A stretch of 64,000 bases of DNA from Candidatus Latescibacterota bacterium (GTDB lineage: Bacteria > Latescibacterota > UBA2968 > GCA-2709665), in assembly GCA_965222075.1 (NCBI GenBank), contig OZ244937.1, positions 3,712,001-3,776,000 on the forward strand. The letters run 5' to 3'. Below, piece after piece: positions 1 through 64,000 of the stretch (position 1 is the stretch's first letter; every line of letters begins with the position of its first letter). The notes beneath the pieces were generated by a model. The model was not told where the DNA came from. It did no database searches and was given only the letters and a program-made list of their open reading frames with translations. The position numbers were made by a program, and so were the translations under genes.

Positions 1-951
1 CGGTCGTCCGGTCTCGTACGCATCCACCAGATCTTCCAAACAGGACACAACATGGCTTTTGGCCGCCACGGGCGCCATGGGGGTTTCGTCCCAGCCCTGC
101 CGCTTTCCCACCATCTGACCGGCCTTGCGCAACAGAATGCCGTCGCCATTGTTCATGGAGCGAATACACCCTTCCGTTCCCAGCACTTCAAACTCCCACG
201 CTGCCGCCGGCACCGACCAGGCCTCAACCCCGTTCTCAAACCGGAGTTGATAAATCGCCCGCGGATCGTAAGCCAGGTGGTCATTCTGAATCTGCGTATG
301 CCGGGGTATCAGTTCCCCGCGCACCGCTTCGATTTTGGAATCGCCCAGCAAAAACGAAATCGTATCAATCGAATGAATGTGCCCGTGCATCAAGCTTGAA
401 GGCGCATAATGCACCGCCGCACGGGGTTGTCCGACCTCGCCGGCTGCAATCGCCTCCCGCACCGCGCGATAGTGCACATCAAACCGCCGAAGCACTCCGG
501 TGTTGAACACCGTCCCATTGGCCTTCACCGCCTGCAGAATCTCGTCGGCCCGTGCCACCGAACTGGCCATTGCCTTTTCCACATACAGCATCGGCACCCC
601 CGCATTGGCCAGGCTCACCGCCAGATCCGCATGCGAATCCCCCCGAAAAGACGCATCCGGCGCCTCCTGCGCCGGCTTGAACAGGCCAGACGCCGTGGTG
701 CAAATTGCCACCAGATCGGGCTGTTCTTGTTTCACCATCTCCATATAATCTTCGTACACGGCCTCCACGCCCCACCGCGCCTGAAAAGCCTCCCGCTTAT
801 CGCCCTGCAAATCCGCCCCGGCCACCAGGTCCAGTTGATCCATCGCCTCGCAACACGCCGCAATCGAATACGGCTTTGTGGCGTGCCCTTCATCGTCAAT
901 CGTACTGCCCATCCGTCCCAGACCGATAATGCCCACACGATAGGTTTTCAC
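1..951 (-). CDS. Gfo/Idh/MocA family NAD(P)-dependent oxidoreductase (3' end runs off window)
   Basis: Not in ORF track. Manual minus-strand translation from GTG at 951 gives MKTYRVGIIGLGRMG...DLVAICT...LYVEKAMA (Rossmann fold, EK motif). GTGA overlap with the upstream stop; frame open to the window edge. Confidence 0.85.
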   Translation of the reverse strand, partial: MKTYRVGIIGLGRMGSTIDDEGHATKPYSIAACCEAMDQLDLVAGADLQGDKREAFQARWGVEAVYEDYMEMVKQEQPDLVAICTTASGLFKPAQEAPDASFRGDSHADLAVSLANAGVPMLYVEKAMASSVARADEILQAVKANGTVFNTGVLRRFDVHYRAVREAIAAGEVGQPRAAVHYAPSSLMHGHIHSIDTISFLLGDSKIEAVRGELIPRHTQIQNDHLAYDPRAIYQLRFENGVEAWSVPAAAWEFEVLGTEGCIRSMNNGDGILLRKAGQMVGKRQGWDETPMAPVAAKSHVVSCLEDLVDAYETGRP

Positions 952-2024
952 TGTCCCTCCTTTATCCAAGCAATTGTAGGGATGTCCTGGATTCCAAGGG
1001 CGTCCGCCGCGCCCAGGATGGTCTGCCAGATGTCGTCCTGGATGGGGACGCCTTCCCGCTGCCGGGCGTTCCGCGTCCTCACTTCCGGATCGCCGGGGAC
1101 CAGCACTTCCTCGAAACCGGGCGCGGGCGACACGGCCCGGGTGCGCTGCACCATCTCGTCCGCCCGGCGTGCATACTCGGAGAAGGGCTGGAACAGGTCG
1201 GCCTTGAAAGCGACCATGCAGACGCCCTGGTATCGCATAATCGGTCCTGCGCGATTGGGATCGGCAAATGCGTCCGTGCGGTTGAAGATGCGCCCCAAAA
1301 ACTCCACGGCCATCATCAGCGCATACCCCTTGTGTCCACCAAAGGGGACCTGCCCACCTCCCTCGTAGAAATCGTTGGGGTCCGTGCTGGGGTTGCCCTC
1401 CCTGTCCACGATGCAGCCCGGCGGCAGCGCTTCGCTGCGGCGCTGGGCATTGATGACTTTGACGCCTGACATGGCCGTGGTCGCAAAATCAAAACCCATC
1501 GAGGGGCCGTCGCCTCCCGGGAATCCCATGGCAATCGGATTGGTATGCAAGACTCGCTCACAGCCCCCATAGGGCACGGCCACCGGCTCTTCCTCGCCAA
1601 AGCCTCCCGCCCAAACGATGGAGATCAACCCCCCGGCTGCGGCCATTTCCGTATAGTGGCCCAGCCTGCCGATGTGGTGCGACTGCACCAGACCCACGAT
1701 GGCTATCTCGTGGGATCTGGCCTTTTCAATCGCCGTCTCCATCGCAAAACGTGCAGCGACCTGTCCGAAAGTCCAGTTGCCGGTGATCTGCGCGCTGTTC
1801 AGGCCTTCCTGAATGAACGCCGGCCGGGCCCTGGGCAGGATGTAGCCCTTCTGGATGTCGTCTACATATCTTGCCACGTGCCATACGCCGTGTGTGTCAA
1901 CGCCGCTGAGGTTGGCCAGGACCAGGTGCTCGGCGAGGGTGTGCGCGTTGTCTTCGTCGGCGCCGGCTGCCAAAAAGATCCGGATGACAAGCTCGCGCAG
2001 GTCATCGGCAGGTATGACTACCAT
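948..2024 (-). CDS. Ldh_2 family (malate/L-lactate/ureidoglycolate-type) oxidoreductase
   Basis: GVDTHG, SHHIGRLG, HTNPIA, DFATT and GGHKGYAL motifs. ATG 2024 is preceded by a GGAGGGAG RBS. Confidence 0.9.
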   Translation of the reverse strand: MVVIPADDLRELVIRIFLAAGADEDNAHTLAEHLVLANLSGVDTHGVWHVARYVDDIQKGYILPRARPAFIQEGLNSAQITGNWTFGQVAARFAMETAIEKARSHEIAIVGLVQSHHIGRLGHYTEMAAAGGLISIVWAGGFGEEEPVAVPYGGCERVLHTNPIAMGFPGGDGPSMGFDFATTAMSGVKVINAQRRSEALPPGCIVDREGNPSTDPNDFYEGGGQVPFGGHKGYALMMAVEFLGRIFNRTDAFADPNRAGPIMRYQGVCMVAFKADLFQPFSEYARRADEMVQRTRAVSPAPGFEEVLVPGDPEVRTRNARQREGVPIQDDIWQTILGAADALGIQDIPTIAWIKEGQ

Positions 2025-2036
2025 AACGAACTCCCT

Positions 2037-2069
2037 CCTGCCTGTGCCGTGCCCGTCACGGCAGACAGG
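2037..2069. repeat. CCTGYCTG...CAGRCAGG micro-palindrome (33 nt)
   Basis: cctgcctgtgccgtgcccgtcacggcagacagg; same termini as the copies at 13874, 15142, 15169, 42315, 42416, 42473 and 43065. Confidence 0.75.
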
Positions 2070-2126
2070 TCGGAAAATCACCGGCAACCACCGATGAACA
2101 TCGGTGAATACTGATGAAAAAGCTTC

Positions 2127-3221
2127 TTAGAAAATCAGCACGCCCCGGGCGTTTTTACCCGCTGCCAGGTCGTCGAACGCCTGCTGGACTTCGTCGATGG
2201 GGTAGGTTCTGGTGATGAGTTCGTCCAGTTTCAACTGCCCGGTGCGGTAGAGGTCGAGCAGCCGGGGCATGTCGACCCGCTGGCGCGTGGAGCCGTAGTA
2301 GGAGCCCAGGAGTTTCTTCTCATCACGCACGATCAACGGGGCCGGGAGGGCGACTTCGGTATTGGGCCGGGCCATGCCGATAATGGTCACGGTGCCGCCC
2401 CGGCGGGCGCTGTCGTAGGCCTGGCGCATGACTTCCGGATTGCCGATGGCTTCGAAGGTGTAGTCCGCACCGCGGCCGCCGGTGAGCTCCTGGATGGCCG
2501 TGACCGGGTCTGCGTCGCTGGCGTTGACCGTGTGGGTGGCCCCGAAGCGCTGGGCAAACGCCAGCTTGAGGGGGTTGGTGTCCACCGCGATGATCGTGTT
2601 GGCCCCGGCTGTTGCCGCGCCCTGGATGACGTTGAGGCCTACTCCGCCGGCGCCGAAGACCGCCGCGGAGGCACCCGGCTGCACCTTTGCAGTGTTGACC
2701 GCGGCACCGACTCCGGTCATCACGCCGCAGCCGACTAAGGCGGCTTTGTCTAAAGGGATGTCGGGATCGATGCGCACAAGGCTGGTCTCGTGTACGACGG
2801 CATATTCGCTCATCGTCCCGATGCCGGTCATCTGATTGAGCGGCACGCCGCCCCGGCGGATGGGACGGTGGCCGTTGGGCAGGGTTCCCTCACGCGTCAG
2901 GGCGGTGGTCTCGCAGAGATTCGGTTGCCCGATGGTGCAGTAGTAACACCGACCGCACTGGGGGATGTAGGTAAGCACGACATGGTCGCCGGGTTTTACG
3001 GCCGTGACGTGGTCGCCGACCGCTTCGACGATGCCGGCCCCTTCGTGCCCCAGTACTATGGGAAGTTCCAGGGGAATGGTGCCGTCGATCACCGAGTAGT
3101 CGCTGTGACAGACCCCGCTTGCGACCATTTTGAGGTGTACTTCGTCTTCTTGTAGCGCATCTAATTCTACTTCTTCTACCACCACTGACTGGTTCACGGC
3201 GTTTAAGACCACGGCTTTCAT
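2127..3221 (-). CDS. Zn-dependent alcohol dehydrogenase (class III-like)
   Basis: GVCHSD, GHEGAG, structural Zn CxxCxxC...C, GAGGVG. Confidence 0.92.
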   Translation of the reverse strand: MKAVVLNAVNQSVVVEEVELDALQEDEVHLKMVASGVCHSDYSVIDGTIPLELPIVLGHEGAGIVEAVGDHVTAVKPGDHVVLTYIPQCGRCYYCTIGQPNLCETTALTREGTLPNGHRPIRRGGVPLNQMTGIGTMSEYAVVHETSLVRIDPDIPLDKAALVGCGVMTGVGAAVNTAKVQPGASAAVFGAGGVGLNVIQGAATAGANTIIAVDTNPLKLAFAQRFGATHTVNASDADPVTAIQELTGGRGADYTFEAIGNPEVMRQAYDSARRGGTVTIIGMARPNTEVALPAPLIVRDEKKLLGSYYGSTRQRVDMPRLLDLYRTGQLKLDELITRTYPIDEVQQAFDDLAAGKNARGVLIF

Positions 3222-3257
3222 AGCTGTTTCCTCCTCCCGATATCTGCTGATTCGGGC

Positions 3258-4097
3258 TTATTCCTGTCGTTGTGTTATTTTTTTTAACTCGTTCAGGATC
3301 TCTTTTTCGGTCGTCCATTCAAGGCCGTCGACCGATTTTGAGTTTGAGCCTGTTATTCCGTCCACCGAACCCAGGCTGAGGATATGGTCCAGGTAGGGGT
3401 CCACATCTGAGAAGTCCGGCAGGAGAGAGGTGTTTGAAAGGATTGTCAGGTAGGCCATTAATCCATAAGCTCCCCAGTTGGAGGTTGTGGCGATAATCGT
3501 GTGTTTTGTGTCGATGATGCAGGGGGAGATGTCCAGTTTTTCAGCGATGGTGCGCCGGAGGTTTCCCATGCCGATTTCATTTCCACCGTCTCCGATTCCG
3601 ATGGTGAGGGTGGTGTTACGCGTTAAGATGAAGAACTCGTCTAAGGGGGCTGTAAAGTCGGAGATGTCTGTGTTTTTTACGTTGCAGTATTTGAGGTCGG
3701 CATTTCTCCCACACCTTTCGACGGCGATCAGACAGACGGGGTTGTACCGGTTGAGGACTTCAAGATAAGGATCTGTCCCCTCCAGGGGCATATAGAGGGT
3801 TTCGGTTTCCGGTTTGTATGAAAAGAAATCCCTGCAGAACGGGTCGGTTACGATGAGGGGACGGAACGCCAGTTTTTGCAGGGCGTTTGCCAGGAAGTAG
3901 GCGCCGACCGGGCCGTCCGTTTCGGCGACTCCGTTCGCGTAGAACCCGGTGATGATGAAGACGACGCCCCTGCTGCAGGCGAACAGGCTCTTTGCGGCAT
4001 CATAGCAGAAGGCCAGGCTCAGAGATTGTCTTAAGATGGGCAGGCCCCTTCTGTGATGCTTTAAAATCACGTCTTCGATTTTGATCGGATGGGGCAT
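3258..4097 (-). CDS. DUF4392 protein (D-glutamate cyclase C-terminal domain)
   Basis: ITGF, ETDGPVGA, VERCG, IGIGDGGNEIGMG, SNWGAY motifs. Confidence 0.85.
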   Translation of the reverse strand: MPHPIKIEDVILKHHRRGLPILRQSLSLAFCYDAAKSLFACSRGVVFIITGFYANGVAETDGPVGAYFLANALQKLAFRPLIVTDPFCRDFFSYKPETETLYMPLEGTDPYLEVLNRYNPVCLIAVERCGRNADLKYCNVKNTDISDFTAPLDEFFILTRNTTLTIGIGDGGNEIGMGNLRRTIAEKLDISPCIIDTKHTIIATTSNWGAYGLMAYLTILSNTSLLPDFSDVDPYLDHILSLGSVDGITGSNSKSVDGLEWTTEKEILNELKKITQRQE

Positions 4098-4100
4098 CGT

Positions 4101-4910
4101 TTAGAGCGCTTCCCCAACGTCGGGGGCGTCTGCAACGAACATGTGGCCCGGCGCATGGGTGATGGCGATTTCGGGCTTGGCATGCAGGATGACGGCCTGG
4201 GGGGTGACGCCACAGGCCCAGAAGACAGGGGTCTCATTCTCATAGACGGTGACCGGGTCTCCATAGTCGGGGGCGTCCAGGTTCTGGATGCCCAGGTGCG
4301 CAGGATTGCCTATGTGGAGGGGGGCACCGTGCGATTTTGGGTACCGGCTTGTGATCTGTACGGCCCGGATGGCGTGGAAGGGGGATAGGGGACGCATGGA
4401 GACCACGACGGGGCCTGAGAAGCATCCGACCGGGGAACAGGAGAGGCTGGTGCGGTACATGGGGACGTTTTTGCCCTCTTCGATGTGCCGCACCGGGAGG
4501 CCGGACTGAAGCATGGCGCTTTCAAAGGTGAAGGAACAGCCGATAAGAAATGCCACGGAATCGGACCGCCAGTAGGGACGGATGTCGCCGGTTTCTTCCA
4601 CAAGTTCCCCGTTTTTGAAGATGCGGTAGAGGGGGAGGTCTGTGCGGATGTCTGCGCCGGGGGCGATCAGCCGGGGTTCCGGGTCTCCGGCTTCGGTAAT
4701 GTCCAAAAGGGGACAGGGTTTTGGGTTACGGTGACAGAAGACCAGAAAATCAAAAGCCAGGGACCTGGGCAGTACGACCAGGTTGGCCTGGACGTGTGCC
4801 AGGCCCGCGGTTGGGCCGGTGAGTTCTCCGCTGCGGCAGCGCTCCCGGACCTGGACGGGCGTCAGGTCCGCTGCGGATTCTGGATGGGTGTTATTCGATT
4901 TTTCGCTCAT
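4101..4910 (-). CDS. DUF1445/YcsI putative hydro-lyase (D-glutamate cyclase N-terminal domain)
   Basis: QANLV, RNPKPCPLL, DIRTDLP, GCSFTFE, VSMRP, PVFWACGVTPQ, THAPGHM. Confidence 0.92.
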   Translation of the reverse strand: MSEKSNNTHPESAADLTPVQVRERCRSGELTGPTAGLAHVQANLVVLPRSLAFDFLVFCHRNPKPCPLLDITEAGDPEPRLIAPGADIRTDLPLYRIFKNGELVEETGDIRPYWRSDSVAFLIGCSFTFESAMLQSGLPVRHIEEGKNVPMYRTSLSCSPVGCFSGPVVVSMRPLSPFHAIRAVQITSRYPKSHGAPLHIGNPAHLGIQNLDAPDYGDPVTVYENETPVFWACGVTPQAVILHAKPEIAITHAPGHMFVADAPDVGEAL

Positions 4911-4958
4911 GGTGTATCACCTCATAAAACAAATTGAAGATTGAAAAATCTTCGCTCT

Positions 4959-7900
4959 TCAGTGCTGCCTGCCGTATCCACCGCCGCCGGGGGTGTTCAG
5001 GATCAGGCGGTCACCCGGGGCGACTTCGCAGCCGTCTACGGGGCCGAGGGTTTGTTTTTCACCCGAGGCGCGGTGGACAACCTGGGTTCCCGGCTTTCCC
5101 GGGTCTGCGCCGTGCAGGCCGTAGGGGCCTTCCTTCCGGTGCTGGGTGAGCACGGAGAGGGCCATTTCCTTCAGGAAGGTCAGTTCGCGCACGATGCCGT
5201 CTCCGCCGGCGTGGGCGCCCGCGCCGCCCGATCCTTTTCGCACGGCAAAGCGATCTATGCGGACGGGATAGCGGTGCTCTACGATTTCGGGGTCGGTGAT
5301 GCGGGTATTGGTCATGTGGCTGTGCACTGCGTCTGCGCCGGCAAAAGTGGGGCCGGCGCCGCAGCCGCCCCCTACGGTTTCGTAGTATCCGAACCCGGTC
5401 GTGCCGAAGAGGACGTTGTTCATGGTCCCCTGGCTGCATGCAACCAGTTCCAGGGCCTTCAGCAGGGTGTCTACCAGGCGCTGGCTGGTTTCCACGTTGC
5501 CTCCGACGACGGCCGGGGCGCGGGCGGGATCTTCCGGGAAGGGGGGGTTGAGGATGCCCGGGGGGATGTGCAGGGCGATCGGTTCCATGAAGCCTTCGTT
5601 GAGGGGCAGGGGGGCGTCTACCAGCAGGCGCAGCACGTAGATTACGGCGCTGCGGACAATGGCTGGGGTGGCGTTCAGATTGCCGGGGTGGACGCCGGCC
5701 GAGCCGGAGAAGTCGATGCTTGCGGAATCGCCTGTGATGTCGATGCGCACCTGCAGGGGCGACCCGTCGTCCAAGCGCTCCTGCGCACCGTAGCAGCCGT
5801 CCGGCAAGCGGGAGAGGGCGCTGCGCAGCCCCCGGTCGGCCTGGTTTTTGAGTGCGGCCATGTAGTAGAGGAGGGTTTTGGCGCCGTATTCGCAGGCGAG
5901 GTCCTGCAGGGCGTTGAGGCCCCGGTGGTTGGCGGCCAGGGCCGCGCGCAGATCGGCCAGGTTGTCGTCGACCGTCCGGGAGGGGAAGGGGGCGTTCTGG
6001 AGCATGTCGCGGACGGCGGTCCAGTCGGCGCGTCCGTCCCGGACGATGTACGAAGGCGGAATGACCACGCCTTCCTGGGCCAGGTTGGTAGCCGCAGGGG
6101 GCATCGATCCGGGCCGCATGCCGCCGACTTCGGCGTGGTGGGCGCGGCTGGCCACATAGCCGACGCATGGATCGCCGCCGGCATACACAGGCGTTATTAA
6201 GGTGATGTCCGGCAGGTGGGAGCCACCGAAGTCGGGGTGGTTGGTGATGACGGTATCTCCCGGCTTGAGGGAGAGATGCTCGCGCACTCGGCGCACGCAG
6301 AGGCCCAGCGCCCCCAGGTGCACCGGGATGTGGGGGGCATTGACGACGAGTTCGCCGTTGGCGTCCAGGAGGGCGCAGGAGAAGTCCAGCCGTTCCTTGA
6401 CGTTGGTGGAAAGGGCGGTGCGCTGGAGCATGGTGCCCATTTCCCGGGCGATGTTGCTCAGGTTGTGGGTGAACAGTTCCAGACGGACGGCTTCGGGACG
6501 GGCTTCCCGACCGCGGGTAGTCCGGGGCTGCCTGCGGTGGAGTACGAGGGTGGCGTGGCGGTCCACCCCCACCCCCCAGCCGGCGTCTACGAATACGGCG
6601 CTGTGCCGTTCGAAGATCAATGCCGGGCCCTGAAGCTGTGCGCCGGGCTTGAGGTCGGGCCGGTTGTGGACTGCGACCTCTGTCCACTTTCCCTGTACCC
6701 AGGTCTTTGTGTTTCCGCTGGGCAGGGCCTCATGGGCGGGTTGGGAGGTCTGTTCCCGCTCGGCGCCGGAGGCCCGCGAGGAGGCGATTACCCGGATGGA
6801 CTCCAGTTCGACCGGGCGGCCTTCCGGCTGGTGTCCGTAGAGGGTTTTGTAGGCAGCGGCGAAGGCGTCCGAGAGAGACGTCCCCGCTTCGTATTCCACG
6901 GTCAAGGGCGTGTCCTGGCCGATGAACCGCAGGTTGAGCAGCTGCCGGCGCACGACGACCTCCGCTTCGGGCACGCCTTCGGCAGCCACCTCCTGCACGG
7001 CTTTCCGGCCCAGGGCGTCGAGCCAGGCGGGGACATGGGCTTCGACCTCTTCAAGGAGGGCGAGCACCTGGCGTTCGACAAAGCGCTCGATTACCGCATG
7101 CCCGATGCCCAGGGCGCTGAGAAGGCTGGCGTCTGCGGGGACCAGCACGGTGTCGATGCCCAGCCGCAGGGCCACCCCGCAGGCGTGCTGAGCGCCCGCG
7201 CCGCCAAAGGCCACCAGCGCATAGGCTGCCGGGTCGTATCCCCGCTGGAGGGAGACACGCCGGATGGCGGCGGCCATACGTTCGTTGGCGATGTCTAAGA
7301 AGCCTTCGATCAGGGCTTCCGGGGCGGCCTCTTCTGCGGTTTCCTCGGCAAGCCGACGGCGCAGGGCGTCGAGCTGTTCCCGCGCACGCTCGGGGCGGAT
7401 CGGGATTTCGAAGCGCTCGGCATGGAGCCTGCCCAGGAGCAGGTTGACATCGGTCAGGGTCAGCGGCCCTCCAGCGCCATAGCAGGCCGGGCCGGGCCGG
7501 GCCCCTGCGCTCTGCGGGCCTACCTGGAGCCGGCCTTCGGCAAAGCGGCAGATCGAGCCCCCCCCTGCGGCGACGGTCTCGATGGCCAGGGCCGGGGCGA
7601 CTAAGTGGGCGTCGCCGACGTCGTGTTCAAAGACGTATTCGAAGTCCCCGTCGTAACGGGCCACATCTGTGCTGGTTCCGCCCATGTCGAACCCGATGAG
7701 CCGCTCGAAGCCGGCCCGCCGGCCGACCAGGGCCGCGCCGGCCACGCCGCCGGCCGGGCCGCTGAGGAGGCTGTCTTTGGCCTGGAAGGATTGGGTTTGA
7801 AGCAGGCCGCCGGTGCTGGTCATCACGTGCAGGGTGCCGCCGCGAATGGCGCCCTGCACCCTGCTCAGATAGTCTTTGATCACCGGCCCCAGGTAGGCGT

Positions 7901-8732
7901 CCACCACGGTGGTCTCCGCCCGGGGCAGGAGTTTGATGAAGGGGGCCAGGTCGGCCGAAGCGGAGACGTGTTCAAAGCCGCAGTCTTGCAGGAAGCGGAC
8001 GAGTTCCCGCTCGTGGGCGGGATTCCGGTGGCTGTGCATCAGCGCCACGGCAGCCGCGCGAACGCCCCGCTCCAGAAGGTGGCGCACCTGCGGCAGGAGA
8101 GGTTCGCAGTGGAGTTTCCGGAGCACGGTCCCATCGGCCGCCAGCCGTTCCTCGACTTCGACCACGGCCTCGTAGAGGGGGTCGGGTTTGACGACGTGCA
8201 GGGCAAAGAGTTCCGGCCGCTGCTGGGTGCCGATGCGCAGCAGGTCGCCAAAGCCCCGGCTGATGAAGAGGGCCACCGGCACCCCCCGGCGTTCGAGCAG
8301 GGCGTTGGTCCCCCGGGTTGTGGCCAGGCGCATGGCGATGTCGGGGAGCGGGGCTCCGGCCGGGGTGGCCGTGACGATCCGGGCGGCCAGGACGGGGGCC
8401 TCTTCCGGGGAGCAGACCTCAAAGACCATTCCCGGAGCCGCCCTCAGGGGTCCGTCCACTTCGACCAGCCCTTCCGCCGGCTCGAAGCGTATGACCGTTC
8501 GGGGCGGGTGTTCTGTATCCAGGAGGCGGAACTCGAAGCCGGTGATGAAGCCAGGCGGCGCAGACCACTGCTCGTGGACACTCAGGCGTTTCTCGTCGAT
8601 GGGCTCCCGGACCAGGCCCCTGAGGGCGCTGCTGCTGAGCACCTTGGCCTGGTGGGGCCGACCTTCCGGGTCGCGCGCTAAGCAATCGGTAAAGGTGCCA
8701 CCCGTATCGATCCAGATCTGCCAGTCTGGCAT
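4959..8732 (-). CDS. ATP-hydrolysing 5-oxoprolinase / hydantoinase A+B fusion
   Basis: 1257 aa; IDTGGTFTD, SGPAGG, DMGGTSTD, STNVKERLDFSC, HIPVHLG, GGNVETSQ, TPGGGGYG. Confidence 0.93.
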   Translation of the reverse strand: MPDWQIWIDTGGTFTDCLARDPEGRPHQAKVLSSSALRGLVREPIDEKRLSVHEQWSAPPGFITGFEFRLLDTEHPPRTVIRFEPAEGLVEVDGPLRAAPGMVFEVCSPEEAPVLAARIVTATPAGAPLPDIAMRLATTRGTNALLERRGVPVALFISRGFGDLLRIGTQQRPELFALHVVKPDPLYEAVVEVEERLAADGTVLRKLHCEPLLPQVRHLLERGVRAAAVALMHSHRNPAHERELVRFLQDCGFEHVSASADLAPFIKLLPRAETTVVDAYLGPVIKDYLSRVQGAIRGGTLHVMTSTGGLLQTQSFQAKDSLLSGPAGGVAGAALVGRRAGFERLIGFDMGGTSTDVARYDGDFEYVFEHDVGDAHLVAPALAIETVAAGGGSICRFAEGRLQVGPQSAGARPGPACYGAGGPLTLTDVNLLLGRLHAERFEIPIRPERAREQLDALRRRLAEETAEEAAPEALIEGFLDIANERMAAAIRRVSLQRGYDPAAYALVAFGGAGAQHACGVALRLGIDTVLVPADASLLSALGIGHAVIERFVERQVLALLEEVEAHVPAWLDALGRKAVQEVAAEGVPEAEVVVRRQLLNLRFIGQDTPLTVEYEAGTSLSDAFAAAYKTLYGHQPEGRPVELESIRVIASSRASGAEREQTSQPAHEALPSGNTKTWVQGKWTEVAVHNRPDLKPGAQLQGPALIFERHSAVFVDAGWGVGVDRHATLVLHRRQPRTTRGREARPEAVRLELFTHNLSNIAREMGTMLQRTALSTNVKERLDFSCALLDANGELVVNAPHIPVHLGALGLCVRRVREHLSLKPGDTVITNHPDFGGSHLPDITLITPVYAGGDPCVGYVASRAHHAEVGGMRPGSMPPAATNLAQEGVVIPPSYIVRDGRADWTAVRDMLQNAPFPSRTVDDNLADLRAALAANHRGLNALQDLACEYGAKTLLYYMAALKNQADRGLRSALSRLPDGCYGAQERLDDGSPLQVRIDITGDSASIDFSGSAGVHPGNLNATPAIVRSAVIYVLRLLVDAPLPLNEGFMEPIALHIPPGILNPPFPEDPARAPAVVGGNVETSQRLVDTLLKALELVACSQGTMNNVLFGTTGFGYYETVGGGCGAGPTFAGADAVHSHMTNTRITDPEIVEHRYPVRIDRFAVRKGSGGAGAHAGGDGIVRELTFLKEMALSVLTQHRKEGPYGLHGADPGKPGTQVVHRASGEKQTLGPVDGCEVAPGDRLILNTPGGGGYGRQH

Positions 8733-8762
8733 TGCTCCTCCTCTTAACCCTCCGGGATGGCC

Positions 8763-10418
8763 CTACCGCCATTCATCGATCGACACACTCTTCCCGTAAT
8801 TGCACCCCATAATCCGCCAGTAGCCGTTTGTCTCGCCGCCCACGACGACGACGTGAATTGAGTCGATGGGGAAGATGGGGATTGACTCGTTTTCTGCGGC
8901 CTTCAGCATGGTGGCGTAGGGTTCAACCCCGTTTAAAGCCCTCGGATAGACGTAGTTCTCGATGAGCTGATAATCCCAGTAGACCCCCGCATGCATCGTG
9001 GCGTTCTCATGCACCCATTGGATCAGCTTTTCTTTCGTGTCGAACCCGCCCCGGTCTATGAACTGCCGGGCGGTAATGGGGTCCAGGATGAAGGTGGGCG
9101 GATTGTGCGGGTTGAGGCCCCGCAGCATGTTCGTCACGTGTTCACGCCAGTGCGTTTCCCGCAGGCCGAGGTTGAAGGCGGTGGAGCGACAGCCGCCGAA
9201 TACGCTCACGACGCTGTCTTCCGGTTTAAAGCCGTGCTGGACGTGGAACGGCTCCCAGGGGCTGCGTTCTTCGTTTTCGGCATAGGTGACGCTGTTATAG
9301 GCGTAGTTGTTGCCCTGGGAGCCGAGATAGGTGATTTCCGGGACCGAGCCGCCCTGGAGGTTCTGAGAGAGCAGGCCGTAGGCGCGGCCGATGGTGGCAT
9401 TCGCATGGTTGTAAGGACCCAGAGCGCCGATGCCGCAGTTCATGCCGATTTCGTGGCGAACCGGACCGTTGACGACGGCCATGGCGGCGGCCGAGCTGGT
9501 GGTGCTGGCGCGGGCGGTGGCCTGTGTGGCTGCAAGGGCGAGGATGACCGGGAAGTAGTCCGGTTTTGCGCCGGCCATGACGGCGTTAACAGCGACCTTT
9601 TCAACGGTGTATTCCCAGGCCTCGCGCGTGGAGGTGGGACGCATGCGCCCGACGACCTCGTCGGGACTGCGGCCGGTGCCGGCGAGCATGGCACCAACGC
9701 GTGCTTCAGTGGGCAGGACGATGGGGAGCTTGTCGGTCCAGTTATTGTTCAGGAAGAACTGGTGAAGGTTTTCTTCAGAGTCGGGCTCGATAAGTCGGGG
9801 AGTGGACCGATCGAATACAATCTGTTTGGTTTCCTTATCGGTCAGCGGTTTGTTCAGGGCGTCGATGACTTCCTGCATGAACGGCCGGCCGGTGACGGCG
9901 TCGGGACCGTCGATGTAGGCCCGGAGTTCGGCGGGTGACTTGCCCATGACGGGCTGGGGGACGAAGACGAACCGCTGGAGGGGCATTCCCCTCTGGTGAG
10001 CGGCCGCCCTGGCCAGAGGCTCGAAGACGTCGGTCTGCACGGATGCGGTGGGCACTCCGTACTCGGTTTCCAGGATGATGCATTGATCGGCGACCGCCGG
10101 CGCGCACGTGCTTCAGTGGCCCACCGCAACGACCGCCGCGCCTCCCCTGGCTTTGATTTCGTCGTAGAGTTCCGGGTCCCGTTCGGTGTAGACGCCCGAT
10201 TTCCTGCGCAGCTCAATGTTTACTTCGGACATGTGCTCGGCAAACCAGTCCTGCATCTGCTGCATCAGGATGTCCCCGTCGTCGAAGCGGCAGTCGACCA
10301 AATAGACCGGTCTGTCGGCCAGGCCGCCCGAACGCGGAGCCATGCCGAGCTGTTCGATTGCGGGGGGATATCCCATCGGGTTCATGACGGTAATTTTCTC
10401 GCCTCCGGTTTTGCCCAC
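8763..10418 (-). CDS. UGSC-family-like selenoprotein (UxxC motif, Sec at TGA 10113-10115), about 551 aa
   Basis: ORFs 10113..10418 and 8763..10055 are in one frame, separated only by TGA: AVVAVGH-U-STCAPAVADQ. GAGGAGG RBS before GTG 10418; SECIS-like hairpin downstream. Confidence 0.85.
10088..10115 (-). promoter_or_regulatory. Putative bacterial SECIS element
   Basis: UGA agcacgtgcgcgc CGGC-GGUC-GCCG; the apical GGUC loop begins 17 nt after UGA. Confidence 0.7.
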
Positions 10419-10544
10419 GTGGAACCTCCTCGTTATAAGTCTCCGGGAAATGGATCGTCTGTATGGCCGAACACGGGTTTGAAGCGTTGGAAAGAATCGG
10501 GAAGGCCGTAGAGATGGTGCGGGGGGCGGTCGATTACGTCGGCT

Positions 10545-11666
10545 TTAACGGACGACCGCCGCAGAGACCGCGTTGGAGACGCGCTTGAGTAAACGGCCAT
10601 TCTCGACCATCTGGTTGGTAAGGATAACGCAGAGCAGGCGCCGCTCGGGGTCGGCCCAGGCCACCGTGCCGGTGGCGCCGACGTGGCCGAAGGTGGCAGG
10701 GGAGACCAGGTCGCCGAAATAGTTCCACACCGGAGAGACCGCCAGGGCCCAGCCCAGCCCCCAGGGGGCGTTCAGACTACCGTTCCGGTCCGTGGTCATT
10801 GCCGCCACGCCGGCCGGGCTGAAGATGTATTTTCCGGTGTATTCTCCGCCGTTGAGCATGGTCTGCAGGAGGATTGCCAGGTCCAAAGCCGTGCTGTGCA
10901 TCCCGCCCCAGGGATGGCCCATGTCCCGCCAGTAGGGGCTGTTTGGGCCGAAGCGTTGAAGGTCTTTGGACTCGGAGGTGGAGGTGCCGCACCAGGCCGT
11001 GTCGGAGATGTCGAAGTTCCCCAACCCCAGCGCGCTGTTTTCCATTCCGAGAGGGTCGAAGATTTCTTCCTTTTCGAAATCGCGCAGGCGCTTTCCGGTG
11101 ACGCGCTCGACGATTTCCGCCGCCAGCAAGATGCCTTTGCTTTGATAGCCGAAACCGGCGCCGGGCGAATAGAGCAGGGGGGTCTGCTGGGCGCCGCGGA
11201 CGAATTCGCTCAATGGGACGTGGGCGCGGCGGAGCGCGGTGTTCTGAGGTAGCATGTCGGGCAGGCCGGAGGTGTGGGAGAGCAGGTGCCCGACGCGCAC
11301 GTTGCGGCGTTCGCCGCCCCGGAAGTCGGGCAGGTACATGGAGACCGGATCGTCGAGGCAGACCTGTCCCCTCTCGACAAGGAGCATCAGGGCGCAGGCG
11401 GTGACCGGTTTTGTGATTGAGGCGAGGAGGAAGATGGTGTCCGGTTTTACAGGGGGCGAACCCTGATCGGGCAACAGACGCCCATAACCTGTTGAGAGGA
11501 CAACCGTATTGTTGCGGGCTACCAGGATGGTCGCTGCGGTGATGCGCCGGTCCTGGATTTCGGATTCGAGGATGGCTGCGGCCCGTTCGAGCGCTTCCGA
11601 CGACATGCCGGCGTCTGAAGGGATGCCTGTTTGTAATTCCGGTGTGGACATGGGAGGTGTTCTCAT
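10545..11666 (-). CDS. Serine hydrolase, beta-lactamase class C/AmpC-like family
   Basis: FLLASITK (SxxK), LLSHTSGL, Y-Q-S, FGHVGATG. Start codon uncertain. Confidence 0.88.
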   Translation of the reverse strand: MRTPPMSTPELQTGIPSDAGMSSEALERAAAILESEIQDRRITAATILVARNNTVVLSTGYGRLLPDQGSPPVKPDTIFLLASITKPVTACALMLLVERGQVCLDDPVSMYLPDFRGGERRNVRVGHLLSHTSGLPDMLPQNTALRRAHVPLSEFVRGAQQTPLLYSPGAGFGYQSKGILLAAEIVERVTGKRLRDFEKEEIFDPLGMENSALGLGNFDISDTAWCGTSTSESKDLQRFGPNSPYWRDMGHPWGGMHSTALDLAILLQTMLNGGEYTGKYIFSPAGVAAMTTDRNGSLNAPWGLGWALAVSPVWNYFGDLVSPATFGHVGATGTVAWADPERRLLCVILTNQMVENGRLLKRVSNAVSAAVVR

Positions 11667-11769
11667 TGGGGGCCTGGCGTCTGTTTTAGAGGTTCGGCCG
11701 GGTTGGCAATGGAAAGTAGAGGATTGCGGGGCGTTTGTCAATACCTCATCGTTTATTCGATGCGACGTA

Positions 11770-11806
11770 AGAAGGCGGAAGCAGCGCAGGGCTGCTTCCG
11801 CCTTCT
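11770..11806. terminator. 16-bp perfect inverted repeat downstream of dnaK (terminator- or REP-like)
   Basis: agaaggcggaagcagc-gcagg-gctgcttccgccttct; no clear U-tract. Confidence 0.5.
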
Positions 11807-11833
11807 CGGGATAAGACAGGGCATGTCGTGCCC

Positions 11834-13750
<1,917 letters not shown>

Positions 13751-13864
13751 TGCTGTTCTCCTCTCCTTTGAACTCCTTTTGGTGGTTCATGTAAGATTTT
13801 TACGCTGAGAATGCTCCGGATATGGGTGACCCAAGGCTGTGGCACCCGTCACAAATTGGCCCGG

Positions 13865-14986
13865 TTATTCCTTCCTGCCTGCGCCGGATGCTCGGCAGGC
13901 AGGTGCCAAGGCTGTGGATAAGAGCCTCGTCCGGATGGTGTTGCTGACTTGCTGAGGCCTCCAGTTCTTGAGGGTCTCATACTCCAGAATCTCCACGCCT
14001 TTCCGGTCGGCGGGCACCCATCGGACGATATCGCTGGAGGGAAAAATGCCCGTTACCGGAAGCCCCATGGCCACTGCGAGGTGAAAGAGGTCGGTATTAC
14101 AGGCAATCAGCTGGTGACACGCCTCCAGGAGGGCCACGATCTTGGGCAGGTCGTCGGTCTGACAAAGGAGGACCTTCTGTCCCAGGGTCGCTTTGATTCG
14201 ATTGGCCGCTTTTCTTTCGGTGTAATCAAAAAAGACCAGCGTCCGGGTATTGGCGAGGGCTGTGGCCACTTCTGCGATGCTTTGGAGTTGTTTGACCGTC
14301 GGGCGATTGCCCGTACAGGTGCTAACGTCAAGGCCCACAAACCGCTCGCCGGGTTTCCTGCTGCCGAGGTAGCGTTCCCGGATCTTTTTGGCTCCCGCTT
14401 TGGAGACAGACCAGGACACCCTGTCTTTGACCTGGGGTATGCCGAGCGTGCGGAGGAGAAGCGCGAGGCGTTCAAGTTCATAACATGTCTCCGGGCGCGG
14501 CACAATCCGGAGGTTGATGAAGGGAAAATCGTCTCGCTGGAACCCGATCCGGAGGTGTGCGCCGCTTTTGTAGCAGATGTAAGCGGGGCAGAAACTCTCT
14601 TCGGTGCTGAAGAAGAAGGCGATATCGAACGCTTGTTCCTGAAGGCGCCGCACGAGACCGCGGAGTTTGCCTCCCAGGGGGAGGAGAAAGTCTTCGTAGA
14701 CCATCACCTCGTCTACAAAAGGGATTTCCCGGGCGATATATGCTTTGTGCGCATGGACCAAAAGGGTGATTCTGGCCTCGGCATAGCGGTGTCGAATGGC
14801 CCGGAACTGAGATGCACCCAGGAAAAGGCCGCCGGCGCGGCCGTCGGGGACAATCAGGATCTTCCGGGGGGATTTCAAGGCGTCGGAGACGGAAAATGCC
14901 GGCTGGGCCTTTGGGGCTTTAGAGAGGCAGAATGCGAGGGGGGTGATCAACCACCGGCGCAGCCAGCCGTTGACCTGGGACTTCAT
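13865..14986 (-). CDS. Glycosyltransferase family 9 (LPS heptosyltransferase-like)
   Basis: RKILIV...GGLFL, IPFVDEV, LRIGF, LIACNTDLFHLAVAMGLP. Confidence 0.75.
   Translation of the reverse strand: MKSQVNGWLRRWLITPLAFCLSKAPKAQPAFSVSDALKSPRKILIVPDGRAGGLFLGASQFRAIRHRYAEARITLLVHAHKAYIAREIPFVDEVMVYEDFLLPLGGKLRGLVRRLQEQAFDIAFFFSTEESFCPAYICYKSGAHLRIGFQRDDFPFINLRIVPRPETCYELERLALLLRTLGIPQVKDRVSWSVSKAGAKKIRERYLGSRKPGERFVGLDVSTCTGNRPTVKQLQSIAEVATALANTRTLVFFDYTERKAANRIKATLGQKVLLCQTDDLPKIVALLEACHQLIACNTDLFHLAVAMGLPVTGIFPSSDIVRWVPADRKGVEILEYETLKNWRPQQVSNTIRTRLLSTALAPACRASGAGRKE
13874..13903. repeat. CCTGCCTG micro-palindrome (30 nt) within the 3' end of the GT9 gene
   Basis: cctgcctgcgccggatgctcggcaggcagg encodes PACRASGAGR; 28 nt are identical to 42473-42500. 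Confidence 0.75.
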
Positions 14987-15141
14987 GGAGGCACTACTCC
15001 TTCCAAAGCTTCGACTCGATCTGTACCCCTTTGGACACCTTTTTGTAGAATTTCTTATTGTATCAACGCCATGTGTGACTTCAGGATCAGTGGTCGGCAG
15101 TCAGCAAAACAAGCCATGCAGCGATCTTGCCTTGGGGCGGA

Positions 15142-15201
15142 CCTGTCTGCCGTGCCGGCACAGGCAGGCCTGCCTGCAGCGCACTACGCTGCGCAGGCAG
15201 G
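15142..15201. repeat. Two abutting CCTGYCTG micro-palindromes (27 + 33 nt)
   Basis: cctgtctgccgtgccggcacaggcagg + cctgcctgcagcgcactacgctgcgcaggcagg. Confidence 0.75.
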
Positions 15202-15374
15202 TGTGCGGGGGCTGATAGCCCCCTTTGTGTCTTCGTGCCTTTGTGTGAGGTCAAATTACTCGCTGTCTTCTTTTGAAGTCACACATCACGTATTGTATCA
15301 ATACGGTGAACACGCTACGACGGCCCGGATTTTCTTGTCCGCAAGATATTCAGTTTGGAAAAATAATAAACCAA

Positions 15375-15403
15375 ATGTTACTTTATTTTCAAGAGGTTGT
15401 CAA
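15375..15403 (-). promoter_or_regulatory. Candidate sigma-70 promoter toward GT9-dnaK
   Basis: TTGACA-N17-TAACAT on the minus strand in an AT-rich intergenic region. Confidence 0.5.
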
Positions 15404-15460
15404 CTGGAATTTCGGGTGGCAAAGATTCACCCTCGGTAGAGAGGGGCCTAAAGTTTTCAC

Positions 15461-15489
15461 TTGCTATTTTGTTCAGTGTGCGGTATACT
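15461..15489 (+). promoter_or_regulatory. Candidate sigma-70 promoter for the 15549 operon
   Basis: TTGCTA-N17-TATACT, about 60 nt upstream of ATG 15549. Confidence 0.55.
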
Positions 15490-15548
15490 TACAATCTGAG
15501 AATTTTAAGTTGCTGTAAAACTTGGCCCCTGCTGCCAGGAGAAGCGTT

Positions 15549-15941
15549 ATGGCCAAATCCAACGGAAGGCGTGGCAACTTATACGAACAGGTGTTGGATC
15601 ATACCCGGCGCGAGATTGACGAGGCCTCGTCGAAAATTGACGAGTTGCGCCAGACGCTGCGCCTGTTGGAATCACGTGTGGAGGCGGCTAAATCGGTTTA
15701 TGCAGCCGTGGCTACGCGTCTGAACTTAGAGGATGAGCTGGAAGAGGAGACAGAACTTCAGGAGGCCCCCTATCCTGAGGAGCCGGAGCCCCCGGAAGAA
15801 GCCGAAGCGGAGAACACGCCAGAGGCCTCCAAACCGGCGGCGTCGGAGTCTGAAGGTGTGTTTCCGGGGCTTTCTGAGGAGGAGAGGCGGCTGATTAAGG
15901 AACACTTGCGGCGCCGGGCAGAGGCCGAGCAGGAGGGGTAG
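15549..15941 (+). CDS. Hypothetical coiled-coil protein with Glu/Pro-rich region
   Basis: AGGAG RBS, heptad-like N-terminus, acidic low-complexity segment. Confidence 0.7.
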   Translation: MAKSNGRRGNLYEQVLDHTRREIDEASSKIDELRQTLRLLESRVEAAKSVYAAVATRLNLEDELEEETELQEAPYPEEPEPPEEAEAENTPEASKPAASESEGVFPGLSEEERRLIKEHLRRRAEAEQEG

Positions 15942-16075
15942 GCTGCGAGGAAATGTCTCTTCTGTGAGCCGAAAAAATGGTCACGCAAGGAAGAACAGGG
16001 AATGATGGCGTAGAACCGATTCCCTGTTCTTTGTATTTTGGCGGATGCAGGTTGCGGAATTGGGTGTGAGGTTTT

Positions 16076-17554
16076 ATGGGCATTTGTGCGAGGGAAGCAT
16101 CGGTTGAGGAGATGGGTCCGAAAGAGCGGAGCATCTATATCGACCAATTGACCCCCAGGGGGGGGCTTTATACGGATGTACAGCGGGCGGTGCATCCGAA
16201 GTCGAACAGTACATGGCGCGTGTCTCCAGAGCCGTTTTGGATGCCGCCCCATATTGTGTGGCAGTACGAGGCCCTGGGGAGGCACCTTTACCGCTTTTAC
16301 AAGGCGGCCAACCTGCTCTACTCTCAGAGTGTCCGGGGTATCCAGCCGGGGTGGGTGGCGGCCTATCTGGACCGGGGAAAGCCGGAGGAAGTGATTGGCT
16401 ACGGACGGATGAACCGGTTCAAGCAGCACCTGCCGCACGTCGTCCGACCCGACGTTATTCCTACGGTGGAGGGCATGGTGGCCACGGAACTCGATTCGGT
16501 TCCGGGGGGCATCGGGTTTACGGCCAGTCTGGGACAGCGTTATGCCCGGCTGGGGTATGAGATTGTGGGAGGGGCAGATGGGATGGCCTCCGGGTTTATG
16601 CACATGATCCGGTCGGTTGGGGGAGTGGAGGACTCCGTTTTGGGGGTGGTGATTTCGGAGGAATCAGCGAGCTGGCGGCCGGAGATGGCCTGGCTGGGCG
16701 AGGTCCTGAACGGGCTGGGGCTGGAGACCTATGTGGTGCGCCCGGAAGAGATCCTTTTCAGCGAGGCGGGGCTTTTTGTGGAGGGGGCGCGGGGACGGCG
16801 GCAGATCGATGTGCTTTACCGATTTTTTGAGCTGTTCGACCTGAAGAATATCCCCAAGATCGACCTGATTCTGTATGCGATCCGCAAGGATCTGGTGAAG
16901 GTGACGCCCCCATTGAAGGGGTACTTAGAAGAGAAGATGCTGATGGGGCTGTTTCACCATCCGCTGCTCAAACGATTCTGGCACAGCGAATTAGGGGAAG
17001 ATGCGTTCGACTTCCTGATGCAGGTCTTTCCCAAGACCTGGATTCTGGACCCGCACCCGCTGCCGCCTTACGGCGTGATTCCGGGGCTGGAGATTGACGG
17101 GCAGGCGTTCACAGACTGGCAGGCGCTGGGCCGGCTGGGGCAGAAGCAGCGGCAGTTTGTGGTCAAACCGTCGGGGTTTTCGGAGCAGGCCTGGGGGAGC
17201 CGGGGGGTGTCGGTGGGCCACGATATGTCTGAGGAAGACTGGGGGGGGGTGATCGCGTCGGCGCTGGAGGCCTTTCCGACGACCCCACACATCCTCCAGG
17301 AATTTCACACCAGTTCCAGGTTTTCCGTGGACTACTACAACTTCGACTCGGACCAGATGGCGCGGTTCAGAGGACGCGTGCGGTTTTGCCCTTACTATTT
17401 TGTGGTGGATGACGAACCGGTGCTGTCGGGCATCCAGGCGACGGTCTGTCCGCCCGACAAGAAGGTGCTGCACGGAATGGTGGACGCGGTGGTGGTCCCT
17501 TGCGGGATCGCGGAGGGGCACGGAACCCCCCCATCCCCGCCGCAGGAGAGATAG
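16076..17554 (+). CDS. Uncharacterised ATP-grasp-like ligase (GSP synthase/circularly permuted ATP-grasp-like)
   Basis: RPDVI, TELDSVPGGIG, VVKPSGF...WGSRGV, ILQEF, RFCPYYF pattern; 492 aa. Confidence 0.6.
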   Translation: MGICAREASVEEMGPKERSIYIDQLTPRGGLYTDVQRAVHPKSNSTWRVSPEPFWMPPHIVWQYEALGRHLYRFYKAANLLYSQSVRGIQPGWVAAYLDRGKPEEVIGYGRMNRFKQHLPHVVRPDVIPTVEGMVATELDSVPGGIGFTASLGQRYARLGYEIVGGADGMASGFMHMIRSVGGVEDSVLGVVISEESASWRPEMAWLGEVLNGLGLETYVVRPEEILFSEAGLFVEGARGRRQIDVLYRFFELFDLKNIPKIDLILYAIRKDLVKVTPPLKGYLEEKMLMGLFHHPLLKRFWHSELGEDAFDFLMQVFPKTWILDPHPLPPYGVIPGLEIDGQAFTDWQALGRLGQKQRQFVVKPSGFSEQAWGSRGVSVGHDMSEEDWGGVIASALEAFPTTPHILQEFHTSSRFSVDYYNFDSDQMARFRGRVRFCPYYFVVDDEPVLSGIQATVCPPDKKVLHGMVDAVVVPCGIAEGHGTPPSPPQER

Positions 17555-17597
17555 AAGGACGACGTGGGGGCCAATGACGCAAGGAAGGAATTGAGGT

Positions 17598-18452
17598 ATG
17601 GTGACGGTTGCCGAGAAGGTGGGTGAAAAACTGGGGAGGTTGAATGCGATTCTGGAAGGGATGGGGAGTGTGGTTGTGGCTTTTTCGGGGGGGGTGGACA
17701 GTACGTTTTTGGCAGCGGCTGCATACCGGGTGCTGGGGAATGGGGCCCTGGCGGTGACGGCGGTGTCTGCAAGCTACGCGGAGGGGGAACTGGAGAATGC
17801 CCAGGTCCTGGCAGGGCAGATCGGCATCCGGCACGAGCTTGTCTACACCCAGGAGCTGGAAGACCCCAACTACGTGCAGAATGCGCCCGATCGGTGTTTC
17901 TATTGCAAGACGGCCCTGGCGGACAAGTTAGATGAGGTGCTCCAGCGCTACGGGGATCGGTACCGTTTCCTGGTTTACGGGGCGATCGCAGACGATGTGG
18001 GCGATTTCCGGCCGGGGATGGCGGCTGCAAAGGAACGGGGCATCCGGGCGCCGATGGTTGAGGTAGGGATGGCCAAGGCGGATGTGCGGGCACTGTCGAG
18101 GCGGTGGGGGCTGCCCACATGGGATCGGCCCGCATCGGCCTGTCTGTCGTCTCGGATTCCCTATGGGACGCCGGTAACGGTGGAGGCGCTCTCGATGGTG
18201 GACCGGGCCGAGGCCTTTCTCAAGGACCTGGGGTTCCGTCTGGTACGGGTACGACATCACGAAGAGATGGCCCGGATTGAGGTGCCCCCGGAGGAGATGG
18301 TCCGCTTTTTTGAGCATGGGATTCACCAGAAAGTGGCGCAGCGGTTGAAGGAGGTCGGATACAAGTATGTGACACTGGATCTGCAGGGCTACCGGAGTGG
18401 GAGTTTGAACGAGGCGCTCCGGGAGCCGCTGCTTGGGATTGGGAAGAGGTGA
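17598..18452 (+). CDS. larE: LarE-family ATP-dependent sulfur transferase
   Basis: AFSGGVDS PP-loop, RCFYCK, DFRPG, SACLSSRIPYG, VTLDLQGYRSGS. Confidence 0.92.
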   Translation: MVTVAEKVGEKLGRLNAILEGMGSVVVAFSGGVDSTFLAAAAYRVLGNGALAVTAVSASYAEGELENAQVLAGQIGIRHELVYTQELEDPNYVQNAPDRCFYCKTALADKLDEVLQRYGDRYRFLVYGAIADDVGDFRPGMAAAKERGIRAPMVEVGMAKADVRALSRRWGLPTWDRPASACLSSRIPYGTPVTVEALSMVDRAEAFLKDLGFRLVRVRHHEEMARIEVPPEEMVRFFEHGIHQKVAQRLKEVGYKYVTLDLQGYRSGSLNEALREPLLGIGKR

Positions 18453-18504
18453 GATATTGCGGAATCCGCAATTGGGGCGGCCTTAGGGTGCACAGGAGGT
18501 CGAG

Positions 18505-19059
18505 ATGGCTTTGCTTGAGATTAAGAAGCTCGGGTGTCCGATTTTGCGGAAGCGGGCGCTGCCCATAGAGGGGATTGCGGAAGAAGCGCACCGTCTGATA
18601 GACGATATGTTCGACACGATGTACGCAGCGGAGGGGGTCGGGCTGGCCGCGCCCCAGGTGGGGGTCGGCCAACGGCTGGTCGTGCTGGACGTGGGGCCTC
18701 GGGATGCTTCGGCCGAACCCATGGCGTTGATCAATCCGGAGGTGCTCTGGTCTGCGGGGGAGGTGGGGGGGGAAGAGGGGTGCCTCAGCCTGCCGGAGGT
18801 CGTGGGCGAGGTGAAGCGGGCGGCGCATGTGCGGGTGGGGGCGCTGGACCGGGAAGGCACCCCCTTTGAAGTAGAGATGAGCGGGATTGGTGCCCGGGCG
18901 GTTCAACACGAAATTGATCACTTGGACGGGATCCTGGTGATCGACCGCTTCAGCACGATCAAACGGAACCTGCTGCGGGGACAACTCCGGCGGTTGAAGC
19001 GGCAGGGGAGACGTCAGGCACCGGGGCTGGTCGCCGATGAGGCTGTGAATACGCAGTGA
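18505..19059 (+). CDS. def: Peptide deformylase
   Basis: GVGLAAPQVG, EGCLS, QHEIDHLDG. Confidence 0.96.
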   Translation: MALLEIKKLGCPILRKRALPIEGIAEEAHRLIDDMFDTMYAAEGVGLAAPQVGVGQRLVVLDVGPRDASAEPMALINPEVLWSAGEVGGEEGCLSLPEVVGEVKRAAHVRVGALDREGTPFEVEMSGIGARAVQHEIDHLDGILVIDRFSTIKRNLLRGQLRRLKRQGRRQAPGLVADEAVNTQ

Positions 19060-19128
19060 ACAAGTATTAACATTTCGGATGTCGGAATAAAGGGTTGAAA
19101 CTCGCATTCCGCAATCCGCATTTTGAAT

Positions 19129-20016
19129 ATGGACGCACGTATCGATCTTCACCTGCATTCGACCTGTTCGGATGGGACCTTTTCACCCGAAGAGGTGGTC
19201 CGTCAGGCCGCAGAGGCGGGGCTTGCGGTGATCAGTCTCACCGATCACGACTCTACGGAGGGGGTGTCTCCCGCCCAGGCGGCTGGGGAGGAAGTGGGGG
19301 TGGAGGTGGTGCCGGGGGTGGAGTTGAGCGCACAGGCGAAAGAGAAGGATCTCCATATTCTGGGCTATTTTGTGGACTGCACCCACCCAGATCTGGTGGA
19401 CTGTCTTGGGTTGTACCGAGATGAGCGAAAGCGGCGGGCGAAACGGATGGTGAAGAAGCTGAACAAGATGGGGATTCGGGTGCGGTTCGAGCAGGTGCTG
19501 GCCAAGGCGGGGGGTGGGGCGGTGGGGCGGCCCCACTTAGCCGATGTGATGGTGGAGGAGGGGGTCGTATTTTCTACCAACGAGGCGTTTCAAAAGTACC
19601 TGGGATATTCCCGGCCCGCCTATGAACCCAAGCATTCCCTCTCCCCTTTCGAGGCCATCGGGGTGATCCATGCAGCGGGAGGGCTGGCTTGCTTAGCCCA
19701 TCCCGGGCTGTACGCCAGGGACGATTTGATTGCCGGGCTGGTCTCTGATCGGCTGGACGGAATTGAGGTGTTGCATACCAAACACGGCCCCGCCGAGGTT
19801 GCCCGGTATACGGAAATTGCGGATCGCTACGGCCTGCTGCAAACGGGGGGGTCGGACTGTCACGGCGACAGCCGGGGGGACCCGGTGATCGGGACTGTGG
19901 AGGTCCCACGGGTATTTGTGGAGGCTTTGCGGGAGACGCATCGGGAACGGCGAAACGAGGGGTCAGGGGTCCGTCCCTGCGGCCCCTCATCTCGACAATC
20001 CGGACCCGGGGTTTGA
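19129..20016 (+). CDS. PHP-domain phosphoesterase (TrpH/YciV-like)
   Basis: DLHLHSTCSDG, TDHD, GVELS, HILGY, GRPH, LAHP, GGSDCHG. Confidence 0.9.
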   Translation: MDARIDLHLHSTCSDGTFSPEEVVRQAAEAGLAVISLTDHDSTEGVSPAQAAGEEVGVEVVPGVELSAQAKEKDLHILGYFVDCTHPDLVDCLGLYRDERKRRAKRMVKKLNKMGIRVRFEQVLAKAGGGAVGRPHLADVMVEEGVVFSTNEAFQKYLGYSRPAYEPKHSLSPFEAIGVIHAAGGLACLAHPGLYARDDLIAGLVSDRLDGIEVLHTKHGPAEVARYTEIADRYGLLQTGGSDCHGDSRGDPVIGTVEVPRVFVEALRETHRERRNEGSGVRPCGPSSRQSGPGV

Positions 20017-20154
20017 CGCTTGAGCTCGGTTCAAAATAGAATCAGATTTTACGAGCCTCCGGCCCCCGCCTTTTACTTTCTGGCCTGAGGGAATCTGTCG
20101 TCTTGATCGTCGAGTGTGGTGTGGGTGCTCGGCGTTTTTTTTCGGGTGCAGGAT

Positions 20155-21156
20155 ATGAGCGATTCAGAATGTGGGGCCGCTGGAAAGACGATTCCGCCCT
20201 TTTTTCAGGAAGACCGGGTGGATCTCTATTTTCTGAATACCCGGCAGGTGCTGGCGGCCGAGGGACTCGACCCGACCGTGACGGTGGAGGTATTTCCCAA
20301 CCGAAGCGGGCTGCTTTGTGGTATTGCAGAAGTGCTGGACCACCTGGATCAGGTGTCAGGGTTGGAGGTGTGGGCATTGCCGGAGGGGGCAAATATGTCG
20401 CGCAAGGAGGCGGTGCTCCGGCTCCGGGCGCCCTACAGCAGGTTTGGGATCTATGAGACGGCCCTGTTGGGCACGCTGGCCCACGGCAGCGGTTGGGCGA
20501 CGGCTGCACAGGCGTGTGTGGAAGCCGCCGCCGGGAGTGCGGTGATCAGTTTTGGGGGGCGGCATGTCCATCCGGCGGTTTCGGACCGGATGGAGTACGC
20601 GGCCCTGGTGGGGGGATGCGCCAGGTGCGCGACACCGGCGGGCGCGGCGCTTTACGGGCAGGAGGCGACCGGGACGATGCCCCATGCGATGATATTGATT
20701 TTTGGGGATACGGTAGCCGGGGTGCAGGCGTTTGACCGGCATATGCCCGAATCGGTGCGGCGGGTGGTTCTGGTGGATACCTTTAAGGATGAGGCAGAAG
20801 AGAGCCTTCGGGTTGCTGAGGCTCTGGGGGAGCGGCTCTGGGGGGTGCGGCTGGATACGCCTTCGGAGCGGGGGGGGGTAACCCCCGGACTGGTGCATGA
20901 GGTGCGGGCGCGCCTGGACCAGGCCGGGTATCCTGGTGTGAAGATTTTTGTCAGCGGAGGGCTGGGTCCCGACCGGATCCAGGCGTTTGTAGCGTCGGGG
21001 TGTCCGGTGGATGGGTTTGGGGTGGGGAGTGCGATCAGCGGAGCGCCCCCGATCGATTTTACGGCGGATATCAAGGAGATCGAGGGCCGGGCCGTGGCCA
21101 AGCGGGGGCGGATGCCGGGCATGACGCAGAATCCGAGATTGGAGAAGGTGAGGTAA
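20155..21156 (+). CDS. pncB: Nicotinate phosphoribosyltransferase
   Basis: DLYF, SFGGRH, GTMPHA, LVDTF, VRLDTP, IFVSGGL, FGVG. Confidence 0.85.
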   Translation: MSDSECGAAGKTIPPFFQEDRVDLYFLNTRQVLAAEGLDPTVTVEVFPNRSGLLCGIAEVLDHLDQVSGLEVWALPEGANMSRKEAVLRLRAPYSRFGIYETALLGTLAHGSGWATAAQACVEAAAGSAVISFGGRHVHPAVSDRMEYAALVGGCARCATPAGAALYGQEATGTMPHAMILIFGDTVAGVQAFDRHMPESVRRVVLVDTFKDEAEESLRVAEALGERLWGVRLDTPSERGGVTPGLVHEVRARLDQAGYPGVKIFVSGGLGPDRIQAFVASGCPVDGFGVGSAISGAPPIDFTADIKEIEGRAVAKRGRMPGMTQNPRLEKVR

Positions 21157-21292
21157 CCGTTGAAACGATCGACATTTGGCCTTTTGGTAGACCGGACGCC
21201 GTGCTTCGGGTACATCCGGTGCAGGGCCCTGACGCCTGGTGCCCCTGAGATCGCGGTTGTGGTGGACCGTGGTGGGGAGGATGGTGAAAAAG

Positions 21293-21538
21293 ATGAAGGT
21301 TAAGGTGCTGTTTTTTGCGTCGTGCCAGGATATTGTGGGGAAGCGAGAGGTGGAGGTGGAGGTGCCGGAGGGGGCAACGGTGGCGGACCTGGTGGCCGAG
21401 GTTGCTGTTGCGCATCCCCGATTTTGGCAGATCGAAAGAAGCCTGATGGTGTCGGTCAACCAGGGGTACGTGGAGCGGGGTGATGGATTGAACGAGGGGG
21501 ACGAGGTGGCGTTTATTCCGCCGGTAAGCGGAGGGTAG
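21293..21538 (+). CDS. moaD: Molybdopterin synthase sulfur carrier subunit
   Basis: VKVLFFA...GDEVAFIPPVSGG with C-terminal GG; alternative start 21281. Confidence 0.9.
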   Translation: MKVKVLFFASCQDIVGKREVEVEVPEGATVADLVAEVAVAHPRFWQIERSLMVSVNQGYVERGDGLNEGDEVAFIPPVSGG

Positions 21539-21615
21539 GGGAGGCGATTGCGGACTTTGAACTGTGGAATAAAGGGGGTTCAATCCGAAATCCGAAATTC
21601 ATAGAGGGGAAGCTT

Positions 21616-22068
21616 ATGGACGGGGATATTTACCGGATTGTGGAGGAGCCGATTGCGCCCGATGCGCTGCACGAGGTTGTTCTGAGGGATTTGAATGGGG
21701 CGATTGCTTCGTTTGCGGGAGTGGTCCGGGACAACACTCTGGGTCGGCAGACGCAGTACCTGGTATATGACGCCTACAGGGAGATGGCAGAGGGGAAGAT
21801 GCGGGAGATCGGGGTGGAGGTAAAGGGGCGGTGGGAGGTGGATAAGGTGGCGATGCTGCACCGGGTCGGACGGTTGGAGATCGGAGAGATCAGCGTGTTG
21901 ATCGCGGTGTCGGCGCCGCATCGGGAGGCGGCGTTGGAAGCCTGTCGATATGCGATCGACCGACTGAAGAAGACGGTGCCGATCTGGAAGAAAGAGGTCT
22001 GGACGGACGGAGAGGCGTGGATTGAGGGAGATACGTCGGCACCTCGGCAGGCGACACGGGAGGCATAG
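21616..22068 (+). CDS. moaE: Molybdopterin synthase catalytic subunit
   Basis: GAIASFAGVVR, HRVGRL, SAPHR, LKKTVPIWKKE. Confidence 0.93.
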   Translation: MDGDIYRIVEEPIAPDALHEVVLRDLNGAIASFAGVVRDNTLGRQTQYLVYDAYREMAEGKMREIGVEVKGRWEVDKVAMLHRVGRLEIGEISVLIAVSAPHREAALEACRYAIDRLKKTVPIWKKEVWTDGEAWIEGDTSAPRQATREA

Positions 22069-22164
22069 GGTAAAGCCGTGATGGAATTGGGCGGCTGGGT
22101 GCTGCTGCGGTTCTGCGCCTCCTGGCGGGGTTTGTGGGCCGGTCGCGGCCTCCGGGGGATTTCT

Positions 22165-22977
22165 GTGAACCGCTGCTTTGGTATATTCCGGTTGGGGCTG
22201 TTTGCCTTTGGGGGGGGCGTTTTTGTTTTTTCCTGTGAAACGCTGCCCGAAGTTGCGGATACCTCACTTTCCGGAGAGATTCCGGTTTATACTTACAAAA
22301 CTGTGAATACGTATCCCCATGATCCGGAGGCTTTCACACAGGGGTTGGTTTTTGAAGACGGCGTTTTATATGAGGGGACGGGGCGTCTCGGGCGTTCTAC
22401 GCTGCGTAAGGTGGTGTTGGAGACCGGGGAGATTCTACAACACTACGAGGTGCCCGCCCAGTATTTCGGTGAAGGTATCACCATTTTTGGCAACCGGATT
22501 ATTCAGTTGACCTGGCAATCGAAAATCGGGTTTGTGTACGATAAGGAGAGCTTCGAACGCCTCCGATCGTTCACCTATCCAACAGAGGGCTGGGGCATTA
22601 CGCACGATGGGAATCGGTTGATCATGAGTGACGGCACATCAACGCTGTACTTTTGGGATCCTGAAACCTTTCAGGAAGTCGGCCGGATCGAGGTCCGGGG
22701 CGAGGCCGGGCCCGTGACCCGACTCAACGAACTGGAGTATATTGGAGGGGAAGTTTATGCCAATGTCTGGCAGACGGATCGCATCGTCAGGATTGACCCC
22801 CGGACCGGTCGGGTCGCCGGATGGATTGATCTGGCCGGGCTTTTAGGTCCGGAAGACCGGGACCGGCAGGTTGGCGTGCTCAACGGTATTGCATACGAAA
22901 GAAAAAAAAAGCGGTTGTTTGTGACCGGAAAATTGTGGCCCAGGCTTTTTGAGATCGAACTGGTTTCTCAGCATTAG
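22165..22977 (+). CDS. Glutaminyl-peptide cyclotransferase (type I beta-propeller), possible lipoprotein
   Basis: YPHDPEAFTQGL, EGTG, FGEGIT, EGWGIT, LNELE, LNGIA, TGKLWP. GTG 22165 preferred over 22078. Confidence 0.9.
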   Translation: MNRCFGIFRLGLFAFGGGVFVFSCETLPEVADTSLSGEIPVYTYKTVNTYPHDPEAFTQGLVFEDGVLYEGTGRLGRSTLRKVVLETGEILQHYEVPAQYFGEGITIFGNRIIQLTWQSKIGFVYDKESFERLRSFTYPTEGWGITHDGNRLIMSDGTSTLYFWDPETFQEVGRIEVRGEAGPVTRLNELEYIGGEVYANVWQTDRIVRIDPRTGRVAGWIDLAGLLGPEDRDRQVGVLNGIAYERKKKRLFVTGKLWPRLFEIELVSQH

Positions 22978-22989
22978 AGGAGACGGACC

Positions 22990-23307
22990 TTGTCGAAGAA
23001 GCGCACCGGAGGCGAGGGGTGGACACTTGTGTCCGCCCAGGTAGCAGACCTGTCCGGAGAGGTCGTTTCCCTGCCTCCCCAAGAGCAACGGGCGCGGATT
23101 TCTCTTGAGAAACGGCGGAAGGGCAAGGTGGTTACCCTGGTGGGTAACCTGGTGCTTTCGGAGCCGGATCTGAGGGATCTGGGAAAGTCTCTCAAGGTGA
23201 TGTGCGGCACCGGGGGAACCGTGCGTGACCGCAGGGTTGAACTTCAAGGGGACCGGCGCGGCCAGGTGAGGGCGTGGCTTGTGGAGCATGGGTGGGGAGT
23301 GAGGTAG
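22990..23307 (+). CDS. Translation initiation factor SUI1/YciH
   Basis: RRKGKVVT, LKVMCGTGGTV, ELQGD. Confidence 0.88.
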   Translation: MSKKRTGGEGWTLVSAQVADLSGEVVSLPPQEQRARISLEKRRKGKVVTLVGNLVLSEPDLRDLGKSLKVMCGTGGTVRDRRVELQGDRRGQVRAWLVEHGWGVR

Positions 23308-23325
23308 GCGGGTGCGGTCGGGAGG

Positions 23326-23779
23326 TTAGGCTTTCCAGGCTTCGAGTTCCTGCTCGTGCAGGCAGAGTTTGCCGTTTAAGCGCAGGCCGCCGTGGGAGAT
23401 GTTGATGCTGTAGGTGACACAGTCGGCCGCTTCGACCCAGTGGGGGGTAAGCAGGGCGTTCCAGAGGACATCGCCGGGTTTCATTTCGTAAGAGAGGGTG
23501 TCGGCCCGGGTGATTCCCGGGGGGCGTTTCATTTTGTCGCCGGGGAGCATGCGTTCCTCTTTGAATTCGGGGGTAAGCGCCGTGCCCCTGCACGTCCGGG
23601 CGGTTGTAGGTGTCTGGCTCGTCGCGGGCGATGGTGACGAGTTCAAAGCCCACGTCCGGGACTTCCAGAGCCAACCTGTAGGCCTGGATGAGGTCTGAAA
23701 AGGCGACCCACTGCGGCAGGATGGGGTCGCCTTTTGATTTGGGCATGAGCGATTCTTCTCTGGCCAGGGTCTGGGTCAT
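23326..23779 (-). pseudogene. Fragmented gene ending in a JmjC/cupin-like C-terminus
   Basis: Two overlapping frames; the distal frame has YEMKPGDVLW...TPHWVE...SINIS but lacks an intact N-terminus. Confidence 0.4.
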
Positions 23780-23888
23780 GTCGAACGCGTTCCGGAGTTG
23801 ACGGGGTCTTTGGATTCAATTACATTACACGCTGCTGGATCAAAAGATAAAGATAAGATATAGACAAACCTTGGGAAAGGAAAACGTT

Positions 23889-25562
23889 ATGGCGTTGAAC
23901 AAGTACAGTTCCCGGATTACGCAGGTGAAATCTCAGGGGGCGTCCCAGGCGATGCTGTACGGGACAGGGCTGACCCGGGAGGATATGGCCAAGCCCCAGG
24001 TGGGGATTGCCAGTATGTGGTTTGAGGGCAATACGTGCAATATGCACCTGCTGGATCTGGCCGAGCGGGTGAAGGAGGGGGTGCGCGCTGCGGGGCTGGT
24101 GGGGATGCGGTTCAATACAATTGGGGTGAGCGACGGGATTTCGATGGGAACAGAGGGGATGAGCTACTCCCTGCAGTCGCGGGATCTGATTGCGGATTCG
24201 ATCGAGACGGTGATGGGGGCGCAGTGGTACGACGCTAATATTTCGATTCCGGGATGCGATAAGAATATGCCGGGGTGTATTCTGGCGATGGGCCGGCTGA
24301 ACCGTCCTGCATTGATGATTTACGGGGGGACGATCAAGCCCGGGTTTTACGAGGGACAGAAGCTGGACATTGTTTCGGCGTTCCAGAGCTATGGCGAGTA
24401 CATTGGAGGGACGCTGGACGAGGAGGGACGGCAGTGCGTGGTTCAACATGCCTGCCCCGGCGCGGGGGCCTGTGGGGGGATGTATACGGCCAATACGATG
24501 GCCTCGGCGATCGAGGCGATGGGGATGTCGCTGCCCTACAGTTCGTCGACGCCGGCGGTTGACCCCCGGAAGTTAGAGGAGTGTTTTGAGGCGGGCGCCG
24601 CGATTCGCAATTTGCTGGAGATGGATCTGAAGCCCCGGGATATTATGACGCGAGAGGCGTTTGAGAATGCGATGGTAGTTGTCATGGCCCTGGGCGGATC
24701 GACGAATGCGGTGCTGCACCTGATCGCGATTGCGAAGTCGGTGGGCGTGGCGCTGACGATCGACGATTTTATGGGGGTGAGCAACCGGGTGCCATACTTG
24801 GCCGACTTGAAACCGAGCGGGCAGTATGTGATGGAGGACCTGCACAAGGTGGGGGGCACGGCGGCGGTGATGAAGTACCTGCTGGAGAACGGGTTTTTGA
24901 ACGGGGACTGTGTGACGGTAACGGGGAAGACGGTTGCGGAGAACCTGGCGGACGTGCCCGGACTTGCGGCGGAACAGGACGTGATTTATTCACTCGATCG
25001 GCCGATTAAGGCAACGGGCCACATCGAGATTTTGAAGGGGAACTTAGCGCCGGAGGGGGCCGTGGGGAAGATTACGGGCAAGCAGGGGATGCGGTTTGTG
25101 GGGCCGGCCAGGGTGTTCGATTCGGAGGAGGAGGCGCTGGAGGCGCTGGAGCGGAAGGAGATCGCGGACAGGGACGTGATTGTGATTCGGTACGAGGGCC
25201 CCAGGGGCGGGCCGGGGATGCCGGAGATGCTGACGATTACGGCAGCGACGGCGGGCGCGGGGCTGGTGCAGACGGTGGCGCTGATCACAGACGGGCGGTT
25301 CTCCGGCGGGTCCCACGGGTTTCTGGTGGGGCATATCACGCCGGAGGCGCAGGAAGGGGGGCCGATCGCCCTGCTCCGGGATGGAGACGTGATTACGATC
25401 GATGCGGAGACGAACGCGCTGTCGGTGGATCTGAGCGACGAGGAACTGGAAAGCCGGCGGGCAGGGTGGACACCGCCGCCGTATAAGGTGACGCAGGGGA
25501 CGCTGTACAAATATATCAAGACGGTGAAATCGGCTTCGGAGGGGTGTGTGACGGATGCATGA
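23889..25562 (+). CDS. ilvD: Dihydroxy-acid dehydratase
   Basis: [47 protein letters not shown]. Confidence 0.97.
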
Positions 25563-25602
25563 GGCGCACAAGACAAGGGTCAGCGGCTCCCACTTTCTTG
25601 CC

Positions 25603-26400
25603 TTACGGGGATCGGTTTCTCGGTCCCCTTTTTTTTGGGCTGGAGATTGGGTGTACTGAAAGGGGTTCTTTCTGTTGCCATTTTTTAAGTTCGATTTTTC
25701 CGTTTTCAAGAACGGCGTAGACGTCTGCGGAGATCCAGTCGCCCAGGACGACCAGGGCGCCGCCGTTCAGCATTTTCAGGAGGGAGCGGTGGTAGTGGCC
25801 GCAAAGGACGATGTCGACCCCTTCGGCGATCTTTGCCTTTGCAGCGGAGAGGCAGATGTCTCGGCTGGAGACGGAACGGCTGAGGGTGAAGTATGCAGAG
25901 ATGCGGGAGACGACGCAGGCGAGGAGGGCGCCAACGTCGGGGTGAAGCAGCCGGAAGAGCGCGATGCAGACTTTGTTTTTGAGGACCGCCCGGCTGATTC
26001 GGAACTTCCAGTCGGTCTGGAATTCGTCGCCGTGGGCGATGTAGAGGACCAGGCCCTGATGGGTGACGGTGATGGGTCCGCCGGGGAGTTTGAGGCCGAC
26101 CTGTTCGGCGAGGTAGGGCCCAAGCCAGATGTCGTGGTTGCCGGGGAGGCAGACGACGCGCACCCCGGCCTGTACGAGCGCGTAGAGTTCAAAGAGGACA
26201 CGCGCGCCCAGAGTGGGGACCACGGTGCGGTACTCGAACCAGAATTCGAAGAGGTCTCCGACGATGTAGAGGACTTCCGCATCGTCCCGGATGGCGCGGA
26301 GAAAGGCAGTGAGCGCCCCTTCCTGCTCAGACCCCGACCGGGGGGCGTCCCGGACGCCGAGGTGGACATCGCCGATGAAGTAGATTCGTTTTCGGGACAC
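25603..26400 (-). CDS. lpxH: UDP-2,3-diacylglucosamine hydrolase-like metallophosphoesterase
   Basis: GDVHLG, GDLFEFW, GNHD, HGD, GHYH, LGDW. Confidence 0.8.
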   Translation of the reverse strand: MSRKRIYFIGDVHLGVRDAPRSGSEQEGALTAFLRAIRDDAEVLYIVGDLFEFWFEYRTVVPTLGARVLFELYALVQAGVRVVCLPGNHDIWLGPYLAEQVGLKLPGGPITVTHQGLVLYIAHGDEFQTDWKFRISRAVLKNKVCIALFRLLHPDVGALLACVVSRISAYFTLSRSVSSRDICLSAAKAKIAEGVDIVLCGHYHRSLLKMLNGGALVVLGDWISADVYAVLENGKIELKKWQQKEPLSVHPISSPKKRGPRNRSP

Positions 26401-26423
26401 GTCATGTTGATCGGGTTAGGGGA

Positions 26424-28586
26424 TTATGGATTTGCCCGCAGCCATTTTCTTACAGCAGCGGCCTGCGGATGATTTGGGTTCAATTCGAGGACCTTTCTGA
26501 AAAGTGTCTTTGTTTTCTCGGTCTGGCCCAGTCTGCGATACGCAGTTCCCATATTCACGTAGGCGTGGACATCGTCGGGTTTGATGGCAAGAACCTTCTG
26601 GTAATACTGGATGGCTTTTTTATACTGTCCCAGCTTGTTGTATGCACTGCCCGTATTCAAATAGGCATCCACAAAGTGGGGGTCCAGAGCGCTGGCCCTC
26701 CGGAAGTAGTGAACGGCTTTTTCAACCTGTTCTGAATTGTAGTATATAACACCCATATTGTAATAGGCCCTGGCGTGATCGGGTTTCAGGTCGATGGCCT
26801 TCTGGTAGTAGTGTAGGGCTGTTTCGTCCTGGTCCAAACGGTAATAGGTATTGCCCATATTGTAATAAACATCGGCAAAGTCCGGATACAGGTCAATGGC
26901 CTTCCGGTAGTAGTGTAGGGCTGTTTCTTGCTGGCCCAGATCGCTATACGCATTGCCCATGTTGGAATAGGCCTCGGCGTGGTCGGGTTTCAGGTCAATG
27001 GCCTTCTGGTAGTAGTGTAGGGCTGTTTCGACCTGTCCTGATTTGTGATACATCATTCCAACGGAACTCCAGTGTCGCGGGTTTTTCGGGTTTGCCGCAA
27101 GGGCCTGCCTGTATGCGTTGTCCGCCCGCCCGGTTTGGTTTTGCACCCGGTAGTAGCTGCCGAGGGTTTCCCAGCCGTAGGATCTGGCATGGGCTGAGAG
27201 ATGGGTCCGCTCCAGGAGGTCGGCAAAACGGGCTTCGGCGGAGGCTTCCCTCGCATTCAGCCCGATCCACAGCAGGCTGTGCAGGGCTGCTGCTGTGCAG
27301 ACGAGGAGGCCTGTACGGATGAGGTGAGACCGGTTTTTCGTTTGACCGATCAGGGCCAGGGCCGCCCAGAGGGTGAGCGGCAGCCCCGGATAGGCAAAGG
27401 CATCCCAGTCGCGGAACGCGCCGATCTCCGGATTGGCAACCAGGGTGAAGAGCACGGGAAAGAGGGCCGCAGTGAAGAGAAAAGTGCGAGCCGGATCGTG
27501 GGTTGATCCGCCTCTTTGGAGCAGACACAGCACGATGAGGGCCGAGGGGGCAACAAGGAGATAGTGGTTGAAGAGGTCCAGCAGGTGGGCAGGTGAGAAG
27601 ATGCGGTAGTGGTACATCCCATCCGGTTGTGCCAGGAAGGGCAGGAGGTGCGTGCCCTTTGTGGTTTTTAAATAGGTCAAGGGATGGAAGCCGATGAGGG
27701 TGAAAATCAGCAGGACCAGGAGGGGGGCCGCAGCGAGCGAGGCGATGGCCTTGACCGTGGGCGATCCGGGAGGTTGAGGATCGCGGCTGGCGCTGACGTG
27801 CAGGATGGCCAGGACGATCAGGGAGGGCGCAAAGGCCACCAGGGTGAGGTGGAGCGAGACGAGGATGCCCAGCAGGAGGGCGGGCAGATAGAGGGGGCGC
27901 TGTCGTCTGAGGACCTGGACACCGGCGGTGAGGTAGAGGAGGACCGCAGGCAGGAGGATAGCGTAGGTTTCCACGTATCCGAAGAAGAGCTGGACGAAGC
28001 CCGGGGTGAGCAGGAAGCCCAGGATGAGGGTGCGCTCCGGGGGGGTGCGTCCAAGGGTGCGCGCAGCGGGCAGGGTAAGCAGGAGGTAGAGGCCTCCGGA
28101 GAGATAGCTGTAGATACGATAGGTAGACTCAGTGGTGTTCCAGATGGAACTCCCGAGCCGGTGAAATATTCCGATTCCCCAGTAGGTAAACGGGGCGTTG
28201 ACGCCTTTCCAGGTGTCCTGGGAGAGGAACAGGGGGAGGTCGCGCAGGAGGAGATAGCCGTCTCCCAGGAGGTGGACGGCCGACCGAAGGCCGAGGAAGG
28301 CGAGGCCACCTGCGACGAGGAGCAGGAGTGCAAAGCGATAAAACGATCCGGAGGATTCCCAGGGGTTGATGGCCGGGGGAAACTTTGTAAGCCCGTTGAC
28401 CACGCCCTGCTGAACCGCAGGGATCAAGAGCAGGACGCTTAAGATGACGAAAAGGCCCTGCACCCACATCGGGTAGAAGGCCAGCAGGTCCCCACCCCAT
28501 ACACAGAAGGGGCGCCAGTAGGCCGGCAGGAGGTGCAGGGCGAGGAAGGCGGCGACGACGATTTGGGATTTCGGATTTACACTCAA
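26424..28586 (-). CDS. Multi-pass membrane protein with C-terminal TPR array
   Basis: Many hydrophobic helices followed by 34-aa repeats (ETALHYYQKAIDLKPDHA). Confidence 0.85.
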   Translation of the reverse strand: MSVNPKSQIVVAAFLALHLLPAYWRPFCVWGGDLLAFYPMWVQGLFVILSVLLLIPAVQQGVVNGLTKFPPAINPWESSGSFYRFALLLLVAGGLAFLGLRSAVHLLGDGYLLLRDLPLFLSQDTWKGVNAPFTYWGIGIFHRLGSSIWNTTESTYRIYSYLSGGLYLLLTLPAARTLGRTPPERTLILGFLLTPGFVQLFFGYVETYAILLPAVLLYLTAGVQVLRRQRPLYLPALLLGILVSLHLTLVAFAPSLIVLAILHVSASRDPQPPGSPTVKAIASLAAAPLLVLLIFTLIGFHPLTYLKTTKGTHLLPFLAQPDGMYHYRIFSPAHLLDLFNHYLLVAPSALIVLCLLQRGGSTHDPARTFLFTAALFPVLFTLVANPEIGAFRDWDAFAYPGLPLTLWAALALIGQTKNRSHLIRTGLLVCTAAALHSLLWIGLNAREASAEARFADLLERTHLSAHARSYGWETLGSYYRVQNQTGRADNAYRQALAANPKNPRHWSSVGMMYHKSGQVETALHYYQKAIDLKPDHAEAYSNMGNAYSDLGQQETALHYYRKAIDLYPDFADVYYNMGNTYYRLDQDETALHYYQKAIDLKPDHARAYYNMGVIYYNSEQVEKAVHYFRRASALDPHFVDAYLNTGSAYNKLGQYKKAIQYYQKVLAIKPDDVHAYVNMGTAYRRLGQTEKTKTLFRKVLELNPNHPQAAAVRKWLRANP

Positions 28587-28614
28587 GGGTCAGGTTCCGG
28601 ATTCGGGGTAGCGG

Positions 28615-31600
28615 TCATTTTGTTTCCAGTTCGAGCTGGAGTTCATCCCAGAAGCGGGAGGGGAGCATGTCCCGGCCGGGGCGGTGGCGGACGCAGGTGA
28701 GGGTGAGCCGGTCCATGGCGCGGGTGATGCCGACATAGAGGAGCCGACGCTGTTCTTCCAGTTCCTTTCGACCGCCGCTTTTGACGGCCCGGGCATTGGG
28801 CAGAATGCGGTCTTCGAGGCCGCAGATGTAGACCTCCCGGAATTCGAGGCCTTTGGCGGCGTGGAGGGTGAGGAGGGTGACGGCGTCGCGTGATGGGGCG
28901 TCATCACCGGGGTGGTAGAGGTCGGCAAAGTCGAGGAAGTTCCGGATGGCTTCCCTCAGAGAGGAGGCACCGGCGCTGGATGCAGCAGCCTGGTCGCGAA
29001 AGCGCTGCACCCCGTCGGGGGCGTGCGCGGCCAGGGCCTCGGGCCGGGGCGCATCCTGCAGCCACATGCGGGTCTGAGCCCTGAGCCGGTCGGCGTCGAG
29101 GCGGGGAAAGCGCCGCGCGAGTTCTCGGATGAGGGTGTTGGCCGGTCCGAGGAGGCGCTGGGCGCCGAGTTTGAAGTGGACGTTGTCTTCGGGTGCGAAG
29201 CGGTTCTCCCGGGTATACGCCTCCTGAAAGAGCATGCCAAGGGCGACCCGGTCGAGAAGGCGTTCGTGGGCCATACGCCGGTACCGGGACGTGCGCTCCT
29301 GCTTGAGGCTTTCGAAGGCGCGGTGGAGGTAGCGGGCGTCGTCTAAGGCGCGGTGGCGATGCCCGTCCATTTTGATGCCGTAGCGCTCACAGAGGGCGTC
29401 GATGTTGTGGCGCACCTGAGGGGAGTAGCTGCGGGCCATGGGGAGGGTGTCGAGGGTGGGGTTGGGCAGGCGGGGACAGCCGGAACGGCGGACCTGGCGG
29501 TTGAGAACCTGGAAATCGAAGGCATAGCCGTTGTGCGCGATGAGGACATCAGCACCGACGAAGGCCTGGAATTCGGGATAGATTTCCCCAAAGCGGGGCG
29601 CACCGGCGACCTTTGCGGCAGAGATGCCGTGGATGTGCTGCGCCCCCGGAGCGATCCGCCCGCTGGGGCGGACCAGGGTGTGGAAGCGGTCGACCTCCCG
29701 GCCCCCGCGCACCCGCACAGCGCCGATTTCGACGATCTCGGCCCCGTCTACGTCGAGATCCGTGGTTTCGATGTCGAAGGCGGTGTAGTCGGGCAGGTGG
29801 TCGCCCAGGCCCGCACAGGTGAGGGCCTGGCAGAGTTTGAGAGCGGCGAGGGGAGGTCCGATTTCGGCCTGCCGGACGATGCCCCCAACATGGACGAAAG
29901 ACCCGGATGAGGCGGGCGGTTCCGGATCAAAGAAGAGGACGAGGGCGTCCGACTTGAGGACAAGCCGGCTTCCGGGGGGGGCCTCGCAGACGGTCAGCCT
30001 TGAACGCGCGAGGGCGCCCTGGAGGATTTGGGTGAGGATGTGGCGGAGGATTTCGTCGCGACAGGCGACATAGATCCGTCCGCCGTTTTTGTAGAGGGGG
30101 AGAAGGCTGTCTACGGCATCGGCAAATCCGGGCAGGTTGAGGGGGTCCTCAATCCTGTCCAGGTGGTTCTTGAGCGAGGGCAGGGCCGAGGTGTTGAGCT
30201 GGTCGAGGATGTCGTCAACAAGGTCGGGCAGGGAGACGCCGGCCCGCTTCTGCGCGGCATTGGCGACCACGCCGGCGAGCCCGAGGGCGCGTTCGACTTC
30301 GAGGCCTTCACCCTCGGAGGCCTCTTTGGGATATTGAAAGGCGGCCTGTTTGAAGCTGCCCAGGTTGTCCCGCTTCTGCAGCGCCCGAACCGCGGGGTAG
30401 AGGGCCGGGTCGGCCGCGTCGAGTTCCCGGCGGAGGAAGTGTTCGAGGCTGGCGTCGTCACCGCCGTCCAGGGCGTAGCGGAGGACGGAAAGGGCGCGGT
30501 GGAGGATGGGCTGGTCAAAGAGGCCCCGCGTTTGCGCCATCTGGCAGGGGATGCCGTCGTCCATGAAGATTTTTTCGAGTTCGGCGCCCAGGGCGTGCTG
30601 GGGATAAAGAACGGCGATCTGGCGGTAGGCGAGGGCGGGGGTTTCGGCGATGCGGCGAGCGATGTCGGCCACGATGAACCGGCCTTCGTCCCAAAAGGTG
30701 TCGAAGGCGACGCCGCGCACGAGGGCGCCCTGTTTCCGGGCGTGGAGATCCCGTTCGTAGAGGATCTCGTTGTTGGCGATGAGGTCGCGGGCGAGGCGGA
30801 CGATCTCTTCGGAGGAGCGGTAATTTTCTTCCAGTACGATCGGGTTGGCACAGCCGATGAAGTCCTCCCTGAAGCGCCGGATATTTCCCGGATCGGCGTT
30901 TCGCCAGCCGTAGATGGACTGTTCGTCGTCGGCCACGATGAAGAGGCTGCGGTGGGAGCGGGCGAGCATGCGCACGATCTCATACTGTTCGCGGTCGGTG
31001 TCCTGGAATTCGTCCACCAGGATATGCCGGAAGCGATCCCGGTAGGCCTTCAGGATGTCATCGCGGCGCCCCAAGAGGTCATGCGCGATGCTGATGAGGT
31101 CGTCGAAGTCGACCAGGCGGTTGCTGCGCAGTTCGGCTTCGTAGGCCTGGAGGAGCCTGCGGTCTCCCGAGGAGAGGGGACGGTCGGGGTCGTAGCGGCA
31201 CTGCCGCTTGAGGCGAGACAGGTTGTGGAGGACGTTGGTAAGGTTGGTTTCTTCCGGGTTCAGGCCCGGCACGGCGCGGTAGAGGAGGGTGCGCTGGAGG
31301 TCGGCGGCGGCGACGCTGAAGTGGGGGGAGAGGCCGGCGGTTTCGCAGTGTTCGCGCAGGACGCCCATGCAGAAGCGGTGGAAGGTGCCGGCCGTGATTT
31401 CGGTGGCGCGGTTCTCACCCAGGGAACGGCGGAGCCGGGCGGCCATTTCTCCGGCGGCCTTGTTGGTGAAGGTGAGGGCGAGGATGTGCTGCGGGGCCAC
31501 GTCGAGGTCGTCGACAAGGTGGCGAATCCGTTCGGTGAGCACGCGGGTCTTCCCGGTGCCGGGCCCGGCCAGGATGAGGAGGGGGCCAACCCGCGCGGTA

Positions 31601-31668
31601 ACGGCCTCCTTCTGGGCCGGGTTGAGGGCAAGGGTGTCGGGGACGGTGTGGCGGAGGTCTGGGGTCAT
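28615..31668 (-). CDS. UvrD/PcrA-family helicase with inserted DEDDh (DnaQ-like) exonuclease domain
   Basis: AGPGTGKT, TFTNKAA, VDEFQD, NYRS; then FDIETT, HNGYAFD, HRALDDA; then TLHAAKGLEF, RLLYVGITRA. Confidence 0.9.
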   Translation of the reverse strand: MTPDLRHTVPDTLALNPAQKEAVTARVGPLLILAGPGTGKTRVLTERIRHLVDDLDVAPQHILALTFTNKAAGEMAARLRRSLGENRATEITAGTFHRFCMGVLREHCETAGLSPHFSVAAADLQRTLLYRAVPGLNPEETNLTNVLHNLSRLKRQCRYDPDRPLSSGDRRLLQAYEAELRSNRLVDFDDLISIAHDLLGRRDDILKAYRDRFRHILVDEFQDTDREQYEIVRMLARSHRSLFIVADDEQSIYGWRNADPGNIRRFREDFIGCANPIVLEENYRSSEEIVRLARDLIANNEILYERDLHARKQGALVRGVAFDTFWDEGRFIVADIARRIAETPALAYRQIAVLYPQHALGAELEKIFMDDGIPCQMAQTRGLFDQPILHRALSVLRYALDGGDDASLEHFLRRELDAADPALYPAVRALQKRDNLGSFKQAAFQYPKEASEGEGLEVERALGLAGVVANAAQKRAGVSLPDLVDDILDQLNTSALPSLKNHLDRIEDPLNLPGFADAVDSLLPLYKNGGRIYVACRDEILRHILTQILQGALARSRLTVCEAPPGSRLVLKSDALVLFFDPEPPASSGSFVHVGGIVRQAEIGPPLAALKLCQALTCAGLGDHLPDYTAFDIETTDLDVDGAEIVEIGAVRVRGGREVDRFHTLVRPSGRIAPGAQHIHGISAAKVAGAPRFGEIYPEFQAFVGADVLIAHNGYAFDFQVLNRQVRRSGCPRLPNPTLDTLPMARSYSPQVRHNIDALCERYGIKMDGHRHRALDDARYLHRAFESLKQERTSRYRRMAHERLLDRVALGMLFQEAYTRENRFAPEDNVHFKLGAQRLLGPANTLIRELARRFPRLDADRLRAQTRMWLQDAPRPEALAAHAPDGVQRFRDQAAASSAGASSLREAIRNFLDFADLYHPGDDAPSRDAVTLLTLHAAKGLEFREVYICGLEDRILPNARAVKSGGRKELEEQRRLLYVGITRAMDRLTLTCVRHRPGRDMLPSRFWDELQLELETK

Positions 31669-31966
31669 GGGGGTATTCAATTTTGAAAAATCGAAATCAC
31701 GTCTCCCGTCCTCCACGCCCGCGGGCGTAACAGGGGAATGTCTCAAAGAAGCGCTGCAAGTCCGCGGAGCGGGTCCGGGAGACCGGGCAAAACTGTATAA
31801 TAATACAATTCCAATCAGGGCGCTCGTTTTTTACCGGGACATCGGCGTTCGCCCGGCACACCACTGTTTGAAAATGGTTTGATATATACACTTCCTTTAT
31901 TATGTTGGACAGCCAGGACCACACGCCAGGCGTTCACACAAAGATCCATTTCAAGGGTGTACGAAG

Positions 31967-34342
31967 ATGGTGGCACGACCCTCGGAAAGACCCCACCAGA
32001 GGCCCATTCGCACCGCTGCGGTGCTGGGGGCCGGAGTGATGGGATCGCAGATTGCGGCCCACCTTGCCAACACAGGGCTGAGCGTCCACCTGCTGGACCT
32101 GCCGGGTGATGATGGCAATAAGAACGCGATCGTAGAAGGGGCGCTTAAAAAGGCGCAGAATCTCAGTCCCACGCCCTTCTTCACAAAAAGGACGGCGCGG
32201 CGTATCACGGTCGGCAATTTTGACGAACATTTCGACCGCATCGCGGACGCGGACTGGATCGTTGAAGCGATCGTGGAACGCCTGGAGGTGAAACAGGAAC
32301 TCATCGCGCGCGTTGAAGGTGCGGCGCGCGGCGATGCCGTTGTCTCCACGAATACGAGCGCCATCCCGATTCACCGGATCGCGGAAGGCCGGTCCGCGTC
32401 CTTCAAAAGGCGATTTCTGGGCATCCACTTTTCCAATCCGCCGCGCTACCTCAAACTGTTGGAACTGATTCCCGGCTGTGAGACAGACCCGGATTTGGTC
32501 GACCGCATGGCCTGGTTCGGGCGCATGGTCCTGGGCAAGGGCATCGTGATCGCAAGAGATACGCCGGGCTTTATCGGCAATCGGATCGGCGCGTACGAAA
32601 TACTGCAAAGCATCCGCACGGCGACCGAGGGTGACTATACCATCGAGGAAATAGACGCGCTTACCGGCCCGCTTTTGGGCCGACCGAATTCGGCGACATT
32701 CAGAACGGCGGACGTGGTCGGCCTGGACACGCTCGCGCACATGGCCAGCGACCTGTACCGGACGTTGGAAAATGACAAAAACCGGGAGGGCTTTCGGGTG
32801 CCCGACCTGGTGCGGAGACTGGTGGAGAAAGGCGCCACCGGTGCTAAAACCGGGCGCGGGTTTTACCGGAAGCAGGGACAAACCATCCTCTCCGTGAACC
32901 CCGAGACGATGGCGTACGAGCCACCCAAACAGCAGAATCTGCGAGGTCTGGACCGGATTGCGCGGTTCCGGAACCTGAGCGAGCGCCTGCGGGCGCTGTA
33001 TACCGACGGGGGGCGTGCAGGCGCCTTCTTCCGAAAGCATCTGCTGGACGTCCTGGGATACAGCGCCCGGCGCATCCCCGAGATCACGGCCAATCCCGCC
33101 GATATCGACCGGACGATGCGCTGGGGGTTCGGCTGGGAGATGGGGCTGTTCGAGATGTGGGACACCCTCGGTTTTGAAAGGGTGGTGGCGGATATGAGGG
33201 CCGAAGGGGTCACCCTGCCCGATTGGACCGGAGAGATGTTGCAGGAGGGCGCCGCCTCGTTCTACCGCGGGACAGGCACAGACGGGGAGGTCTACGTGCC
33301 GGGCCGGGGCTACACGGGTGATGCGCAGCCTTCCGACGAGATCCGCCCCTTTTCGATCCGGTCGAATCAGCAACATATCCTCTGGCAGAACGAGGAGGCG
33401 GTCCTGCTTGACCTGGGGGATGAGGTCCCGCTTTACCAGTTTCGCTCCAAGGCGAATACAATGGGTAAGCATGTGGTTGAGGGGGTGCTTGAGGTGATCG
33501 ACATCGTTGAGCAGGGGGATTACCGGGGGCTGGTGATCGGCAACGAAGGGAAGCACTTTTCCGTGGGCGCCAACCTGAATGAATTTTTGGACCAGCAGAG
33601 GCGCTTCGGTCATACGGACCGGATGCTGACCACCTTCCAGAAGATGATTCAGCGCGTCCATTACGCTGCCAGGCCGGTCGTGGTCGCAACCCACGGGCGG
33701 GTGCTGGGAGGGGGATGTGAGCTTACCATGGCCTGCCCCCATCCGGTGGCCGCGGCCGAATCCTACACCGGGCTGGTCGAACTGGCAGTGGGACTCATCC
33801 CGGCAGGAGGCGGGACCATGCGCATGGCCGCGTTCGCACACGAGCGGGCGCCCACCGAACGGGAGAGCGACATCCAGCCGTATCTCAGGCGGGGGTTTGA
33901 AACCGTGGCAAGGGCAAAGGTCTCTACCAGTGCGCACCACGCGCAGGAATACGGTTTTCTCCCCCCCCATGCGCGCGTCGTCCCGAATGCGGACCGCAGG
34001 CTCTATGTGGCCAAAGAGGAGGTCCTTCGCCTTTCGAACCAGGGATATATTCCCCCGCCGGTTCGGAACACCATCAAGGTCCTGGGCAGGCCCGGGCGGG
34101 CGCCATTTGAAGTGGCGGGCCACAACATGCTGCGGGCGGGTTTCATCACCGAATACGACCGCTACCTGGCCGGCCGCTTAGCCTACGTGATGACCGGCGG
34201 CAACCTGCCTGCCCCCGCGCTGGTTCATGAGGACTACCTCCTGGAGTTAGAGCGGGAGGTCTTCCTCTCGCTGCTGGGGGAAAAGAAGACGCAGGAGCGC
34301 ATTGCCAGCATCCTGCAGAGGAATAAGCCCCTGCGAAACTGA
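31967..34342 (+). CDS. 3-hydroxyacyl-CoA dehydrogenase/enoyl-CoA hydratase (FadN-like)
   Basis: VLGAGVMG, STNTS, HFSNPPRY, GFIGNR, FSVGAN, LGGGCE, GLVE. Confidence 0.92.
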   Translation: MVARPSERPHQRPIRTAAVLGAGVMGSQIAAHLANTGLSVHLLDLPGDDGNKNAIVEGALKKAQNLSPTPFFTKRTARRITVGNFDEHFDRIADADWIVEAIVERLEVKQELIARVEGAARGDAVVSTNTSAIPIHRIAEGRSASFKRRFLGIHFSNPPRYLKLLELIPGCETDPDLVDRMAWFGRMVLGKGIVIARDTPGFIGNRIGAYEILQSIRTATEGDYTIEEIDALTGPLLGRPNSATFRTADVVGLDTLAHMASDLYRTLENDKNREGFRVPDLVRRLVEKGATGAKTGRGFYRKQGQTILSVNPETMAYEPPKQQNLRGLDRIARFRNLSERLRALYTDGGRAGAFFRKHLLDVLGYSARRIPEITANPADIDRTMRWGFGWEMGLFEMWDTLGFERVVADMRAEGVTLPDWTGEMLQEGAASFYRGTGTDGEVYVPGRGYTGDAQPSDEIRPFSIRSNQQHILWQNEEAVLLDLGDEVPLYQFRSKANTMGKHVVEGVLEVIDIVEQGDYRGLVIGNEGKHFSVGANLNEFLDQQRRFGHTDRMLTTFQKMIQRVHYAARPVVVATHGRVLGGGCELTMACPHPVAAAESYTGLVELAVGLIPAGGGTMRMAAFAHERAPTERESDIQPYLRRGFETVARAKVSTSAHHAQEYGFLPPHARVVPNADRRLYVAKEEVLRLSNQGYIPPPVRNTIKVLGRPGRAPFEVAGHNMLRAGFITEYDRYLAGRLAYVMTGGNLPAPALVHEDYLLELEREVFLSLLGEKKTQERIASILQRNKPLRN

Positions 34343-34469
34343 CCGCGTATTCACCACAGAGGACGCAGAGAAAGACGCATCCAGGAAGGTCGGAAGCGTT
34401 TAGCAGAAAGTCAGGGTGATCGAAAGGAGGCGCTGAGGCGCCGGTTCTCTCTATCAAGGAGGGTATGCG

Positions 34470-36095
34470 ATGCAGGGTCTGATGGTGGACTATCCGCTTA
34501 CCATAGACCGAATTTTAGAACATGCGAACCGGATCTATCCCCATAAGCAGATTGCTACCAAATTGCCCGACGGCACCCTCCACCGCTATACCTATGCGGA
34601 CCTCTACAGGCGGGTCAAGCAGCTGGCCAATGTCCTGGGCAGCCTGGGTGTGAAACCGGGCGACCGGGTGGGTACGTTCGCCTGGAACACCTACCAGCAC
34701 TTAGAGCTGTACTACGCCATTCCGTGCAGCGGCGCGGTCTGTCATCCCCTCAACATCCGCCTCTTCCCGGAACAGTTGGCCTACATTATCAACCACGCCG
34801 AAGACAGGGTGATCTTCGTGGATGCCACGCTGCTCCCCGCCTTTGAGCAGGTGGCGGATCTGGTCGACTGCGTGGAGCACGTGGTTCTGTTCAACGCGGG
34901 GGAAGACCAAAAGACCGACCTCCCCAACATTTCCCTGTACGAAACGTGGATGGCAGGCGCAGACGATGCGTACGAATGGGCCGTAACCGACGAAAACAGG
35001 GCGATGGGCCTCTGTTATACCAGCGGGACCACGGGCAACCCCAAAGGGGCGCTTTTCAGCCACCGGTCGATGGTGCTGCATACCTTCGGAGGAAACCAGG
35101 CGAATGCCATCGGCTTGGTCGAAACGGACGTGGTCCTGCCCGTGGTGCCCCAGTTCCACGCGATGGCATGGGGCCTTCCGTACGCGTGCGCCTTAGCCGG
35201 AACGGATATCGTGATGCCCGGCCCCCACCTCAAGCCGGATGCGCTGGCCTTGCTGATCGCCACGGAACGCGTCACACTCGCCGGCGGGGTACCCACCGTC
35301 TGGACCGAGCTGTATCAGGAACTCAAGGTCCATTCTCGCGACATCTCCTGCATCCGCACCCTGCTCGTGGGCGGGTCTGCCATGCCCCGCGCACTGATTG
35401 AGGCCTACGAGAAGGAGTTGGGGGTGTCCGTGCTGCACGCCTGGGGCATGACGGAACTCTCTCCGCTGGGGACGGTTTCCAGGCTGCAAAGCGACCACCG
35501 CGACCTGCCCGATTCCGCAAAGTGGGACGTGAAGGCGAAACAGGGCAACGCCGCCGCCGGGGTGGAGATGCGCATCGTGGACGAGGCGGGCGACGAAGTT
35601 CCATGGGATGGGGAGACCGTGGGCGAGGTACAGGTGCGCGGGGCCTGGGTTGTGAAGGGCTATTACAAACTGAATTCCGATCCGGAGCACTTCACACCTG
35701 ACGGCTGGTTCCGAACCGGCGATGTGGGCGCGATTGACAAATACGGGTACCTGACGCTTACGGACCGCACGAAGGACCTGATCAAAAGCGGAGGGGAGTG
35801 GATCTCCAGCGTGGAACTGGAGAACGCCCTGATGGCCCATGCCGGGGTTGTGGAGGCGGCCGCGATTGCGATTCCGGATGAGAGATGGGGGGAACGTCCC
35901 TTAGCCGTGGTCGTGCTTACCCCAGACACGGGAGAGGTAACGGTGGAAGCGCTGCGGGAATACCTGGCTTTGAAAGTGACCAGATTCTGGCTGCCCGATC
36001 ACATCGTCTTTGTGGAGGAAATCCCCAAGACCAGCGTGGGCAAGTTCGACAAGAAAATCATACGCCAGCAGTATGCGGAGGGCCGGTTGGGATAG
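34470..36095 (+). CDS. Fatty acid-CoA ligase (AlkK/DmdB-like)
   Basis: [42 protein letters not shown]. Confidence 0.92.
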
Positions 36096-36169
36096 GCTGC
36101 CTGATCACGAAGATCAAAAAACCACCCACCGCTGCCTCGTTGTTCGCTTGAACCTGGGAGAAACTAAGT

Positions 36170-37571
36170 ATGAAGGTCCTGATAAGGCTTCTCTTTTGTT
36201 TGATGATGGTTTCCGGATCATCTGTAATCTGGGCTGGAAACCCGATCCATCTGATTGTGTTACACGTAAACGACACGCATGGAAAGTTACAGCCGCACAA
36301 CACGAATAGCCAAACCGATATTGGAGGAATCGCACGCCTATCCTCACTGGTTAAGCAGATCCGTCAGGAGAACCCCAAGAACGTTCTGTTTCTACATGCA
36401 GGAGACATTTTTTCCCGTGGAGATCCAGTCACAGTATACTATGGTGGATACGTTAATTTACTTGCATACGAGAAAATGGGTGTTGATGCGATCACACCAG
36501 GTAATGGAGAATTCTACTTCGGGATTGAAAATTTGCAGCGTCAAGCGGCTCGGGTGAGCACACCATTTGTCCACGCTAACGTGACTTACAAGCACCACGG
36601 CGGCTCGATTTTTCCGCCTTACCTGATTAAGAACGTTAACGGAGTTAGAGTCGGAATCCTGGGCTTGGGTCTGATTAGGACCTGGCATCAATCTTCGCAG
36701 ACATTGGAATTAGGAGATCCGATTGAAATCGCCAAAACGATTGTGCCTGAGCTGAAACCCAAAGTCGATAGGGCTCACGCATATCGGAGTTAAAAACGAC
36801 AGCTTACTGGCAAAAGCTATTCCCGAACTGGACTTGATTGTGGGGGGAGATTCCCACACACGATTAGACAGTCCATCGCGTATTCCTCGAGTCGATGGCA
36901 AAGGTGAGGTTGCGATCGTTCAGGCACGTCATTACTTTGAATTTCTAGGGCGGGTCAATGTACAGTTTGACAAAACGGAAGATCATTGCTCTGTTGCCAA
37001 AATCGATAGCCGGTTGATTCCGATTGATGCAAAGGTGGAATCCGATCCGGAAATCGAAGCCCTGCTAAAACGGTATGGTGATCCACTTTCTGAGGTAATC
37101 TGCCGAACCGAGATTGATTTGCCCAATTTGAGGAGGGAATCGTCTCCGTTAGGGGATCTCGTGGCCAAGGCCGTTCACATCCAAACACGAGCTGACTTGG
37201 CCATCCTCTATGGCAATTCTAATACGCCCGGGCTTAAGGCCGGGGATATCAGGCTTGCGGATGTGAGTCGAATCCGCCTCTACCATTCTCCGGTCGTCAC
37301 TGGACGGCTCACCGGTGTCCAGGTTCAGTCTCTTCTTTCGGGGCGCTTCTACATTACCTCGGGGTGCCAATTTGACAAGGTTGATAAGCACGTTACGAAC
37401 CTGGTGATCAACGGCAAACCGGCTGATCCTGCAGCTACTTATCTCGTCGCAACCGAGAAGCAGACCGTCTTTCGAAGCCCTGTGTTCGATTCGTTACAAG
37501 TCGATCTCACAGGCCAGCGCGTAGACACTGCTCTAGAGCGATATCTTCGACGTGTTTCTGTAATTCAATAG
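36170..37571 (+). pseudogene. Bifunctional metallophosphatase/5'-nucleotidase, frameshifted near 36770
   Basis: Frame 1: signal peptide, HVNDTHG, AGD, GNGEF. Frame 2 resumes IGLTHIG...DLIVGGDSH and continues to the C-terminal domain. Confidence 0.8.
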
Positions 37572-37658
37572 GATGACGTTCTGAGATAAAGCTGCCATCT
37601 GCCCCTGAACCCGCGGACAAAAACAAGATTCATCTGATACAAAGGAGTTGTGTACCCC

Positions 37659-38846
37659 ATGACTGATCGTAAAGGCCCCCTCTCCCGTTTTACGGTTCTC
37701 GATTTGACCCGGGTCCGATCCGGGCCTACGGCCGTGCGCCAGCTTGCCGATTGGGGCGCGAATGTCATCAAAATCGAAGCGCCGGAAAACATCGACAAAG
37801 ACAAGGGCATGGGGGGTCCGCGCCACGGCCCGGACTTTCAGAACATCCATCGAAACAAGCGCAGTCTCACGCTGAACCTCAAGGCCGAAGTTGGCCGGGC
37901 TGCATTTATGCGCATGGTAAAAAAAGCGGATGTGGTGGTGGAAAATTATCGTCCCGACGTAAAAGACCGGCTCAACATCGGTTATGGTGCGTGCAGATCG
38001 GAAAACCCGCGCATTGTCTACGCAAGTGTTTCCGGTTTCGGACAACACGGTCCCTACCGGCTGCGACCCGGTTTCGATCAGATTGCTCAGGGGATGGGCG
38101 GTTTAATGTGGATCACCGGATTGCCGGGCCAGGGACCCATGCGGGTCGGTGTGCCCATCGCGGATCTCGCCGCCGGTTTATACGCTGCCCTCGGAATTCT
38201 TACCGCACTGCTTCAACGTGAGGAAACCGGTGAAGGCCAGCTGGTGCACACATCGCTGCTCGAAGCACAGATCGCAATGCTCGATTTTCAAGCGGCGCGC
38301 TGGCTCATCGGAAACAAAGTGCCGCCGCAGGCAGGCAACAATCACCCCACGAGCATTCCCACGGGTGTGTTTCAGACCACCGACGGCTACATCAACATTG
38401 CGTGCAGCGGCGAGCAGATGTGGCAGCGACTCTGTACCGTACTGGTGGCCGACGACCTTCGCAGCGACCCGGACTATGCCGACGGCGAGGCAAGGCTGCA
38501 GAATCGAGACGCGTTGAACAGCAAGCTGCAGGACTACTTCTCAAAGAAAAGCAGCAGCGAGTGGATCGATGCGCTCAACGACGCAGGCGTGCCCTGCGGT
38601 CCAATCTACCATATGGACGAGATGTGGTCAGATCCGCAGGTGAAACATCTGGATATGTCGCGTCCCGTGAACCACAGCGTGCTGGGCAAATACGACGTGG
38701 TGCGTAACGCGGCGACCCTGAGCGAAGCCCCAAAGATGGCGTATCGCGCCGCTCCCGAGCGGGGGGAACACACCGATGAGGTACTGAGGGAGTTTGAGTT
38801 TTCTGACAACGAAATCCAAACACTGAGAAAGAGGAACCTCATATGA
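37659..38846 (+). CDS. CaiB/BaiF family III CoA-transferase
   Basis: VLDLT...GP, LADWGANVIKIE, RNKRS, ENYRP, GFDQIAQ, GEHT. Confidence 0.93.
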   Translation: MTDRKGPLSRFTVLDLTRVRSGPTAVRQLADWGANVIKIEAPENIDKDKGMGGPRHGPDFQNIHRNKRSLTLNLKAEVGRAAFMRMVKKADVVVENYRPDVKDRLNIGYGACRSENPRIVYASVSGFGQHGPYRLRPGFDQIAQGMGGLMWITGLPGQGPMRVGVPIADLAAGLYAALGILTALLQREETGEGQLVHTSLLEAQIAMLDFQAARWLIGNKVPPQAGNNHPTSIPTGVFQTTDGYINIACSGEQMWQRLCTVLVADDLRSDPDYADGEARLQNRDALNSKLQDYFSKKSSSEWIDALNDAGVPCGPIYHMDEMWSDPQVKHLDMSRPVNHSVLGKYDVVRNAATLSEAPKMAYRAAPERGEHTDEVLREFEFSDNEIQTLRKRNLI

Positions 38847-39652
38847 ACAACTCGGCCGCAGGCACGGAACCGGAAAAGCTTATCGTGAGAAAGAACAAAA
38901 GGGTCGGTTATATAGGCCTGAATCAACCCCAAAAGCACAACGCCATTTCTTACGAAATGTGGCAGGACATCGCCCGGATCATGGACGATTTTGAGTCCGA
39001 CGATAAGATTCGTGTTATTGTCGTTTCGGGAGAGGGTGGCAGGGCCTTTTCCTCCGGAGCGGATATATCGCAATTCGAGCAAAAGCGGGGATCGCCGGAT
39101 GCCATTGAGGTCTACAACAGGGAGATGAACCTTGCTTACCGGAAACTCACCGATGTTTCCAAGCCCACCATTGCCAGAATTGCGGGTTACTGCATCGGTG
39201 GCGGACTGGCAACAGCGCTTTGCTGTGATCTACGGATCGCATCCGACGATTCTAAATTCGGTATTCCCGCCGCCAGGCTCGGCCTGGGCTATGGCTATGA
39301 CGCGTTAAGACCGCTGGTAGGCCTGGTCGGTCCAACCCGCGCCAAGGAGATTCTGTTCACTGCCAAACATTTCACCGCGGCCGAAGCCTACGACATGGGG
39401 CTGATAAACCGTGTACTGACACGGGACGAACTGGATGGTTTTGTGAATGAATACACCCAGACCATCGCAGACAATGCGCCACTCACCATCAAAGCCTGCA
39501 AGCAGATCATCGCCGAAATTTCCAAAGATCCGGATCATCGCGATCTTGACCTTTGCAGACGCCTCGTAGACGCCTGCTACGCCAGCAGGGACTACAAGGA
39601 GGGCCGTATGGCCTTCATGCAAAAGCGAAAACTGGAGTTTCGAGGAAAATAG
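38843..39652 (+). CDS. Enoyl-CoA hydratase/isomerase (crotonase family)
   Basis: AFSSGADI, GYCIGGG, DLRIA; ATGA-coupled to the CoA-transferase. Confidence 0.9.
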   Translation: MNNSAAGTEPEKLIVRKNKRVGYIGLNQPQKHNAISYEMWQDIARIMDDFESDDKIRVIVVSGEGGRAFSSGADISQFEQKRGSPDAIEVYNREMNLAYRKLTDVSKPTIARIAGYCIGGGLATALCCDLRIASDDSKFGIPAARLGLGYGYDALRPLVGLVGPTRAKEILFTAKHFTAAEAYDMGLINRVLTRDELDGFVNEYTQTIADNAPLTIKACKQIIAEISKDPDHRDLDLCRRLVDACYASRDYKEGRMAFMQKRKLEFRGK

Positions 39653-39861
39653 CGACATAACGTCCGGCAGCAGAACTGGGCATGCCCCGCAAAACCATCA
39701 CTTTCCAGGCGCCGGACGCGTCTCGGCAGCGGGACCTGGATCGGGGATTTGGACCGTATCCCCGGTGATCGCACACACCCACATTCGGGCCGCGACCGCC
39801 CCTATGAAGATGAGACCGACGATCGCACTGACGGTCCCCAGCATTGCTTTGTTGCTTGTTT

Positions 39862-40239
39862 TCATGTCTGCACTCCGTGTTCTTCACGGTATTGCATCAA
39901 ATGCGATTCCAGGTCCCTCACCTCGAGCCCCAGAAGTTCCATAATCCTGGACAGGGCCGGAATATCCCGCTCCGCGAACTCCGCCATTTTCAGTCGGCGA
40001 GTCCCTTCGGGGCCGTCCTTAGAGACGAAGTAACCGAGACCCCGTTGGTTGACGATGATCCCCCGTTCTTGCAGCCATGCATAGGTACGAGTCACCGTAT
40101 TCGGATTGACCTCCACATCCATCGCCAGCTCCCGAATCGACGGCACCCGGTCTCCCGGCTTCCAGCGTTCGCGGAGGATGTTCTCCATTATGTAGTTGGC
40201 AATCTGTCGATAGATCGCATCCTGGCGCTGAAACTGCAT
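39862..40239 (-). CDS. GntR/YtrA-subfamily transcriptional regulator
   Basis: IYRQI, PGDRVPSIRELA...VNPNTV.R.Y, RGLGYFV; short C-terminus; TGATG overlap. Confidence 0.92.
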   Translation of the reverse strand: MQFQRQDAIYRQIANYIMENILRERWKPGDRVPSIRELAMDVEVNPNTVTRTYAWLQERGIIVNQRGLGYFVSKDGPEGTRRLKMAEFAERDIPALSRIMELLGLEVRDLESHLMQYREEHGVQT

Positions 40240-41033
40240 CACCGATCCTCCGTGTCCGCAAGGCGGAGATAGGAAATCACCCATAGCCAGGGTCCAAACA
40301 GGACGTAGATGAAGACCCTGCCGATCCGGAGGACGGCCGATGTCAACCAATCGGTATCAACCTCCTTCGAGAGGTTAAAGCTTATTCCCTGGAAGAAATC
40401 GAAGAAGACAATGCGAAAGATGAAGAACGTGACGACCGCGAGCCCAATCTGTGCCAGCACGACCGCCAGCAGTGTTTTGAATGCCGCACCTTTGCGAAAC
40501 CATACCGCGCCCAGGAAGAAAATGCTGTGCACTATGGGATAGACGGTAAGTAATCGCCAAGTATCTTCGGTGAATGGACGGTAGATGGCAAACGATTTCC
40601 CCCATATCAGGCTGCCGAGCCCGGCCCCCACCAGCGAGGTCGTCCAATAAAGGGTGAGCGCCGACAGCGGAAAGCCGACCAGCGTCAACATCAGGCGCGC
40701 CGCTACCTTCTCCAGGGTAGAGCCAGGTACGAGCAGGTAGGCCGAGCGTTGAATGGAGTCTTTCAGTTCGGTAAAGCTGTAACTCGTGATGATGATGCCC
40801 CCGAGGAACAAGATGCCTGGCACGAAGATCTTGTGCGGCTGCCACCTTCCCGTCAGCGGCGCAAAAGCGACCAACACGACCAGCACTGCGCCAAAGACCG
40901 CCAGAGTGGCGATCGACAGGTTGTTCTTGTACTGAATAAGATCCGCGCGTAGCAGCTTGATCCAGCGACCTGGCGAGAAATGCCGTTCAAACAATCCGGT
41001 TGGAGAGACAGTCGCGCCGCTCATCTTTTTCAT
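40239..41033 (-). CDS. ABC-2-type permease-like membrane protein
   Basis: About 6 TM segments, LLVPGSTLEK motif; translationally coupled to the ATPase and GntR genes. Confidence 0.75.
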   Translation of the reverse strand: MKKMSGATVSPTGLFERHFSPGRWIKLLRADLIQYKNNLSIATLAVFGAVLVVLVAFAPLTGRWQPHKIFVPGILFLGGIIITSYSFTELKDSIQRSAYLLVPGSTLEKVAARLMLTLVGFPLSALTLYWTTSLVGAGLGSLIWGKSFAIYRPFTEDTWRLLTVYPIVHSIFFLGAVWFRKGAAFKTLLAVVLAQIGLAVVTFFIFRIVFFDFFQGISFNLSKEVDTDWLTSAVLRIGRVFIYVLFGPWLWVISYLRLADTEDR

Positions 41034-41869
41034 CCTTTGAACTCCTTGACAAGCGCGGCCAGCCGGCCCGAATTGCTGGTCGCCGCGTTGAACAAAACCT
41101 CGAGATCGATGCGACCTTCGGGCCAGCCGTCGTTGGACACCACCACGGTGTGGCCGGAGATGCCCTCCTCCACGTAGATCGCATCCTGCGGTGGGCTATC
41201 AACGTCGGTGTCGATACGTATCGCCTTCCCCAGCTGATCGAGCCCAGCGTCAAGCACGATCCGCCCACCGTCGATGATCACGATTGGGTCAATCAAACTC
41301 TCCATGTCGCGCACCTGATGGGTGGACACGATGAATATCCGCTGATCGTCGACGGCGCCGGCAACGAGGCGGCGGAACTGCCGTTTCGCCGGGATATCGA
41401 GACCGTTGGTCGGTTCGTCCAGGAGCACGAGCCGACAGTTGGTGGCGACCGCGAAAGCGAGCAGAGCTTTCTTCTTCTGGCCGTAACTCATACGAAACAG
41501 GCTGATGCCGGGATCGACATGGAACTCCGCGAGATAGCCGTGAAAGGCCTGTGTGTCAAAGCGTGGATAGAAGCCACCCCAGACCGACTGGTACTGCTCG
41601 ACGGTCAGTGCCGACGTGTAAAACTCCTCCGGAACCAGACAGACATCGGCCAAGAGTTCCGGTTGTCGCTTTCTCGGTTCCCGGCCAAAGACTGACACGG
41701 TACCCGCCCGGGGAGTCAGCAACCCGGTGACGATCTTCAACAAACTCGTCTTGCCGGCGCCATTCTTACCGAGCAGGCCGTAGATATTTCCAGGCTTGAG
41801 GGTCAGGTTTAGCTGGTCAAACAGGTCCACCCTCCCGTACCTGAAATTGAGCTGTTCGATGCAGATCAT
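41030..41869 (-). CDS. ABC transporter ATP-binding protein (YtrB-like)
   Basis: GKNGAGKT, MSYGQ, LLDEPT, STH. Confidence 0.93.
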   Translation of the reverse strand: MICIEQLNFRYGRVDLFDQLNLTLKPGNIYGLLGKNGAGKTSLLKIVTGLLTPRAGTVSVFGREPRKRQPELLADVCLVPEEFYTSALTVEQYQSVWGGFYPRFDTQAFHGYLAEFHVDPGISLFRMSYGQKKKALLAFAVATNCRLVLLDEPTNGLDIPAKRQFRRLVAGAVDDQRIFIVSTHQVRDMESLIDPIVIIDGGRIVLDAGLDQLGKAIRIDTDVDSPPQDAIYVEEGISGHTVVVSNDGWPEGRIDLEVLFNAATSNSGRLAALVKEFKG

Positions 41870-41897
41870 ATTTGTCCTCTCATATCATAGTGATCTA

Positions 41898-41950
41898 CTA
41901 TACTACTCAACTATTACACCTAATATAAAAAAAATAGGAGATATTGTCAA
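41898..41950 (-). promoter_or_regulatory. Sigma-70 promoter with candidate YtrA operator
   Basis: TTGACA(41950-41945)-N17-TATATT(41927-41922), followed by GTGTAATAGTTGAGTAGTATAG (41919-41898). Confidence 0.6.
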
Positions 41951-42149
41951 GCCCCATTGTGGGGCTGGGGTCAATTATTGCTGTGTTAGTGCGTTGAAGC
42001 GAAATCCCGAGAACCGAGAAATCAGGAGTTGTCTATGTTGAAACCAGAGTCAAACTCGGACGGAACTGTGAATCAAATCTAAGTGGTCAATTTCGCAAAT
42101 ACACATGAGGTGGTCGCTTTAGCAGAGGATTCAGCCATAGGCAATTAGA

Positions 42150-42260
42150 AGTTAGCCGACCCTGGCGGGGTGAGTTCCCCCACAGCGCAGAAGTGGCGAA
42201 AAAGGTGGGTAGAAGAAGGCTTCAGTTTGGACGATCTTCTCCGCAGTGGGCGCCAAAGCG
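42150..42260 (+). pseudogene. IS630-like transposase HTH remnant
   Basis: GVSSPTAQKWRKRWVEEGFSLDDLLRSGR resembles the IS630 N-terminal WxxR...L.D..RSGRP pattern; no DDE domain follows. Confidence 0.55.
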
Positions 42261-42269
42261 GCCCTCATT

Positions 42270-42500
42270 ACTCCCCCCTTGAGGGGGAGTCGGCAAGCCA
42301 AGGGCGCCGGCGCGCCTGCCTGTGCGTCGCACGCAGACAGGTAAAAACATGTGATCCATTGTTTTCGCTTAAAGTGGGTGTCGATGTCAGTGTTGACATC
42401 TCTGCCCTTTTCCAGCCTGTCTGCCGGCGAGGCAGGCGCTGGGATACAGCCCTTTATCACGAACCCGCCCCCCCTGCCTGCGCCGGATGCTCGGCAGGCA
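42270..42500. repeat. Cluster of short palindromes (actccccc-cttga-gggggagt and three CCTGYCTG elements)
   Basis: 42270-42290, 42315-42341, 42416-42436, 42473-42500. Confidence 0.65.
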
Positions 42501-43110
42501 CCGGGAAGGCAAACGCGGACCCAAACCCAAAAAGGGAAGCCGGCAAAGAAAGCTGAAGACATGGGCTACTCGTTCAGATACGCCCTTTGTGGAAGAAGAT
42601 ATTCAATGGTATGGCGGGAAAATCAAAAAGATGCTGCTGTTCTCACAAACCGCACTGTGGTATACCCCCCGATGGGATCCGGTGCCTATCCGCTTTGTCA
42701 TCACCAGAGATCCAGAAGGTAAGCTGAGGGATGAGGTCTTCTTTTGCACCAACCCAGATGATACCCCCGTGCAAATCGTCGAGTGGGTCGTGATGCGCTT
42801 TTCGATAGAAACCACCTTCCAAGAGGCCAGAGCCCATCTAAGAATGGAAACCCAACGCCAGTGGTCCGATCTGGCCATAAAACGCACCACACCGGTCCTG
42901 CTGTTCCTCTTTTCTATCGTGATCTTACTGGCAATGCGCTTACAACAACACGATTCTATCCCGGTGCAGGCCTACCAGAGACTTCTTGGTAGGCAGGCCA
43001 CAGCCTGGTATCGAAAACAGAACCCACCTTCTCTGGCTGTATGCTTCTGATACGCCGTCATTTACCTGTCTGCGTGCGTGCCACACGCACAGGCAGGTGG
43101 GAAGCATAGT
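42501..43110 (+). mobile_element. IS701-like DDE transposase C-terminal remnant with palindrome insertions
   Basis: RDPEGK...FFCT...RFSIETTFQEARAHL..ETQRQWSDLAI.RTTP...TAWY.K, then a frameshift and RRHL[insert]W; N-terminus missing. Confidence 0.75.
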
Positions 43111-43254
43111 TTCTTGTGAACTCTACGCAAAAGCAAGAGAAGGTACAATTTCCTTGCGAGATCCTCGATCTCCTTTGTGGGTTGCAATTGCCTTTAGTCG
43201 CTTAGCCGCTTCGTTGGCTAAAGTCCAGTTACATCTCATTTAGGATTGCTATAC

Positions 43255-45690
43255 TTACTCATCTCTCAACAAATCCACTGGATTTCTTATTGCCGCCTTT
43301 ATCGTCTGATAACCTGCACCCGCTAAAGAAATTATCAAAACCAAAGTTCCGCCGACAACGAATATCTCCACTTCCAGATCTATCCGATGCACGAAGCTCT
43401 CTAGCCACTTTTCTATTACGTAATAGGCGATGGGCCAAACGATAATATTCGCCACGATTACAATCTGGATGAATTCCCTTAAAAGTAAAGTAACAATACT
43501 GAGAACCGATGCACCCAGTAATTTCCGAATACCGATCTCTTTCGTACGTCGTGCAATGGAAAGAGCAATTAGTCCTAATGCACCGAAAGAAGCAATGAAG
43601 ATCGCAAAGAAGGAAGAATAGCCAATAATTCGTCCCCATCTTTTTTCCTCTTGATATTGTTGATGAATATGGTCATCGAGAAATAGAAAATCGAATGGAA
43701 GGTCTGGGTTTAATCGATGCCATTTATCTTTTAGTAATCCTAGAGCAGTTGGGATTCTGTCAGGGCGTATTTTAATATAGATATAATCTGGGGTAGAAGT
43801 GAGAGAAAATATCACAGGGGTGATTTCATGGTGCAAAGATTCATAGTAGAAATCTTCTACAACTCCGATAACCGGAGGATTACTTACAGTGGGATAACGT
43901 AGATCGGTTAGTGTAAGTCCCTCGATTTGTCTTTGGGTGGGGGAATTCCATTCGAACGTCTTTACCCATGCCTCATTTACCATCACTCCTTCTGCGCCAA
44001 AATCTCTAGAAAATTTCCGCCCTTCAACCAATCCAACTTCCATCATATCGAGATAATGATGATCGACCTTGTAATGATGGTAAACTACTAGCTGATCCTT
44101 GTGGCTGCGGGCGTATCCCGCAGAACCAGAGTTAAAGAGATGTGACGCGCCAGAAACGCCCAAAATATCATTATGCTGGGCCATTTCATTCTTAAAGATA
44201 TTCAGAATCCTTGCTTTTTTTGACATTTTTAGATTCTGTACAGGAATTACTATAATCTGTTCATCATTGAAACCCAAATTTTGAGTCCTCATATAATCAA
44301 CCTGTTTATACACAAATATACTGATAATAATGAAGAAGGTAGACAAAATAAACTGAACCACCACAAGAACTCGTCGCAGGTTATTTTTACCCTCGATTTT
44401 TAGTTCTCCTTTCAGCACGTTAACAGGATGAAATCCTGACAAAACAATAGCTGGATAGCTACCTGAAATGAAACCTACTAACAACATCAATCCGAACAGA
44501 CATATTAAGAATCCATTATCAATATAACCTATCGAGAGATTCTTTTGAATCAGATCGTTAAATATTGGTAAGATAATTTCAGCGATCGGAATTCCAATCA
44601 ACAATGCAAAAAAACTTAAAAGAAAGAATTCTCCCCAGAATTGTTTCATAAGTTGTATCCGTGTTGCACCTATCGCCTTCCGTATACCGATTTCCTTAGC
44701 CCGAGTTGAAAATCGTCCAATTGAAAGGTTTGTAAAATTTATACAGGCAATTAAGAGTACGAACAAGGCAATGCCTGACAAAATGTAAGAATAAATAGGA
44801 TTGCTTACCGGTTCCGGCCCCTGAATAGCCGTCGAAAAATGAACATCGGCGAGCGGTTGAAGACGTAAACGGGGGATATTTCCAATTTGACCAGGTTGCC
44901 GTAGATGCTTTTCAACCAGAGGCGGAAATTTGACTTCAATATCGGACGGACTAACATCCTCTAATAGGCGAATGTAAACTGAATTGTTGCTAGGATAGAT
45001 GCTCCAGCTGGTAATATCTAACCCAAAGAGATCTGTTAAGCGTTCATAAGATACAAGAAAGTCGAACCGAATAGTGGAATTCTCTGGAATATGTCTAGCA
45101 ACACCCGTCACAACAAACTCGTGGAACCTGTTGCCCTGTTCGGACGTTCGTTTAATCATTGGATGTTCAAAAACGAAGGATCGAATAGAAATTTGTTTGC
45201 CCATAGGGTTCTCACTGCCGAAATACTTCCTAGCGGCATCTTCGCTCAGAACGACGGAATTCTTGTCTTTCAACGCGATTTCGGGATTGCCTAGCTTCAA
45301 CGGGAAAGAAAAGATGTTGAAAAATGAAGCATCGGCAAAAAGCAACTTCTCATAAAACGACTGATCTCTGAAAGCGACCCATGTTTCCTGTTGCATTAAT
45401 CTAACAGCCTGTTTGATTTCCGGAATGTTTGACATCAATATCGGTGCCATAGGCATACGATGGCTTGCCAGAAGATACTGCTTGCCGTCTTCGTATTTAC
45501 CATCCTCATAGAGTCTGTAAATAGTATTCGCATGTTCGTGGAAGGTATCGTAGGTCCATTCATCTTGAACGAACAAGAATGTCAAAAGACAGAAGGCAAT
45601 ACCGATGGAAAGACCTAAGATATTGATAAAAGAGAACGTCTTATTCCGCATAAAGTTTCGAAAAGCAATAAGCAGATAGTTTCTAAACAT
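43255..45690 (-). CDS. MacB/FtsX-type ABC permease (duplicated-domain), AT-rich paralog
   Basis: MFRNYLLIAFRN, IACINF, RAKEIGIRK, RRTKEIGIRK, NPVDLLRDE. Confidence 0.92.
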   Translation of the reverse strand: MFRNYLLIAFRNFMRNKTFSFINILGLSIGIAFCLLTFLFVQDEWTYDTFHEHANTIYRLYEDGKYEDGKQYLLASHRMPMAPILMSNIPEIKQAVRLMQQETWVAFRDQSFYEKLLFADASFFNIFSFPLKLGNPEIALKDKNSVVLSEDAARKYFGSENPMGKQISIRSFVFEHPMIKRTSEQGNRFHEFVVTGVARHIPENSTIRFDFLVSYERLTDLFGLDITSWSIYPSNNSVYIRLLEDVSPSDIEVKFPPLVEKHLRQPGQIGNIPRLRLQPLADVHFSTAIQGPEPVSNPIYSYILSGIALFVLLIACINFTNLSIGRFSTRAKEIGIRKAIGATRIQLMKQFWGEFFLLSFFALLIGIPIAEIILPIFNDLIQKNLSIGYIDNGFLICLFGLMLLVGFISGSYPAIVLSGFHPVNVLKGELKIEGKNNLRRVLVVVQFILSTFFIIISIFVYKQVDYMRTQNLGFNDEQIIVIPVQNLKMSKKARILNIFKNEMAQHNDILGVSGASHLFNSGSAGYARSHKDQLVVYHHYKVDHHYLDMMEVGLVEGRKFSRDFGAEGVMVNEAWVKTFEWNSPTQRQIEGLTLTDLRYPTVSNPPVIGVVEDFYYESLHHEITPVIFSLTSTPDYIYIKIRPDRIPTALGLLKDKWHRLNPDLPFDFLFLDDHIHQQYQEEKRWGRIIGYSSFFAIFIASFGALGLIALSIARRTKEIGIRKLLGASVLSIVTLLLREFIQIVIVANIIVWPIAYYVIEKWLESFVHRIDLEVEIFVVGGTLVLIISLAGAGYQTIKAAIRNPVDLLRDE

Positions 45691-45949
45691 GTCGCTGCCC
45701 CCTCTCATCAGGATTGGCAATATGTATACTTGTGCTCTTTGCTGTAAACGCTTTCTGGATGAGGTATATTAGAAAGTTGTGGACGGGTACAGAAAATGAG
45801 CGTATCCTTGAGTATCAACAAAACCCAAAATCCCTCGGTCGAGGGAGATTCGAGACACCTTCCGGAGACGTCTTCACCTGAGCGCGCAGATGGCTCAGGC
45901 GGGCATCTGCGCCACCCTCCATCCCTCCGAAGAAAGGAGCACCAACCCT

Positions 45950-47002
45950 ATGCAAACCCTCTCCCAACAGGTCAGCCGTCCCGTCTACGACGACCTCGGA
46001 GCGCCCGAACCGATCGAACCGATCTTCGCCGAAGGCACCGACCCCACGCTCGAAGACTGGCAGGACCGGCGCGCGGTCCTGAAAGAACGCTGGAACGCGG
46101 TCCTGGGCACCCCCTCCCTGGACATTTTCGACACGCGCCCGGAAATCATCAACACCTTCGAACAGCCTGCATACCGGGCCACCGTATTCAAACAGCCCAC
46201 CGGACCTGACACCCGCCAGACCCTTCTGCTCATGGAACCCGGGCAGGCGGCCCATTCCCCCCGTCCCGGTATGGTCGTCCCCTTCTACCACCCGGACCCG
46301 ATGGCCGGCATCGACCTGGACACGCAGGAGCCCATCGCCGAAGACCGAAATATCCAGTTCGGCCGCCACCTCGTGCAGCAGGGAAACGTGGTGGTCTGCA
46401 CCGAAGCCTTCCCGTTCAACACCGTACCCGAACCCGCAGACAACAAAAGCTTTTCCTGGTGGCAGGCCGCCGCAGACAAACTGCTGAAAGACCATCCCAA
46501 CTGGACCGGCATCGCCAAACTCGTCTGGGACGCCAGCCGGGCCGTCGACCTCCTGCTGGACCAGCCCGACATCGACCGGAAACGAATCGGCATCATGGGA
46601 CACTCCCTGGGCGGAAAAATCGCCTTCTACACCGGCGCGCTCGACGAACGCATCCAGGCCATTGTCGCCTCCGACTTCGGCATGGGGTTCAACTTCACCA
46701 ACTGGGATGCCCCCTGGTACCTGGGCGACCAGATCCACCGCCCCGACTTCACCCTTGCCCACCACCACCTCCTGGCCCTGCACGCCCCCCGGTCCTTCTT
46801 CCTCTTCGGCGGCGAAGCGGACCGCCCTGCAACCTGGCAGTACATCAACGAAGCCAAAAAAGTCTACGCCCTCTACGGCAAACCGGACGCCGTCGGCTTC
46901 TTCGACCACGCCTCCGGCCACCGCCCCACCGGTGAATCGTTGAAAATCGCCTACCGCTGGCTGGCGGAACGGTTCGGGCTGGCGGAACAGCCGTGGGAGT
47001 GA
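45950..47002 (+). CDS. Alpha/beta hydrolase (dienelactone hydrolase/esterase-like)
   Basis: AAAGGAG RBS; RAVDLL, IGIMGHSLGGK, DERI, APR, GH. Confidence 0.85.
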   Translation: MQTLSQQVSRPVYDDLGAPEPIEPIFAEGTDPTLEDWQDRRAVLKERWNAVLGTPSLDIFDTRPEIINTFEQPAYRATVFKQPTGPDTRQTLLLMEPGQAAHSPRPGMVVPFYHPDPMAGIDLDTQEPIAEDRNIQFGRHLVQQGNVVVCTEAFPFNTVPEPADNKSFSWWQAAADKLLKDHPNWTGIAKLVWDASRAVDLLLDQPDIDRKRIGIMGHSLGGKIAFYTGALDERIQAIVASDFGMGFNFTNWDAPWYLGDQIHRPDFTLAHHHLLALHAPRSFFLFGGEADRPATWQYINEAKKVYALYGKPDAVGFFDHASGHRPTGESLKIAYRWLAERFGLAEQPWE

Positions 47003-47048
47003 CCCCTCCCCCGGCCCCTCCCCGAAACGGGGAGGGGAGAGCGTGCTC

Positions 47049-47210
47049 CTAAGAGGGTTGGGAGGTAGAGCGTTTCTTCAGTTGGGCCACGATACGACTC
47101 AGAACACCTTCAAAATTCTGTCTTATATCTTCATTCTGGATTCGTATAACCTTCAAACCACGAGATGCAAGAATACCATCACGTTCTGCAACAATATTTC
47201 TCTTCCTCAT
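47049..47210 (-). pseudogene. DUF559 copy with 231-bp in-frame internal deletion
   Basis: MRKRNIV is joined directly to AERDGILASRG; the catalytic core is missing. Confidence 0.8.
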
Positions 47211-47381
47211 CCTACAACCGTCACCTCCTCCGCCTTTCTCCCCCTTTCCTCTCAGGAAAGGGGGCCGGGGGGATAGGTCACTCAGTCCGATGGCTGGCAG
47301 AACAGTTCGGGCTGGCGGAACAGCCGTGGGAGTGACCCCTCCCCCAGCCCCTCCCCGAAACGGGGAGGGGAGAGGGTGCTC

Positions 47382-47774
47382 CTAAGAGGGTTGGGAGGTA
47401 GAGCGTTTCTTCAGTTGGGCCACGATACCACTCAGAACACCTTCAAGATTCTGTCTTATATCTTCATTCTGGATTCGTATAACCTTCAAACCACGAGATG
47501 CAAGAATACCATCACGTTCTGCATCGTACTTGACCTGCTGATGATGAACACCGCCATCCACTTCGATCACCAATCCAGCAGCATGACAGTAGAAATCCAC
47601 AATAAATCCATCAATGACCTGCTGCCGACGAAAGTGAAACCCCTCCAGTCGATTGGCGCGAAGACGTTCCCAGAGAATGCCCTCTTCTTCCGTCATCTGA
47701 CCACGAAGCATTCTTGCCCGCTTCACCTTATCCAGATCCACTCTCTGCCCAATAACAATATTTCTCTTCCTCAT
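47382..47774 (-). CDS. DUF559 (Vsr-like) endonuclease domain protein
   Basis: RARMLR..MT.EE..LW..LR, FRRQ..I..FIVDFYC, VIEVDGGVH, D.ERD..L...GLKVIR; GGAGGAGG RBS. Confidence 0.9.
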   Translation of the reverse strand: MRKRNIVIGQRVDLDKVKRARMLRGQMTEEEGILWERLRANRLEGFHFRRQQVIDGFIVDFYCHAAGLVIEVDGGVHHQQVKYDAERDGILASRGLKVIRIQNEDIRQNLEGVLSGIVAQLKKRSTSQPS

Positions 47775-47945
47775 CCTACAACCGTCACCTCCTCCGCCTT
47801 TCTCCCCCTTTCCTCTCAGGAAAGGGGGCCGGGGGGATAGGTCACTCAGTCCGATGGCTGGCAGAACGGTTCGGGCTGGCGGAACAGCCGTGGGAGTGAC
47901 CCCTCCCCCAGCCCCTCCCCGAAACGGGGAGGGGAGAGGGTGCTC

Positions 47946-48338
47946 CTAAGAGGGTTGGAAGGTAGAGCGTTTCTTCAGTTGGGTCACGATACCACTCAGA
48001 ACACCTTCAAGATTCTGTCTTATATCTTCATTCTGGATTCGTATAACCTTCAAACCACGAGATGCAAGAATACCATCACGTTCTGCATCGTACTTGACCT
48101 GCTGATGATGAACACCGCCATCCACTTCGATCACCAATCCAGCAGCATGACAGTAGAAATCCACAATAAATCCATCAATAACCTGCTGCCGACGAAAGTG
48201 AAATGCCTCCAGTCGATTGGCGCGAAGACGTTCCCAGAGAATGCCCTCTTCTTCCGTCATCTGACCACGAAGCATTCTTGCCCGCTTCACCTTATCCAGA
48301 CCCACTTTCTGCCCAATAACGATATTTCTTCTCCTCAT
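47946..48338 (-). CDS. DUF559 (Vsr-like) endonuclease domain protein, second intact copy
   Basis: Near-identical to 47382..47774; start MRRRNIV after the GGAGGAGG RBS. Confidence 0.9.
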   Translation of the reverse strand: MRRRNIVIGQKVGLDKVKRARMLRGQMTEEEGILWERLRANRLEAFHFRRQQVIDGFIVDFYCHAAGLVIEVDGGVHHQQVKYDAERDGILASRGLKVIRIQNEDIRQNLEGVLSGIVTQLKKRSTFQPS

Positions 48339-48405
48339 CCTACACCCGTCACCTCCTCCGCCTTTCTCCCCCTTTCCTCTCAGGAAAGGGGGCCGGGGGG
48401 ATAGG

Positions 48406-50820
48406 TCACTCATACCGCAGCGCATCCACCGGATTCGCCAGTGCAGCCTTCATAGACTGGGCGCCCACCGTCAGAAGGGCGATCCCCAGCGCCAGAACGC
48501 CGCATAGGATGAAGATTTCCGGTCCGGGATCAATCCGATACGCAAAGTCCTGAAGCCATCTGTTCATCACATAGTAGGCAGCCGGCCAGGCCAGCAGATT
48601 GGCAACCACAACAAGCTTTGCAAATTCTCCGGAAAGCAGGAGAACGAGGTTGGATACTGAAGCCCCCAGCACCTTACGGATACCGACCTCCTTGGTTCGC
48701 CGCGTTACGGAGAGAGACGCCAGCCCAAGAAGTCCCAGACAGGAAATCAGGATCGCAAACAGAAAGGTGTACCCCGTAATTCTGATCCATCGGTCTTCAT
48801 TCTGGTACTGGCGAACGAGATTATCTTCGAGGAAGGAATACTGAAACGGCTGGTCCAACGCGACAGCCTCCCACGTCTTCTTCAGAAAGGCGATAGTGCC
48901 GGCAATGTCCTCGGGCTGGATCCGGATCAGTACGAAAGGCCCATACGACCGGGGTCCAGTGTGCAGCAGCAACGGCTGAATTCCCCTGTGCAGGGAATCG
49001 ATATGGAAATCCCTTACAACGCCGATGACGGTCAGTTCTCCCAACTTCTCCCAGTCCAGATTTTTCAGGGTCTTCCCGACGGGATCCTCCCATCCGAGCA
49101 TTCCGGCCAGCTTCTCATTCACAAGCGCGAACGATTGTGGATCGGACGGGGATGTCGGTGAGAAATTCCGTCCTGCAACAAGCTGGATCTTCAGGGTCTC
49201 AAGATAATCGGGATCTACCCGGATGACCCGAACCCTTAGACGCTCGCCGTCTTCTTTTTCCATGCCTATGCCTCTGGATCCGGTCGTAAACGCCCGGTCA
49301 CTGATGGTTGCGCTGACAACCCGAGGAGATTTGGAAACTTCCACTTTGTACCGTTCGCTGACAGCGTCTGAATTCGCCACCATGGCAGGAACAACCACCA
49401 CCTGTTCTTCACGGTACCCCAGATCCTTTTCTCTCAGGTAGTTGAGCTGTTGGACCATCATCGCGGCGCTGATCATCAGTGCGATCGACAGAGCATACTG
49501 CACAACCACCAGCGCACGCGTACCCACGTTTCGCCCCCCAATCCGCACCTGGCCTTTGAGCACCTCTACCGCGTGGAGCCGGGGCAGTACTACGGCCGGA
49601 TAACTGCCCGCCGCAAGTCCTGCAATGCCCACCAGCCCCAGAAGCATGAGCGTTGTTCCCCAACTGTCCAAATAGGAAATGCTCAAATTCTTGCGCGCCA
49701 GATCATTGAAGACGGGCAGAAACATCTCGGCCAGAGCGATTCCCATCACCAGGGCAAACATGCTTAAAAGCAACGCCTCGCCCCAGAACTGCTGCATAAG
49801 CTGCCTCCGCTGCGCTCCCAGCACTTTTCGCATTCCCACCTCTCGTGCGCGTCCCACGGACCGGCCGACCGCCAGAGTCATATAATTGATACACGCGATT
49901 GCAAGCACCAGAAGCGCAAGCCCGGAAAGCAAGTAGGAGTAGACCACGTTGCCATTGGCTTCGTACGAACTTCTGACCTCAGAATTCAGGTAAACGTCCC
50001 GCAGCGGCTGGAGGCGCAGCAAAAACCCGTCCTCTGCGTCCCTCACGTGACCGTGCGTTTTGAACAACCCGATCCTGTCTCCCAGGTGCTTCTCGGCAAA
50101 GGGCGGAAACACCGCTTCCAAAGCCTCCGCATCCTGTCCTTCCACAAGCTGCACGTACATAGAGGCATTCCCACCACCCCAATCCGTATTCACAGCATAA
50201 TACCTGTGGTGTTCAATCGGGATCAGAAGACCGAATTTCAGGCTGGAGGTCTCGGGAACGTCTCGCATCACCCCCGTGACGGTAAAGTCCTGAGCTCTAA
50301 ACGACAGCGGTTTCCCCAGAGCCGCAGCGTAACCGTCTTCCAAATTTCCAAAGAGCTTGCGCGCGACCGTCTCGCTGATCACCACACCATCCGGCTGGCG
50401 CAGGGCCGTCGCAGGGTCTCCCGCCAGGAGTGGGAAGGAGAATATCTCCAGAAAGTCCGCGTCCACCAGGCCGAAGGATTCCCGAAAGGCGATCTCCTGA
50501 TATGAAACCTGCGTCCTGGAGCGCATAAATCCGCTCGCCCGGATAACACCCGGAAACTCCTCCCGTAGCGCTGCCGCAAGAGAAGCAGGGTGAAGCGTGG
50601 AAAACCTGACACTGCCATCAGGCCTGGTCTCCCGTACAATCACCCGAAAAATCCGGTCAGAATTCTCGTGGAAGGCATCGTACTGCCATTCGTGCCGGAC
50701 GAACAGGAAGATCAGAATACAACACGCAAGGCCGACCGCCAGTCCAAACACGTTGATGAACGCATACAGCTTCTGCCGGAGCACGTTTCGCACAGCCACG
50801 ATCAGGTAGTTTCGGAACAT
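48406..50820 (-). CDS. MacB/FtsX-type ABC permease
   Basis: MFRNYLIVAVRN...RAREVGMRK...RRTKEVGIRK...NPVDALRYE. Confidence 0.93.
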   Translation of the reverse strand: MFRNYLIVAVRNVLRQKLYAFINVFGLAVGLACCILIFLFVRHEWQYDAFHENSDRIFRVIVRETRPDGSVRFSTLHPASLAAALREEFPGVIRASGFMRSRTQVSYQEIAFRESFGLVDADFLEIFSFPLLAGDPATALRQPDGVVISETVARKLFGNLEDGYAAALGKPLSFRAQDFTVTGVMRDVPETSSLKFGLLIPIEHHRYYAVNTDWGGGNASMYVQLVEGQDAEALEAVFPPFAEKHLGDRIGLFKTHGHVRDAEDGFLLRLQPLRDVYLNSEVRSSYEANGNVVYSYLLSGLALLVLAIACINYMTLAVGRSVGRAREVGMRKVLGAQRRQLMQQFWGEALLLSMFALVMGIALAEMFLPVFNDLARKNLSISYLDSWGTTLMLLGLVGIAGLAAGSYPAVVLPRLHAVEVLKGQVRIGGRNVGTRALVVVQYALSIALMISAAMMVQQLNYLREKDLGYREEQVVVVPAMVANSDAVSERYKVEVSKSPRVVSATISDRAFTTGSRGIGMEKEDGERLRVRVIRVDPDYLETLKIQLVAGRNFSPTSPSDPQSFALVNEKLAGMLGWEDPVGKTLKNLDWEKLGELTVIGVVRDFHIDSLHRGIQPLLLHTGPRSYGPFVLIRIQPEDIAGTIAFLKKTWEAVALDQPFQYSFLEDNLVRQYQNEDRWIRITGYTFLFAILISCLGLLGLASLSVTRRTKEVGIRKVLGASVSNLVLLLSGEFAKLVVVANLLAWPAAYYVMNRWLQDFAYRIDPGPEIFILCGVLALGIALLTVGAQSMKAALANPVDALRYE

Positions 50821-50879
50821 GGAGATTCCCTCTCAAAAGACGTGAAATGTGAGAGGCTCACCACCCCTGGAAGAAGCCA

Positions 50880-50966
50880 GAACACCGGAGAAAGGGTGGA
50901 TGGGTCCGCCTTTCTCCCCCTTTCCTCTCAGGAAAGGGGGCCGGGGGGATAGGTCACTCATACCGC
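50880..50966. repeat. 87-bp direct repeat containing a solo right-end hairpin (copy 1)
   Basis: One mismatch to 51780-51866, exactly 900 bp away. Confidence 0.9.
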
Positions 50967-51006
50967 TGGCAGTCAGCGGTCAGGGCTCAGCGGAAATCGC
51001 TGCGTC

Positions 51007-51684
51007 TCACTCAGTTTGTTCATCCTTATCGATCCACCCGTCCAGCAGGTGAATCACCTTGCGACCATACGACGCGTTCTTCTCCGAATGCGTCGCCTGG
51101 ACAATCGTCGTCCCTCCCTGATTCAATTTCGTGAACAGCGCCATCACCTCTTCCCCCTGTGCCGAATTCAGATTCCCGGTCGGCTCATCGGCCAAGATCA
51201 GCTTCGGACTCGTGATCACCGCCCTGGCAACTGCCACGCGCTGCTGCTCCCCGCCGGAAAGCTGATTCGGAAACAGGTCTTTCTTCGCCACAATATTGAA
51301 CCGGTCCAGCATATCGCAAACCAGTCCCCTGCGCTCCGATCCCCTGACCTTCTTGTACAGCAGCGGCGTCTCCAGGTTCTCGTACACCGTCAACTCGTCA
51401 ATCAGGTGGTAACTCTGGAACACAAACCCGATATGGTGCTTGTGCAGATCCGTCCGCTTCCGCTCGTTCAACTTGTGCGTCGGTTCGTCGAAAAAGTAAT
51501 ACGCCCCATTCGACGGCTCATCGAGCATTCCCAGGATATGCAGCAGCGTGGACTTCCCGGCGCCCGACGGCCCCATAATCGAAACGAACTCCCCCTCCTC
51601 GATTTCAAGGTCGATATTCCTCAGCACGAAGGTCTTCACAAAACCCGTTGAGTAGTATTTCTCGATCTCTCGAAGCCGAATCAT
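51007..51684 (-). CDS. MacB/LolD-type ABC ATP-binding protein
   Basis: [25 protein letters not shown]; AAGGAGG RBS before ATG 51684. Confidence 0.93.
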
Positions 51685-51779
51685 CGTGTGCCTCCTTAAG
51701 GCGCATGGCATTTGGTTAATTGGTATTTCAGCGATTTTTGAAACGGGTCGGACAAAGTGTGGAGAACGGATTCTTGCCT

Positions 51780-51866
51780 GAACACCGGAGGAAGGGTGGA
51801 TGGGTCCGCCTTTCTCCCCCTTTCCTCTCAGGAAAGGGGGCCGGGGGGATAGGTCACTCATACCGC
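51780..51866. repeat. 87-bp direct repeat containing a solo right-end hairpin (copy 2)
   Basis: Overlaps the stop codon of permease 51854..54226. Confidence 0.9.
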
Positions 51867-54226
51867 AGCGCATCCACCGGATTCGCCGTCGCCGCCCGGA
51901 TCGCCTGCACGCTCACGGTCAACAGTGCGACAAACAGGGCCAGCCCTCCGGACGCTGCAAATACCCACCAGCCGATGTCGATGCGATAGGCAAAATCCTG
52001 CAGCCAACGGTCCAGGATGTAATACGCGATTGGCGAAGCCACCACAAAGGCGATAAGCACCAGCCGGGCGAAGTCCCTGGACAACAGGAGCACAATATTC
52101 TCCACCGTCGCCCCCAGCACCTTCCGGATGCCGATCTCCTTCGTCCGCTGCTGGGCCGTAAAAGAAGCAAGCCCGAACAGCCCCAGGCAGGCAATGAAAA
52201 TGGCCAGTCCCGAAAAAACCTCGAACACCCGGGCCATGCGCTGCTCGCTCTCGTAAAGCCGCAGGTAGTCCCCCTCCAGAAAGGAATACGCGAAGGGCCG
52301 ATGGGGCGCGAACTTCTCCCAGACCTGCCGCACGGCAGAAACAGCATCGGCCACGTTGCCGGGCTGCAACCGGACGGCAACATAAGAACGGCCCCAGCGG
52401 AGAAACGGAAGCACCAGGGGTTGGACCCGGTGGCGGAGCGACCCGTAGTGGAAGTCCTCCACAACGCCGATGACCCTGCCTTCTCGGCCTGTCAGCCTCA
52501 TTCGCTTGCCGACCGGCTCTTCCCACCCGAGCGCCGAGGCGGCAGACTGGTTGATGAGAAACGCCGTGGAGTCCGAGGCGAAGTCTCCGGGAGCGAAGTT
52601 CCGACCCCGGACGACCCGCAACCCCAGCGCTTCGGTATAATGCTCGTCGACCATCACGTAGGTAAGTGAGGTCTCCTCGTAGTTGGCAGGCTGCTCAGGC
52701 ACGAACCGCGTGGAATCAAAGCGGTGGCCCGGCAGGCCCTCGGTAACCGAGGCCACAGCCACCTGCGCAAGCGCTCCGAGCCGCTCCCTGAATGCAGCAA
52801 CCTGCCTGCCCAGACTCCTGGCCCCATGCACCACAAGCACGTGTTCTTTATCGAACCCGAGCCGCTTGTGCTGCATATAGCGGAGTTGCTCGTGAACAAC
52901 CAGCGTGCCGATGAGCATTCCAATAGATATGCAGAACTGCGCCACAACCAGCCCGTTGCGCAGCCGGTCCCCGCCGAAGCGACCTGCAACACGTCCCCTG
53001 AGCACCTGCACAGGCCAGAAGGACGACAGGAAAAATGCCGGATACATCCCTGCCAGCACGGCCACCGCCGTCACAATTCCGCCCAGCGCCAGAACCGCGA
53101 ACGGCGAACTCAGGCTTCCGGTTGTCAGCTGTTTGCCGACAAAGCCGTTGAGGAACGGCAACCCCAGTTCGCTCAACCCCAGCGCCAGAACCACCGCCAG
53201 CGCCACATACAGCGACGACTCGACGAGAAACTGGCGAACGAGCTGCGCACGCTGGGAACCCAGAACTTTCCGAACACCCACCTCCCGGGCGCGGTTGGTC
53301 GAACGCGCTGTGGACAGGTTCACAAAATTGATACACGCCAAAAGCAGGATAAAGACGGCAACAAGAGAAAAAATATAAACGTTCAAAATATCGCCGGTCG
53401 GCTCCAGTTCCAACTCCAGATGCGAGTGCAGATGAATATCCGTCAACGGCTGCAACAGGAACCGGCTGTAGCCTCCTGCACGGGAAAAACGCTTCTCCAG
53501 TCCGCGACGCTCGACATGTTCCCGGAGCTTCGTCTCCACCCCGGACGCTTTTGTCCCCTCCCTCAAAACCACATACGTATAGACGGTGGCCGACCCCCAA
53601 CCCTTCTGTCGTCGTTCGACGATCGGAAGCGTTCTCAAAGGTGCGAGAAAATCGAAGTGAAAATGGGACTGGAGAGGAAACCCCCTCACCACGCCCGTGA
53701 CGCGCAGAAGCGTACCGTCGTTGAGTTCCAGCGGCTGTCCGAACGGGTCCTGGTCCCGGAAATACCGCCGCGCCGTCTCTTCCGTAATCACAACCGCATC
53801 CGGATCGCGCAGCGCCGTTTCCGGATCTCCCTCGACGAAGGGCGCGGTGAACACATCGAAAAAACCCTCCTCCACATAAAAAAAGTCACCTTCAATCACG
53901 TACTCCCGGCCGTGGCGCAGCGTCCGGCGCTCACGCCTCATACGCACCGTCCGCTCCACCTCCGGTAAATCCGCCAGCGCTTCAGCGACGGGAATAGGCC
54001 CTTTAGGAATCGTCCATTCATTGTCGCCGTAGCGAGCGTCCCACAGAACGCGATAGATCCGGTCCGCCTTTTCGTGGAACCGGTCGTAGCTCACCTCGTC
54101 CAGCACGAACAGCAGGATCAGGATGCAGCACGCCATCCCCACGGCCAGGCCCAGAATGTTGATGGCCGAATAGACCCGGTGCCGCAGCAAATTCCGCACC
54201 GCAACCTTCAGATCATTCTTAAACAT
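51854..54226 (-). CDS. MacB/FtsX-type ABC permease
   Basis: MFKNDLKVAVRNL, LACINF, RAREVGVRK, QRTKEIGIRK, NPVDALRYE. Confidence 0.93.
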   Translation of the reverse strand: MFKNDLKVAVRNLLRHRVYSAINILGLAVGMACCILILLFVLDEVSYDRFHEKADRIYRVLWDARYGDNEWTIPKGPIPVAEALADLPEVERTVRMRRERRTLRHGREYVIEGDFFYVEEGFFDVFTAPFVEGDPETALRDPDAVVITEETARRYFRDQDPFGQPLELNDGTLLRVTGVVRGFPLQSHFHFDFLAPLRTLPIVERRQKGWGSATVYTYVVLREGTKASGVETKLREHVERRGLEKRFSRAGGYSRFLLQPLTDIHLHSHLELELEPTGDILNVYIFSLVAVFILLLACINFVNLSTARSTNRAREVGVRKVLGSQRAQLVRQFLVESSLYVALAVVLALGLSELGLPFLNGFVGKQLTTGSLSSPFAVLALGGIVTAVAVLAGMYPAFFLSSFWPVQVLRGRVAGRFGGDRLRNGLVVAQFCISIGMLIGTLVVHEQLRYMQHKRLGFDKEHVLVVHGARSLGRQVAAFRERLGALAQVAVASVTEGLPGHRFDSTRFVPEQPANYEETSLTYVMVDEHYTEALGLRVVRGRNFAPGDFASDSTAFLINQSAASALGWEEPVGKRMRLTGREGRVIGVVEDFHYGSLRHRVQPLVLPFLRWGRSYVAVRLQPGNVADAVSAVRQVWEKFAPHRPFAYSFLEGDYLRLYESEQRMARVFEVFSGLAIFIACLGLFGLASFTAQQRTKEIGIRKVLGATVENIVLLLSRDFARLVLIAFVVASPIAYYILDRWLQDFAYRIDIGWWVFAASGGLALFVALLTVSVQAIRAATANPVDALRYE

Positions 54227-54908
54227 GGGACCGTCCCTTCACATTCTCCGTCACCACATGCCCGTCAAACAGGTGGATAATGCGGTGGCTGTATCCCGCA
54301 TCGTGCGCCGAGTGGGTCACCATCACAATCGTGGTGCCCACCTTGTTCAACTCCGTCAGCAGGTCCATCACCTCATCCCCGTGGCTCGAATCCAGGTTCC
54401 CCGTCGGCTCGTCGGCCAGGATCAGCTTGGGCTTGGTCACCACTGCCCGGCCCACCGCCACGCGCTGCTGCTGTCCCCCGGACAGCTGCTGCGGGAAGTG
54501 GTTCTTTCGGTGCGTGATCCCCATATAATCCAGCACCTCTTCCACCTTTTTCTTCCGCTCCGAACCCGAAACCCCCAGGTACAGCAACGGCAGCTCCACG
54601 TTCTCGAACACCGTCAGCTCGTCAATCAGGTTAAAACTCTGGAACACGAACCCGACCGTCCCCTTCCGCAGGTTCGCCCGCTGTCTTTCAGAATAGGTCG
54701 ACACCTCCCGGTCCTCCAGAAAGTACTCCCCGCTGCTGGGCTGGTCCAGAAGCCCCAGAACATTGAGCAACGTGGACTTCCCGCATCCCGAAGGCCCCAT
54801 CACAGCCACGAACTCACCCGCGCCGATTTCAACATTCACATTGTTCAAGGCGGTGGTCTCCACCTCTTCAGTCGTATAAGCCTTGCTCAGACCGTTGGTT
54901 TTGATCAT
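54219..54908 (-). CDS. MacB/LolD-type ABC ATP-binding protein
   Basis: [29 protein letters not shown]. Confidence 0.95.
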   Translation of the reverse strand: MIKTNGLSKAYTTEEVETTALNNVNVEIGAGEFVAVMGPSGCGKSTLLNVLGLLDQPSSGEYFLEDREVSTYSERQRANLRKGTVGFVFQSFNLIDELTVFENVELPLLYLGVSGSERKKKVEEVLDYMGITHRKNHFPQQLSGGQQQRVAVGRAVVTKPKLILADEPTGNLDSSHGDEVMDLLTELNKVGTTIVMVTHSAHDAGYSHRIIHLFDGHVVTENVKGRSHV

Positions 54909-54920
54909 AGCTTACTCCTC

Positions 54921-56174
54921 TCAATCTTTTAAGATGAGCTTTTCTATCTCCTCATAATGCTCATACGACGACGTCACAACGCGTTCCTCCGGCTCCAGCC
55001 CCTCCAGCACCTCGAAAAACTCCGGATTCTGCCGGCCGATCCGCAGCGGCCGACGTACCGCAAACGCCCCCGACGGGTCCACCACAAACACCCAGTTCCC
55101 TCCCGTGGTCTGATAAAATCCTCCCCTGGCCAGGAGCACGGCCTCGGAAAGGTCCCCCAGGGCCAGCCGGATGTGGAGCGTCTGTCCCCGGCGGATGTCT
55201 TCGGGCATTTCTCCTGCAAACTCGAGATCAACCTCAAACCGGCCGTCTAAAATCTCCGGATAGACCTTCTTGATCACCAGGTGGTAGGTCTTCCCGGCAA
55301 GATCGAACATACCGGTCTGCCCCGGATTGATCCGATGGATATAAAACTCATCGATGTCCGCCCGGGCCTTAAACCCGTCCAGCACATCGACCTGCCCCAA
55401 ACGCTGTCCTTTGGACTTCAACTCCCCGATCTCCGCATTCAGCGACGTCAACTGCCCGCTCACCGGCGCCTTTAAAATCAAATTTTCCAGATTCCGTTTC
55501 ACAGCCTTCAGATTCAACTCTAACTTTTTAACCGAAGCCTCCATATGTGCAATCTGGCCCTGGCGGTACAGAGAATCCTGCCTCACGGTCTGAACCATAA
55601 ACTCCTGCCGCTTCAACTGGTATTCGTAATTTTCCTTGCTTTCCGCATAATCTTTCCTTGCAATCAAATTCCGCTTCATCAATTCCTCATGTCTTAAATA
55701 TTCCCGTCTCGCCTGCTGAACCTGGTATTCAATATTAATCAATTCCTCCTGCCGTCTAATCGTCTGCTGTTCCATATTAATGCGGGTATTCTCCATATTA
55801 TTAATCTGTTCGAATAAAACGGCCTCCTGGTTCATCACGCTCAGTTCCAGCATCGGGTCCGACAGCCTCAGAAGCGGCTCCCCTTTGGTGACCATACTCC
55901 CCTCTTCCACAAAGACCTCCTCCACCTGTCCGCCGACCAGAGCATCCAGATAGATCGTCTGAATGGGCAGCATCGTCCCCCGAACCGGAATAAACTCCTG
56001 AAACGGCCCCCGCTCAACCGTAGAAATCGTAATCCGCTCGACCTTCACGTTCAGCTTCGCACTGTGGTCCCCCAGCAAGAATTCGTAGAGAACCGCACCA
56101 ACAAAAAGCCCGGCCAGGGCCATCCCCGCAATCCGTCTCGGGGGCCACCGGCGCTTCCGGATCTTCCGGTCCAT
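54921..56174 (-). CDS. Efflux periplasmic adaptor (membrane fusion protein, MacA/HlyD-like)
   Basis: MDRKI + TM anchor, GGQVEEVFVEEG, coiled coil, APVSGQL, IGRQNP..EVLEGL. Alternative upstream start 56303. Confidence 0.88.
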   Translation of the reverse strand: MDRKIRKRRWPPRRIAGMALAGLFVGAVLYEFLLGDHSAKLNVKVERITISTVERGPFQEFIPVRGTMLPIQTIYLDALVGGQVEEVFVEEGSMVTKGEPLLRLSDPMLELSVMNQEAVLFEQINNMENTRINMEQQTIRRQEELINIEYQVQQARREYLRHEELMKRNLIARKDYAESKENYEYQLKRQEFMVQTVRQDSLYRQGQIAHMEASVKKLELNLKAVKRNLENLILKAPVSGQLTSLNAEIGELKSKGQRLGQVDVLDGFKARADIDEFYIHRINPGQTGMFDLAGKTYHLVIKKVYPEILDGRFEVDLEFAGEMPEDIRRGQTLHIRLALGDLSEAVLLARGGFYQTTGGNWVFVVDPSGAFAVRRPLRIGRQNPEFFEVLEGLEPEERVVTSSYEHYEEIEKLILKD

Positions 56175-56355
56175 CGCCAGCCCTTCTTCCGTTCCCCCCG
56201 TCGACGACCGGCTCTGCGAACCACCGGCTCCGGACTCCGGACTCCAGTTCACAATCTTGTCCACCAGATCGTCTTTGGCACGCCCTGGTTCTTCGCTCAA
56301 CACAATTCACCTCATCATTTTTTCATCCGTACACCGATCCTCAACTTCTCACTTC

Positions 56356-56976
56356 CTACAAACTCCCCGTCACCCCCAACCGCTCAACCTCTCCTCTCAA
56401 CCGATGCCGCCCCCGATACAGCCAGACCTTCAACGTTCCGACCGGCACCTGGAGCTCCTCCACAATCTCATGATAAGATCGTTCCCTTACATAATGCAAC
56501 CAGACCGCCTCGCGCTGCCGGTCCGGCAGCGCCTGGATGCTCTGCATCACAATCTCCCGGCGCTCCTTCCGCACCATCACGGCTTCGGGATCTTCGTGAG
56601 GCGCCGGGCGCCACCGCGCCTGAAGCGCGGGTACGGCATCGTCTACTTCATCCAGCCAATTTCTCTGCGTCCGCCGGGTCCGCAAATAGGATGTACACAC
56701 ATTCAGAGCAATGCGCGTCAGCCAGGTAGAGAAAGTGGCCTGCCCCCGAAAATTGGCCAGCCCCTGAAAGGCCTTCATAAAAACCATCTGGACCAGGTCC
56801 TCTGTCTCATCTCCCTTCCTTGTGCACCGATGCACAATCGCACGCACCCGGTCACGGTGCGTCCTGTAAAGAACTTCAAAAGCCCCGTCATCTCCCGCAA
56901 GCGCCCGATCGATCAGCGCCGCATCCGATTCAGGCGCACACTGCAATGTTTCAGGATCGTTTTTCTTTCCCCTCAC
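56356..56976 (-). CDS. ECF RNA polymerase sigma factor
   Basis: EDLVQMVFMKAF, FSTWLTRIALN, LPDRQREAV, SYHEI...VPVGTLK; GAGGGAG RBS before GTG 56976. Confidence 0.9.
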   Translation of the reverse strand: MRGKKNDPETLQCAPESDAALIDRALAGDDGAFEVLYRTHRDRVRAIVHRCTRKGDETEDLVQMVFMKAFQGLANFRGQATFSTWLTRIALNVCTSYLRTRRTQRNWLDEVDDAVPALQARWRPAPHEDPEAVMVRKERREIVMQSIQALPDRQREAVWLHYVRERSYHEIVEELQVPVGTLKVWLYRGRHRLRGEVERLGVTGSL

Positions 56977-57041
56977 AACAGAACTCCCTCGGTTTTCATA
57001 TCCCGGATGCCTGCAAAACACCGAACTTCTGTTCAGAAGAA

Positions 57042-57162
57042 AGCGACAACCGTGCCAACACTGGTTTTTTATTATTTTTCAACTGCTTATATATGTTTCC
57101 CCCAAAAAAACGATCAAAAAAGTGTCCGCTGGCGATACACAAGTGTCCGCTAACGGACACTT
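57042..57162 (-). promoter_or_regulatory. Sigma-54 (-24/-12) promoter with IHF-like site and tandem enhancer-like palindromes
   Basis: TTGGCACGGTTGTCGCT at 57058-57042 (GG-N10-GC); TTTCAACTGCTTA in the AT tract; AAGTGTCCG-CTAA-CGGACACTT at 57141-57162 plus a degenerate copy at 57121-57140. Confidence 0.7.
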
Positions 57163-57192
57163 CACACTGCACCACTCCCACACACAGGCCAA

Positions 57193-57889
57193 ACATCAAA
57201 CTCCCCGTCACCTCCTCCGCCTTTCTCCCCCTTTCCTCTCAGGAAAGGGGGCCGGGGGGATAGGTCACTCAGTCCGCTGGCTGGCAGAACAGTTCGGGCC
57301 GGCGGAACAGCCGTGGGAATGACCCCTCCCCCAGCCCCTCCCCGAAACGGGGAGGGGAGAGCGTGCTCCTAAGAGGGTTGGAAGGTAGTTGGCGCGAAGA
57401 CGTTCCCAGAGAATGCGCTCTTCTTCCGTCATCTGACCACGAAGCATTCTTGCCCGCTTCACCTTATCCGGATCCACTCTCTGCCCAATAACGATATTTC
57501 TCTTCCTCATCCTACACCCGTCACCTCCTCCGCCTTCCTCCCCCTTTCCTCTCAGGAAAGGGGGCCGGGGGGATAGGTCACTCAGTCCGCTGGCTGGCAG
57601 AACAGTTCGGGCCGGCGGAACAGCCGTGGGAATGACCCCTCCCCCAGCCCCTCCCCGAAACGGGGAGGGGAGAGGGTGCTCCTAAGAGGGTTGGCGAGAA
57701 GGCGTTCCCAGAGAATGCCCTCTTCTTCCGTCATCTGACCACGAAGCATTCTTGCCCGCTTCACCTTATCCAGGTCCACTCTCTGTCCAATAACGATATT
57801 TCTTTTACTCATCCTGCACCCCTCACCTCCCCCGCCTTTCTCCCCCTTTCCTCTCAGGAAAGGGGGCCGGGGGGATAGGTCACTCATAC
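57193..57889. mobile_element. DUF559 element cluster: solo right end plus two core-deleted units (313 and 302 bp)
   Basis: Right ends finish at 57270, 57583 and 57885; deletions of 251 and 262 bp relative to the 564-bp unit. Confidence 0.85.
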
Positions 57890-60219
57890 CTTAGCGCATC
57901 CACCGGGTTCGCCCGTGCCGCACGCATTGCCTGCGACCCTACCGCCAGCAGCACGATCGCCAGCATCAACACCCCACCCAAAACGAACGTCCCGACCCCC
58001 AGCTCAATCCGATACGCAAAATCCTGCAACCACCGCTCCATCGCATAATACGCCACCGGCCAGGCGATGACACTGGCAACAGCCACGAGCACGAGGAACT
58101 CCCTGGAAAGCAGGGACAGGATATTGGGAACCGTGGCGCCCAGCGCCTTCCGAATGCCGATCTCCTTCGTCCGCCGCGCCACCGCAAGCGCCGTCAGCCC
58201 GAACGCGCCGAGACAGGCGATGAAAACCGCGAACAGCGCGGAATACTGTACGATTCGGTTCCAGCGTTCCTCCTTCCTGTACTGCCGGTCCACCTCCTCG
58301 TCAAGAAAAGAATACTGAAACGGAAGGTCCGGTGCGACCTCCTGCCACTTCTCCTCCAAAAAGGCCAGCGTGCCCGGGATGTTCTCCGGGCGGATCCGGA
58401 TTAGCAATCGGGTAAACCCCGGACTGAGCCTCAACACCGCCGGCCCGATCTTGTGGTGCAGGGAGCGAAAATGGAAGTCCTGCACCACGCCGATCACAGT
58501 AATATCCCGCTTGTTCATCCGCAGCATCCTGCCCGCCACCGGCCTGTCCCACCCCAAACGCCGGACCAGGGCCTCGTTCACGATAATGGAAGCCCTGGAA
58601 TCCGTATTCCGTGTATCGAAATCCGCTCCCTCCAGGAGGGAGATATCCATCGTCTCCAGGAAGTCATAGCCGACAAAGACCATCTCAACACCCATTTCAT
58701 TCCCTTCATGCTCAATGCTGTTCCTGTACCTCGTCCTGCTGCTCAGCGCGTTGCTGGTCCCTGTCACGCCCAGAACCCCGTGGTGTCCCAGCAACTCGTT
58801 CCGGTACACCCCGGGTAGATCCGAATCTCGCTCCCGCAGGTCCCAAATATGGATGTACAGGACGTGATCACTCTCAAAGCCCAGCGGTTTTGTCCTCAGA
58901 TACTCAAGTTGCCGGGCCATCAGCAGCGCACTGACCACCAGGAAGACGGACAGGGCAAGCTGGAAAACCACAAGCGCCCGGCCGAACAGGCTGGACCCTC
59001 CGAGGCTGAGCCTTCTTTTCAACACCGCAACGGACTGAAACCCTGACAGTACGAAGGCCGGGTAGCTGCCTGCGGCCAGCCCGACGGCCAGCGCCAGTCC
59101 GAGCAAAAAGACCAGGCCCACGCCATCCGCCTGATCGGCCAGGGCGAGGTCCTGACCGGCCAGGCTGTTGAAGGCCGGCAGGAGGAGTTCCGCCAGAGCG
59201 ACCCCGGCCACCAGGGCCATCGCGCTCAACAGCATCGACTCTCCCAGGAACTGCTTCATCAGCTGCGTCCGAGACGCACCCACCACCTTGCGCATCCCCA
59301 CCTCCCGGGCGCGGGCGAACGACCGGCCCACAGCCAGAGTCATAAAGTTCACGCACGCAATCACCAGCACCAGCAGGGCAATTCCCAGAAGAATATAAGA
59401 AAAGGCCGGATTGCTCGCGGGTTTGGGTCCCCGGGTGCCCGGATTGAGATGCACCTCCAGGAGCGGCTGGAGGCCCATCCTGGCGTCCCGCTTTTCTCCC
59501 AGCCACATCTTTAACAACTCCGGAAACCGTTCCTCCAGATCGGCCGGACGTCTGTGCTCCGGAAGCAGCAGGTAGGTCTGGATATCTTCCTGGCTCCAGC
59601 CCCTGAGCTCACCCCCGGCCTCGAACGGAGCCAGAAAATCGAACCGGATGCTGGAGTTCTTCGGAACGGGCTTCGCAATCCCGGTCACAACAAAATCCCA
59701 AACCACCGGCGGGCGGCCCCATATCTCAACGGAAAGGACTTTGCCCAGGGGGTCTTTATCTCCAAAGTACTTCCGTGCCGCCGCCTCGGTGATCACCACA
59801 GAGTACGGACCTTCCAGCACCGTCGTCGGGTCTCCCTTCACCAGGGGAAAGGTGAACACCTCCAGGATGGCCGGATCGACAAAGCGGAAACTTTCTCGAA
59901 ACGACCGGTCCCCCTGCATAACAGAGAAAGAGCCCCAGCCAATCCTGACGCTCCGGACGTCCGGAAACGCCTCCGCCAGCGCCGGCCCCAGCGCGTCCGA
60001 CGTAACGCCCGACGGCTCGAACCCGGTATCATCCATATAGACCCTGTAGATCCGATCCGCGTTCTCGTGGAACGCGTCGTACGTCCACTCCCGCCGGACG
60101 AACAGAAACGTCAGCACACAAAACGCAATCCCGATCGAAAGACCCGTCACGTTGATAAAAGAATAGACCTTATGGCGCACCAGATTGCGAAACGCTACTT
60201 TCAGATAATTTCCGAGCAT
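57880..60219 (-). CDS. MacB/FtsX-type ABC permease
   Basis: MLGNYLKVAFRNL, IACVNF, RAREVGMRK, RRTKEIGIRK, NPVDALRYE. Confidence 0.93.
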   Translation of the reverse strand: MLGNYLKVAFRNLVRHKVYSFINVTGLSIGIAFCVLTFLFVRREWTYDAFHENADRIYRVYMDDTGFEPSGVTSDALGPALAEAFPDVRSVRIGWGSFSVMQGDRSFRESFRFVDPAILEVFTFPLVKGDPTTVLEGPYSVVITEAAARKYFGDKDPLGKVLSVEIWGRPPVVWDFVVTGIAKPVPKNSSIRFDFLAPFEAGGELRGWSQEDIQTYLLLPEHRRPADLEERFPELLKMWLGEKRDARMGLQPLLEVHLNPGTRGPKPASNPAFSYILLGIALLVLVIACVNFMTLAVGRSFARAREVGMRKVVGASRTQLMKQFLGESMLLSAMALVAGVALAELLLPAFNSLAGQDLALADQADGVGLVFLLGLALAVGLAAGSYPAFVLSGFQSVAVLKRRLSLGGSSLFGRALVVFQLALSVFLVVSALLMARQLEYLRTKPLGFESDHVLYIHIWDLRERDSDLPGVYRNELLGHHGVLGVTGTSNALSSRTRYRNSIEHEGNEMGVEMVFVGYDFLETMDISLLEGADFDTRNTDSRASIIVNEALVRRLGWDRPVAGRMLRMNKRDITVIGVVQDFHFRSLHHKIGPAVLRLSPGFTRLLIRIRPENIPGTLAFLEEKWQEVAPDLPFQYSFLDEEVDRQYRKEERWNRIVQYSALFAVFIACLGAFGLTALAVARRTKEIGIRKALGATVPNILSLLSREFLVLVAVASVIAWPVAYYAMERWLQDFAYRIELGVGTFVLGGVLMLAIVLLAVGSQAMRAARANPVDALRYE

Positions 60220-60334
60220 ACGTCCCATCCCTCCAAAAGCGTGACTTGCAGAACCTCAGGACTTCATTCAGCCATTCGCCACCAGCCATCTCAGCTCATA
60301 GCCGGACACTTTCGTCCTGAGAAGCCGTTTTAAA

Positions 60335-60660
60335 ATTCCCGGTGAGTTCCCGACACGCCCGCTCACGCGTCTCGCCTCTGGGATCCCCCCACCGGCGCGC
60401 CTGCGGGCTGGCGCCCCTAACTTGCCGACTCCTCCGGTTTGGTGTGAGAGGAAGGGGCTTTTCCGCGCAGATCCCCCCAGCACCTCCGCCCAAAAACGCC
60501 CAAAAGGTCCGCTGGGCACAAACGCCTGCTTACACCACAGGGGCAGTTCGCGGAAAAGCAGCCCCCGCGGCGTTTGAGCGGCGCCCTTCTTTTTCGGCCT
60601 TTTTCTTGGGCGAACAAGAAAAAGGCCAGGAGTAAAAGAACCGTTGAACCCGGGGATCTA
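60335..60660. other. Structured non-coding intergenic segment
   Basis: 13-bp hairpin ggcctttttcttg-ggcgaa-caagaaaaaggcc (60596-60627); long-range pairing ggggcttttccgcg / cgcggaaaagcagcccc. Confidence 0.4.
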
Positions 60661-60689
60661 CCCAAAGGTTATTTTCCAAGCAGCAGCTT

Positions 60690-61508
60690 CTAAAACTCCC
60701 GCAAACGAATCGAACCATTCACCGCCTTCAAATAAAGCAGGCGCCCGCCCCCGTTTATATCTCCGTCAACCGATTTGCTGATGCGGCCCTTCACCGTAAC
60801 CGGAAAATCCGTCTCGATATGCCCGTTCACCGTCGCTGCTTTCAGGTGCGCCTTGAACCCCCTGGGCAATGCAACCTCAATGCTGCCATTTGTCGTTGAA
60901 GCCCGAATTTCATGCTCATCCTGGCCCCTTTTGGAAAACGCCGCCTCAATCCTGCCGTTCGTCGTACTCGCCTGAATCGCGCCCTGAATCTCCGAGAGCC
61001 GGATATTCCCATTCTTCGTACTCGCCTGGATCGCCCCTTTAACCTCTGCAAACCGGATGCGGCCGTTGGCCGTTTCCGCCTCAATCGCTCCTGAAACAGC
61101 ATCGACCTGGATGCCTCCATTAACCGATTCCAATTCCAGGTCGATCTCTTTGGGCACCGTCAACGTATAACTCACGCTCACGCTCCGATTCCCTCGCAAG
61201 CGCAGCTCCGTCTGGATATCGATCCGGTCCGCCGTCCGGTCGATCCGCACCTCCGTCTTCTCCAGCAGCTTCCGCGCCTCTTCCTCGCTGCGGGCACGCG
61301 CTTTCTTTTTCGCCTGCACCTTCACCTCATTTCGATCCCAGGATCCAATCGTAATTCCCCCGTTCACGTTCACAAGCGTCAGTCGTCCTCCCGGCTGAAA
61401 CTGCATCGAACGCTCGATAACCTCCTGCTCCGTATACTCACCGGCGCCACAGACAACAGGAACAAGACAGAGACTGAACATCGCAACCAGAATGAAAATC
61501 GCCATCAT
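60690..61508 (-). CDS. DUF4097 beta-strand repeat (putative adhesin-like) secreted protein
   Basis: Signal peptide; repeated NVNGGI, SVNGGI, TANGRI, TTNGRI, TVNGHI units. Confidence 0.85.
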   Translation of the reverse strand: MMAIFILVAMFSLCLVPVVCGAGEYTEQEVIERSMQFQPGGRLTLVNVNGGITIGSWDRNEVKVQAKKKARARSEEEARKLLEKTEVRIDRTADRIDIQTELRLRGNRSVSVSYTLTVPKEIDLELESVNGGIQVDAVSGAIEAETANGRIRFAEVKGAIQASTKNGNIRLSEIQGAIQASTTNGRIEAAFSKRGQDEHEIRASTTNGSIEVALPRGFKAHLKAATVNGHIETDFPVTVKGRISKSVDGDINGGGRLLYLKAVNGSIRLREF

Positions 61509-61534
61509 AGGACCTTAACCTCCTGTAATGTGAG

Positions 61535-62538
61535 ACATCAAACTCCCCGTCACCTCCTCCGCCTTTCTCCCCCTTTCCTCTCAGGAAAGGGGGCCGGGGG
61601 GATAGGTCACTCAGTCCGCTGGCTGGCAAAACAGTTCGGGCCGGCGGAACAGCCGTGGGAATGACCCCTCCCCCAGCCCCTCCCCGAAACGGGGAGGGGA
61701 GAGCGTGCTCCTAAGAGGGTTGGAAGGTAGAACATTTCTTCAGTTGGGTCACGATACCACTCAGAACACCTTTTGGCGCGAAGACGTTCCCAGAGAATGC
61801 CCTCTTCTTCCGTCATCTGACCACGAAGCATTCTTGCCCGCTTCACCTTATCCAGATCCACTCTCTGCCCAATAACAATATTTCTCTTCCTCATCCTACA
61901 ACCGTCACCTCCTCCGCCTTTCTCCCCCTTTCCTCTCAGGAAAGGGGGCCGGGGGGATAGGTCACTCAGTCCGCTGGCTGGCAAAACAGTTCGGGCCGGC
62001 GGAACAGCCGTGGGAATGACCCCTCCCCCGGCCCCTCCCCGAAACGGGGAGGGGAGAGCGTGCTCCTAAGAGGGTTGGAAGGTAGAGCGTTTCTTCAGTT
62101 GGGTCACGATACCACTCAGAACACCTTCAAGATTCTGTCTTATATCTTCATTCTGGATTCGTATAACCTTCAAACCACGAGATGCAAGAATACCATCACG
62201 TTCTGCGTCGTATTTGACCTGCTGCTGATGAACACCGCCATCCACTTCGATTACCAATCCAGCAGCATGGCAGTAGAAATCCACAATAAATCCATCAATG
62301 ACCTGCTGCCGACGAAAGTGAAACCCCTCCAGCCGATTGGCGCGAAGACGTTCCCAGAGAATGCCCTCTTCTTCCGTCATCTGACCACGAAGCATTCTTG
62401 CCCGCTTCACCTTATCCAGATCCACTCTCTGCCCAATAACAATATTTCTCTTCCTCATCCTACAACCGTCACCTCCTCCGCCTTTCTCCCCCTTTCCTCT
62501 CAGGAAAGGGGGCCGGGGGGATAGGTCACTCATACCGC
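61535..62538. mobile_element. DUF559 element cluster: solo right end, one core-deleted unit (355 bp), one intact unit (564 bp)
   Basis: Right ends finish at 61612, 61967 and 62531; same left flank (acatcaaactccccgtcacc) as 57193. Confidence 0.85.
62066..62458 (-). CDS. DUF559 (Vsr-like) endonuclease domain protein, third intact copy
   Basis: Near-identical to 47382..47774. Confidence 0.9.
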   Translation of the reverse strand: MRKRNIVIGQRVDLDKVKRARMLRGQMTEEEGILWERLRANRLEGFHFRRQQVIDGFIVDFYCHAAGLVIEVDGGVHQQQVKYDAERDGILASRGLKVIRIQNEDIRQNLEGVLSGIVTQLKKRSTFQPS

Positions 62539-64000
62539 AGCGCATCCACCGGATTCGCCCGCGCCGCCTTAACCGTCTGAAGGCTTACTGTTGCCAGTAC
62601 AACCGCCAACATCAGAACGCCCGACAGAGCAAAAGTGCTTATACCCAGCTCAATCCGATACGCAAAATCCTGCAACCATCGGTCCATCGCATAATACGCC
62701 ACCGGCCAGGCAATCACAGTAGCCACCGCGACCAGCAGAACGAACTCTCTGACAAACAGGGAGACAATGCTGGATACCGAAGCCCCCAGCGCCTTCCGGA
62801 TGCCAACCTCCTTGGTCCTGCGGGACACTGCCAGAGCCGTCAGTCCGAACGCGCCCAGACAGGCAATGAACACGGCAAAGAGGGTGGCGTAGCGCACGAT
62901 GCTGAACCACCGCTCTTCCTCGCGGTATTGACGGTCAACTTCCTCATCAAGAAAAGACAGGCGAAACGGCTTGTCCGGCAGCATTTCCTGCCATTTTTCT
63001 TTTAAAAAACGGAGCGTACCTGGCACATCCTCCGGGCGAATACGAATCATCAACTGCCCTCCAGGAAAAGTTGCCGGGAAAAGTTGCAACACAGCAGGTT
63101 CAATGGGATGATGGAGCGAGCGAAAATGAAAATCCCGGACGACCCCAATGACCGTCAGATCCTGTGCATACCGACCTGTGCCAACCCGTAGCGTCTTACC
63201 CAGAGGCGCTTGCCATCCCAATTTTTTAACCAGGGCCTCGTTAACGATCACAGATGTCTTTTTATCGCTATCTCGCTCAAATCTTCTGCCCGAGATCAGC
63301 GGAATACCCAGTGTTTCCAAAAAGTGTAGATCACACGCGAACAGCTCTATATATTTGAGGGTCTCACCCTCCCACGAAACTTCGGCCGGAGCCCGGGTCC
63401 CGTTCCTCAGCGTGTGTGGTGTTCTCGTGGCATTCAAAACAGCGTGGTGCGCCAGGACTGCCTCCTGGTAGGTCTTGGCCAGATCCGCTCCTTCCTGTCT
63501 TCCCTGTATCAAATTCCAAAGGTTGACCACCACAACCTCCTCCACCTCAATACCCAGCGGTTTTGTTCTCAGGTAATCCAACTGCCGGGTCATCATCAGC
63601 GTGCCTGCCACCAGGAAGGTAGCGATGGCGACCTGAAAAACCACCAGTGCGCGACTGATCAGGTTCATTCGACCCACCCCGGACCGGCCTTTAAGCGCCT
63701 CGACCGGCAAAATCCTGGACATCACAAAGGCCGGGTAACTGCCAGCGACGATGCCCACGAGCAAGGTCAATCCAAGTAGGAAACTCAGTGTGGTTACATC
63801 CGCCTCACCGGAAAGCGAAAAATCCTTGCCTGTCAGACTGTTAAAACCCGGCATGAGCATCTCCGCCAGCGCCAGTCCAAGTGCAAGCGAAATAACGGTC
63901 AACAGGACCGATTCCGACAGAAACTGCCTCGCCAGTTCCGTCCGCAGCCCTCCCACTACTTTGCGTATCCCAACCTCCCGGGCACGGGAAAATGACCGGC
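62526..64000 (-). CDS. MacB/FtsX-type ABC permease (5' part beyond window)
   Basis: Frame open to the window edge (RSFSRAREVGIRK...RRTKEVGIRK...NPVDALRYE). Confidence 0.92.
   Translation of the reverse strand, partial: RSFSRAREVGIRKVVGGLRTELARQFLSESVLLTVISLALGLALAEMLMPGFNSLTGKDFSLSGEADVTTLSFLLGLTLLVGIVAGSYPAFVMSRILPVEALKGRSGVGRMNLISRALVVFQVAIATFLVAGTLMMTRQLDYLRTKPLGIEVEEVVVVNLWNLIQGRQEGADLAKTYQEAVLAHHAVLNATRTPHTLRNGTRAPAEVSWEGETLKYIELFACDLHFLETLGIPLISGRRFERDSDKKTSVIVNEALVKKLGWQAPLGKTLRVGTGRYAQDLTVIGVVRDFHFRSLHHPIEPAVLQLFPATFPGGQLMIRIRPEDVPGTLRFLKEKWQEMLPDKPFRLSFLDEEVDRQYREEERWFSIVRYATLFAVFIACLGAFGLTALAVSRRTKEVGIRKALGASVSSIVSLFVREFVLLVAVATVIAWPVAYYAMDRWLQDFAYRIELGISTFALSGVLMLAVVLATVSLQTVKAARANPVDALRYE

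Follow-up and report, generated by a model that had tools for sequence, protein, structure and literature searches.

A cassette made up of a DUF559 nuclease gene between two inverted triplex-motif (TM) repeats, situated between an esterase gene and an ADOP-like permease gene (permease 1), has been tandemly duplicated across host DNA in the 64,000-nucleotide stretch of a Candidatus Latescibacterota genome (G000) analysed here, hereafter referred to as the window, and the unit is now found at five places in an 81-kb stretch, two of which are not permease ends. We consider the chances about even that this is a selfish cassette, a promoter-less Vsr-fold PD-(D/E)xK gene enclosed by its TMs, which is copied in a homing-like manner without a transposase. 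The relevant features are as follows (window coordinates).

43255-45720, minus strand: fifth ADOP-like permease, ending GAT GAG TAA, with a repeat-free stop (the unoccupied comparison)
45890-47002, plus strand: esterase-like alpha/beta hydrolase gene; the tail of every unit derives from its last ~46 nt (...WLAERFGLAEQPWE-TGA), whose TGA falls within the first L head
46952-47283: array 1 unit 1, with the native esterase tail, L, a remnant DUF559 gene lacking unit positions 240-470, and R
46997-47037, plus strand: left end L, triplex-motif type, copy 1 of 7; head GAGTGACCCCTCCCCC, then 10-bp hairpin
47284-47847: array 1 unit 2, 564 bp, with copied esterase tail, L, intact DUF559 and R
47382-47774, minus strand: intact DUF559 (Vsr-fold) nuclease gene, 130 aa
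47848-48411: array 1 unit 3, 564 bp, 97.9% to unit 2; permease 1 stop inside its R
47946-48338, minus strand: intact DUF559 gene of array 1 unit 3, 130 aa
48357-48411, plus strand: right end R, 11-bp hairpin, then CCGGGGGGATAGGTCACTC; the minus strand reads stop codon, hairpin, DUF559 ribosome-binding site
48406-50820, minus strand: ADOP-like permease 1; last 30 nt equal to those of permeases 2 and 4
50876-50966, plus strand: solo R, part of a 91-nt direct repeat whose second copy (51776-51866) is 98% identical; an extra ABC ATPase gene is bracketed by the two copies
51007-51684, minus strand: ABC ATPase gene between the two 91-nt repeats
51776-51866, plus strand: solo R at the permease 2 stop codon, without DUF559 gene
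51854-54226, minus strand: ADOP-like permease 2
57205-57885: array 2, R and two deleted-DUF559 units (57271-57583, 57584-57885); final R on the permease 3 stop
57880-60228, minus strand: ADOP-like permease 3; 27/30 over the last 30 nt
61547-62531: array 3, R, deleted unit (61613-61967) and intact unit (61968-62531)
62066-62458, minus strand: intact DUF559 gene of array 3, 130 aa
62526-63998, minus strand: ADOP-like permease 4, running off the window

Repeat finding and BLAST recovered 11 right ends (R), finishing at 47283, 47847, 48411, 50959, 51859, 57270, 57583, 57885, 61612, 61967 and 62531, the 11 copies sharing a 55-nt core at 98-100% identity; seven left ends (L) were located by BLAST, with GAGTGACC heads at ~46997, 47330, 47894, 57317, 57630, 61659 and 62014. 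The tandem period is 564 bp, and four units are internally deleted (unit positions 240-470, 119-369, 108-369 and 161-369). The counts of the preliminary description (11 R, 7 L, three intact and four deleted DUF559 genes, a 564-bp unit) were thus reproduced, as were its imperfect inverted repeats over the outer ~23 nt of L and R, each accompanied by a GC hairpin; on DNA folding the hairpins measure 10 bp (L) and 11 bp (R), with z of -2.5 and -2.8 against shuffles.

That description overlooked 46 nt duplicated from the 3' end of the esterase gene, which lie between each R and the next L. Every unit also holds ~7 nt of a permease 3' end, both pieces being the consequence of tandem duplication across host DNA. 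The layout of an array is one R followed by (tail-L-gene-R)n, and the units meet within host DNA, at a microhomology of 6 nt: in junctions such as GGTCACTC-ATACCGC-TGGCTG the end of a permease passes into the esterase tail through TACCGC, which the two have in common. Since the units contain flanking DNA of both host genes, the hairpins are not their borders, contrary to the proposal of a hairpin-ended moving element, and the arrays arose by duplication and recombination across host DNA. They were produced by duplication and homology-dependent copying rather than by cut-and-paste, and their topology is that of unequal crossing-over, re-integration of a popped-out circle, or out-of-register break repair between R copies.

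The tail is an original part of the esterase gene: its orthologs in four relatives, G001 (94%), G004 (88%), G005 and G008 (64-67%), keep ...WLA..F.L.EQ.W to the end. The repeat is absent at the esterase 3' end in G005 and G008, and in G001 the DUF559 frame is exactly absent at the syntenic site, a presence/absence polymorphism. The five arrays of G000 extend from 3,758,954 to 3,840,265 (genome coordinates), and the two beyond the window lie beside oxidoreductase/secreted-protein genes and a BFN-domain gene. In another genome, G013, the DUF559 gene lies in an array of at least eight units, each including ~90 nt of which two congeners without the gene have a single copy.

Assembly of arrays built from 564-bp units is known to be difficult, and no independent contig bridges an array; the copy numbers within arrays are those of the assembly. 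In public short-read data (four runs, four studies) the contigs match the unique flanks at high identity and break off at the repeat borders, the behaviour expected of a genuine multi-copy repeat. Further, the copies differ in substitutions and in four distinct deletions, tail-bearing units recur in a relative (L001) and the genome is assembled in a single 5.36-Mb contig. We therefore regard mis-assembly of the tandem and dispersed copies as exceedingly improbable.

The four permeases with stops at 48406, 51854, 57880 and 62526 end ...ANPVDALRYE-TGA with the TGA inside R, as originally described, and the fifth permease is indeed repeat-free. The permease proteins are 39-60% identical, whereas R at their stops is 100% identical; judged by these values R is far younger than the permease paralogs, which supports the earlier suggestion that the repeat spread after they diverged. 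In permeases 1, 2 and 4 the last 30 nt are 30/30 identical as against 60-69% over the preceding 120 nt, and a repeat-free paralog whose protein also ends ANPVDALRYE matches at 22-23/30 (differing at 7/30). The conserved 3' end was thus converted together with the repeat, 30 nt of permease sequence being carried along by the copying.

The preliminary description had further proposed a transposon-like element with hairpin termini that recognises MacB/ADOP permease stops and inserts there. An identical R placed exactly at the stops of four such divergent permeases favours this model, and so does a Gemmatimonas MAG in which a permease 43-47% identical to these runs NPVEALRYE-TGA into a head and hairpin closely resembling those here, beyond which lies a DUF559 gene (65% identity). 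However, R occupies only four of the eight ADOP-like permeases of the genome, all in one 16-kb cluster, one of the unoccupied four having the identical peptide end; two arrays are at non-permease sites; and the esterase and three unrelated genes also have their stop codons in the same TGACC head. No target-site duplication is visible at three empty/filled pairs. Conversion of permease 3' ends is supported, their targeting is not, and the model, already largely refuted by the esterase tail, is very improbable.

Docking is not specific to permeases and is explained by the TM heads, which carry stop codons (TGA two bases ahead of ACC, or TAA within ACCTAA) and commonly replace the last codons of genes. 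The stop is at offset -2 from the head for eight real genes in G000 as against 0.57% of 20,000 random positions. Examination of 190 heads at 80 other DUF559 loci gave 57 with an incoming frame, and in 35 of these the stop is at -2 (11) or +3 (24). Comparison with empty sites in relatives shows the head providing the stop (TAA to T+GACC).

L and R fall into an already described class of repeats, the G/C-rich intrastrand triplex motifs (BoxC/PIT/TMECO type), the arms at this locus being CCCCTCCCC and CCCCCTTTCCT. Heads and arms co-vary in mirror symmetry, scoring 8.03/10; shuffled pairings gave 7.40 +/- 0.11, and none of 1000 reached the observed value. After an E. coli DUF559 gene comes a repeat fitting the TMECO consensus; the exact E. 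coli TM consensus has no match in G000. The TMs of G000 outside the arrays are each unique (85-93% to R), and for a 105-nt doublet gained at 4,574,66x (genome coordinates) a near-identical source copy was not found in the genome. Copying from the arrays does not explain recent TM movement to unrelated sites, which counts against homing-like copying. Decayed DUF559 N-termini, belonging to different lineages, were found inside other TM doublets of G000, and doublets thus derive from cassettes.

The three intact 130-aa genes match Pfam PF04480 (DUF559) with E of 2e-35 to 2e-34. A sequence search with the protein found PDB 3HRL (E 7e-21) and not 3R3P. At least 97% of 81 sequences share residues D60, E71, D73, G74, H77 and D84, and the nuclease is plausibly active on this evidence. 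The gene decays repeatedly by deletion, and the intact copies (pN/pS 0.16-0.45) are under purifying selection.

Among 80 DUF559 homolog loci from nine phyla, 60 have a TM head within 200 nt (expected 0.055 per 400 nt) and in 38 direct repeats of at least 50 nt bracket or adjoin the gene; the gene-plus-repeat package thus recurs in many bacterial phyla. All of the 10 relatives (of 31) with a close DUF559 gene carry TM heads, and none of the eight with five heads or fewer has the gene. The remaining 13 are rich in TMs (25-77 heads) and lack a close DUF559 gene; the gene is thus not needed for the repeats to persist, and perhaps not for their spread.

These 13 genomes speak against the selfish cassette and for passive repeats carrying a passenger gene, in which recombination- and slippage-prone non-B DNA is rearranged by host processes alone, giving arrays, conversion tracts and hitch-hiking DNA, while DUF559, either a repair nuclease of the Vsr type or a gene in decay, is a bystander amplified between TMs. 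Such an origin, possible though on the whole doubtful, accords with the microhomology at the unit borders and with loss of the gene from four of the seven window units and from all units of the array at 3,838,406-3,840,265 (genome coordinates), the lack of an intact gene in that array also weighing against the selfish cassette. RecA-dependent recombination or replication slippage at structure-forming repeats can likewise yield arrays and conversion tracts. In E. coli, TM loci were reported to be more rearranged among strains, mobility genes not being found nearby (Holder et al. 2015, NAR, PMC4666352), and the Caulobacter DUF559 protein VsrA was reported as a chromosomal Vsr-like nuclease with a proposed repair role (PMC12907096). 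However, the gene-plus-TM association recurs much too often for a chance bystander, the core of the protein shows strong conservation and purifying selection, the decayed N-termini belong to different lineages and the TM-poor relatives uniformly lack the gene. Arrays, moreover, accompany a present or former copy of the gene (G000, G013) and are absent at syntenic sites of gene-less congeners, at these two loci only.

The preliminary description found no intact transposase, RAYT or integrase nearby, and in agreement no transposase, integrase or Y1 family member was detected among 36 open frames of at least 140 codons in positions 1-43047 or among 15 frames of the repeat-cluster region. Movement in trans of REP/REPIN-like repeats by a Y1 (HUH) transposase encoded elsewhere (RAYT or IS200/IS605 TnpA) would suit the REPIN-like appearance of the inverted doublets, and G000 has one intact Y1 gene (2,071,937-2,072,296, genome coordinates), with flanking hairpins likewise C/T-rich versus G/A-rich, and one broken. 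The intact gene, however, resembles IS200-type TnpA, and its hairpins differ from R and L and lack the GACC head. Y1 transposases do not track TM repeats among the 31 relatives, eight TM-rich genomes (25-77 heads) having no PF01797 match at E<=0.001 and two with strong Y1 genes having three heads or fewer. The heads also lack the GTAG/CGTC tag that REPs are described as bearing (PMC3733652). Such mobilisation is very unlikely.

In the favoured homing-like copying, the DUF559 nuclease would nick or cut at or beside TM heads, and host recombination would then mend the break from another TM-bearing copy, so that the nuclease itself may drive the copying. Against this, insertion into sites that lack flanking homology needs more than homologous repair.

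The TMs described by Holder et al. 2015 (PMC4666352) share with those reported here a pyrimidine arm, short loop, complementary purine arm, 2-3 nt loop and mirror purine run ending GTC; both are intergenic, multi-copy, found in many phyla including cyanobacteria and linked to local rearrangement, with no nearby transposase reported. The motifs here differ in forming inverted pairs around a DUF559 gene and in overlapping stop codons, whereas that paper, as far as its text was covered, ties TMs to rearrangement without any enzyme, and the word 'endonuclease' does not occur in its main text. VsrA (PMC12907096) shares the DUF559 domain and is a nuclease able to damage the DNA of its own cell, but has been described as a lone repair gene on the chromosome, linked to a cytosine methyltransferase, flanking repeats or arrays not being mentioned in the portion of the report consulted. 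As in REP/REPIN systems with RAYTs, short structured repeats occur singly or as inverted doublets and bracket one small enzyme gene, and gene-less copies outnumber gene-bearing ones; here, however, the enzyme is a PD-(D/E)xK nuclease instead of an HUH transposase, copies number tens per genome instead of hundreds, and neither the tag nor a correlation with Y1 genes is found. MITEs and insertion sequences resemble the present elements in the ~23-nt imperfect terminal inverted repeats, gene-less doublets of 100-360 bp and insertion into short operon spacers, but no transposase of any known class and no target-site duplication (three empty/filled pairs) is seen here, and the multiplied units are bounded in host DNA, not at inverted repeats. 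Free-standing homing endonuclease genes such as that of the Vsr-like (EDxHD) I-Bth0305I likewise encode small Vsr-fold nucleases, pass through cycles of gain and decay, are polymorphic for presence at one site and co-convert flanking host sequence. I-Bth0305I has been placed in a Vsr/DUF559 clade with PDB 3r3p (Steczkiewicz et al. 2012, PMC3424549). The cassette differs from such genes in being without an intron or intein, and its putative target is a dispersed structured repeat, not one conserved gene.

The repeat unit considered here is a 564-bp cassette in which a DUF559 gene is enclosed by a left (L) and a right (R) end, and the anatomy given in the preliminary description was recovered. 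Repeat finding and BLAST returned all 11 R ends in place, with a 55-nt core that is 98-100% identical, together with the seven L ends and the 564-bp tandem spacing. Three intact DUF559 frames of 130 aa were identified (E 2e-35 to 2e-34 against Pfam DUF559), and four further units were found by BLAST to carry internal deletions in the gene. Both ends form hairpins as DNA (10 and 11 bp, z -2.5 and -2.8). The proposal that these hairpins are the borders of a moving unit is largely refuted by the esterase-tail and permease-end DNA that lies inside the units.

47382-47774, minus strand, intact DUF559 gene (Pfam match)
47946-48338, minus strand, intact DUF559 gene (Pfam match)
62066-62458, minus strand, intact DUF559 gene (Pfam match)
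45890-47002, convergent, esterase gene with 3' end ...WLAERFGLAEQPWE-TGA, source of the 46-nt tail
G000 (the Latescibacterota genome that contains the window) 3,830,013-3,830,193, array outside the window (BLAST)
G000 3,838,406-3,840,265, array outside the window (BLAST)

Each R is separated from the next L by 46 nt that duplicate the esterase 3' end (WLAERFGLAEQPWE-TGA). This tail is native to the esterase, being kept to the last residues in the orthologs of four relatives, and the two most distant orthologs (64-67% identical) have no repeat behind it. It is present in every unit genome-wide, including those of the two arrays outside the window, and several junctions read R-ATACCGC-TGGCTG..., in which the final permease bases run into the esterase tail at a common TACCGC. 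Each array is laid out as one R followed by n copies of tail-L-gene-R and has one R more than it has units, which explains the 11 R ends against seven L ends. The esterase tail within the units, together with this layout, indicates that the unit arose when a stretch spanning host DNA was duplicated, and that recombination in R copied it afterwards; the same anatomy excludes excision at the hairpins as its origin. The cassette has been amplified and has spread locally by homology-dependent copying, with host flanks and co-conversion; all five arrays fall inside 81 kb of the 5.36-Mb genome. The heptamer just outside R varies more than the rest of the unit (ATACCGC, AGTCCGC, AGTCCGA, AGCTTGC; for example at window positions 47284-47290 and 57271-57277, at 3,830,094-3,830,100 of the genome and in L001, the homologous locus of a relative), and both main forms are found in the array at 3,838,406-3,840,265.

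Three of the four deletions (108-369, 119-369 and 161-369 in unit positions) have one right endpoint, 369, and may be nested derivatives of a single deletion or products of an endpoint hot spot; endpoint 369/370 corresponds to window positions 47653, 57389, 57691 and 61773. Contigs from public reads (runs X1, X3, X5 and X10, from four studies) cover the unique parts of the region and stop at the repeat borders, with ends at 46965, 46980, 47011, 57222 and 57237 and starts at 48410, 51858 and 57861. The contig joints listed lie between paralogous ABC genes and have short sides. No contig from the four studies bridges an array, and the array copy numbers are thus neither confirmed nor refuted by them.

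The permeases carry the Pfam domains MacB_PCD and two FtsX and match TIGR03434 (ADOP) end to end (positions 6-803 of 803, E 1.9e-88), but their score of 297.5 bits lies below the cut-off of 622 and they are therefore named ADOP-like. As originally observed, four of them end in ...ANPVDALRYE with the TGA inside R, while the fifth ends GAT GAG TAA and is free of the repeat. That the repeat spread after the paralogs diverged is also upheld, the permeases being 39-60% identical in protein and yet followed by an identical R in all four cases. The further idea that their conserved 3' end was targeted or converted holds in part. The last 30 nt are identical (30/30) in permeases 1, 2 and 4 and match at 27/30 in permease 3, whereas the preceding 120 nt are 60-69% identical, and an unoccupied paralog (G000 3,472,405) with the same ANPVDALRYE end and a TAG stop has 22-23 of the 30 nt in common with the occupied permeases; copying has thus converted approximately 30 nt at the 3' ends of these genes. 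A specific targeting of permeases is not supported, as R stands on only four of the eight ADOP-like permeases of the genome, all four in one 16-kb cluster, and occurs at other sites too. The arrays outside the window lie between oxidoreductase and secreted-protein genes in one case and beside a BFN-domain gene in the other.

Three further R copies, each with about 40 nt of permease 3' end (the GGTCACTA variant), have been captured by members of a separate dispersed mosaic repeat, of which approximately 60 partial copies (117 BLAST pieces) exist in the genome: at window 60353-60582, at G000 1,712,601-1,713,420, 1,769,639-1,770,263 and 3,039,582-3,040,225, and at over 50 additional positions. 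Over the window copy of this mosaic repeat, contig depth reaches a peak. Between permeases 1 and 2 there is an additional ABC ATPase gene (51007-51684), flanked by two direct repeats of 91 nt (50876-50966 and 51776-51866; 98% identical), in each of which R is joined to a further 36 nt; recombination in R appears to have inserted or duplicated this gene.

L and R are built alike: the (T)GACC head leads into a C-rich run and, after 1-3 nt, into a pyrimidine arm that a loop separates from a purine arm, with the head as a mirror of the arm. G/C-rich intrastrand triplex motifs (TMs; BoxC, PIT and TMECO) have the same layout in Holder et al. 2015 (PMC4666352), where such motifs are reported from more than 260 genomes and linked to rearrangement. 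The same paper states that mobility functions were never found beside the motifs, and that no origin or mobilising function was identified. The relaxed architecture fits 42 sites of the genome, and the exact TMECO consensus, as printed in that article, has no match on either strand. On sequence architecture, L and R are accordingly assigned to the triplex-motif class and not to its E. coli subfamily. Head and arm co-vary as mirrors (8.03 of 10 positions vs 7.40 +/- 0.11 when pairings are shuffled, 8.03 being reached in 0 of 1000 shuffles) in a set of 183 motifs with 31 distinct head/arm pairs, although the sequences are related and the effect is overstated. The loop between the purine arm and the head is 2-3 nt long and reads CC(G), CT, TT or TTA, variants interrelated by transitions (e.g. 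window 47016 and 47349); two of these types, CCG and TTA, are described for E. coli in PMC4666352. The Rfam search gave only sub-threshold chance matches (best mir-3718, 29 bits vs a gathering score of 78) and no known RNA family, and a string search of the literature outside subscription journals with six motifs returned none in a bacterial-repeat context among the matches listed.

The heads also account for the position of the repeats on stop codons. Within the genome, a TGA formed by a T and the GA before ACC ends eight real genes, namely the esterase, all four permeases and another three, unrelated to these and of 361-533 codons, the background for a stop at that offset being 0.57% of 20,000 random positions, with a loose head pattern that also picks up many chance C-rich sites. 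A survey of 80 other loci yielded 190 heads with hairpins, 57 of them with an incoming frame ending nearby; of those 57, 35 have the stop in one of two positions, either T(G/A)A before CC (11) or the TAA in ACCTAA (24), the latter often being the stop of the DUF559 gene itself. Relatives provide the corresponding empty sites. At G000 3,302,585, a TAA in relative G001 is followed, after a 12-nt spacer, by the next ribosome-binding site, and G000 has T+GACC..., the TGA being supplied by the head. At 4,869,465, five more codons and a TAA are present in relative G004, and at 4,574,765 a 105-nt doublet, absent in both G001 and G004, lies between TGACCT and the ribosome-binding site of the next gene. 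These site pairs indicate that a head provides stop codons in two frames and is able to take the place of the final codons of a gene. Stop-codon docking is a property of the repeat class and not of these permeases, and even with the nuclease as a passenger, stop-bearing heads explain why the repeats sit exactly on gene ends.

No target-site duplication was seen at the three empty/filled pairs. One empty allele already has GACCT beside the insertion point, for which no explanation was found, and for the TM doublet gained at G000 4,574,66x no source copy was found in the genome. Homology-dependent copying gives no account of how TMs enter sites devoid of homology. Array 1 (46952-48411) returned no promoter and no terminator sites in a scan that is weak, as the promoters of the organism may differ; R places a ribosome-binding site before the DUF559 gene, which may be expressed by read-through from the host gene.

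The DUF559 protein matches PF04480 over profile positions 4-108 of 109 (E 2.1e-35; 121 bits vs a cut-off of 20.6) and NCBIfam NF007294 with 87.6 bits, under the equivalog cut-off of 218. The closest solved structure in a sequence search is PDB 3HRL, an 'endonuclease-like protein' (E 7.2e-21, residues 26-122). At least 97% of 81 sequences retain residues D60, E71, D73, G74, H77 and D84, which are taken by us to be catalytic on the model of Vsr and EDxHD enzymes. The protein belongs to the DUF559 / Vsr-like PD-(D/E)xK family and is a predicted nuclease. The pN/pS values are 0.16-0.45 (three copies and L001; few changes). PADLOC gave partial domain-level matches only (DpdF, E 2.7e-9 over 53 residues), which imply no defence system. 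In a quick tree, the proteins group largely by phylum (10 label changes vs a minimum of 8), the Cyanobacteria form one clade, and the window copy groups with nine Latescibacterota (L001 included) and two Gemmatimonadota, suggesting that spread was mainly within lineages; cross-phylum transfer as the main mode is rejected on the same tree. Plasmids and phages were considered as vehicles, and none was evident among 26 plasmid and 2 phage records, all below 60% identity; several of the 'plasmid' records are chromosome-sized.

The same TM-bracketed DUF559 package exists in many phyla. DUF559 relatives were surveyed at 80 loci (47-92% identity, nine phyla; some cut by contig ends), and a TM head lies within 200 nt of the gene in 60 of them, the expectation from their own outer flanks being 0.055 per 400 nt; direct repeats of at least 50 nt stand beside the gene in 38. 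In Nostocaceae, a TM doublet of about 91 nt is present on both sides of the gene with a spacing of about 512 nt, the same one-unit-plus-one-repeat layout as in the window arrays. G013, a genome of another genus, has its DUF559 gene (locus L106, 2100-4350) in an array of at least eight units of approximately 245 nt; each unit contains two TMs and about 90 nt that the gene-less congeners G006 and G017 have in single copy at the syntenic site. In a Gemmatimonas MAG (L002, 490-6384), a MacB-type operon comprises a permease, a DUF559 cassette, an HlyD-like gene and an ABC gene; the stop codons of two genes (812 and 464 codons) are overlapped by TM heads, and a further two TMs lie close by. The DUF559 gene of an E. 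coli record (L105; 43.5% identity to the window copy) has 42 nt of its 3' end repeated 106 nt downstream, and this partial copy is followed by a repeat that agrees with the TMECO consensus printed in PMC4666352. A cassette-level empty site was sought in genus g2 and rejected; several repeats form a mosaic in the spacer, and a clean cassette boundary could not be drawn. The esterase-permease spacer of G001 keeps L, R and short stretches just outside the frame, with the frame exactly absent, which fits either a never-occupied target or a deletion. Decayed DUF559 N-termini (...RNIVIGQ...-like) are still encoded by gene-less doublets of G000 with outward heads and belong to other lineages than the array copies; two of the doublets are near-identical or identical 296-nt duplicates (246,890-247,185 and 3,046,050-3,046,345).

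L105 694-735, 800-842 and 918-962, features of the E. coli locus
G000 3,530,900-3,531,262, gene-less doublet with decayed DUF559
G000 246,890-247,185, gene-less doublet with decayed DUF559
G000 3,046,050-3,046,345, gene-less doublet with decayed DUF559
G000 77,889-78,025, inverted gene-less TM doublet
G000 246,907-247,167, inverted gene-less TM doublet
G000 3,530,915-3,531,245, inverted gene-less TM doublet
G000 3,018,501-3,018,743, broken Y1 copy

The earlier finding of no intact transposase, RAYT or integrase nearby was borne out by the 36 frames of 1-43047 and the 15 frames of the region searched, which gave no match to a transposase, integrase or Y1 (HUH transposase, PF01797) family. A Y1 enzyme acting from elsewhere in the genome would be the usual candidate, and G000 has one intact Y1 gene (2,071,937-2,072,296); it is IS200-like, possesses its own flanking hairpins and lies 1.7 Mb away. 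Among 31 relatives, which are not independent of one another, eight TM-rich genomes have no PF01797 match and two with strong Y1 genes have at most three heads. The absence of Y1 from TM-rich relatives and the own hairpins of the G000 gene make the Y1 route unlikely. Close DUF559 genes occur in 10 of the 31, all with TM heads (9-174), and all eight genomes with five or fewer heads are devoid of one; 13 have 25-77 heads and no close DUF559. Fragments of DUF559 are present in G002 and G010, and distant DUF559 domains lie inside long frames in some genomes. No enzyme other than DUF559 accompanies the repeats consistently, and the repeats clearly outlive DUF559.

Whether the nuclease starts the copying or rides on passive repeats is evenly poised, and we infer the former with this reserve. 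A tentative and rather less probable extension is that DUF559 is the missing partner enzyme of the TM repeats, the two forming a transposase-free, repair-dependent mobile system. A Vsr-fold nicking nuclease would cut at the GACC heads of an inverted TM pair and, the heads being inverted, the two nicks would be on opposite strands. On repair of the resulting staggered break, the TM would be duplicated to give the TM-gene-TM and R-unit-R layouts found here and in Nostocaceae, the cassette and neighbouring host DNA would be copied into other TM sites, and TM loci would become hot spots of rearrangement. The stop-codon-bearing ends would let such a system live on the last codons of expressed genes, and it would be common to E. 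coli, cyanobacteria, Chloroflexota and Latescibacterota.

Catalogues of TM repeats (BoxC/PIT) cover hundreds of bacterial genomes, and the repeats have been connected with genome instability; the window locus and 80 related loci link them to a single family of small nucleases. In one genome, the consequences include tandem amplification, host-flank copying, gene-end conversion, stop replacement and repeated gene decay. No description of the association of DUF559 with TMs was found in the literature searched, which lay outside subscription journals and in which DUF559 papers were judged by title among the matches listed. If the nuclease drives these events, they would represent a class of selfish element that spreads by provoking repair and not by transposition. 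A test of the hypothesis would be inexpensive, since a homolog and about two dozen of the repeats are present in E. coli.

Insertion sequences and MITEs are characterised by target-site duplication and a transposase, neither of which was found here (at the three site pairs and in the window, respectively). Inverted doublets of a structured repeat, typical of the REP/REPIN-RAYT systems, are also present here as L/R pairs and gene-less doublets; however, the gene bracketed by REP repeats is a Y1 RAYT gene and here it is DUF559, and the tracking of Y1 by repeat numbers across genomes is not observed in the 31 relatives. With homing endonuclease genes, the cassette has in common the co-conversion of flanks, evident in the 30-nt tract of permeases 1, 2 and 4 and in the flank DNA carried within the units.

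Follow-up and report, generated by a model that had tools for sequence, protein, structure and literature searches.

The two TACCGC sites that bracket a three-unit repeat array, taken in an initial annotation for the crossover site of an integrative element, are ordinary codons of both neighbouring genes, at which a hairpin-flanked nuclease cassette was probably duplicated head to tail. A likely history of the array is a one-off microhomology duplication, followed by spread and by gain and loss of units through homologous exchange at the R hairpin and the permease tail. The array lies between convergent genes, a hydrolase on the plus strand and a permease on the minus strand, in the 64-kb stretch of DNA that was analysed as a whole (the window), and its parts are as follows.

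45890..47002, plus strand: alpha/beta hydrolase gene, 370 aa, with Pfam matches to GCE_fung, AXE1 and DLH
46952-48412: array interval, 1461 bp = 333+564+564
46952..46957, plus strand: left TACCGC, Tyr-Arg codons of the hydrolase (...GCC TAC CGC TGG...), left edge of the array
46952..47284, plus strand: unit 1, 333 bp, with hydrolase tail, L hairpin, DUF559 remnant and R hairpin
47001..47041, plus strand: L hairpin copy 1, GACCCCTCCCCC.GCCCCTCCCC GAAA CGGGGAGGGG
47334-47374 and 47898-47938: further L hairpin copies
47285..47848, plus strand: unit 2, 564 bp, full length by blastn
47285..47335, plus strand: junction segment J of unit 2, GTCCGA and a hydrolase-tail copy up to TGA
47382..47774, minus strand: intact DUF559 gene of unit 2, 130 aa, predicted Vsr-like PD-(D/E)XK nuclease fold
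47849..48412, plus strand: unit 3, 564 bp, full length, 97.9% identical to unit 2 by blastn
47849-47899, plus strand: junction segment J of unit 3, GTCCGA and a hydrolase-tail copy up to TGA
47946..48338, minus strand: second intact DUF559 gene, in unit 3, 130 aa, 95% identical to the first
48346..48412, plus strand: R hairpin copy 3, CCCCCTTTCC TCTCA GGAAAGGGGG ... GGGGGGATAGGTCACTCA
47218-47284 and 47782-47848: other R hairpin copies
48413..48418, plus strand: right TACCGC, antisense of CGG TAT (Arg-Tyr) in the permease tail ...CTG CGG TAT GAG TGA
48406..50820, minus strand: ADOP/FtsX-type permease gene, 804 aa, with matches to TIGR03434, MacB_PCD and FtsX

These coordinates bear out the initial description in that TACCGC at 46952-46957 and 48413-48418 brackets 333+564+564 bp exactly. 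The left copy falls within the conserved hydrolase motif AYRWLAEQF and the right copy within codons for a permease protein tail that reads ...ALRYE*. The unit combines 51 nt copied from the hydrolase 3' end with an L hairpin, the DUF559 (Vsr-like) nuclease gene and an R hairpin, and the repeated J segment derives from the last 17 hydrolase codons (46952-47002). With the unit at 47285-47848 as blastn query and the genome as target, unit 2 was 100% identical, and unit 1 consisted of unit positions 3-239 and 470-564; positions 240-469 are deleted and most of the DUF559 gene is gone, leaving a remnant (aa 85-130) at 47052-47189. The right boundary of the array leads straight into the permease, with no displaced hydrolase tail on the far side.

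In the J segment, the hydrolase tail is preceded by 13 nt of permease tail, and exactly the 6-mer is common to both parents; in TACCGC-type junctions, the permease tail (TCACTCA) lies on the left and the hydrolase tail (TGGC...) on the right. TACCGC is found 15 times on the plus strand of the window, and its genome-wide frequency is 2.4e-4 per base; chance therefore does not account for a second copy that stands exactly in register at the right boundary. The recombinant junction that had been predicted, CACTCATACCGCTGGC (CACTCA-TACCGC-TGGC), is indeed present at 50955-50970, and all six of its occurrences in the genome lie within copies of the cassette repeat. The exact bracket, this attP-like junction and the gene tails carried within the unit favour the proposal of an integrative element with TACCGC as a 6-bp core, which would be recombined by a site-specific recombinase encoded elsewhere and would bring replacement 3' ends for host genes. 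The 6-mer, however, varies between copies: the 11 junctions in this genome (G000) comprise five TACCGC, four GTCCGC and two GTCCGA, those of the sister species (G001) read GCTTGC and GCCCGC, and an integrative element with a constant core was rejected on these variants, which correspond to variants of the permease tail (RYE*, RTE*). Units are joined within the 6-mer, as a crossover there had implied, but not at an integrase-type core; inverted symmetry of the arms beside the 6-mer is weak (6/9, in one junction variant) and consistent inverted binding arms are absent. The internal junctions at 47285 and 47849 share one register, as reported; both read GTCCGA, the GTCCGC also mentioned being found among the 11 junctions of the genome. 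That these internal junctions are GTCCGA and not TACCGC is a point against a simple duplication history and implies either later change or units returned from another locus.

Both flanking genes do end in Glu-stop, GAG TGA (47000-47002 on the plus strand and 48406-48408 on the minus strand); in a rough stop-to-stop tally of 7526 long ORFs, 80 finish with GAGTGA. This common ending is real but arises from independent causes: both protein families conserve Glu as their last or next-to-last residue, and in each TGA the GA is part of the hairpin terminus GACC. The suggestion that GAGTGA forms the first 6 nt of the element's termini survives in that the stops overlap the hairpin termini, but GAG lies outside the dispersed terminus, which begins (T)GACC.

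The further claim that the element supplies the 3' ends of its targets holds for one gene and fails for the other. Judging from its orthologues, the hydrolase tail (AYRWLAEQF...WE) is ancestral. Hydrolase orthologues occur in 5/22 genomes of the family. Orthologues at 53-67% identity in which no hairpin abuts the stop end AY(R/K/T)WLAEQF..W.., and the hydrolases of G008 and G005, which finish ...AYTWLANQF.LEEQ.W.L*, likewise lack the hairpin. Among 13 metagenomic homologues examined (53-66% identity), all 12 with a complete tail carry WLA(E/K)..., and in none of these 12 does a hairpin abut the stop. An element-borne hydrolase end that replaced a native one was rejected, as the tail is conserved in hairpin-free orthologues and none is displaced. 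On the permease side, in contrast, the repeat block appears to supply the gene end, with the last 33 nt of three paralogues apparently overwritten. The final 33 nt of the permease (48406-48438) are identical to those of two paralogues, p3763 and p3774 showing 0/33 differences from p3760 over this stretch and 23 and 25 differences over the 60 nt before it; p3472, a paralogue that lacks the hairpin, also encodes ANPVDALRYE* but with 9/33 nt differences. Tails are species specific, 4/4 in G000 reading AGCGCATCC and 3/3 in G001 reading AACGCATCC, a pattern suggestive of concerted evolution in both genomes.

Comparison of relatives at orthologous sites points to the gain or loss of whole units. The sister species has the order hydrolase-TGA-L hairpin-R hairpin-TCACTCA-CTCCGC-permease, that is, one unit without DUF559, bordered by TACCGC towards the hydrolase and by CTCCGC towards the permease. 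A truly empty orthologous junction, which the core model anticipated with a single TACCGC, was not found, and synteny of hydrolase and permease is kept only in this species. G004 has half a hairpin and a permease fragment, the hydrolases of G004, G005 and G008 have no permease neighbour, and contigs from four runs, none spanning hydrolase to permease, are uninformative on an empty allele. At the site of a second array, the sister species has one R hairpin by the permease stop and G000 has the hairpin and two units, so that the difference consists of whole units between R hairpins. The J-L hairpin-DUF559-R hairpin unit was found at four further places in this genome, and copies elsewhere in the window are listed here.

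50905..50970, plus strand: solo R hairpin, then TCACTCA-TACCGC-TGGCAGTCAG, with J shortened after 16 nt
51805..51860, plus strand: solo R hairpin directly at the stop of the following permease paralogue (gene 51854-54226)
57205..57886, plus strand: second array (A2), R hairpin and two units that have lost most of DUF559, with a permease tail (TACCTT) at the end
61547..62532, plus strand: third array (A3), R hairpin with one deleted and one full unit, ending at a permease tail (TACCGC)
62066-62458, minus strand: intact DUF559 gene of the third array

The first of these solo hairpins sits between ATPase and permease genes. Two of the four further arrays, A2 and A3, end at an ADOP permease gene tail like the hydrolase-permease locus, and both start with a solo R hairpin, not with TACCGC; only 1/5 arrays in this genome has TACCGC on both sides. 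Internal deletions differ between units, with short stretches of bases in common at the joints. One G000 array and several G001 copies have their left ends at almost the same position, (T)TGCGGAACAGCCGTGG, ~21-23 nt ahead of the TGA, which hints at a preferred end, unexplained by pure homologous exchange.

Tandem duplication-amplification, with microhomology at the join points and subsequent unequal homologous exchange, has been studied in Salmonella and E. coli. The array resembles this process in its head-to-tail units, in a junction that joins right flank to left flank through a few common bases, in a unit number that differs between close relatives and in the lack of a target-site duplication or a dedicated enzyme; it differs in that the amplified unit is a repeat-bounded, selfish-looking cassette and in that the junction-bearing unit recurs at other loci, where it homogenises the 3' ends of paralogous genes. 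As far as sequence can tell, head-to-tail units whose right and left flanks share the 6-mer fit microhomology tandem duplication, and whole-unit differences between relatives together with homogenised flanking homology fit unequal homologous exchange. We propose that a single illegitimate exchange between the two 6-mers, by replication slippage or break repair, may have occurred in the common ancestor of the genus, duplicating the whole interval between them and creating J; this initial step is an inference, not an observation. Ordinary homologous exchange would then drive the continued spread, the gain and loss of units and their homogenisation, possibly by unequal crossing-over, by gene conversion or by unit circles that pop out and re-enter, with the 56-67-nt R hairpin and the adjoining permease tail as the homology, and an exchange at the R hairpin would co-convert the last 33 nt of the permease paralogues. 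There is no need for a dedicated core-specific recombinase.

The hairpins have predicted DNA folds of -14.2 kcal/mol (z -2.7) for L and -15.4 kcal/mol (z -3.1) for R. The first GA of L hairpin copy 1 completes the hydrolase stop TGA, and the terminal TCA of R hairpin copy 3 is the antisense of the permease stop. A series of C stem, G stem and G stem with short loops, CCCCTCCCC GTTT CGGGGAGGGG C(T/C) GGGGGAGGGG, has seven occurrences on the window's minus strand, and the hairpins fit the class of putative purine-motif intrastrand triplexes. Passages of Holder et al. 2015 (PMC4666352) link one such motif (TMECO, BoxC or PIT) to rearrangement and intergenic deletion and report no transposase or integrase remnants near TMECO. 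The published TMECO pattern, CCCTCNCCC N3-6 GGGNGAGGG N3 GGGNGAGGG, has 0 matches on either strand of the window and genome because the stems here read CCCCTCCCC or CCCCCTTTCC. Like TMECO, the hairpins are highly conserved, dispersed and tied to local rearrangement and intergenic deletion; unlike TMECO, which by those passages lacks mobility genes nearby, they hold a DUF559 gene between inverted copies. On the strength of the same passages, triplex-type hairpins may render the region prone to breaks and slippage, which would account for the numerous microhomology deletions within units. Tandem duplications of hairpin plus spacer are also found beside DUF559 genes in relatives, one example being a local 71-nt unit in at least five copies adjoining the DUF559 gene of G018. 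Hairpin units are dispersed in 34/41 related genomes and single hairpins are spread across the order, with up to 295 pattern matches in one genome; this order-wide dispersal needs some mechanism other than the one that we propose for the arrays.

An active role for the nuclease is the best of the alternatives, although we consider it unlikely. In this scheme, DUF559 would cut structured hairpin DNA or a hairpin-only site, and repair from a filled copy would spread the cassette by homing-like copying, with the R hairpin and gene tails as repair homology and J as the fossil of a circular or tandem intermediate. The product matches PF04480 (E 2.1e-35, 121 bits against a cut-off of 20.6) and PDB 3hrl (E 7e-21), the sole other family matched being MTES_1575, below its cut-off, and is predicted to be a Vsr-like PD-(D/E)XK nuclease. 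A table row of PMC3424549 places a group I intron homing endonuclease in the fold group of Vsr, to which PDB 3hrl also points, and I-Bth0305I (PDB 3r3p), a free-standing Vsr-like homing endonuclease, is listed there with DUF559. Like I-Bth0305I, DUF559 is a small nuclease of this fold group in an optional insert of patchy distribution; unlike it, the cassette lacks an intron or intein context, its gene is bracketed by dispersed hairpins and its target is only putative. Homing-like copying is also favoured by three intact DUF559 copies that seem to be under purifying selection (pN/pS 0.16-0.45 between copies), by a GC content of 47% in the gene versus 59% in the genome, by GACC-type hairpins on both sides of DUF559 in 7/9 loci inspected in relatives and by the clustering of microhomology deletions and duplications at cassette loci. 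However, the cleavage site is putative, only 3 of roughly 20 units in this genome have an intact gene while units that mostly lack it still vary in number, and plain homologous exchange yields every pattern seen too. REP/BIME arrays with RAYT genes (REPtrons) consist of short structured extragenic repeats flanking a small Y1/HUH transposase gene; the cassette shares with them repeats just after stop codons, mosaic arrays and an inverted orientation around a single small gene, but the flanked gene here encodes a PD-(D/E)XK DUF559 nuclease and not a Y1/HUH transposase.

Transposition of an inverted-repeat cassette (GAGTGACC...GGTCACTC), by cut-and-paste or copy-paste with a transposase in trans in the manner of MITEs or mobile insertion cassettes, seems highly improbable. 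The inverted L-end and R-end termini (22 nt, 82% complementary) and the dispersal of hairpin units in related genomes would suit such an origin, but no copy in this genome has its boundaries exactly at the inverted repeats together with a target-site duplication, every copy either contains J and gene tails or is part of an array, the four bases outside the termini are inverted and not direct, and no transposase lies nearby: Pfam revealed no recombinase or transposase family among the 18 ORFs of 37.6-64 kb, and the unit encodes DUF559 only. In some integrative elements, among them islands and phages that target tRNA genes, attP contains the 3' end of the gene that is targeted. The block resembles these in holding copies of gene 3' ends, so that host reading frames stay closed, and in a unit junction like an attP between two arms; unlike them, it lacks an integrase, a constant core and a displaced original gene end, and the hydrolase tail was copied from rather than being the recipient. 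Given also CTCCGC on the permease side in the sister species, the integrative-element model is largely refuted and we regard it as barely credible.

Head-to-tail duplication followed by homologous exchange is our preferred reading. It is conceivable, though doubtful, that the DUF559 and triplex-hairpin cassette is an active selfish element, moving in the form of a permuted unit (circle or tandem copy) and entering by R hairpins after permease genes. The DUF559 nuclease would make the initiating break at a structured repeat, the unit would carry patches of the genes it last sat between, and re-entry would be possible wherever an R hairpin follows a permease gene. If this were so, each move would replace the final 11 codons and the stop codon of the gene that receives it, the element would carry its own gene-end repair patch, and the cassette would represent a route to mobility without a transposase or an integrase.

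The array lies between an alpha/beta hydrolase gene and an ADOP/FtsX-type permease gene, and its layout is as the initial annotation described it. TACCGC is present at 46952-46957 and at 48413-48418, the 1461 bp from the first to the second consisting of units of 333, 564 and 564 bp, and the internal junctions carry GTCCGA in the same register at 47285 and 47849. The recombinant junction that had been predicted, CACTCATACCGCTGGC, is found at 50955-50970, and both the hydrolase (45890-47002, plus strand) and the permease (48406-50820, minus strand) do end in GAG TGA. As TACCGC occurs genome-wide at 2.4e-4 per base, a second copy in exact register is not a matter of chance. The 564-bp unit has four parts:

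Unit positions 1-51: junction segment J; the first 6 nt differ among copies and the other 45 nt copy the hydrolase end, including its stop codon.
Directly after J: L hairpin, GACCCCTCCCCC.GCCCCTCCCC-GAAA-CGGGGAGGGG.
Between the L and R hairpins, minus strand: DUF559 nuclease gene, 130 aa (PF04480, E 2e-35; PDB 3hrl, E 7e-21).
End of unit: R hairpin, CCCCCTTTCC-TCTCA-GGAAAGGGGG...GGGGGGATAGGTCACTCA.

Both hairpins are predicted to fold well as single-stranded DNA, and the outer 22 nt of the L and R hairpin regions are inverted repeats (82% complementary). Unit 1 has lost positions 240-469 and with them most of the nuclease gene. In unit 3, but not in unit 2, the DUF559 frame continues without a stop across the upstream R hairpin and into the permease end (47946-48425, minus strand; 159 aa, ATG at 48425); this extended ORF is probably an artefact of ORF finding, and the open frame shows that the hairpin is translatable. 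Between 46800 and 48600, Rfam at a permissive threshold gave nothing other than sub-threshold chance matches to long hairpin families, and a consensus scan found no promoter or terminator site. A tandem repeat at 26693-27035 (period 102 nt, 3.4 copies, 75% matches) is unrelated to the array.

A blastn search of the 5.36-Mb genome with the unit returned 40 segments, only three of them full-length units, two at the main locus and one at window 61969-62532. The other copies include the following:

Window 57205-57886: array A2.
Window 61547-62532: array A3.
Genome 3830013-3830193: short array.
Genome 3838405-3840265, opposite orientation: family about 92% identical.
Window 50905, window 51805 and three distant sites: solo R hairpins.

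Units without the gene have internal deletions that end at several different positions. The genome contains 11 R-J-L junctions exactly 57 nt long, of which 5 read TCACTCA-TACCGC-TGGC..., 4 have GTCCGC as the 6-mer and 2 have GTCCGA. Outside the window, a composite intergenic repeat of ~225-390 nt is present at genome positions 1713100-1713345, 1770030-1770265 and 3039990-3040230, and in the sister species G001 at loci L029-L032, L035 and L037 (3 copies here, at least 6 in G001). In order, it comprises ...GCAACGAACGTCAACCTGCCGC, an R hairpin, 45 nt of pseudo-permease tail that lacks 1 nt in the region of the stop, and an AT-rich terminus, ...TTAAACCCAATAAA...CAATCTGAAAG. Several G001 copies add 23 nt of hydrolase tail and an L hairpin, and the only full DUF559 unit seen in G001 lies inside one copy.

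The origin of J can be read from the tails of the two neighbouring genes. Hydrolase orthologues in two genomes of another genus (G008 and G005, 64-67% identity) end ...AYTWLANQF(D/N)LEEQ(A/S)W(E/V)L* and have no hairpin after the stop. A metagenome scan with the hydrolase gave 14 loci at 53-66% identity, with tails examined in 13 and complete in 12; AY.WLA(E/K).F... is present in all 12 complete tails, a hairpin abuts the stop in none, and one homologue has a C-rich motif ~45 nt past its stop. By these comparisons the tail is native to the hydrolase, and as it is kept in orthologues and distant homologues alike, the hydrolase-side TACCGC encodes Tyr-Arg within a conserved motif. At the permease side, TCACTCA-nnCCGC read in antisense gives the end of that gene, R-x-E-stop, with junction TACCGC corresponding to the permease tail RYE* and GTCCGC to RTE*, which occurs as a permease tail in G001. 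These matches on both sides make J a chimera of the two flanks of the same locus. The parents, hydrolase flank and permease flank, have in common only the 6-mer; the proposed crossover at TACCGC thus did take place inside this sequence, and the most likely reading is one illegitimate event with homologous exchange after it, rather than a programmed core site. At window 46970-46975 the hydrolase encodes WLAERF (GAA CGG), where WLAEQF is found in G001, the related genome G004 and the majority of distant homologues. CGG recurs in the J copy of unit 3 (47867-47872), and this common codon suggests exchange between array copies and the live hydrolase tail.

The main rival to this reading is a homing-like role of the DUF559 nuclease, which we consider unlikely. 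The putative nuclease is probably functional; pN/pS among the three intact copies and the G001 copy is 0.16-0.45, with a nearly invariant core. The gene has a GC content of 47%, compared with 59% for the genome. Passages of two papers group DUF559 with Vsr-like PD-(D/E)XK nucleases (PMC3424549, PMC12907096). A full-text search of the DUF559 literature listed 25 papers and, judged by this listing, gave none that treats flanking hairpins or describes a DUF559-plus-hairpin cassette.

The weakest alternative, TACCGC as the integrase-type core site of an integrative element, is rejected on the evidence of the undisplaced tail, the sister locus, the other arrays, the junctions, the arms and the gene content. 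An element-borne hydrolase tail would push the native tail to the far side; this is not so because the array runs straight into the permease, with no displaced hydrolase tail beyond the array. An empty junction with a single TACCGC is what a core site would predict; the orthologous place in G001 reads hydrolase-TGA-L hairpin-R hairpin-TCACTCA-CTCCGC-permease, a single unit without the nuclease gene. The overlap of hairpin and stop codon is therefore older than the array and, given CTCCGC next to the permease, identity of the two 6-mers is not required. TACCGC stands at both edges in only one of five arrays, that of the main locus; A2 and A3 begin inside an R hairpin, a further array (A4) just upstream of the R hairpin core, and the fifth within J, ~21 nt before the TGA. 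The junction 6-mer varies among copies, and the arms beside it lack a consistent inverted symmetry, with 4-6 of 9-10 positions agreeing in the different variants. In the 18 ORFs compared with Pfam from 37.6 to 64 kb, no recombinase or transposase came up. The permease neighbour is kept at none of the 14 metagenomic hydrolase loci (53-66% identity), and these loci thus offer no empty junction. Contigs of four public runs covering 46500-48900 break at the repeats, and none spans the array or joins hydrolase to permease, so that they bear neither on circles nor on empty alleles; a search of G001 for the counterpart of the left flank of A3 gave only two 29-nt matches, too little to use. In G004 (locus L003, G004:C1:4893461-4897549, reverse strand 2590-2790), no more than the first half of the L hairpin stands behind the hydrolase orthologue, and an internal FtsX-type permease fragment (..EIGIRKVLGA.. 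antisense) comes next; hence this junction is rearranged.

Homologous exchange, following the illegitimate event, probably accounts for the spread of the units. The site orthologous to A2 in G001 has one R hairpin at a permease stop, and the genome studied here has that hairpin plus two units; judged from these two sites, the difference is one of whole units between R hairpins, as homologous exchange at the hairpin gives. Such exchange could proceed by unequal crossing-over, by conversion, or by a unit circle that pops out and re-enters. Of seven close permease paralogues, all four with an R hairpin behind them end TAT GAG TGA, and the three without it end GAATGA, GAATAG and GAGTAA. Compared with p3760, p3763 and p3774 have no differences in the last 33 nt and 23 and 25 in the preceding 60 nt, while p3472, whose encoded end is likewise ANPVDALRYE*, differs at 9 of the 33 nt. 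The tail is AGCGCATCC in 4 of 4 permeases here and AACGCATCC in 3 of 3 in G001; these species-specific tails are concerted evolution after the species split. The initial annotation had the element supplying the 3' end of its target. This holds for the permease, whose 3' end, as the 33 identical nucleotides indicate, comes from the repeat block by homologous replacement and not by site-specific integration; it does not hold for the hydrolase, with its native tail. At another G001 locus (L025, G001:C112, reverse strand ~5100-5260), a permease cut down to ~20 initial codons, with its final few (..ALRTE*) joined on out of frame, adjoins an R hairpin, a further sign of frequent deletion among paralogous transporter loci.

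GAGTGA had also been taken for the first 6 nt of the element termini. Conserved hairpin ends across the order begin at (T)GACC, and unit matches in other families start at unit position 49-50 and stop at 559-562. Varied bases precede the GACC termini at the nine DUF559 loci inspected, and among 49 distinct ends from 40 loci the preceding base is G in 23, T in 13, A in 8 and C in 5. In relatives, T|GACC closes an ORF of at least 100 codons at 3 of the 49 ends, a sample too small to support enrichment; one is the G004 hydrolase orthologue, other than which none of these ORF-closing ends has GAG in front of it. Because the bases before GACC are variable, GAG is not part of the repeat but a Glu codon native to the genes, the repeat contributing no more than the GA of each TGA. 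The hydrolase of this lineage ends one codon early, at the hairpin, compared with relatives (..W-E-F/L-stop).

Matches to the unit are present in 34 of 41 related genomes; outside this genus, what is matched is either the DUF559 gene or hairpins of 40-50 nt (90-98% identity), and one genome has 295 matches to the hairpin pattern. On the minus strand the L hairpin runs C stem, loop, G stem, loop, G stem, TC, an arrangement shared with the intrastrand-triplex repeats TMECO, BoxC and PIT as set out in passages of Holder et al. 2015 (PMC4666352); the exact published TMECO pattern has no match in the window or genome. The same passages tie triplex-type motifs to local rearrangement and intergenic deletions, and mention that no remains of transposases or integrases were seen next to them. 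Local tandem duplication of hairpin plus spacer is seen beside DUF559 genes in relatives. One such locus (L015, G018:C1:1568917-1572193, reverse strand 1070-1420 and 1790-2210) has repeats on both sides of the gene, on one side a 71-nt unit (a hairpin and a 29-nt spacer ending ...CACTGTGA) present in five or more copies in tandem and on the other a duplicated ~200-nt block with two hairpin types. Structured repeats of this kind would render the region prone to slippage and breaks, a proneness that we infer from the published link and the duplications in relatives, and which would explain the microhomology duplication and the internal deletions.

In summary, a short direct repeat that matches exactly at both ends of a repeat array can look like an attachment core, and the two readings are told apart by the tails of orthologous genes, the locus in the sister species, the remaining arrays and the variation of the junction. 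The case is a concrete observation on a poorly understood element, the DUF559-plus-hairpin cassette, acted on by an ordinary mechanism. In this genus, the cassette spreads with pieces of neighbouring genes, relatives are distinguished by gain or loss of entire units of it at hairpins, and it makes the 3' ends of paralogous transporter genes evolve in concert. If it is true that the nuclease starts these events, an enzyme could be assigned as partner to the triplex-type repeats found in many bacteria.
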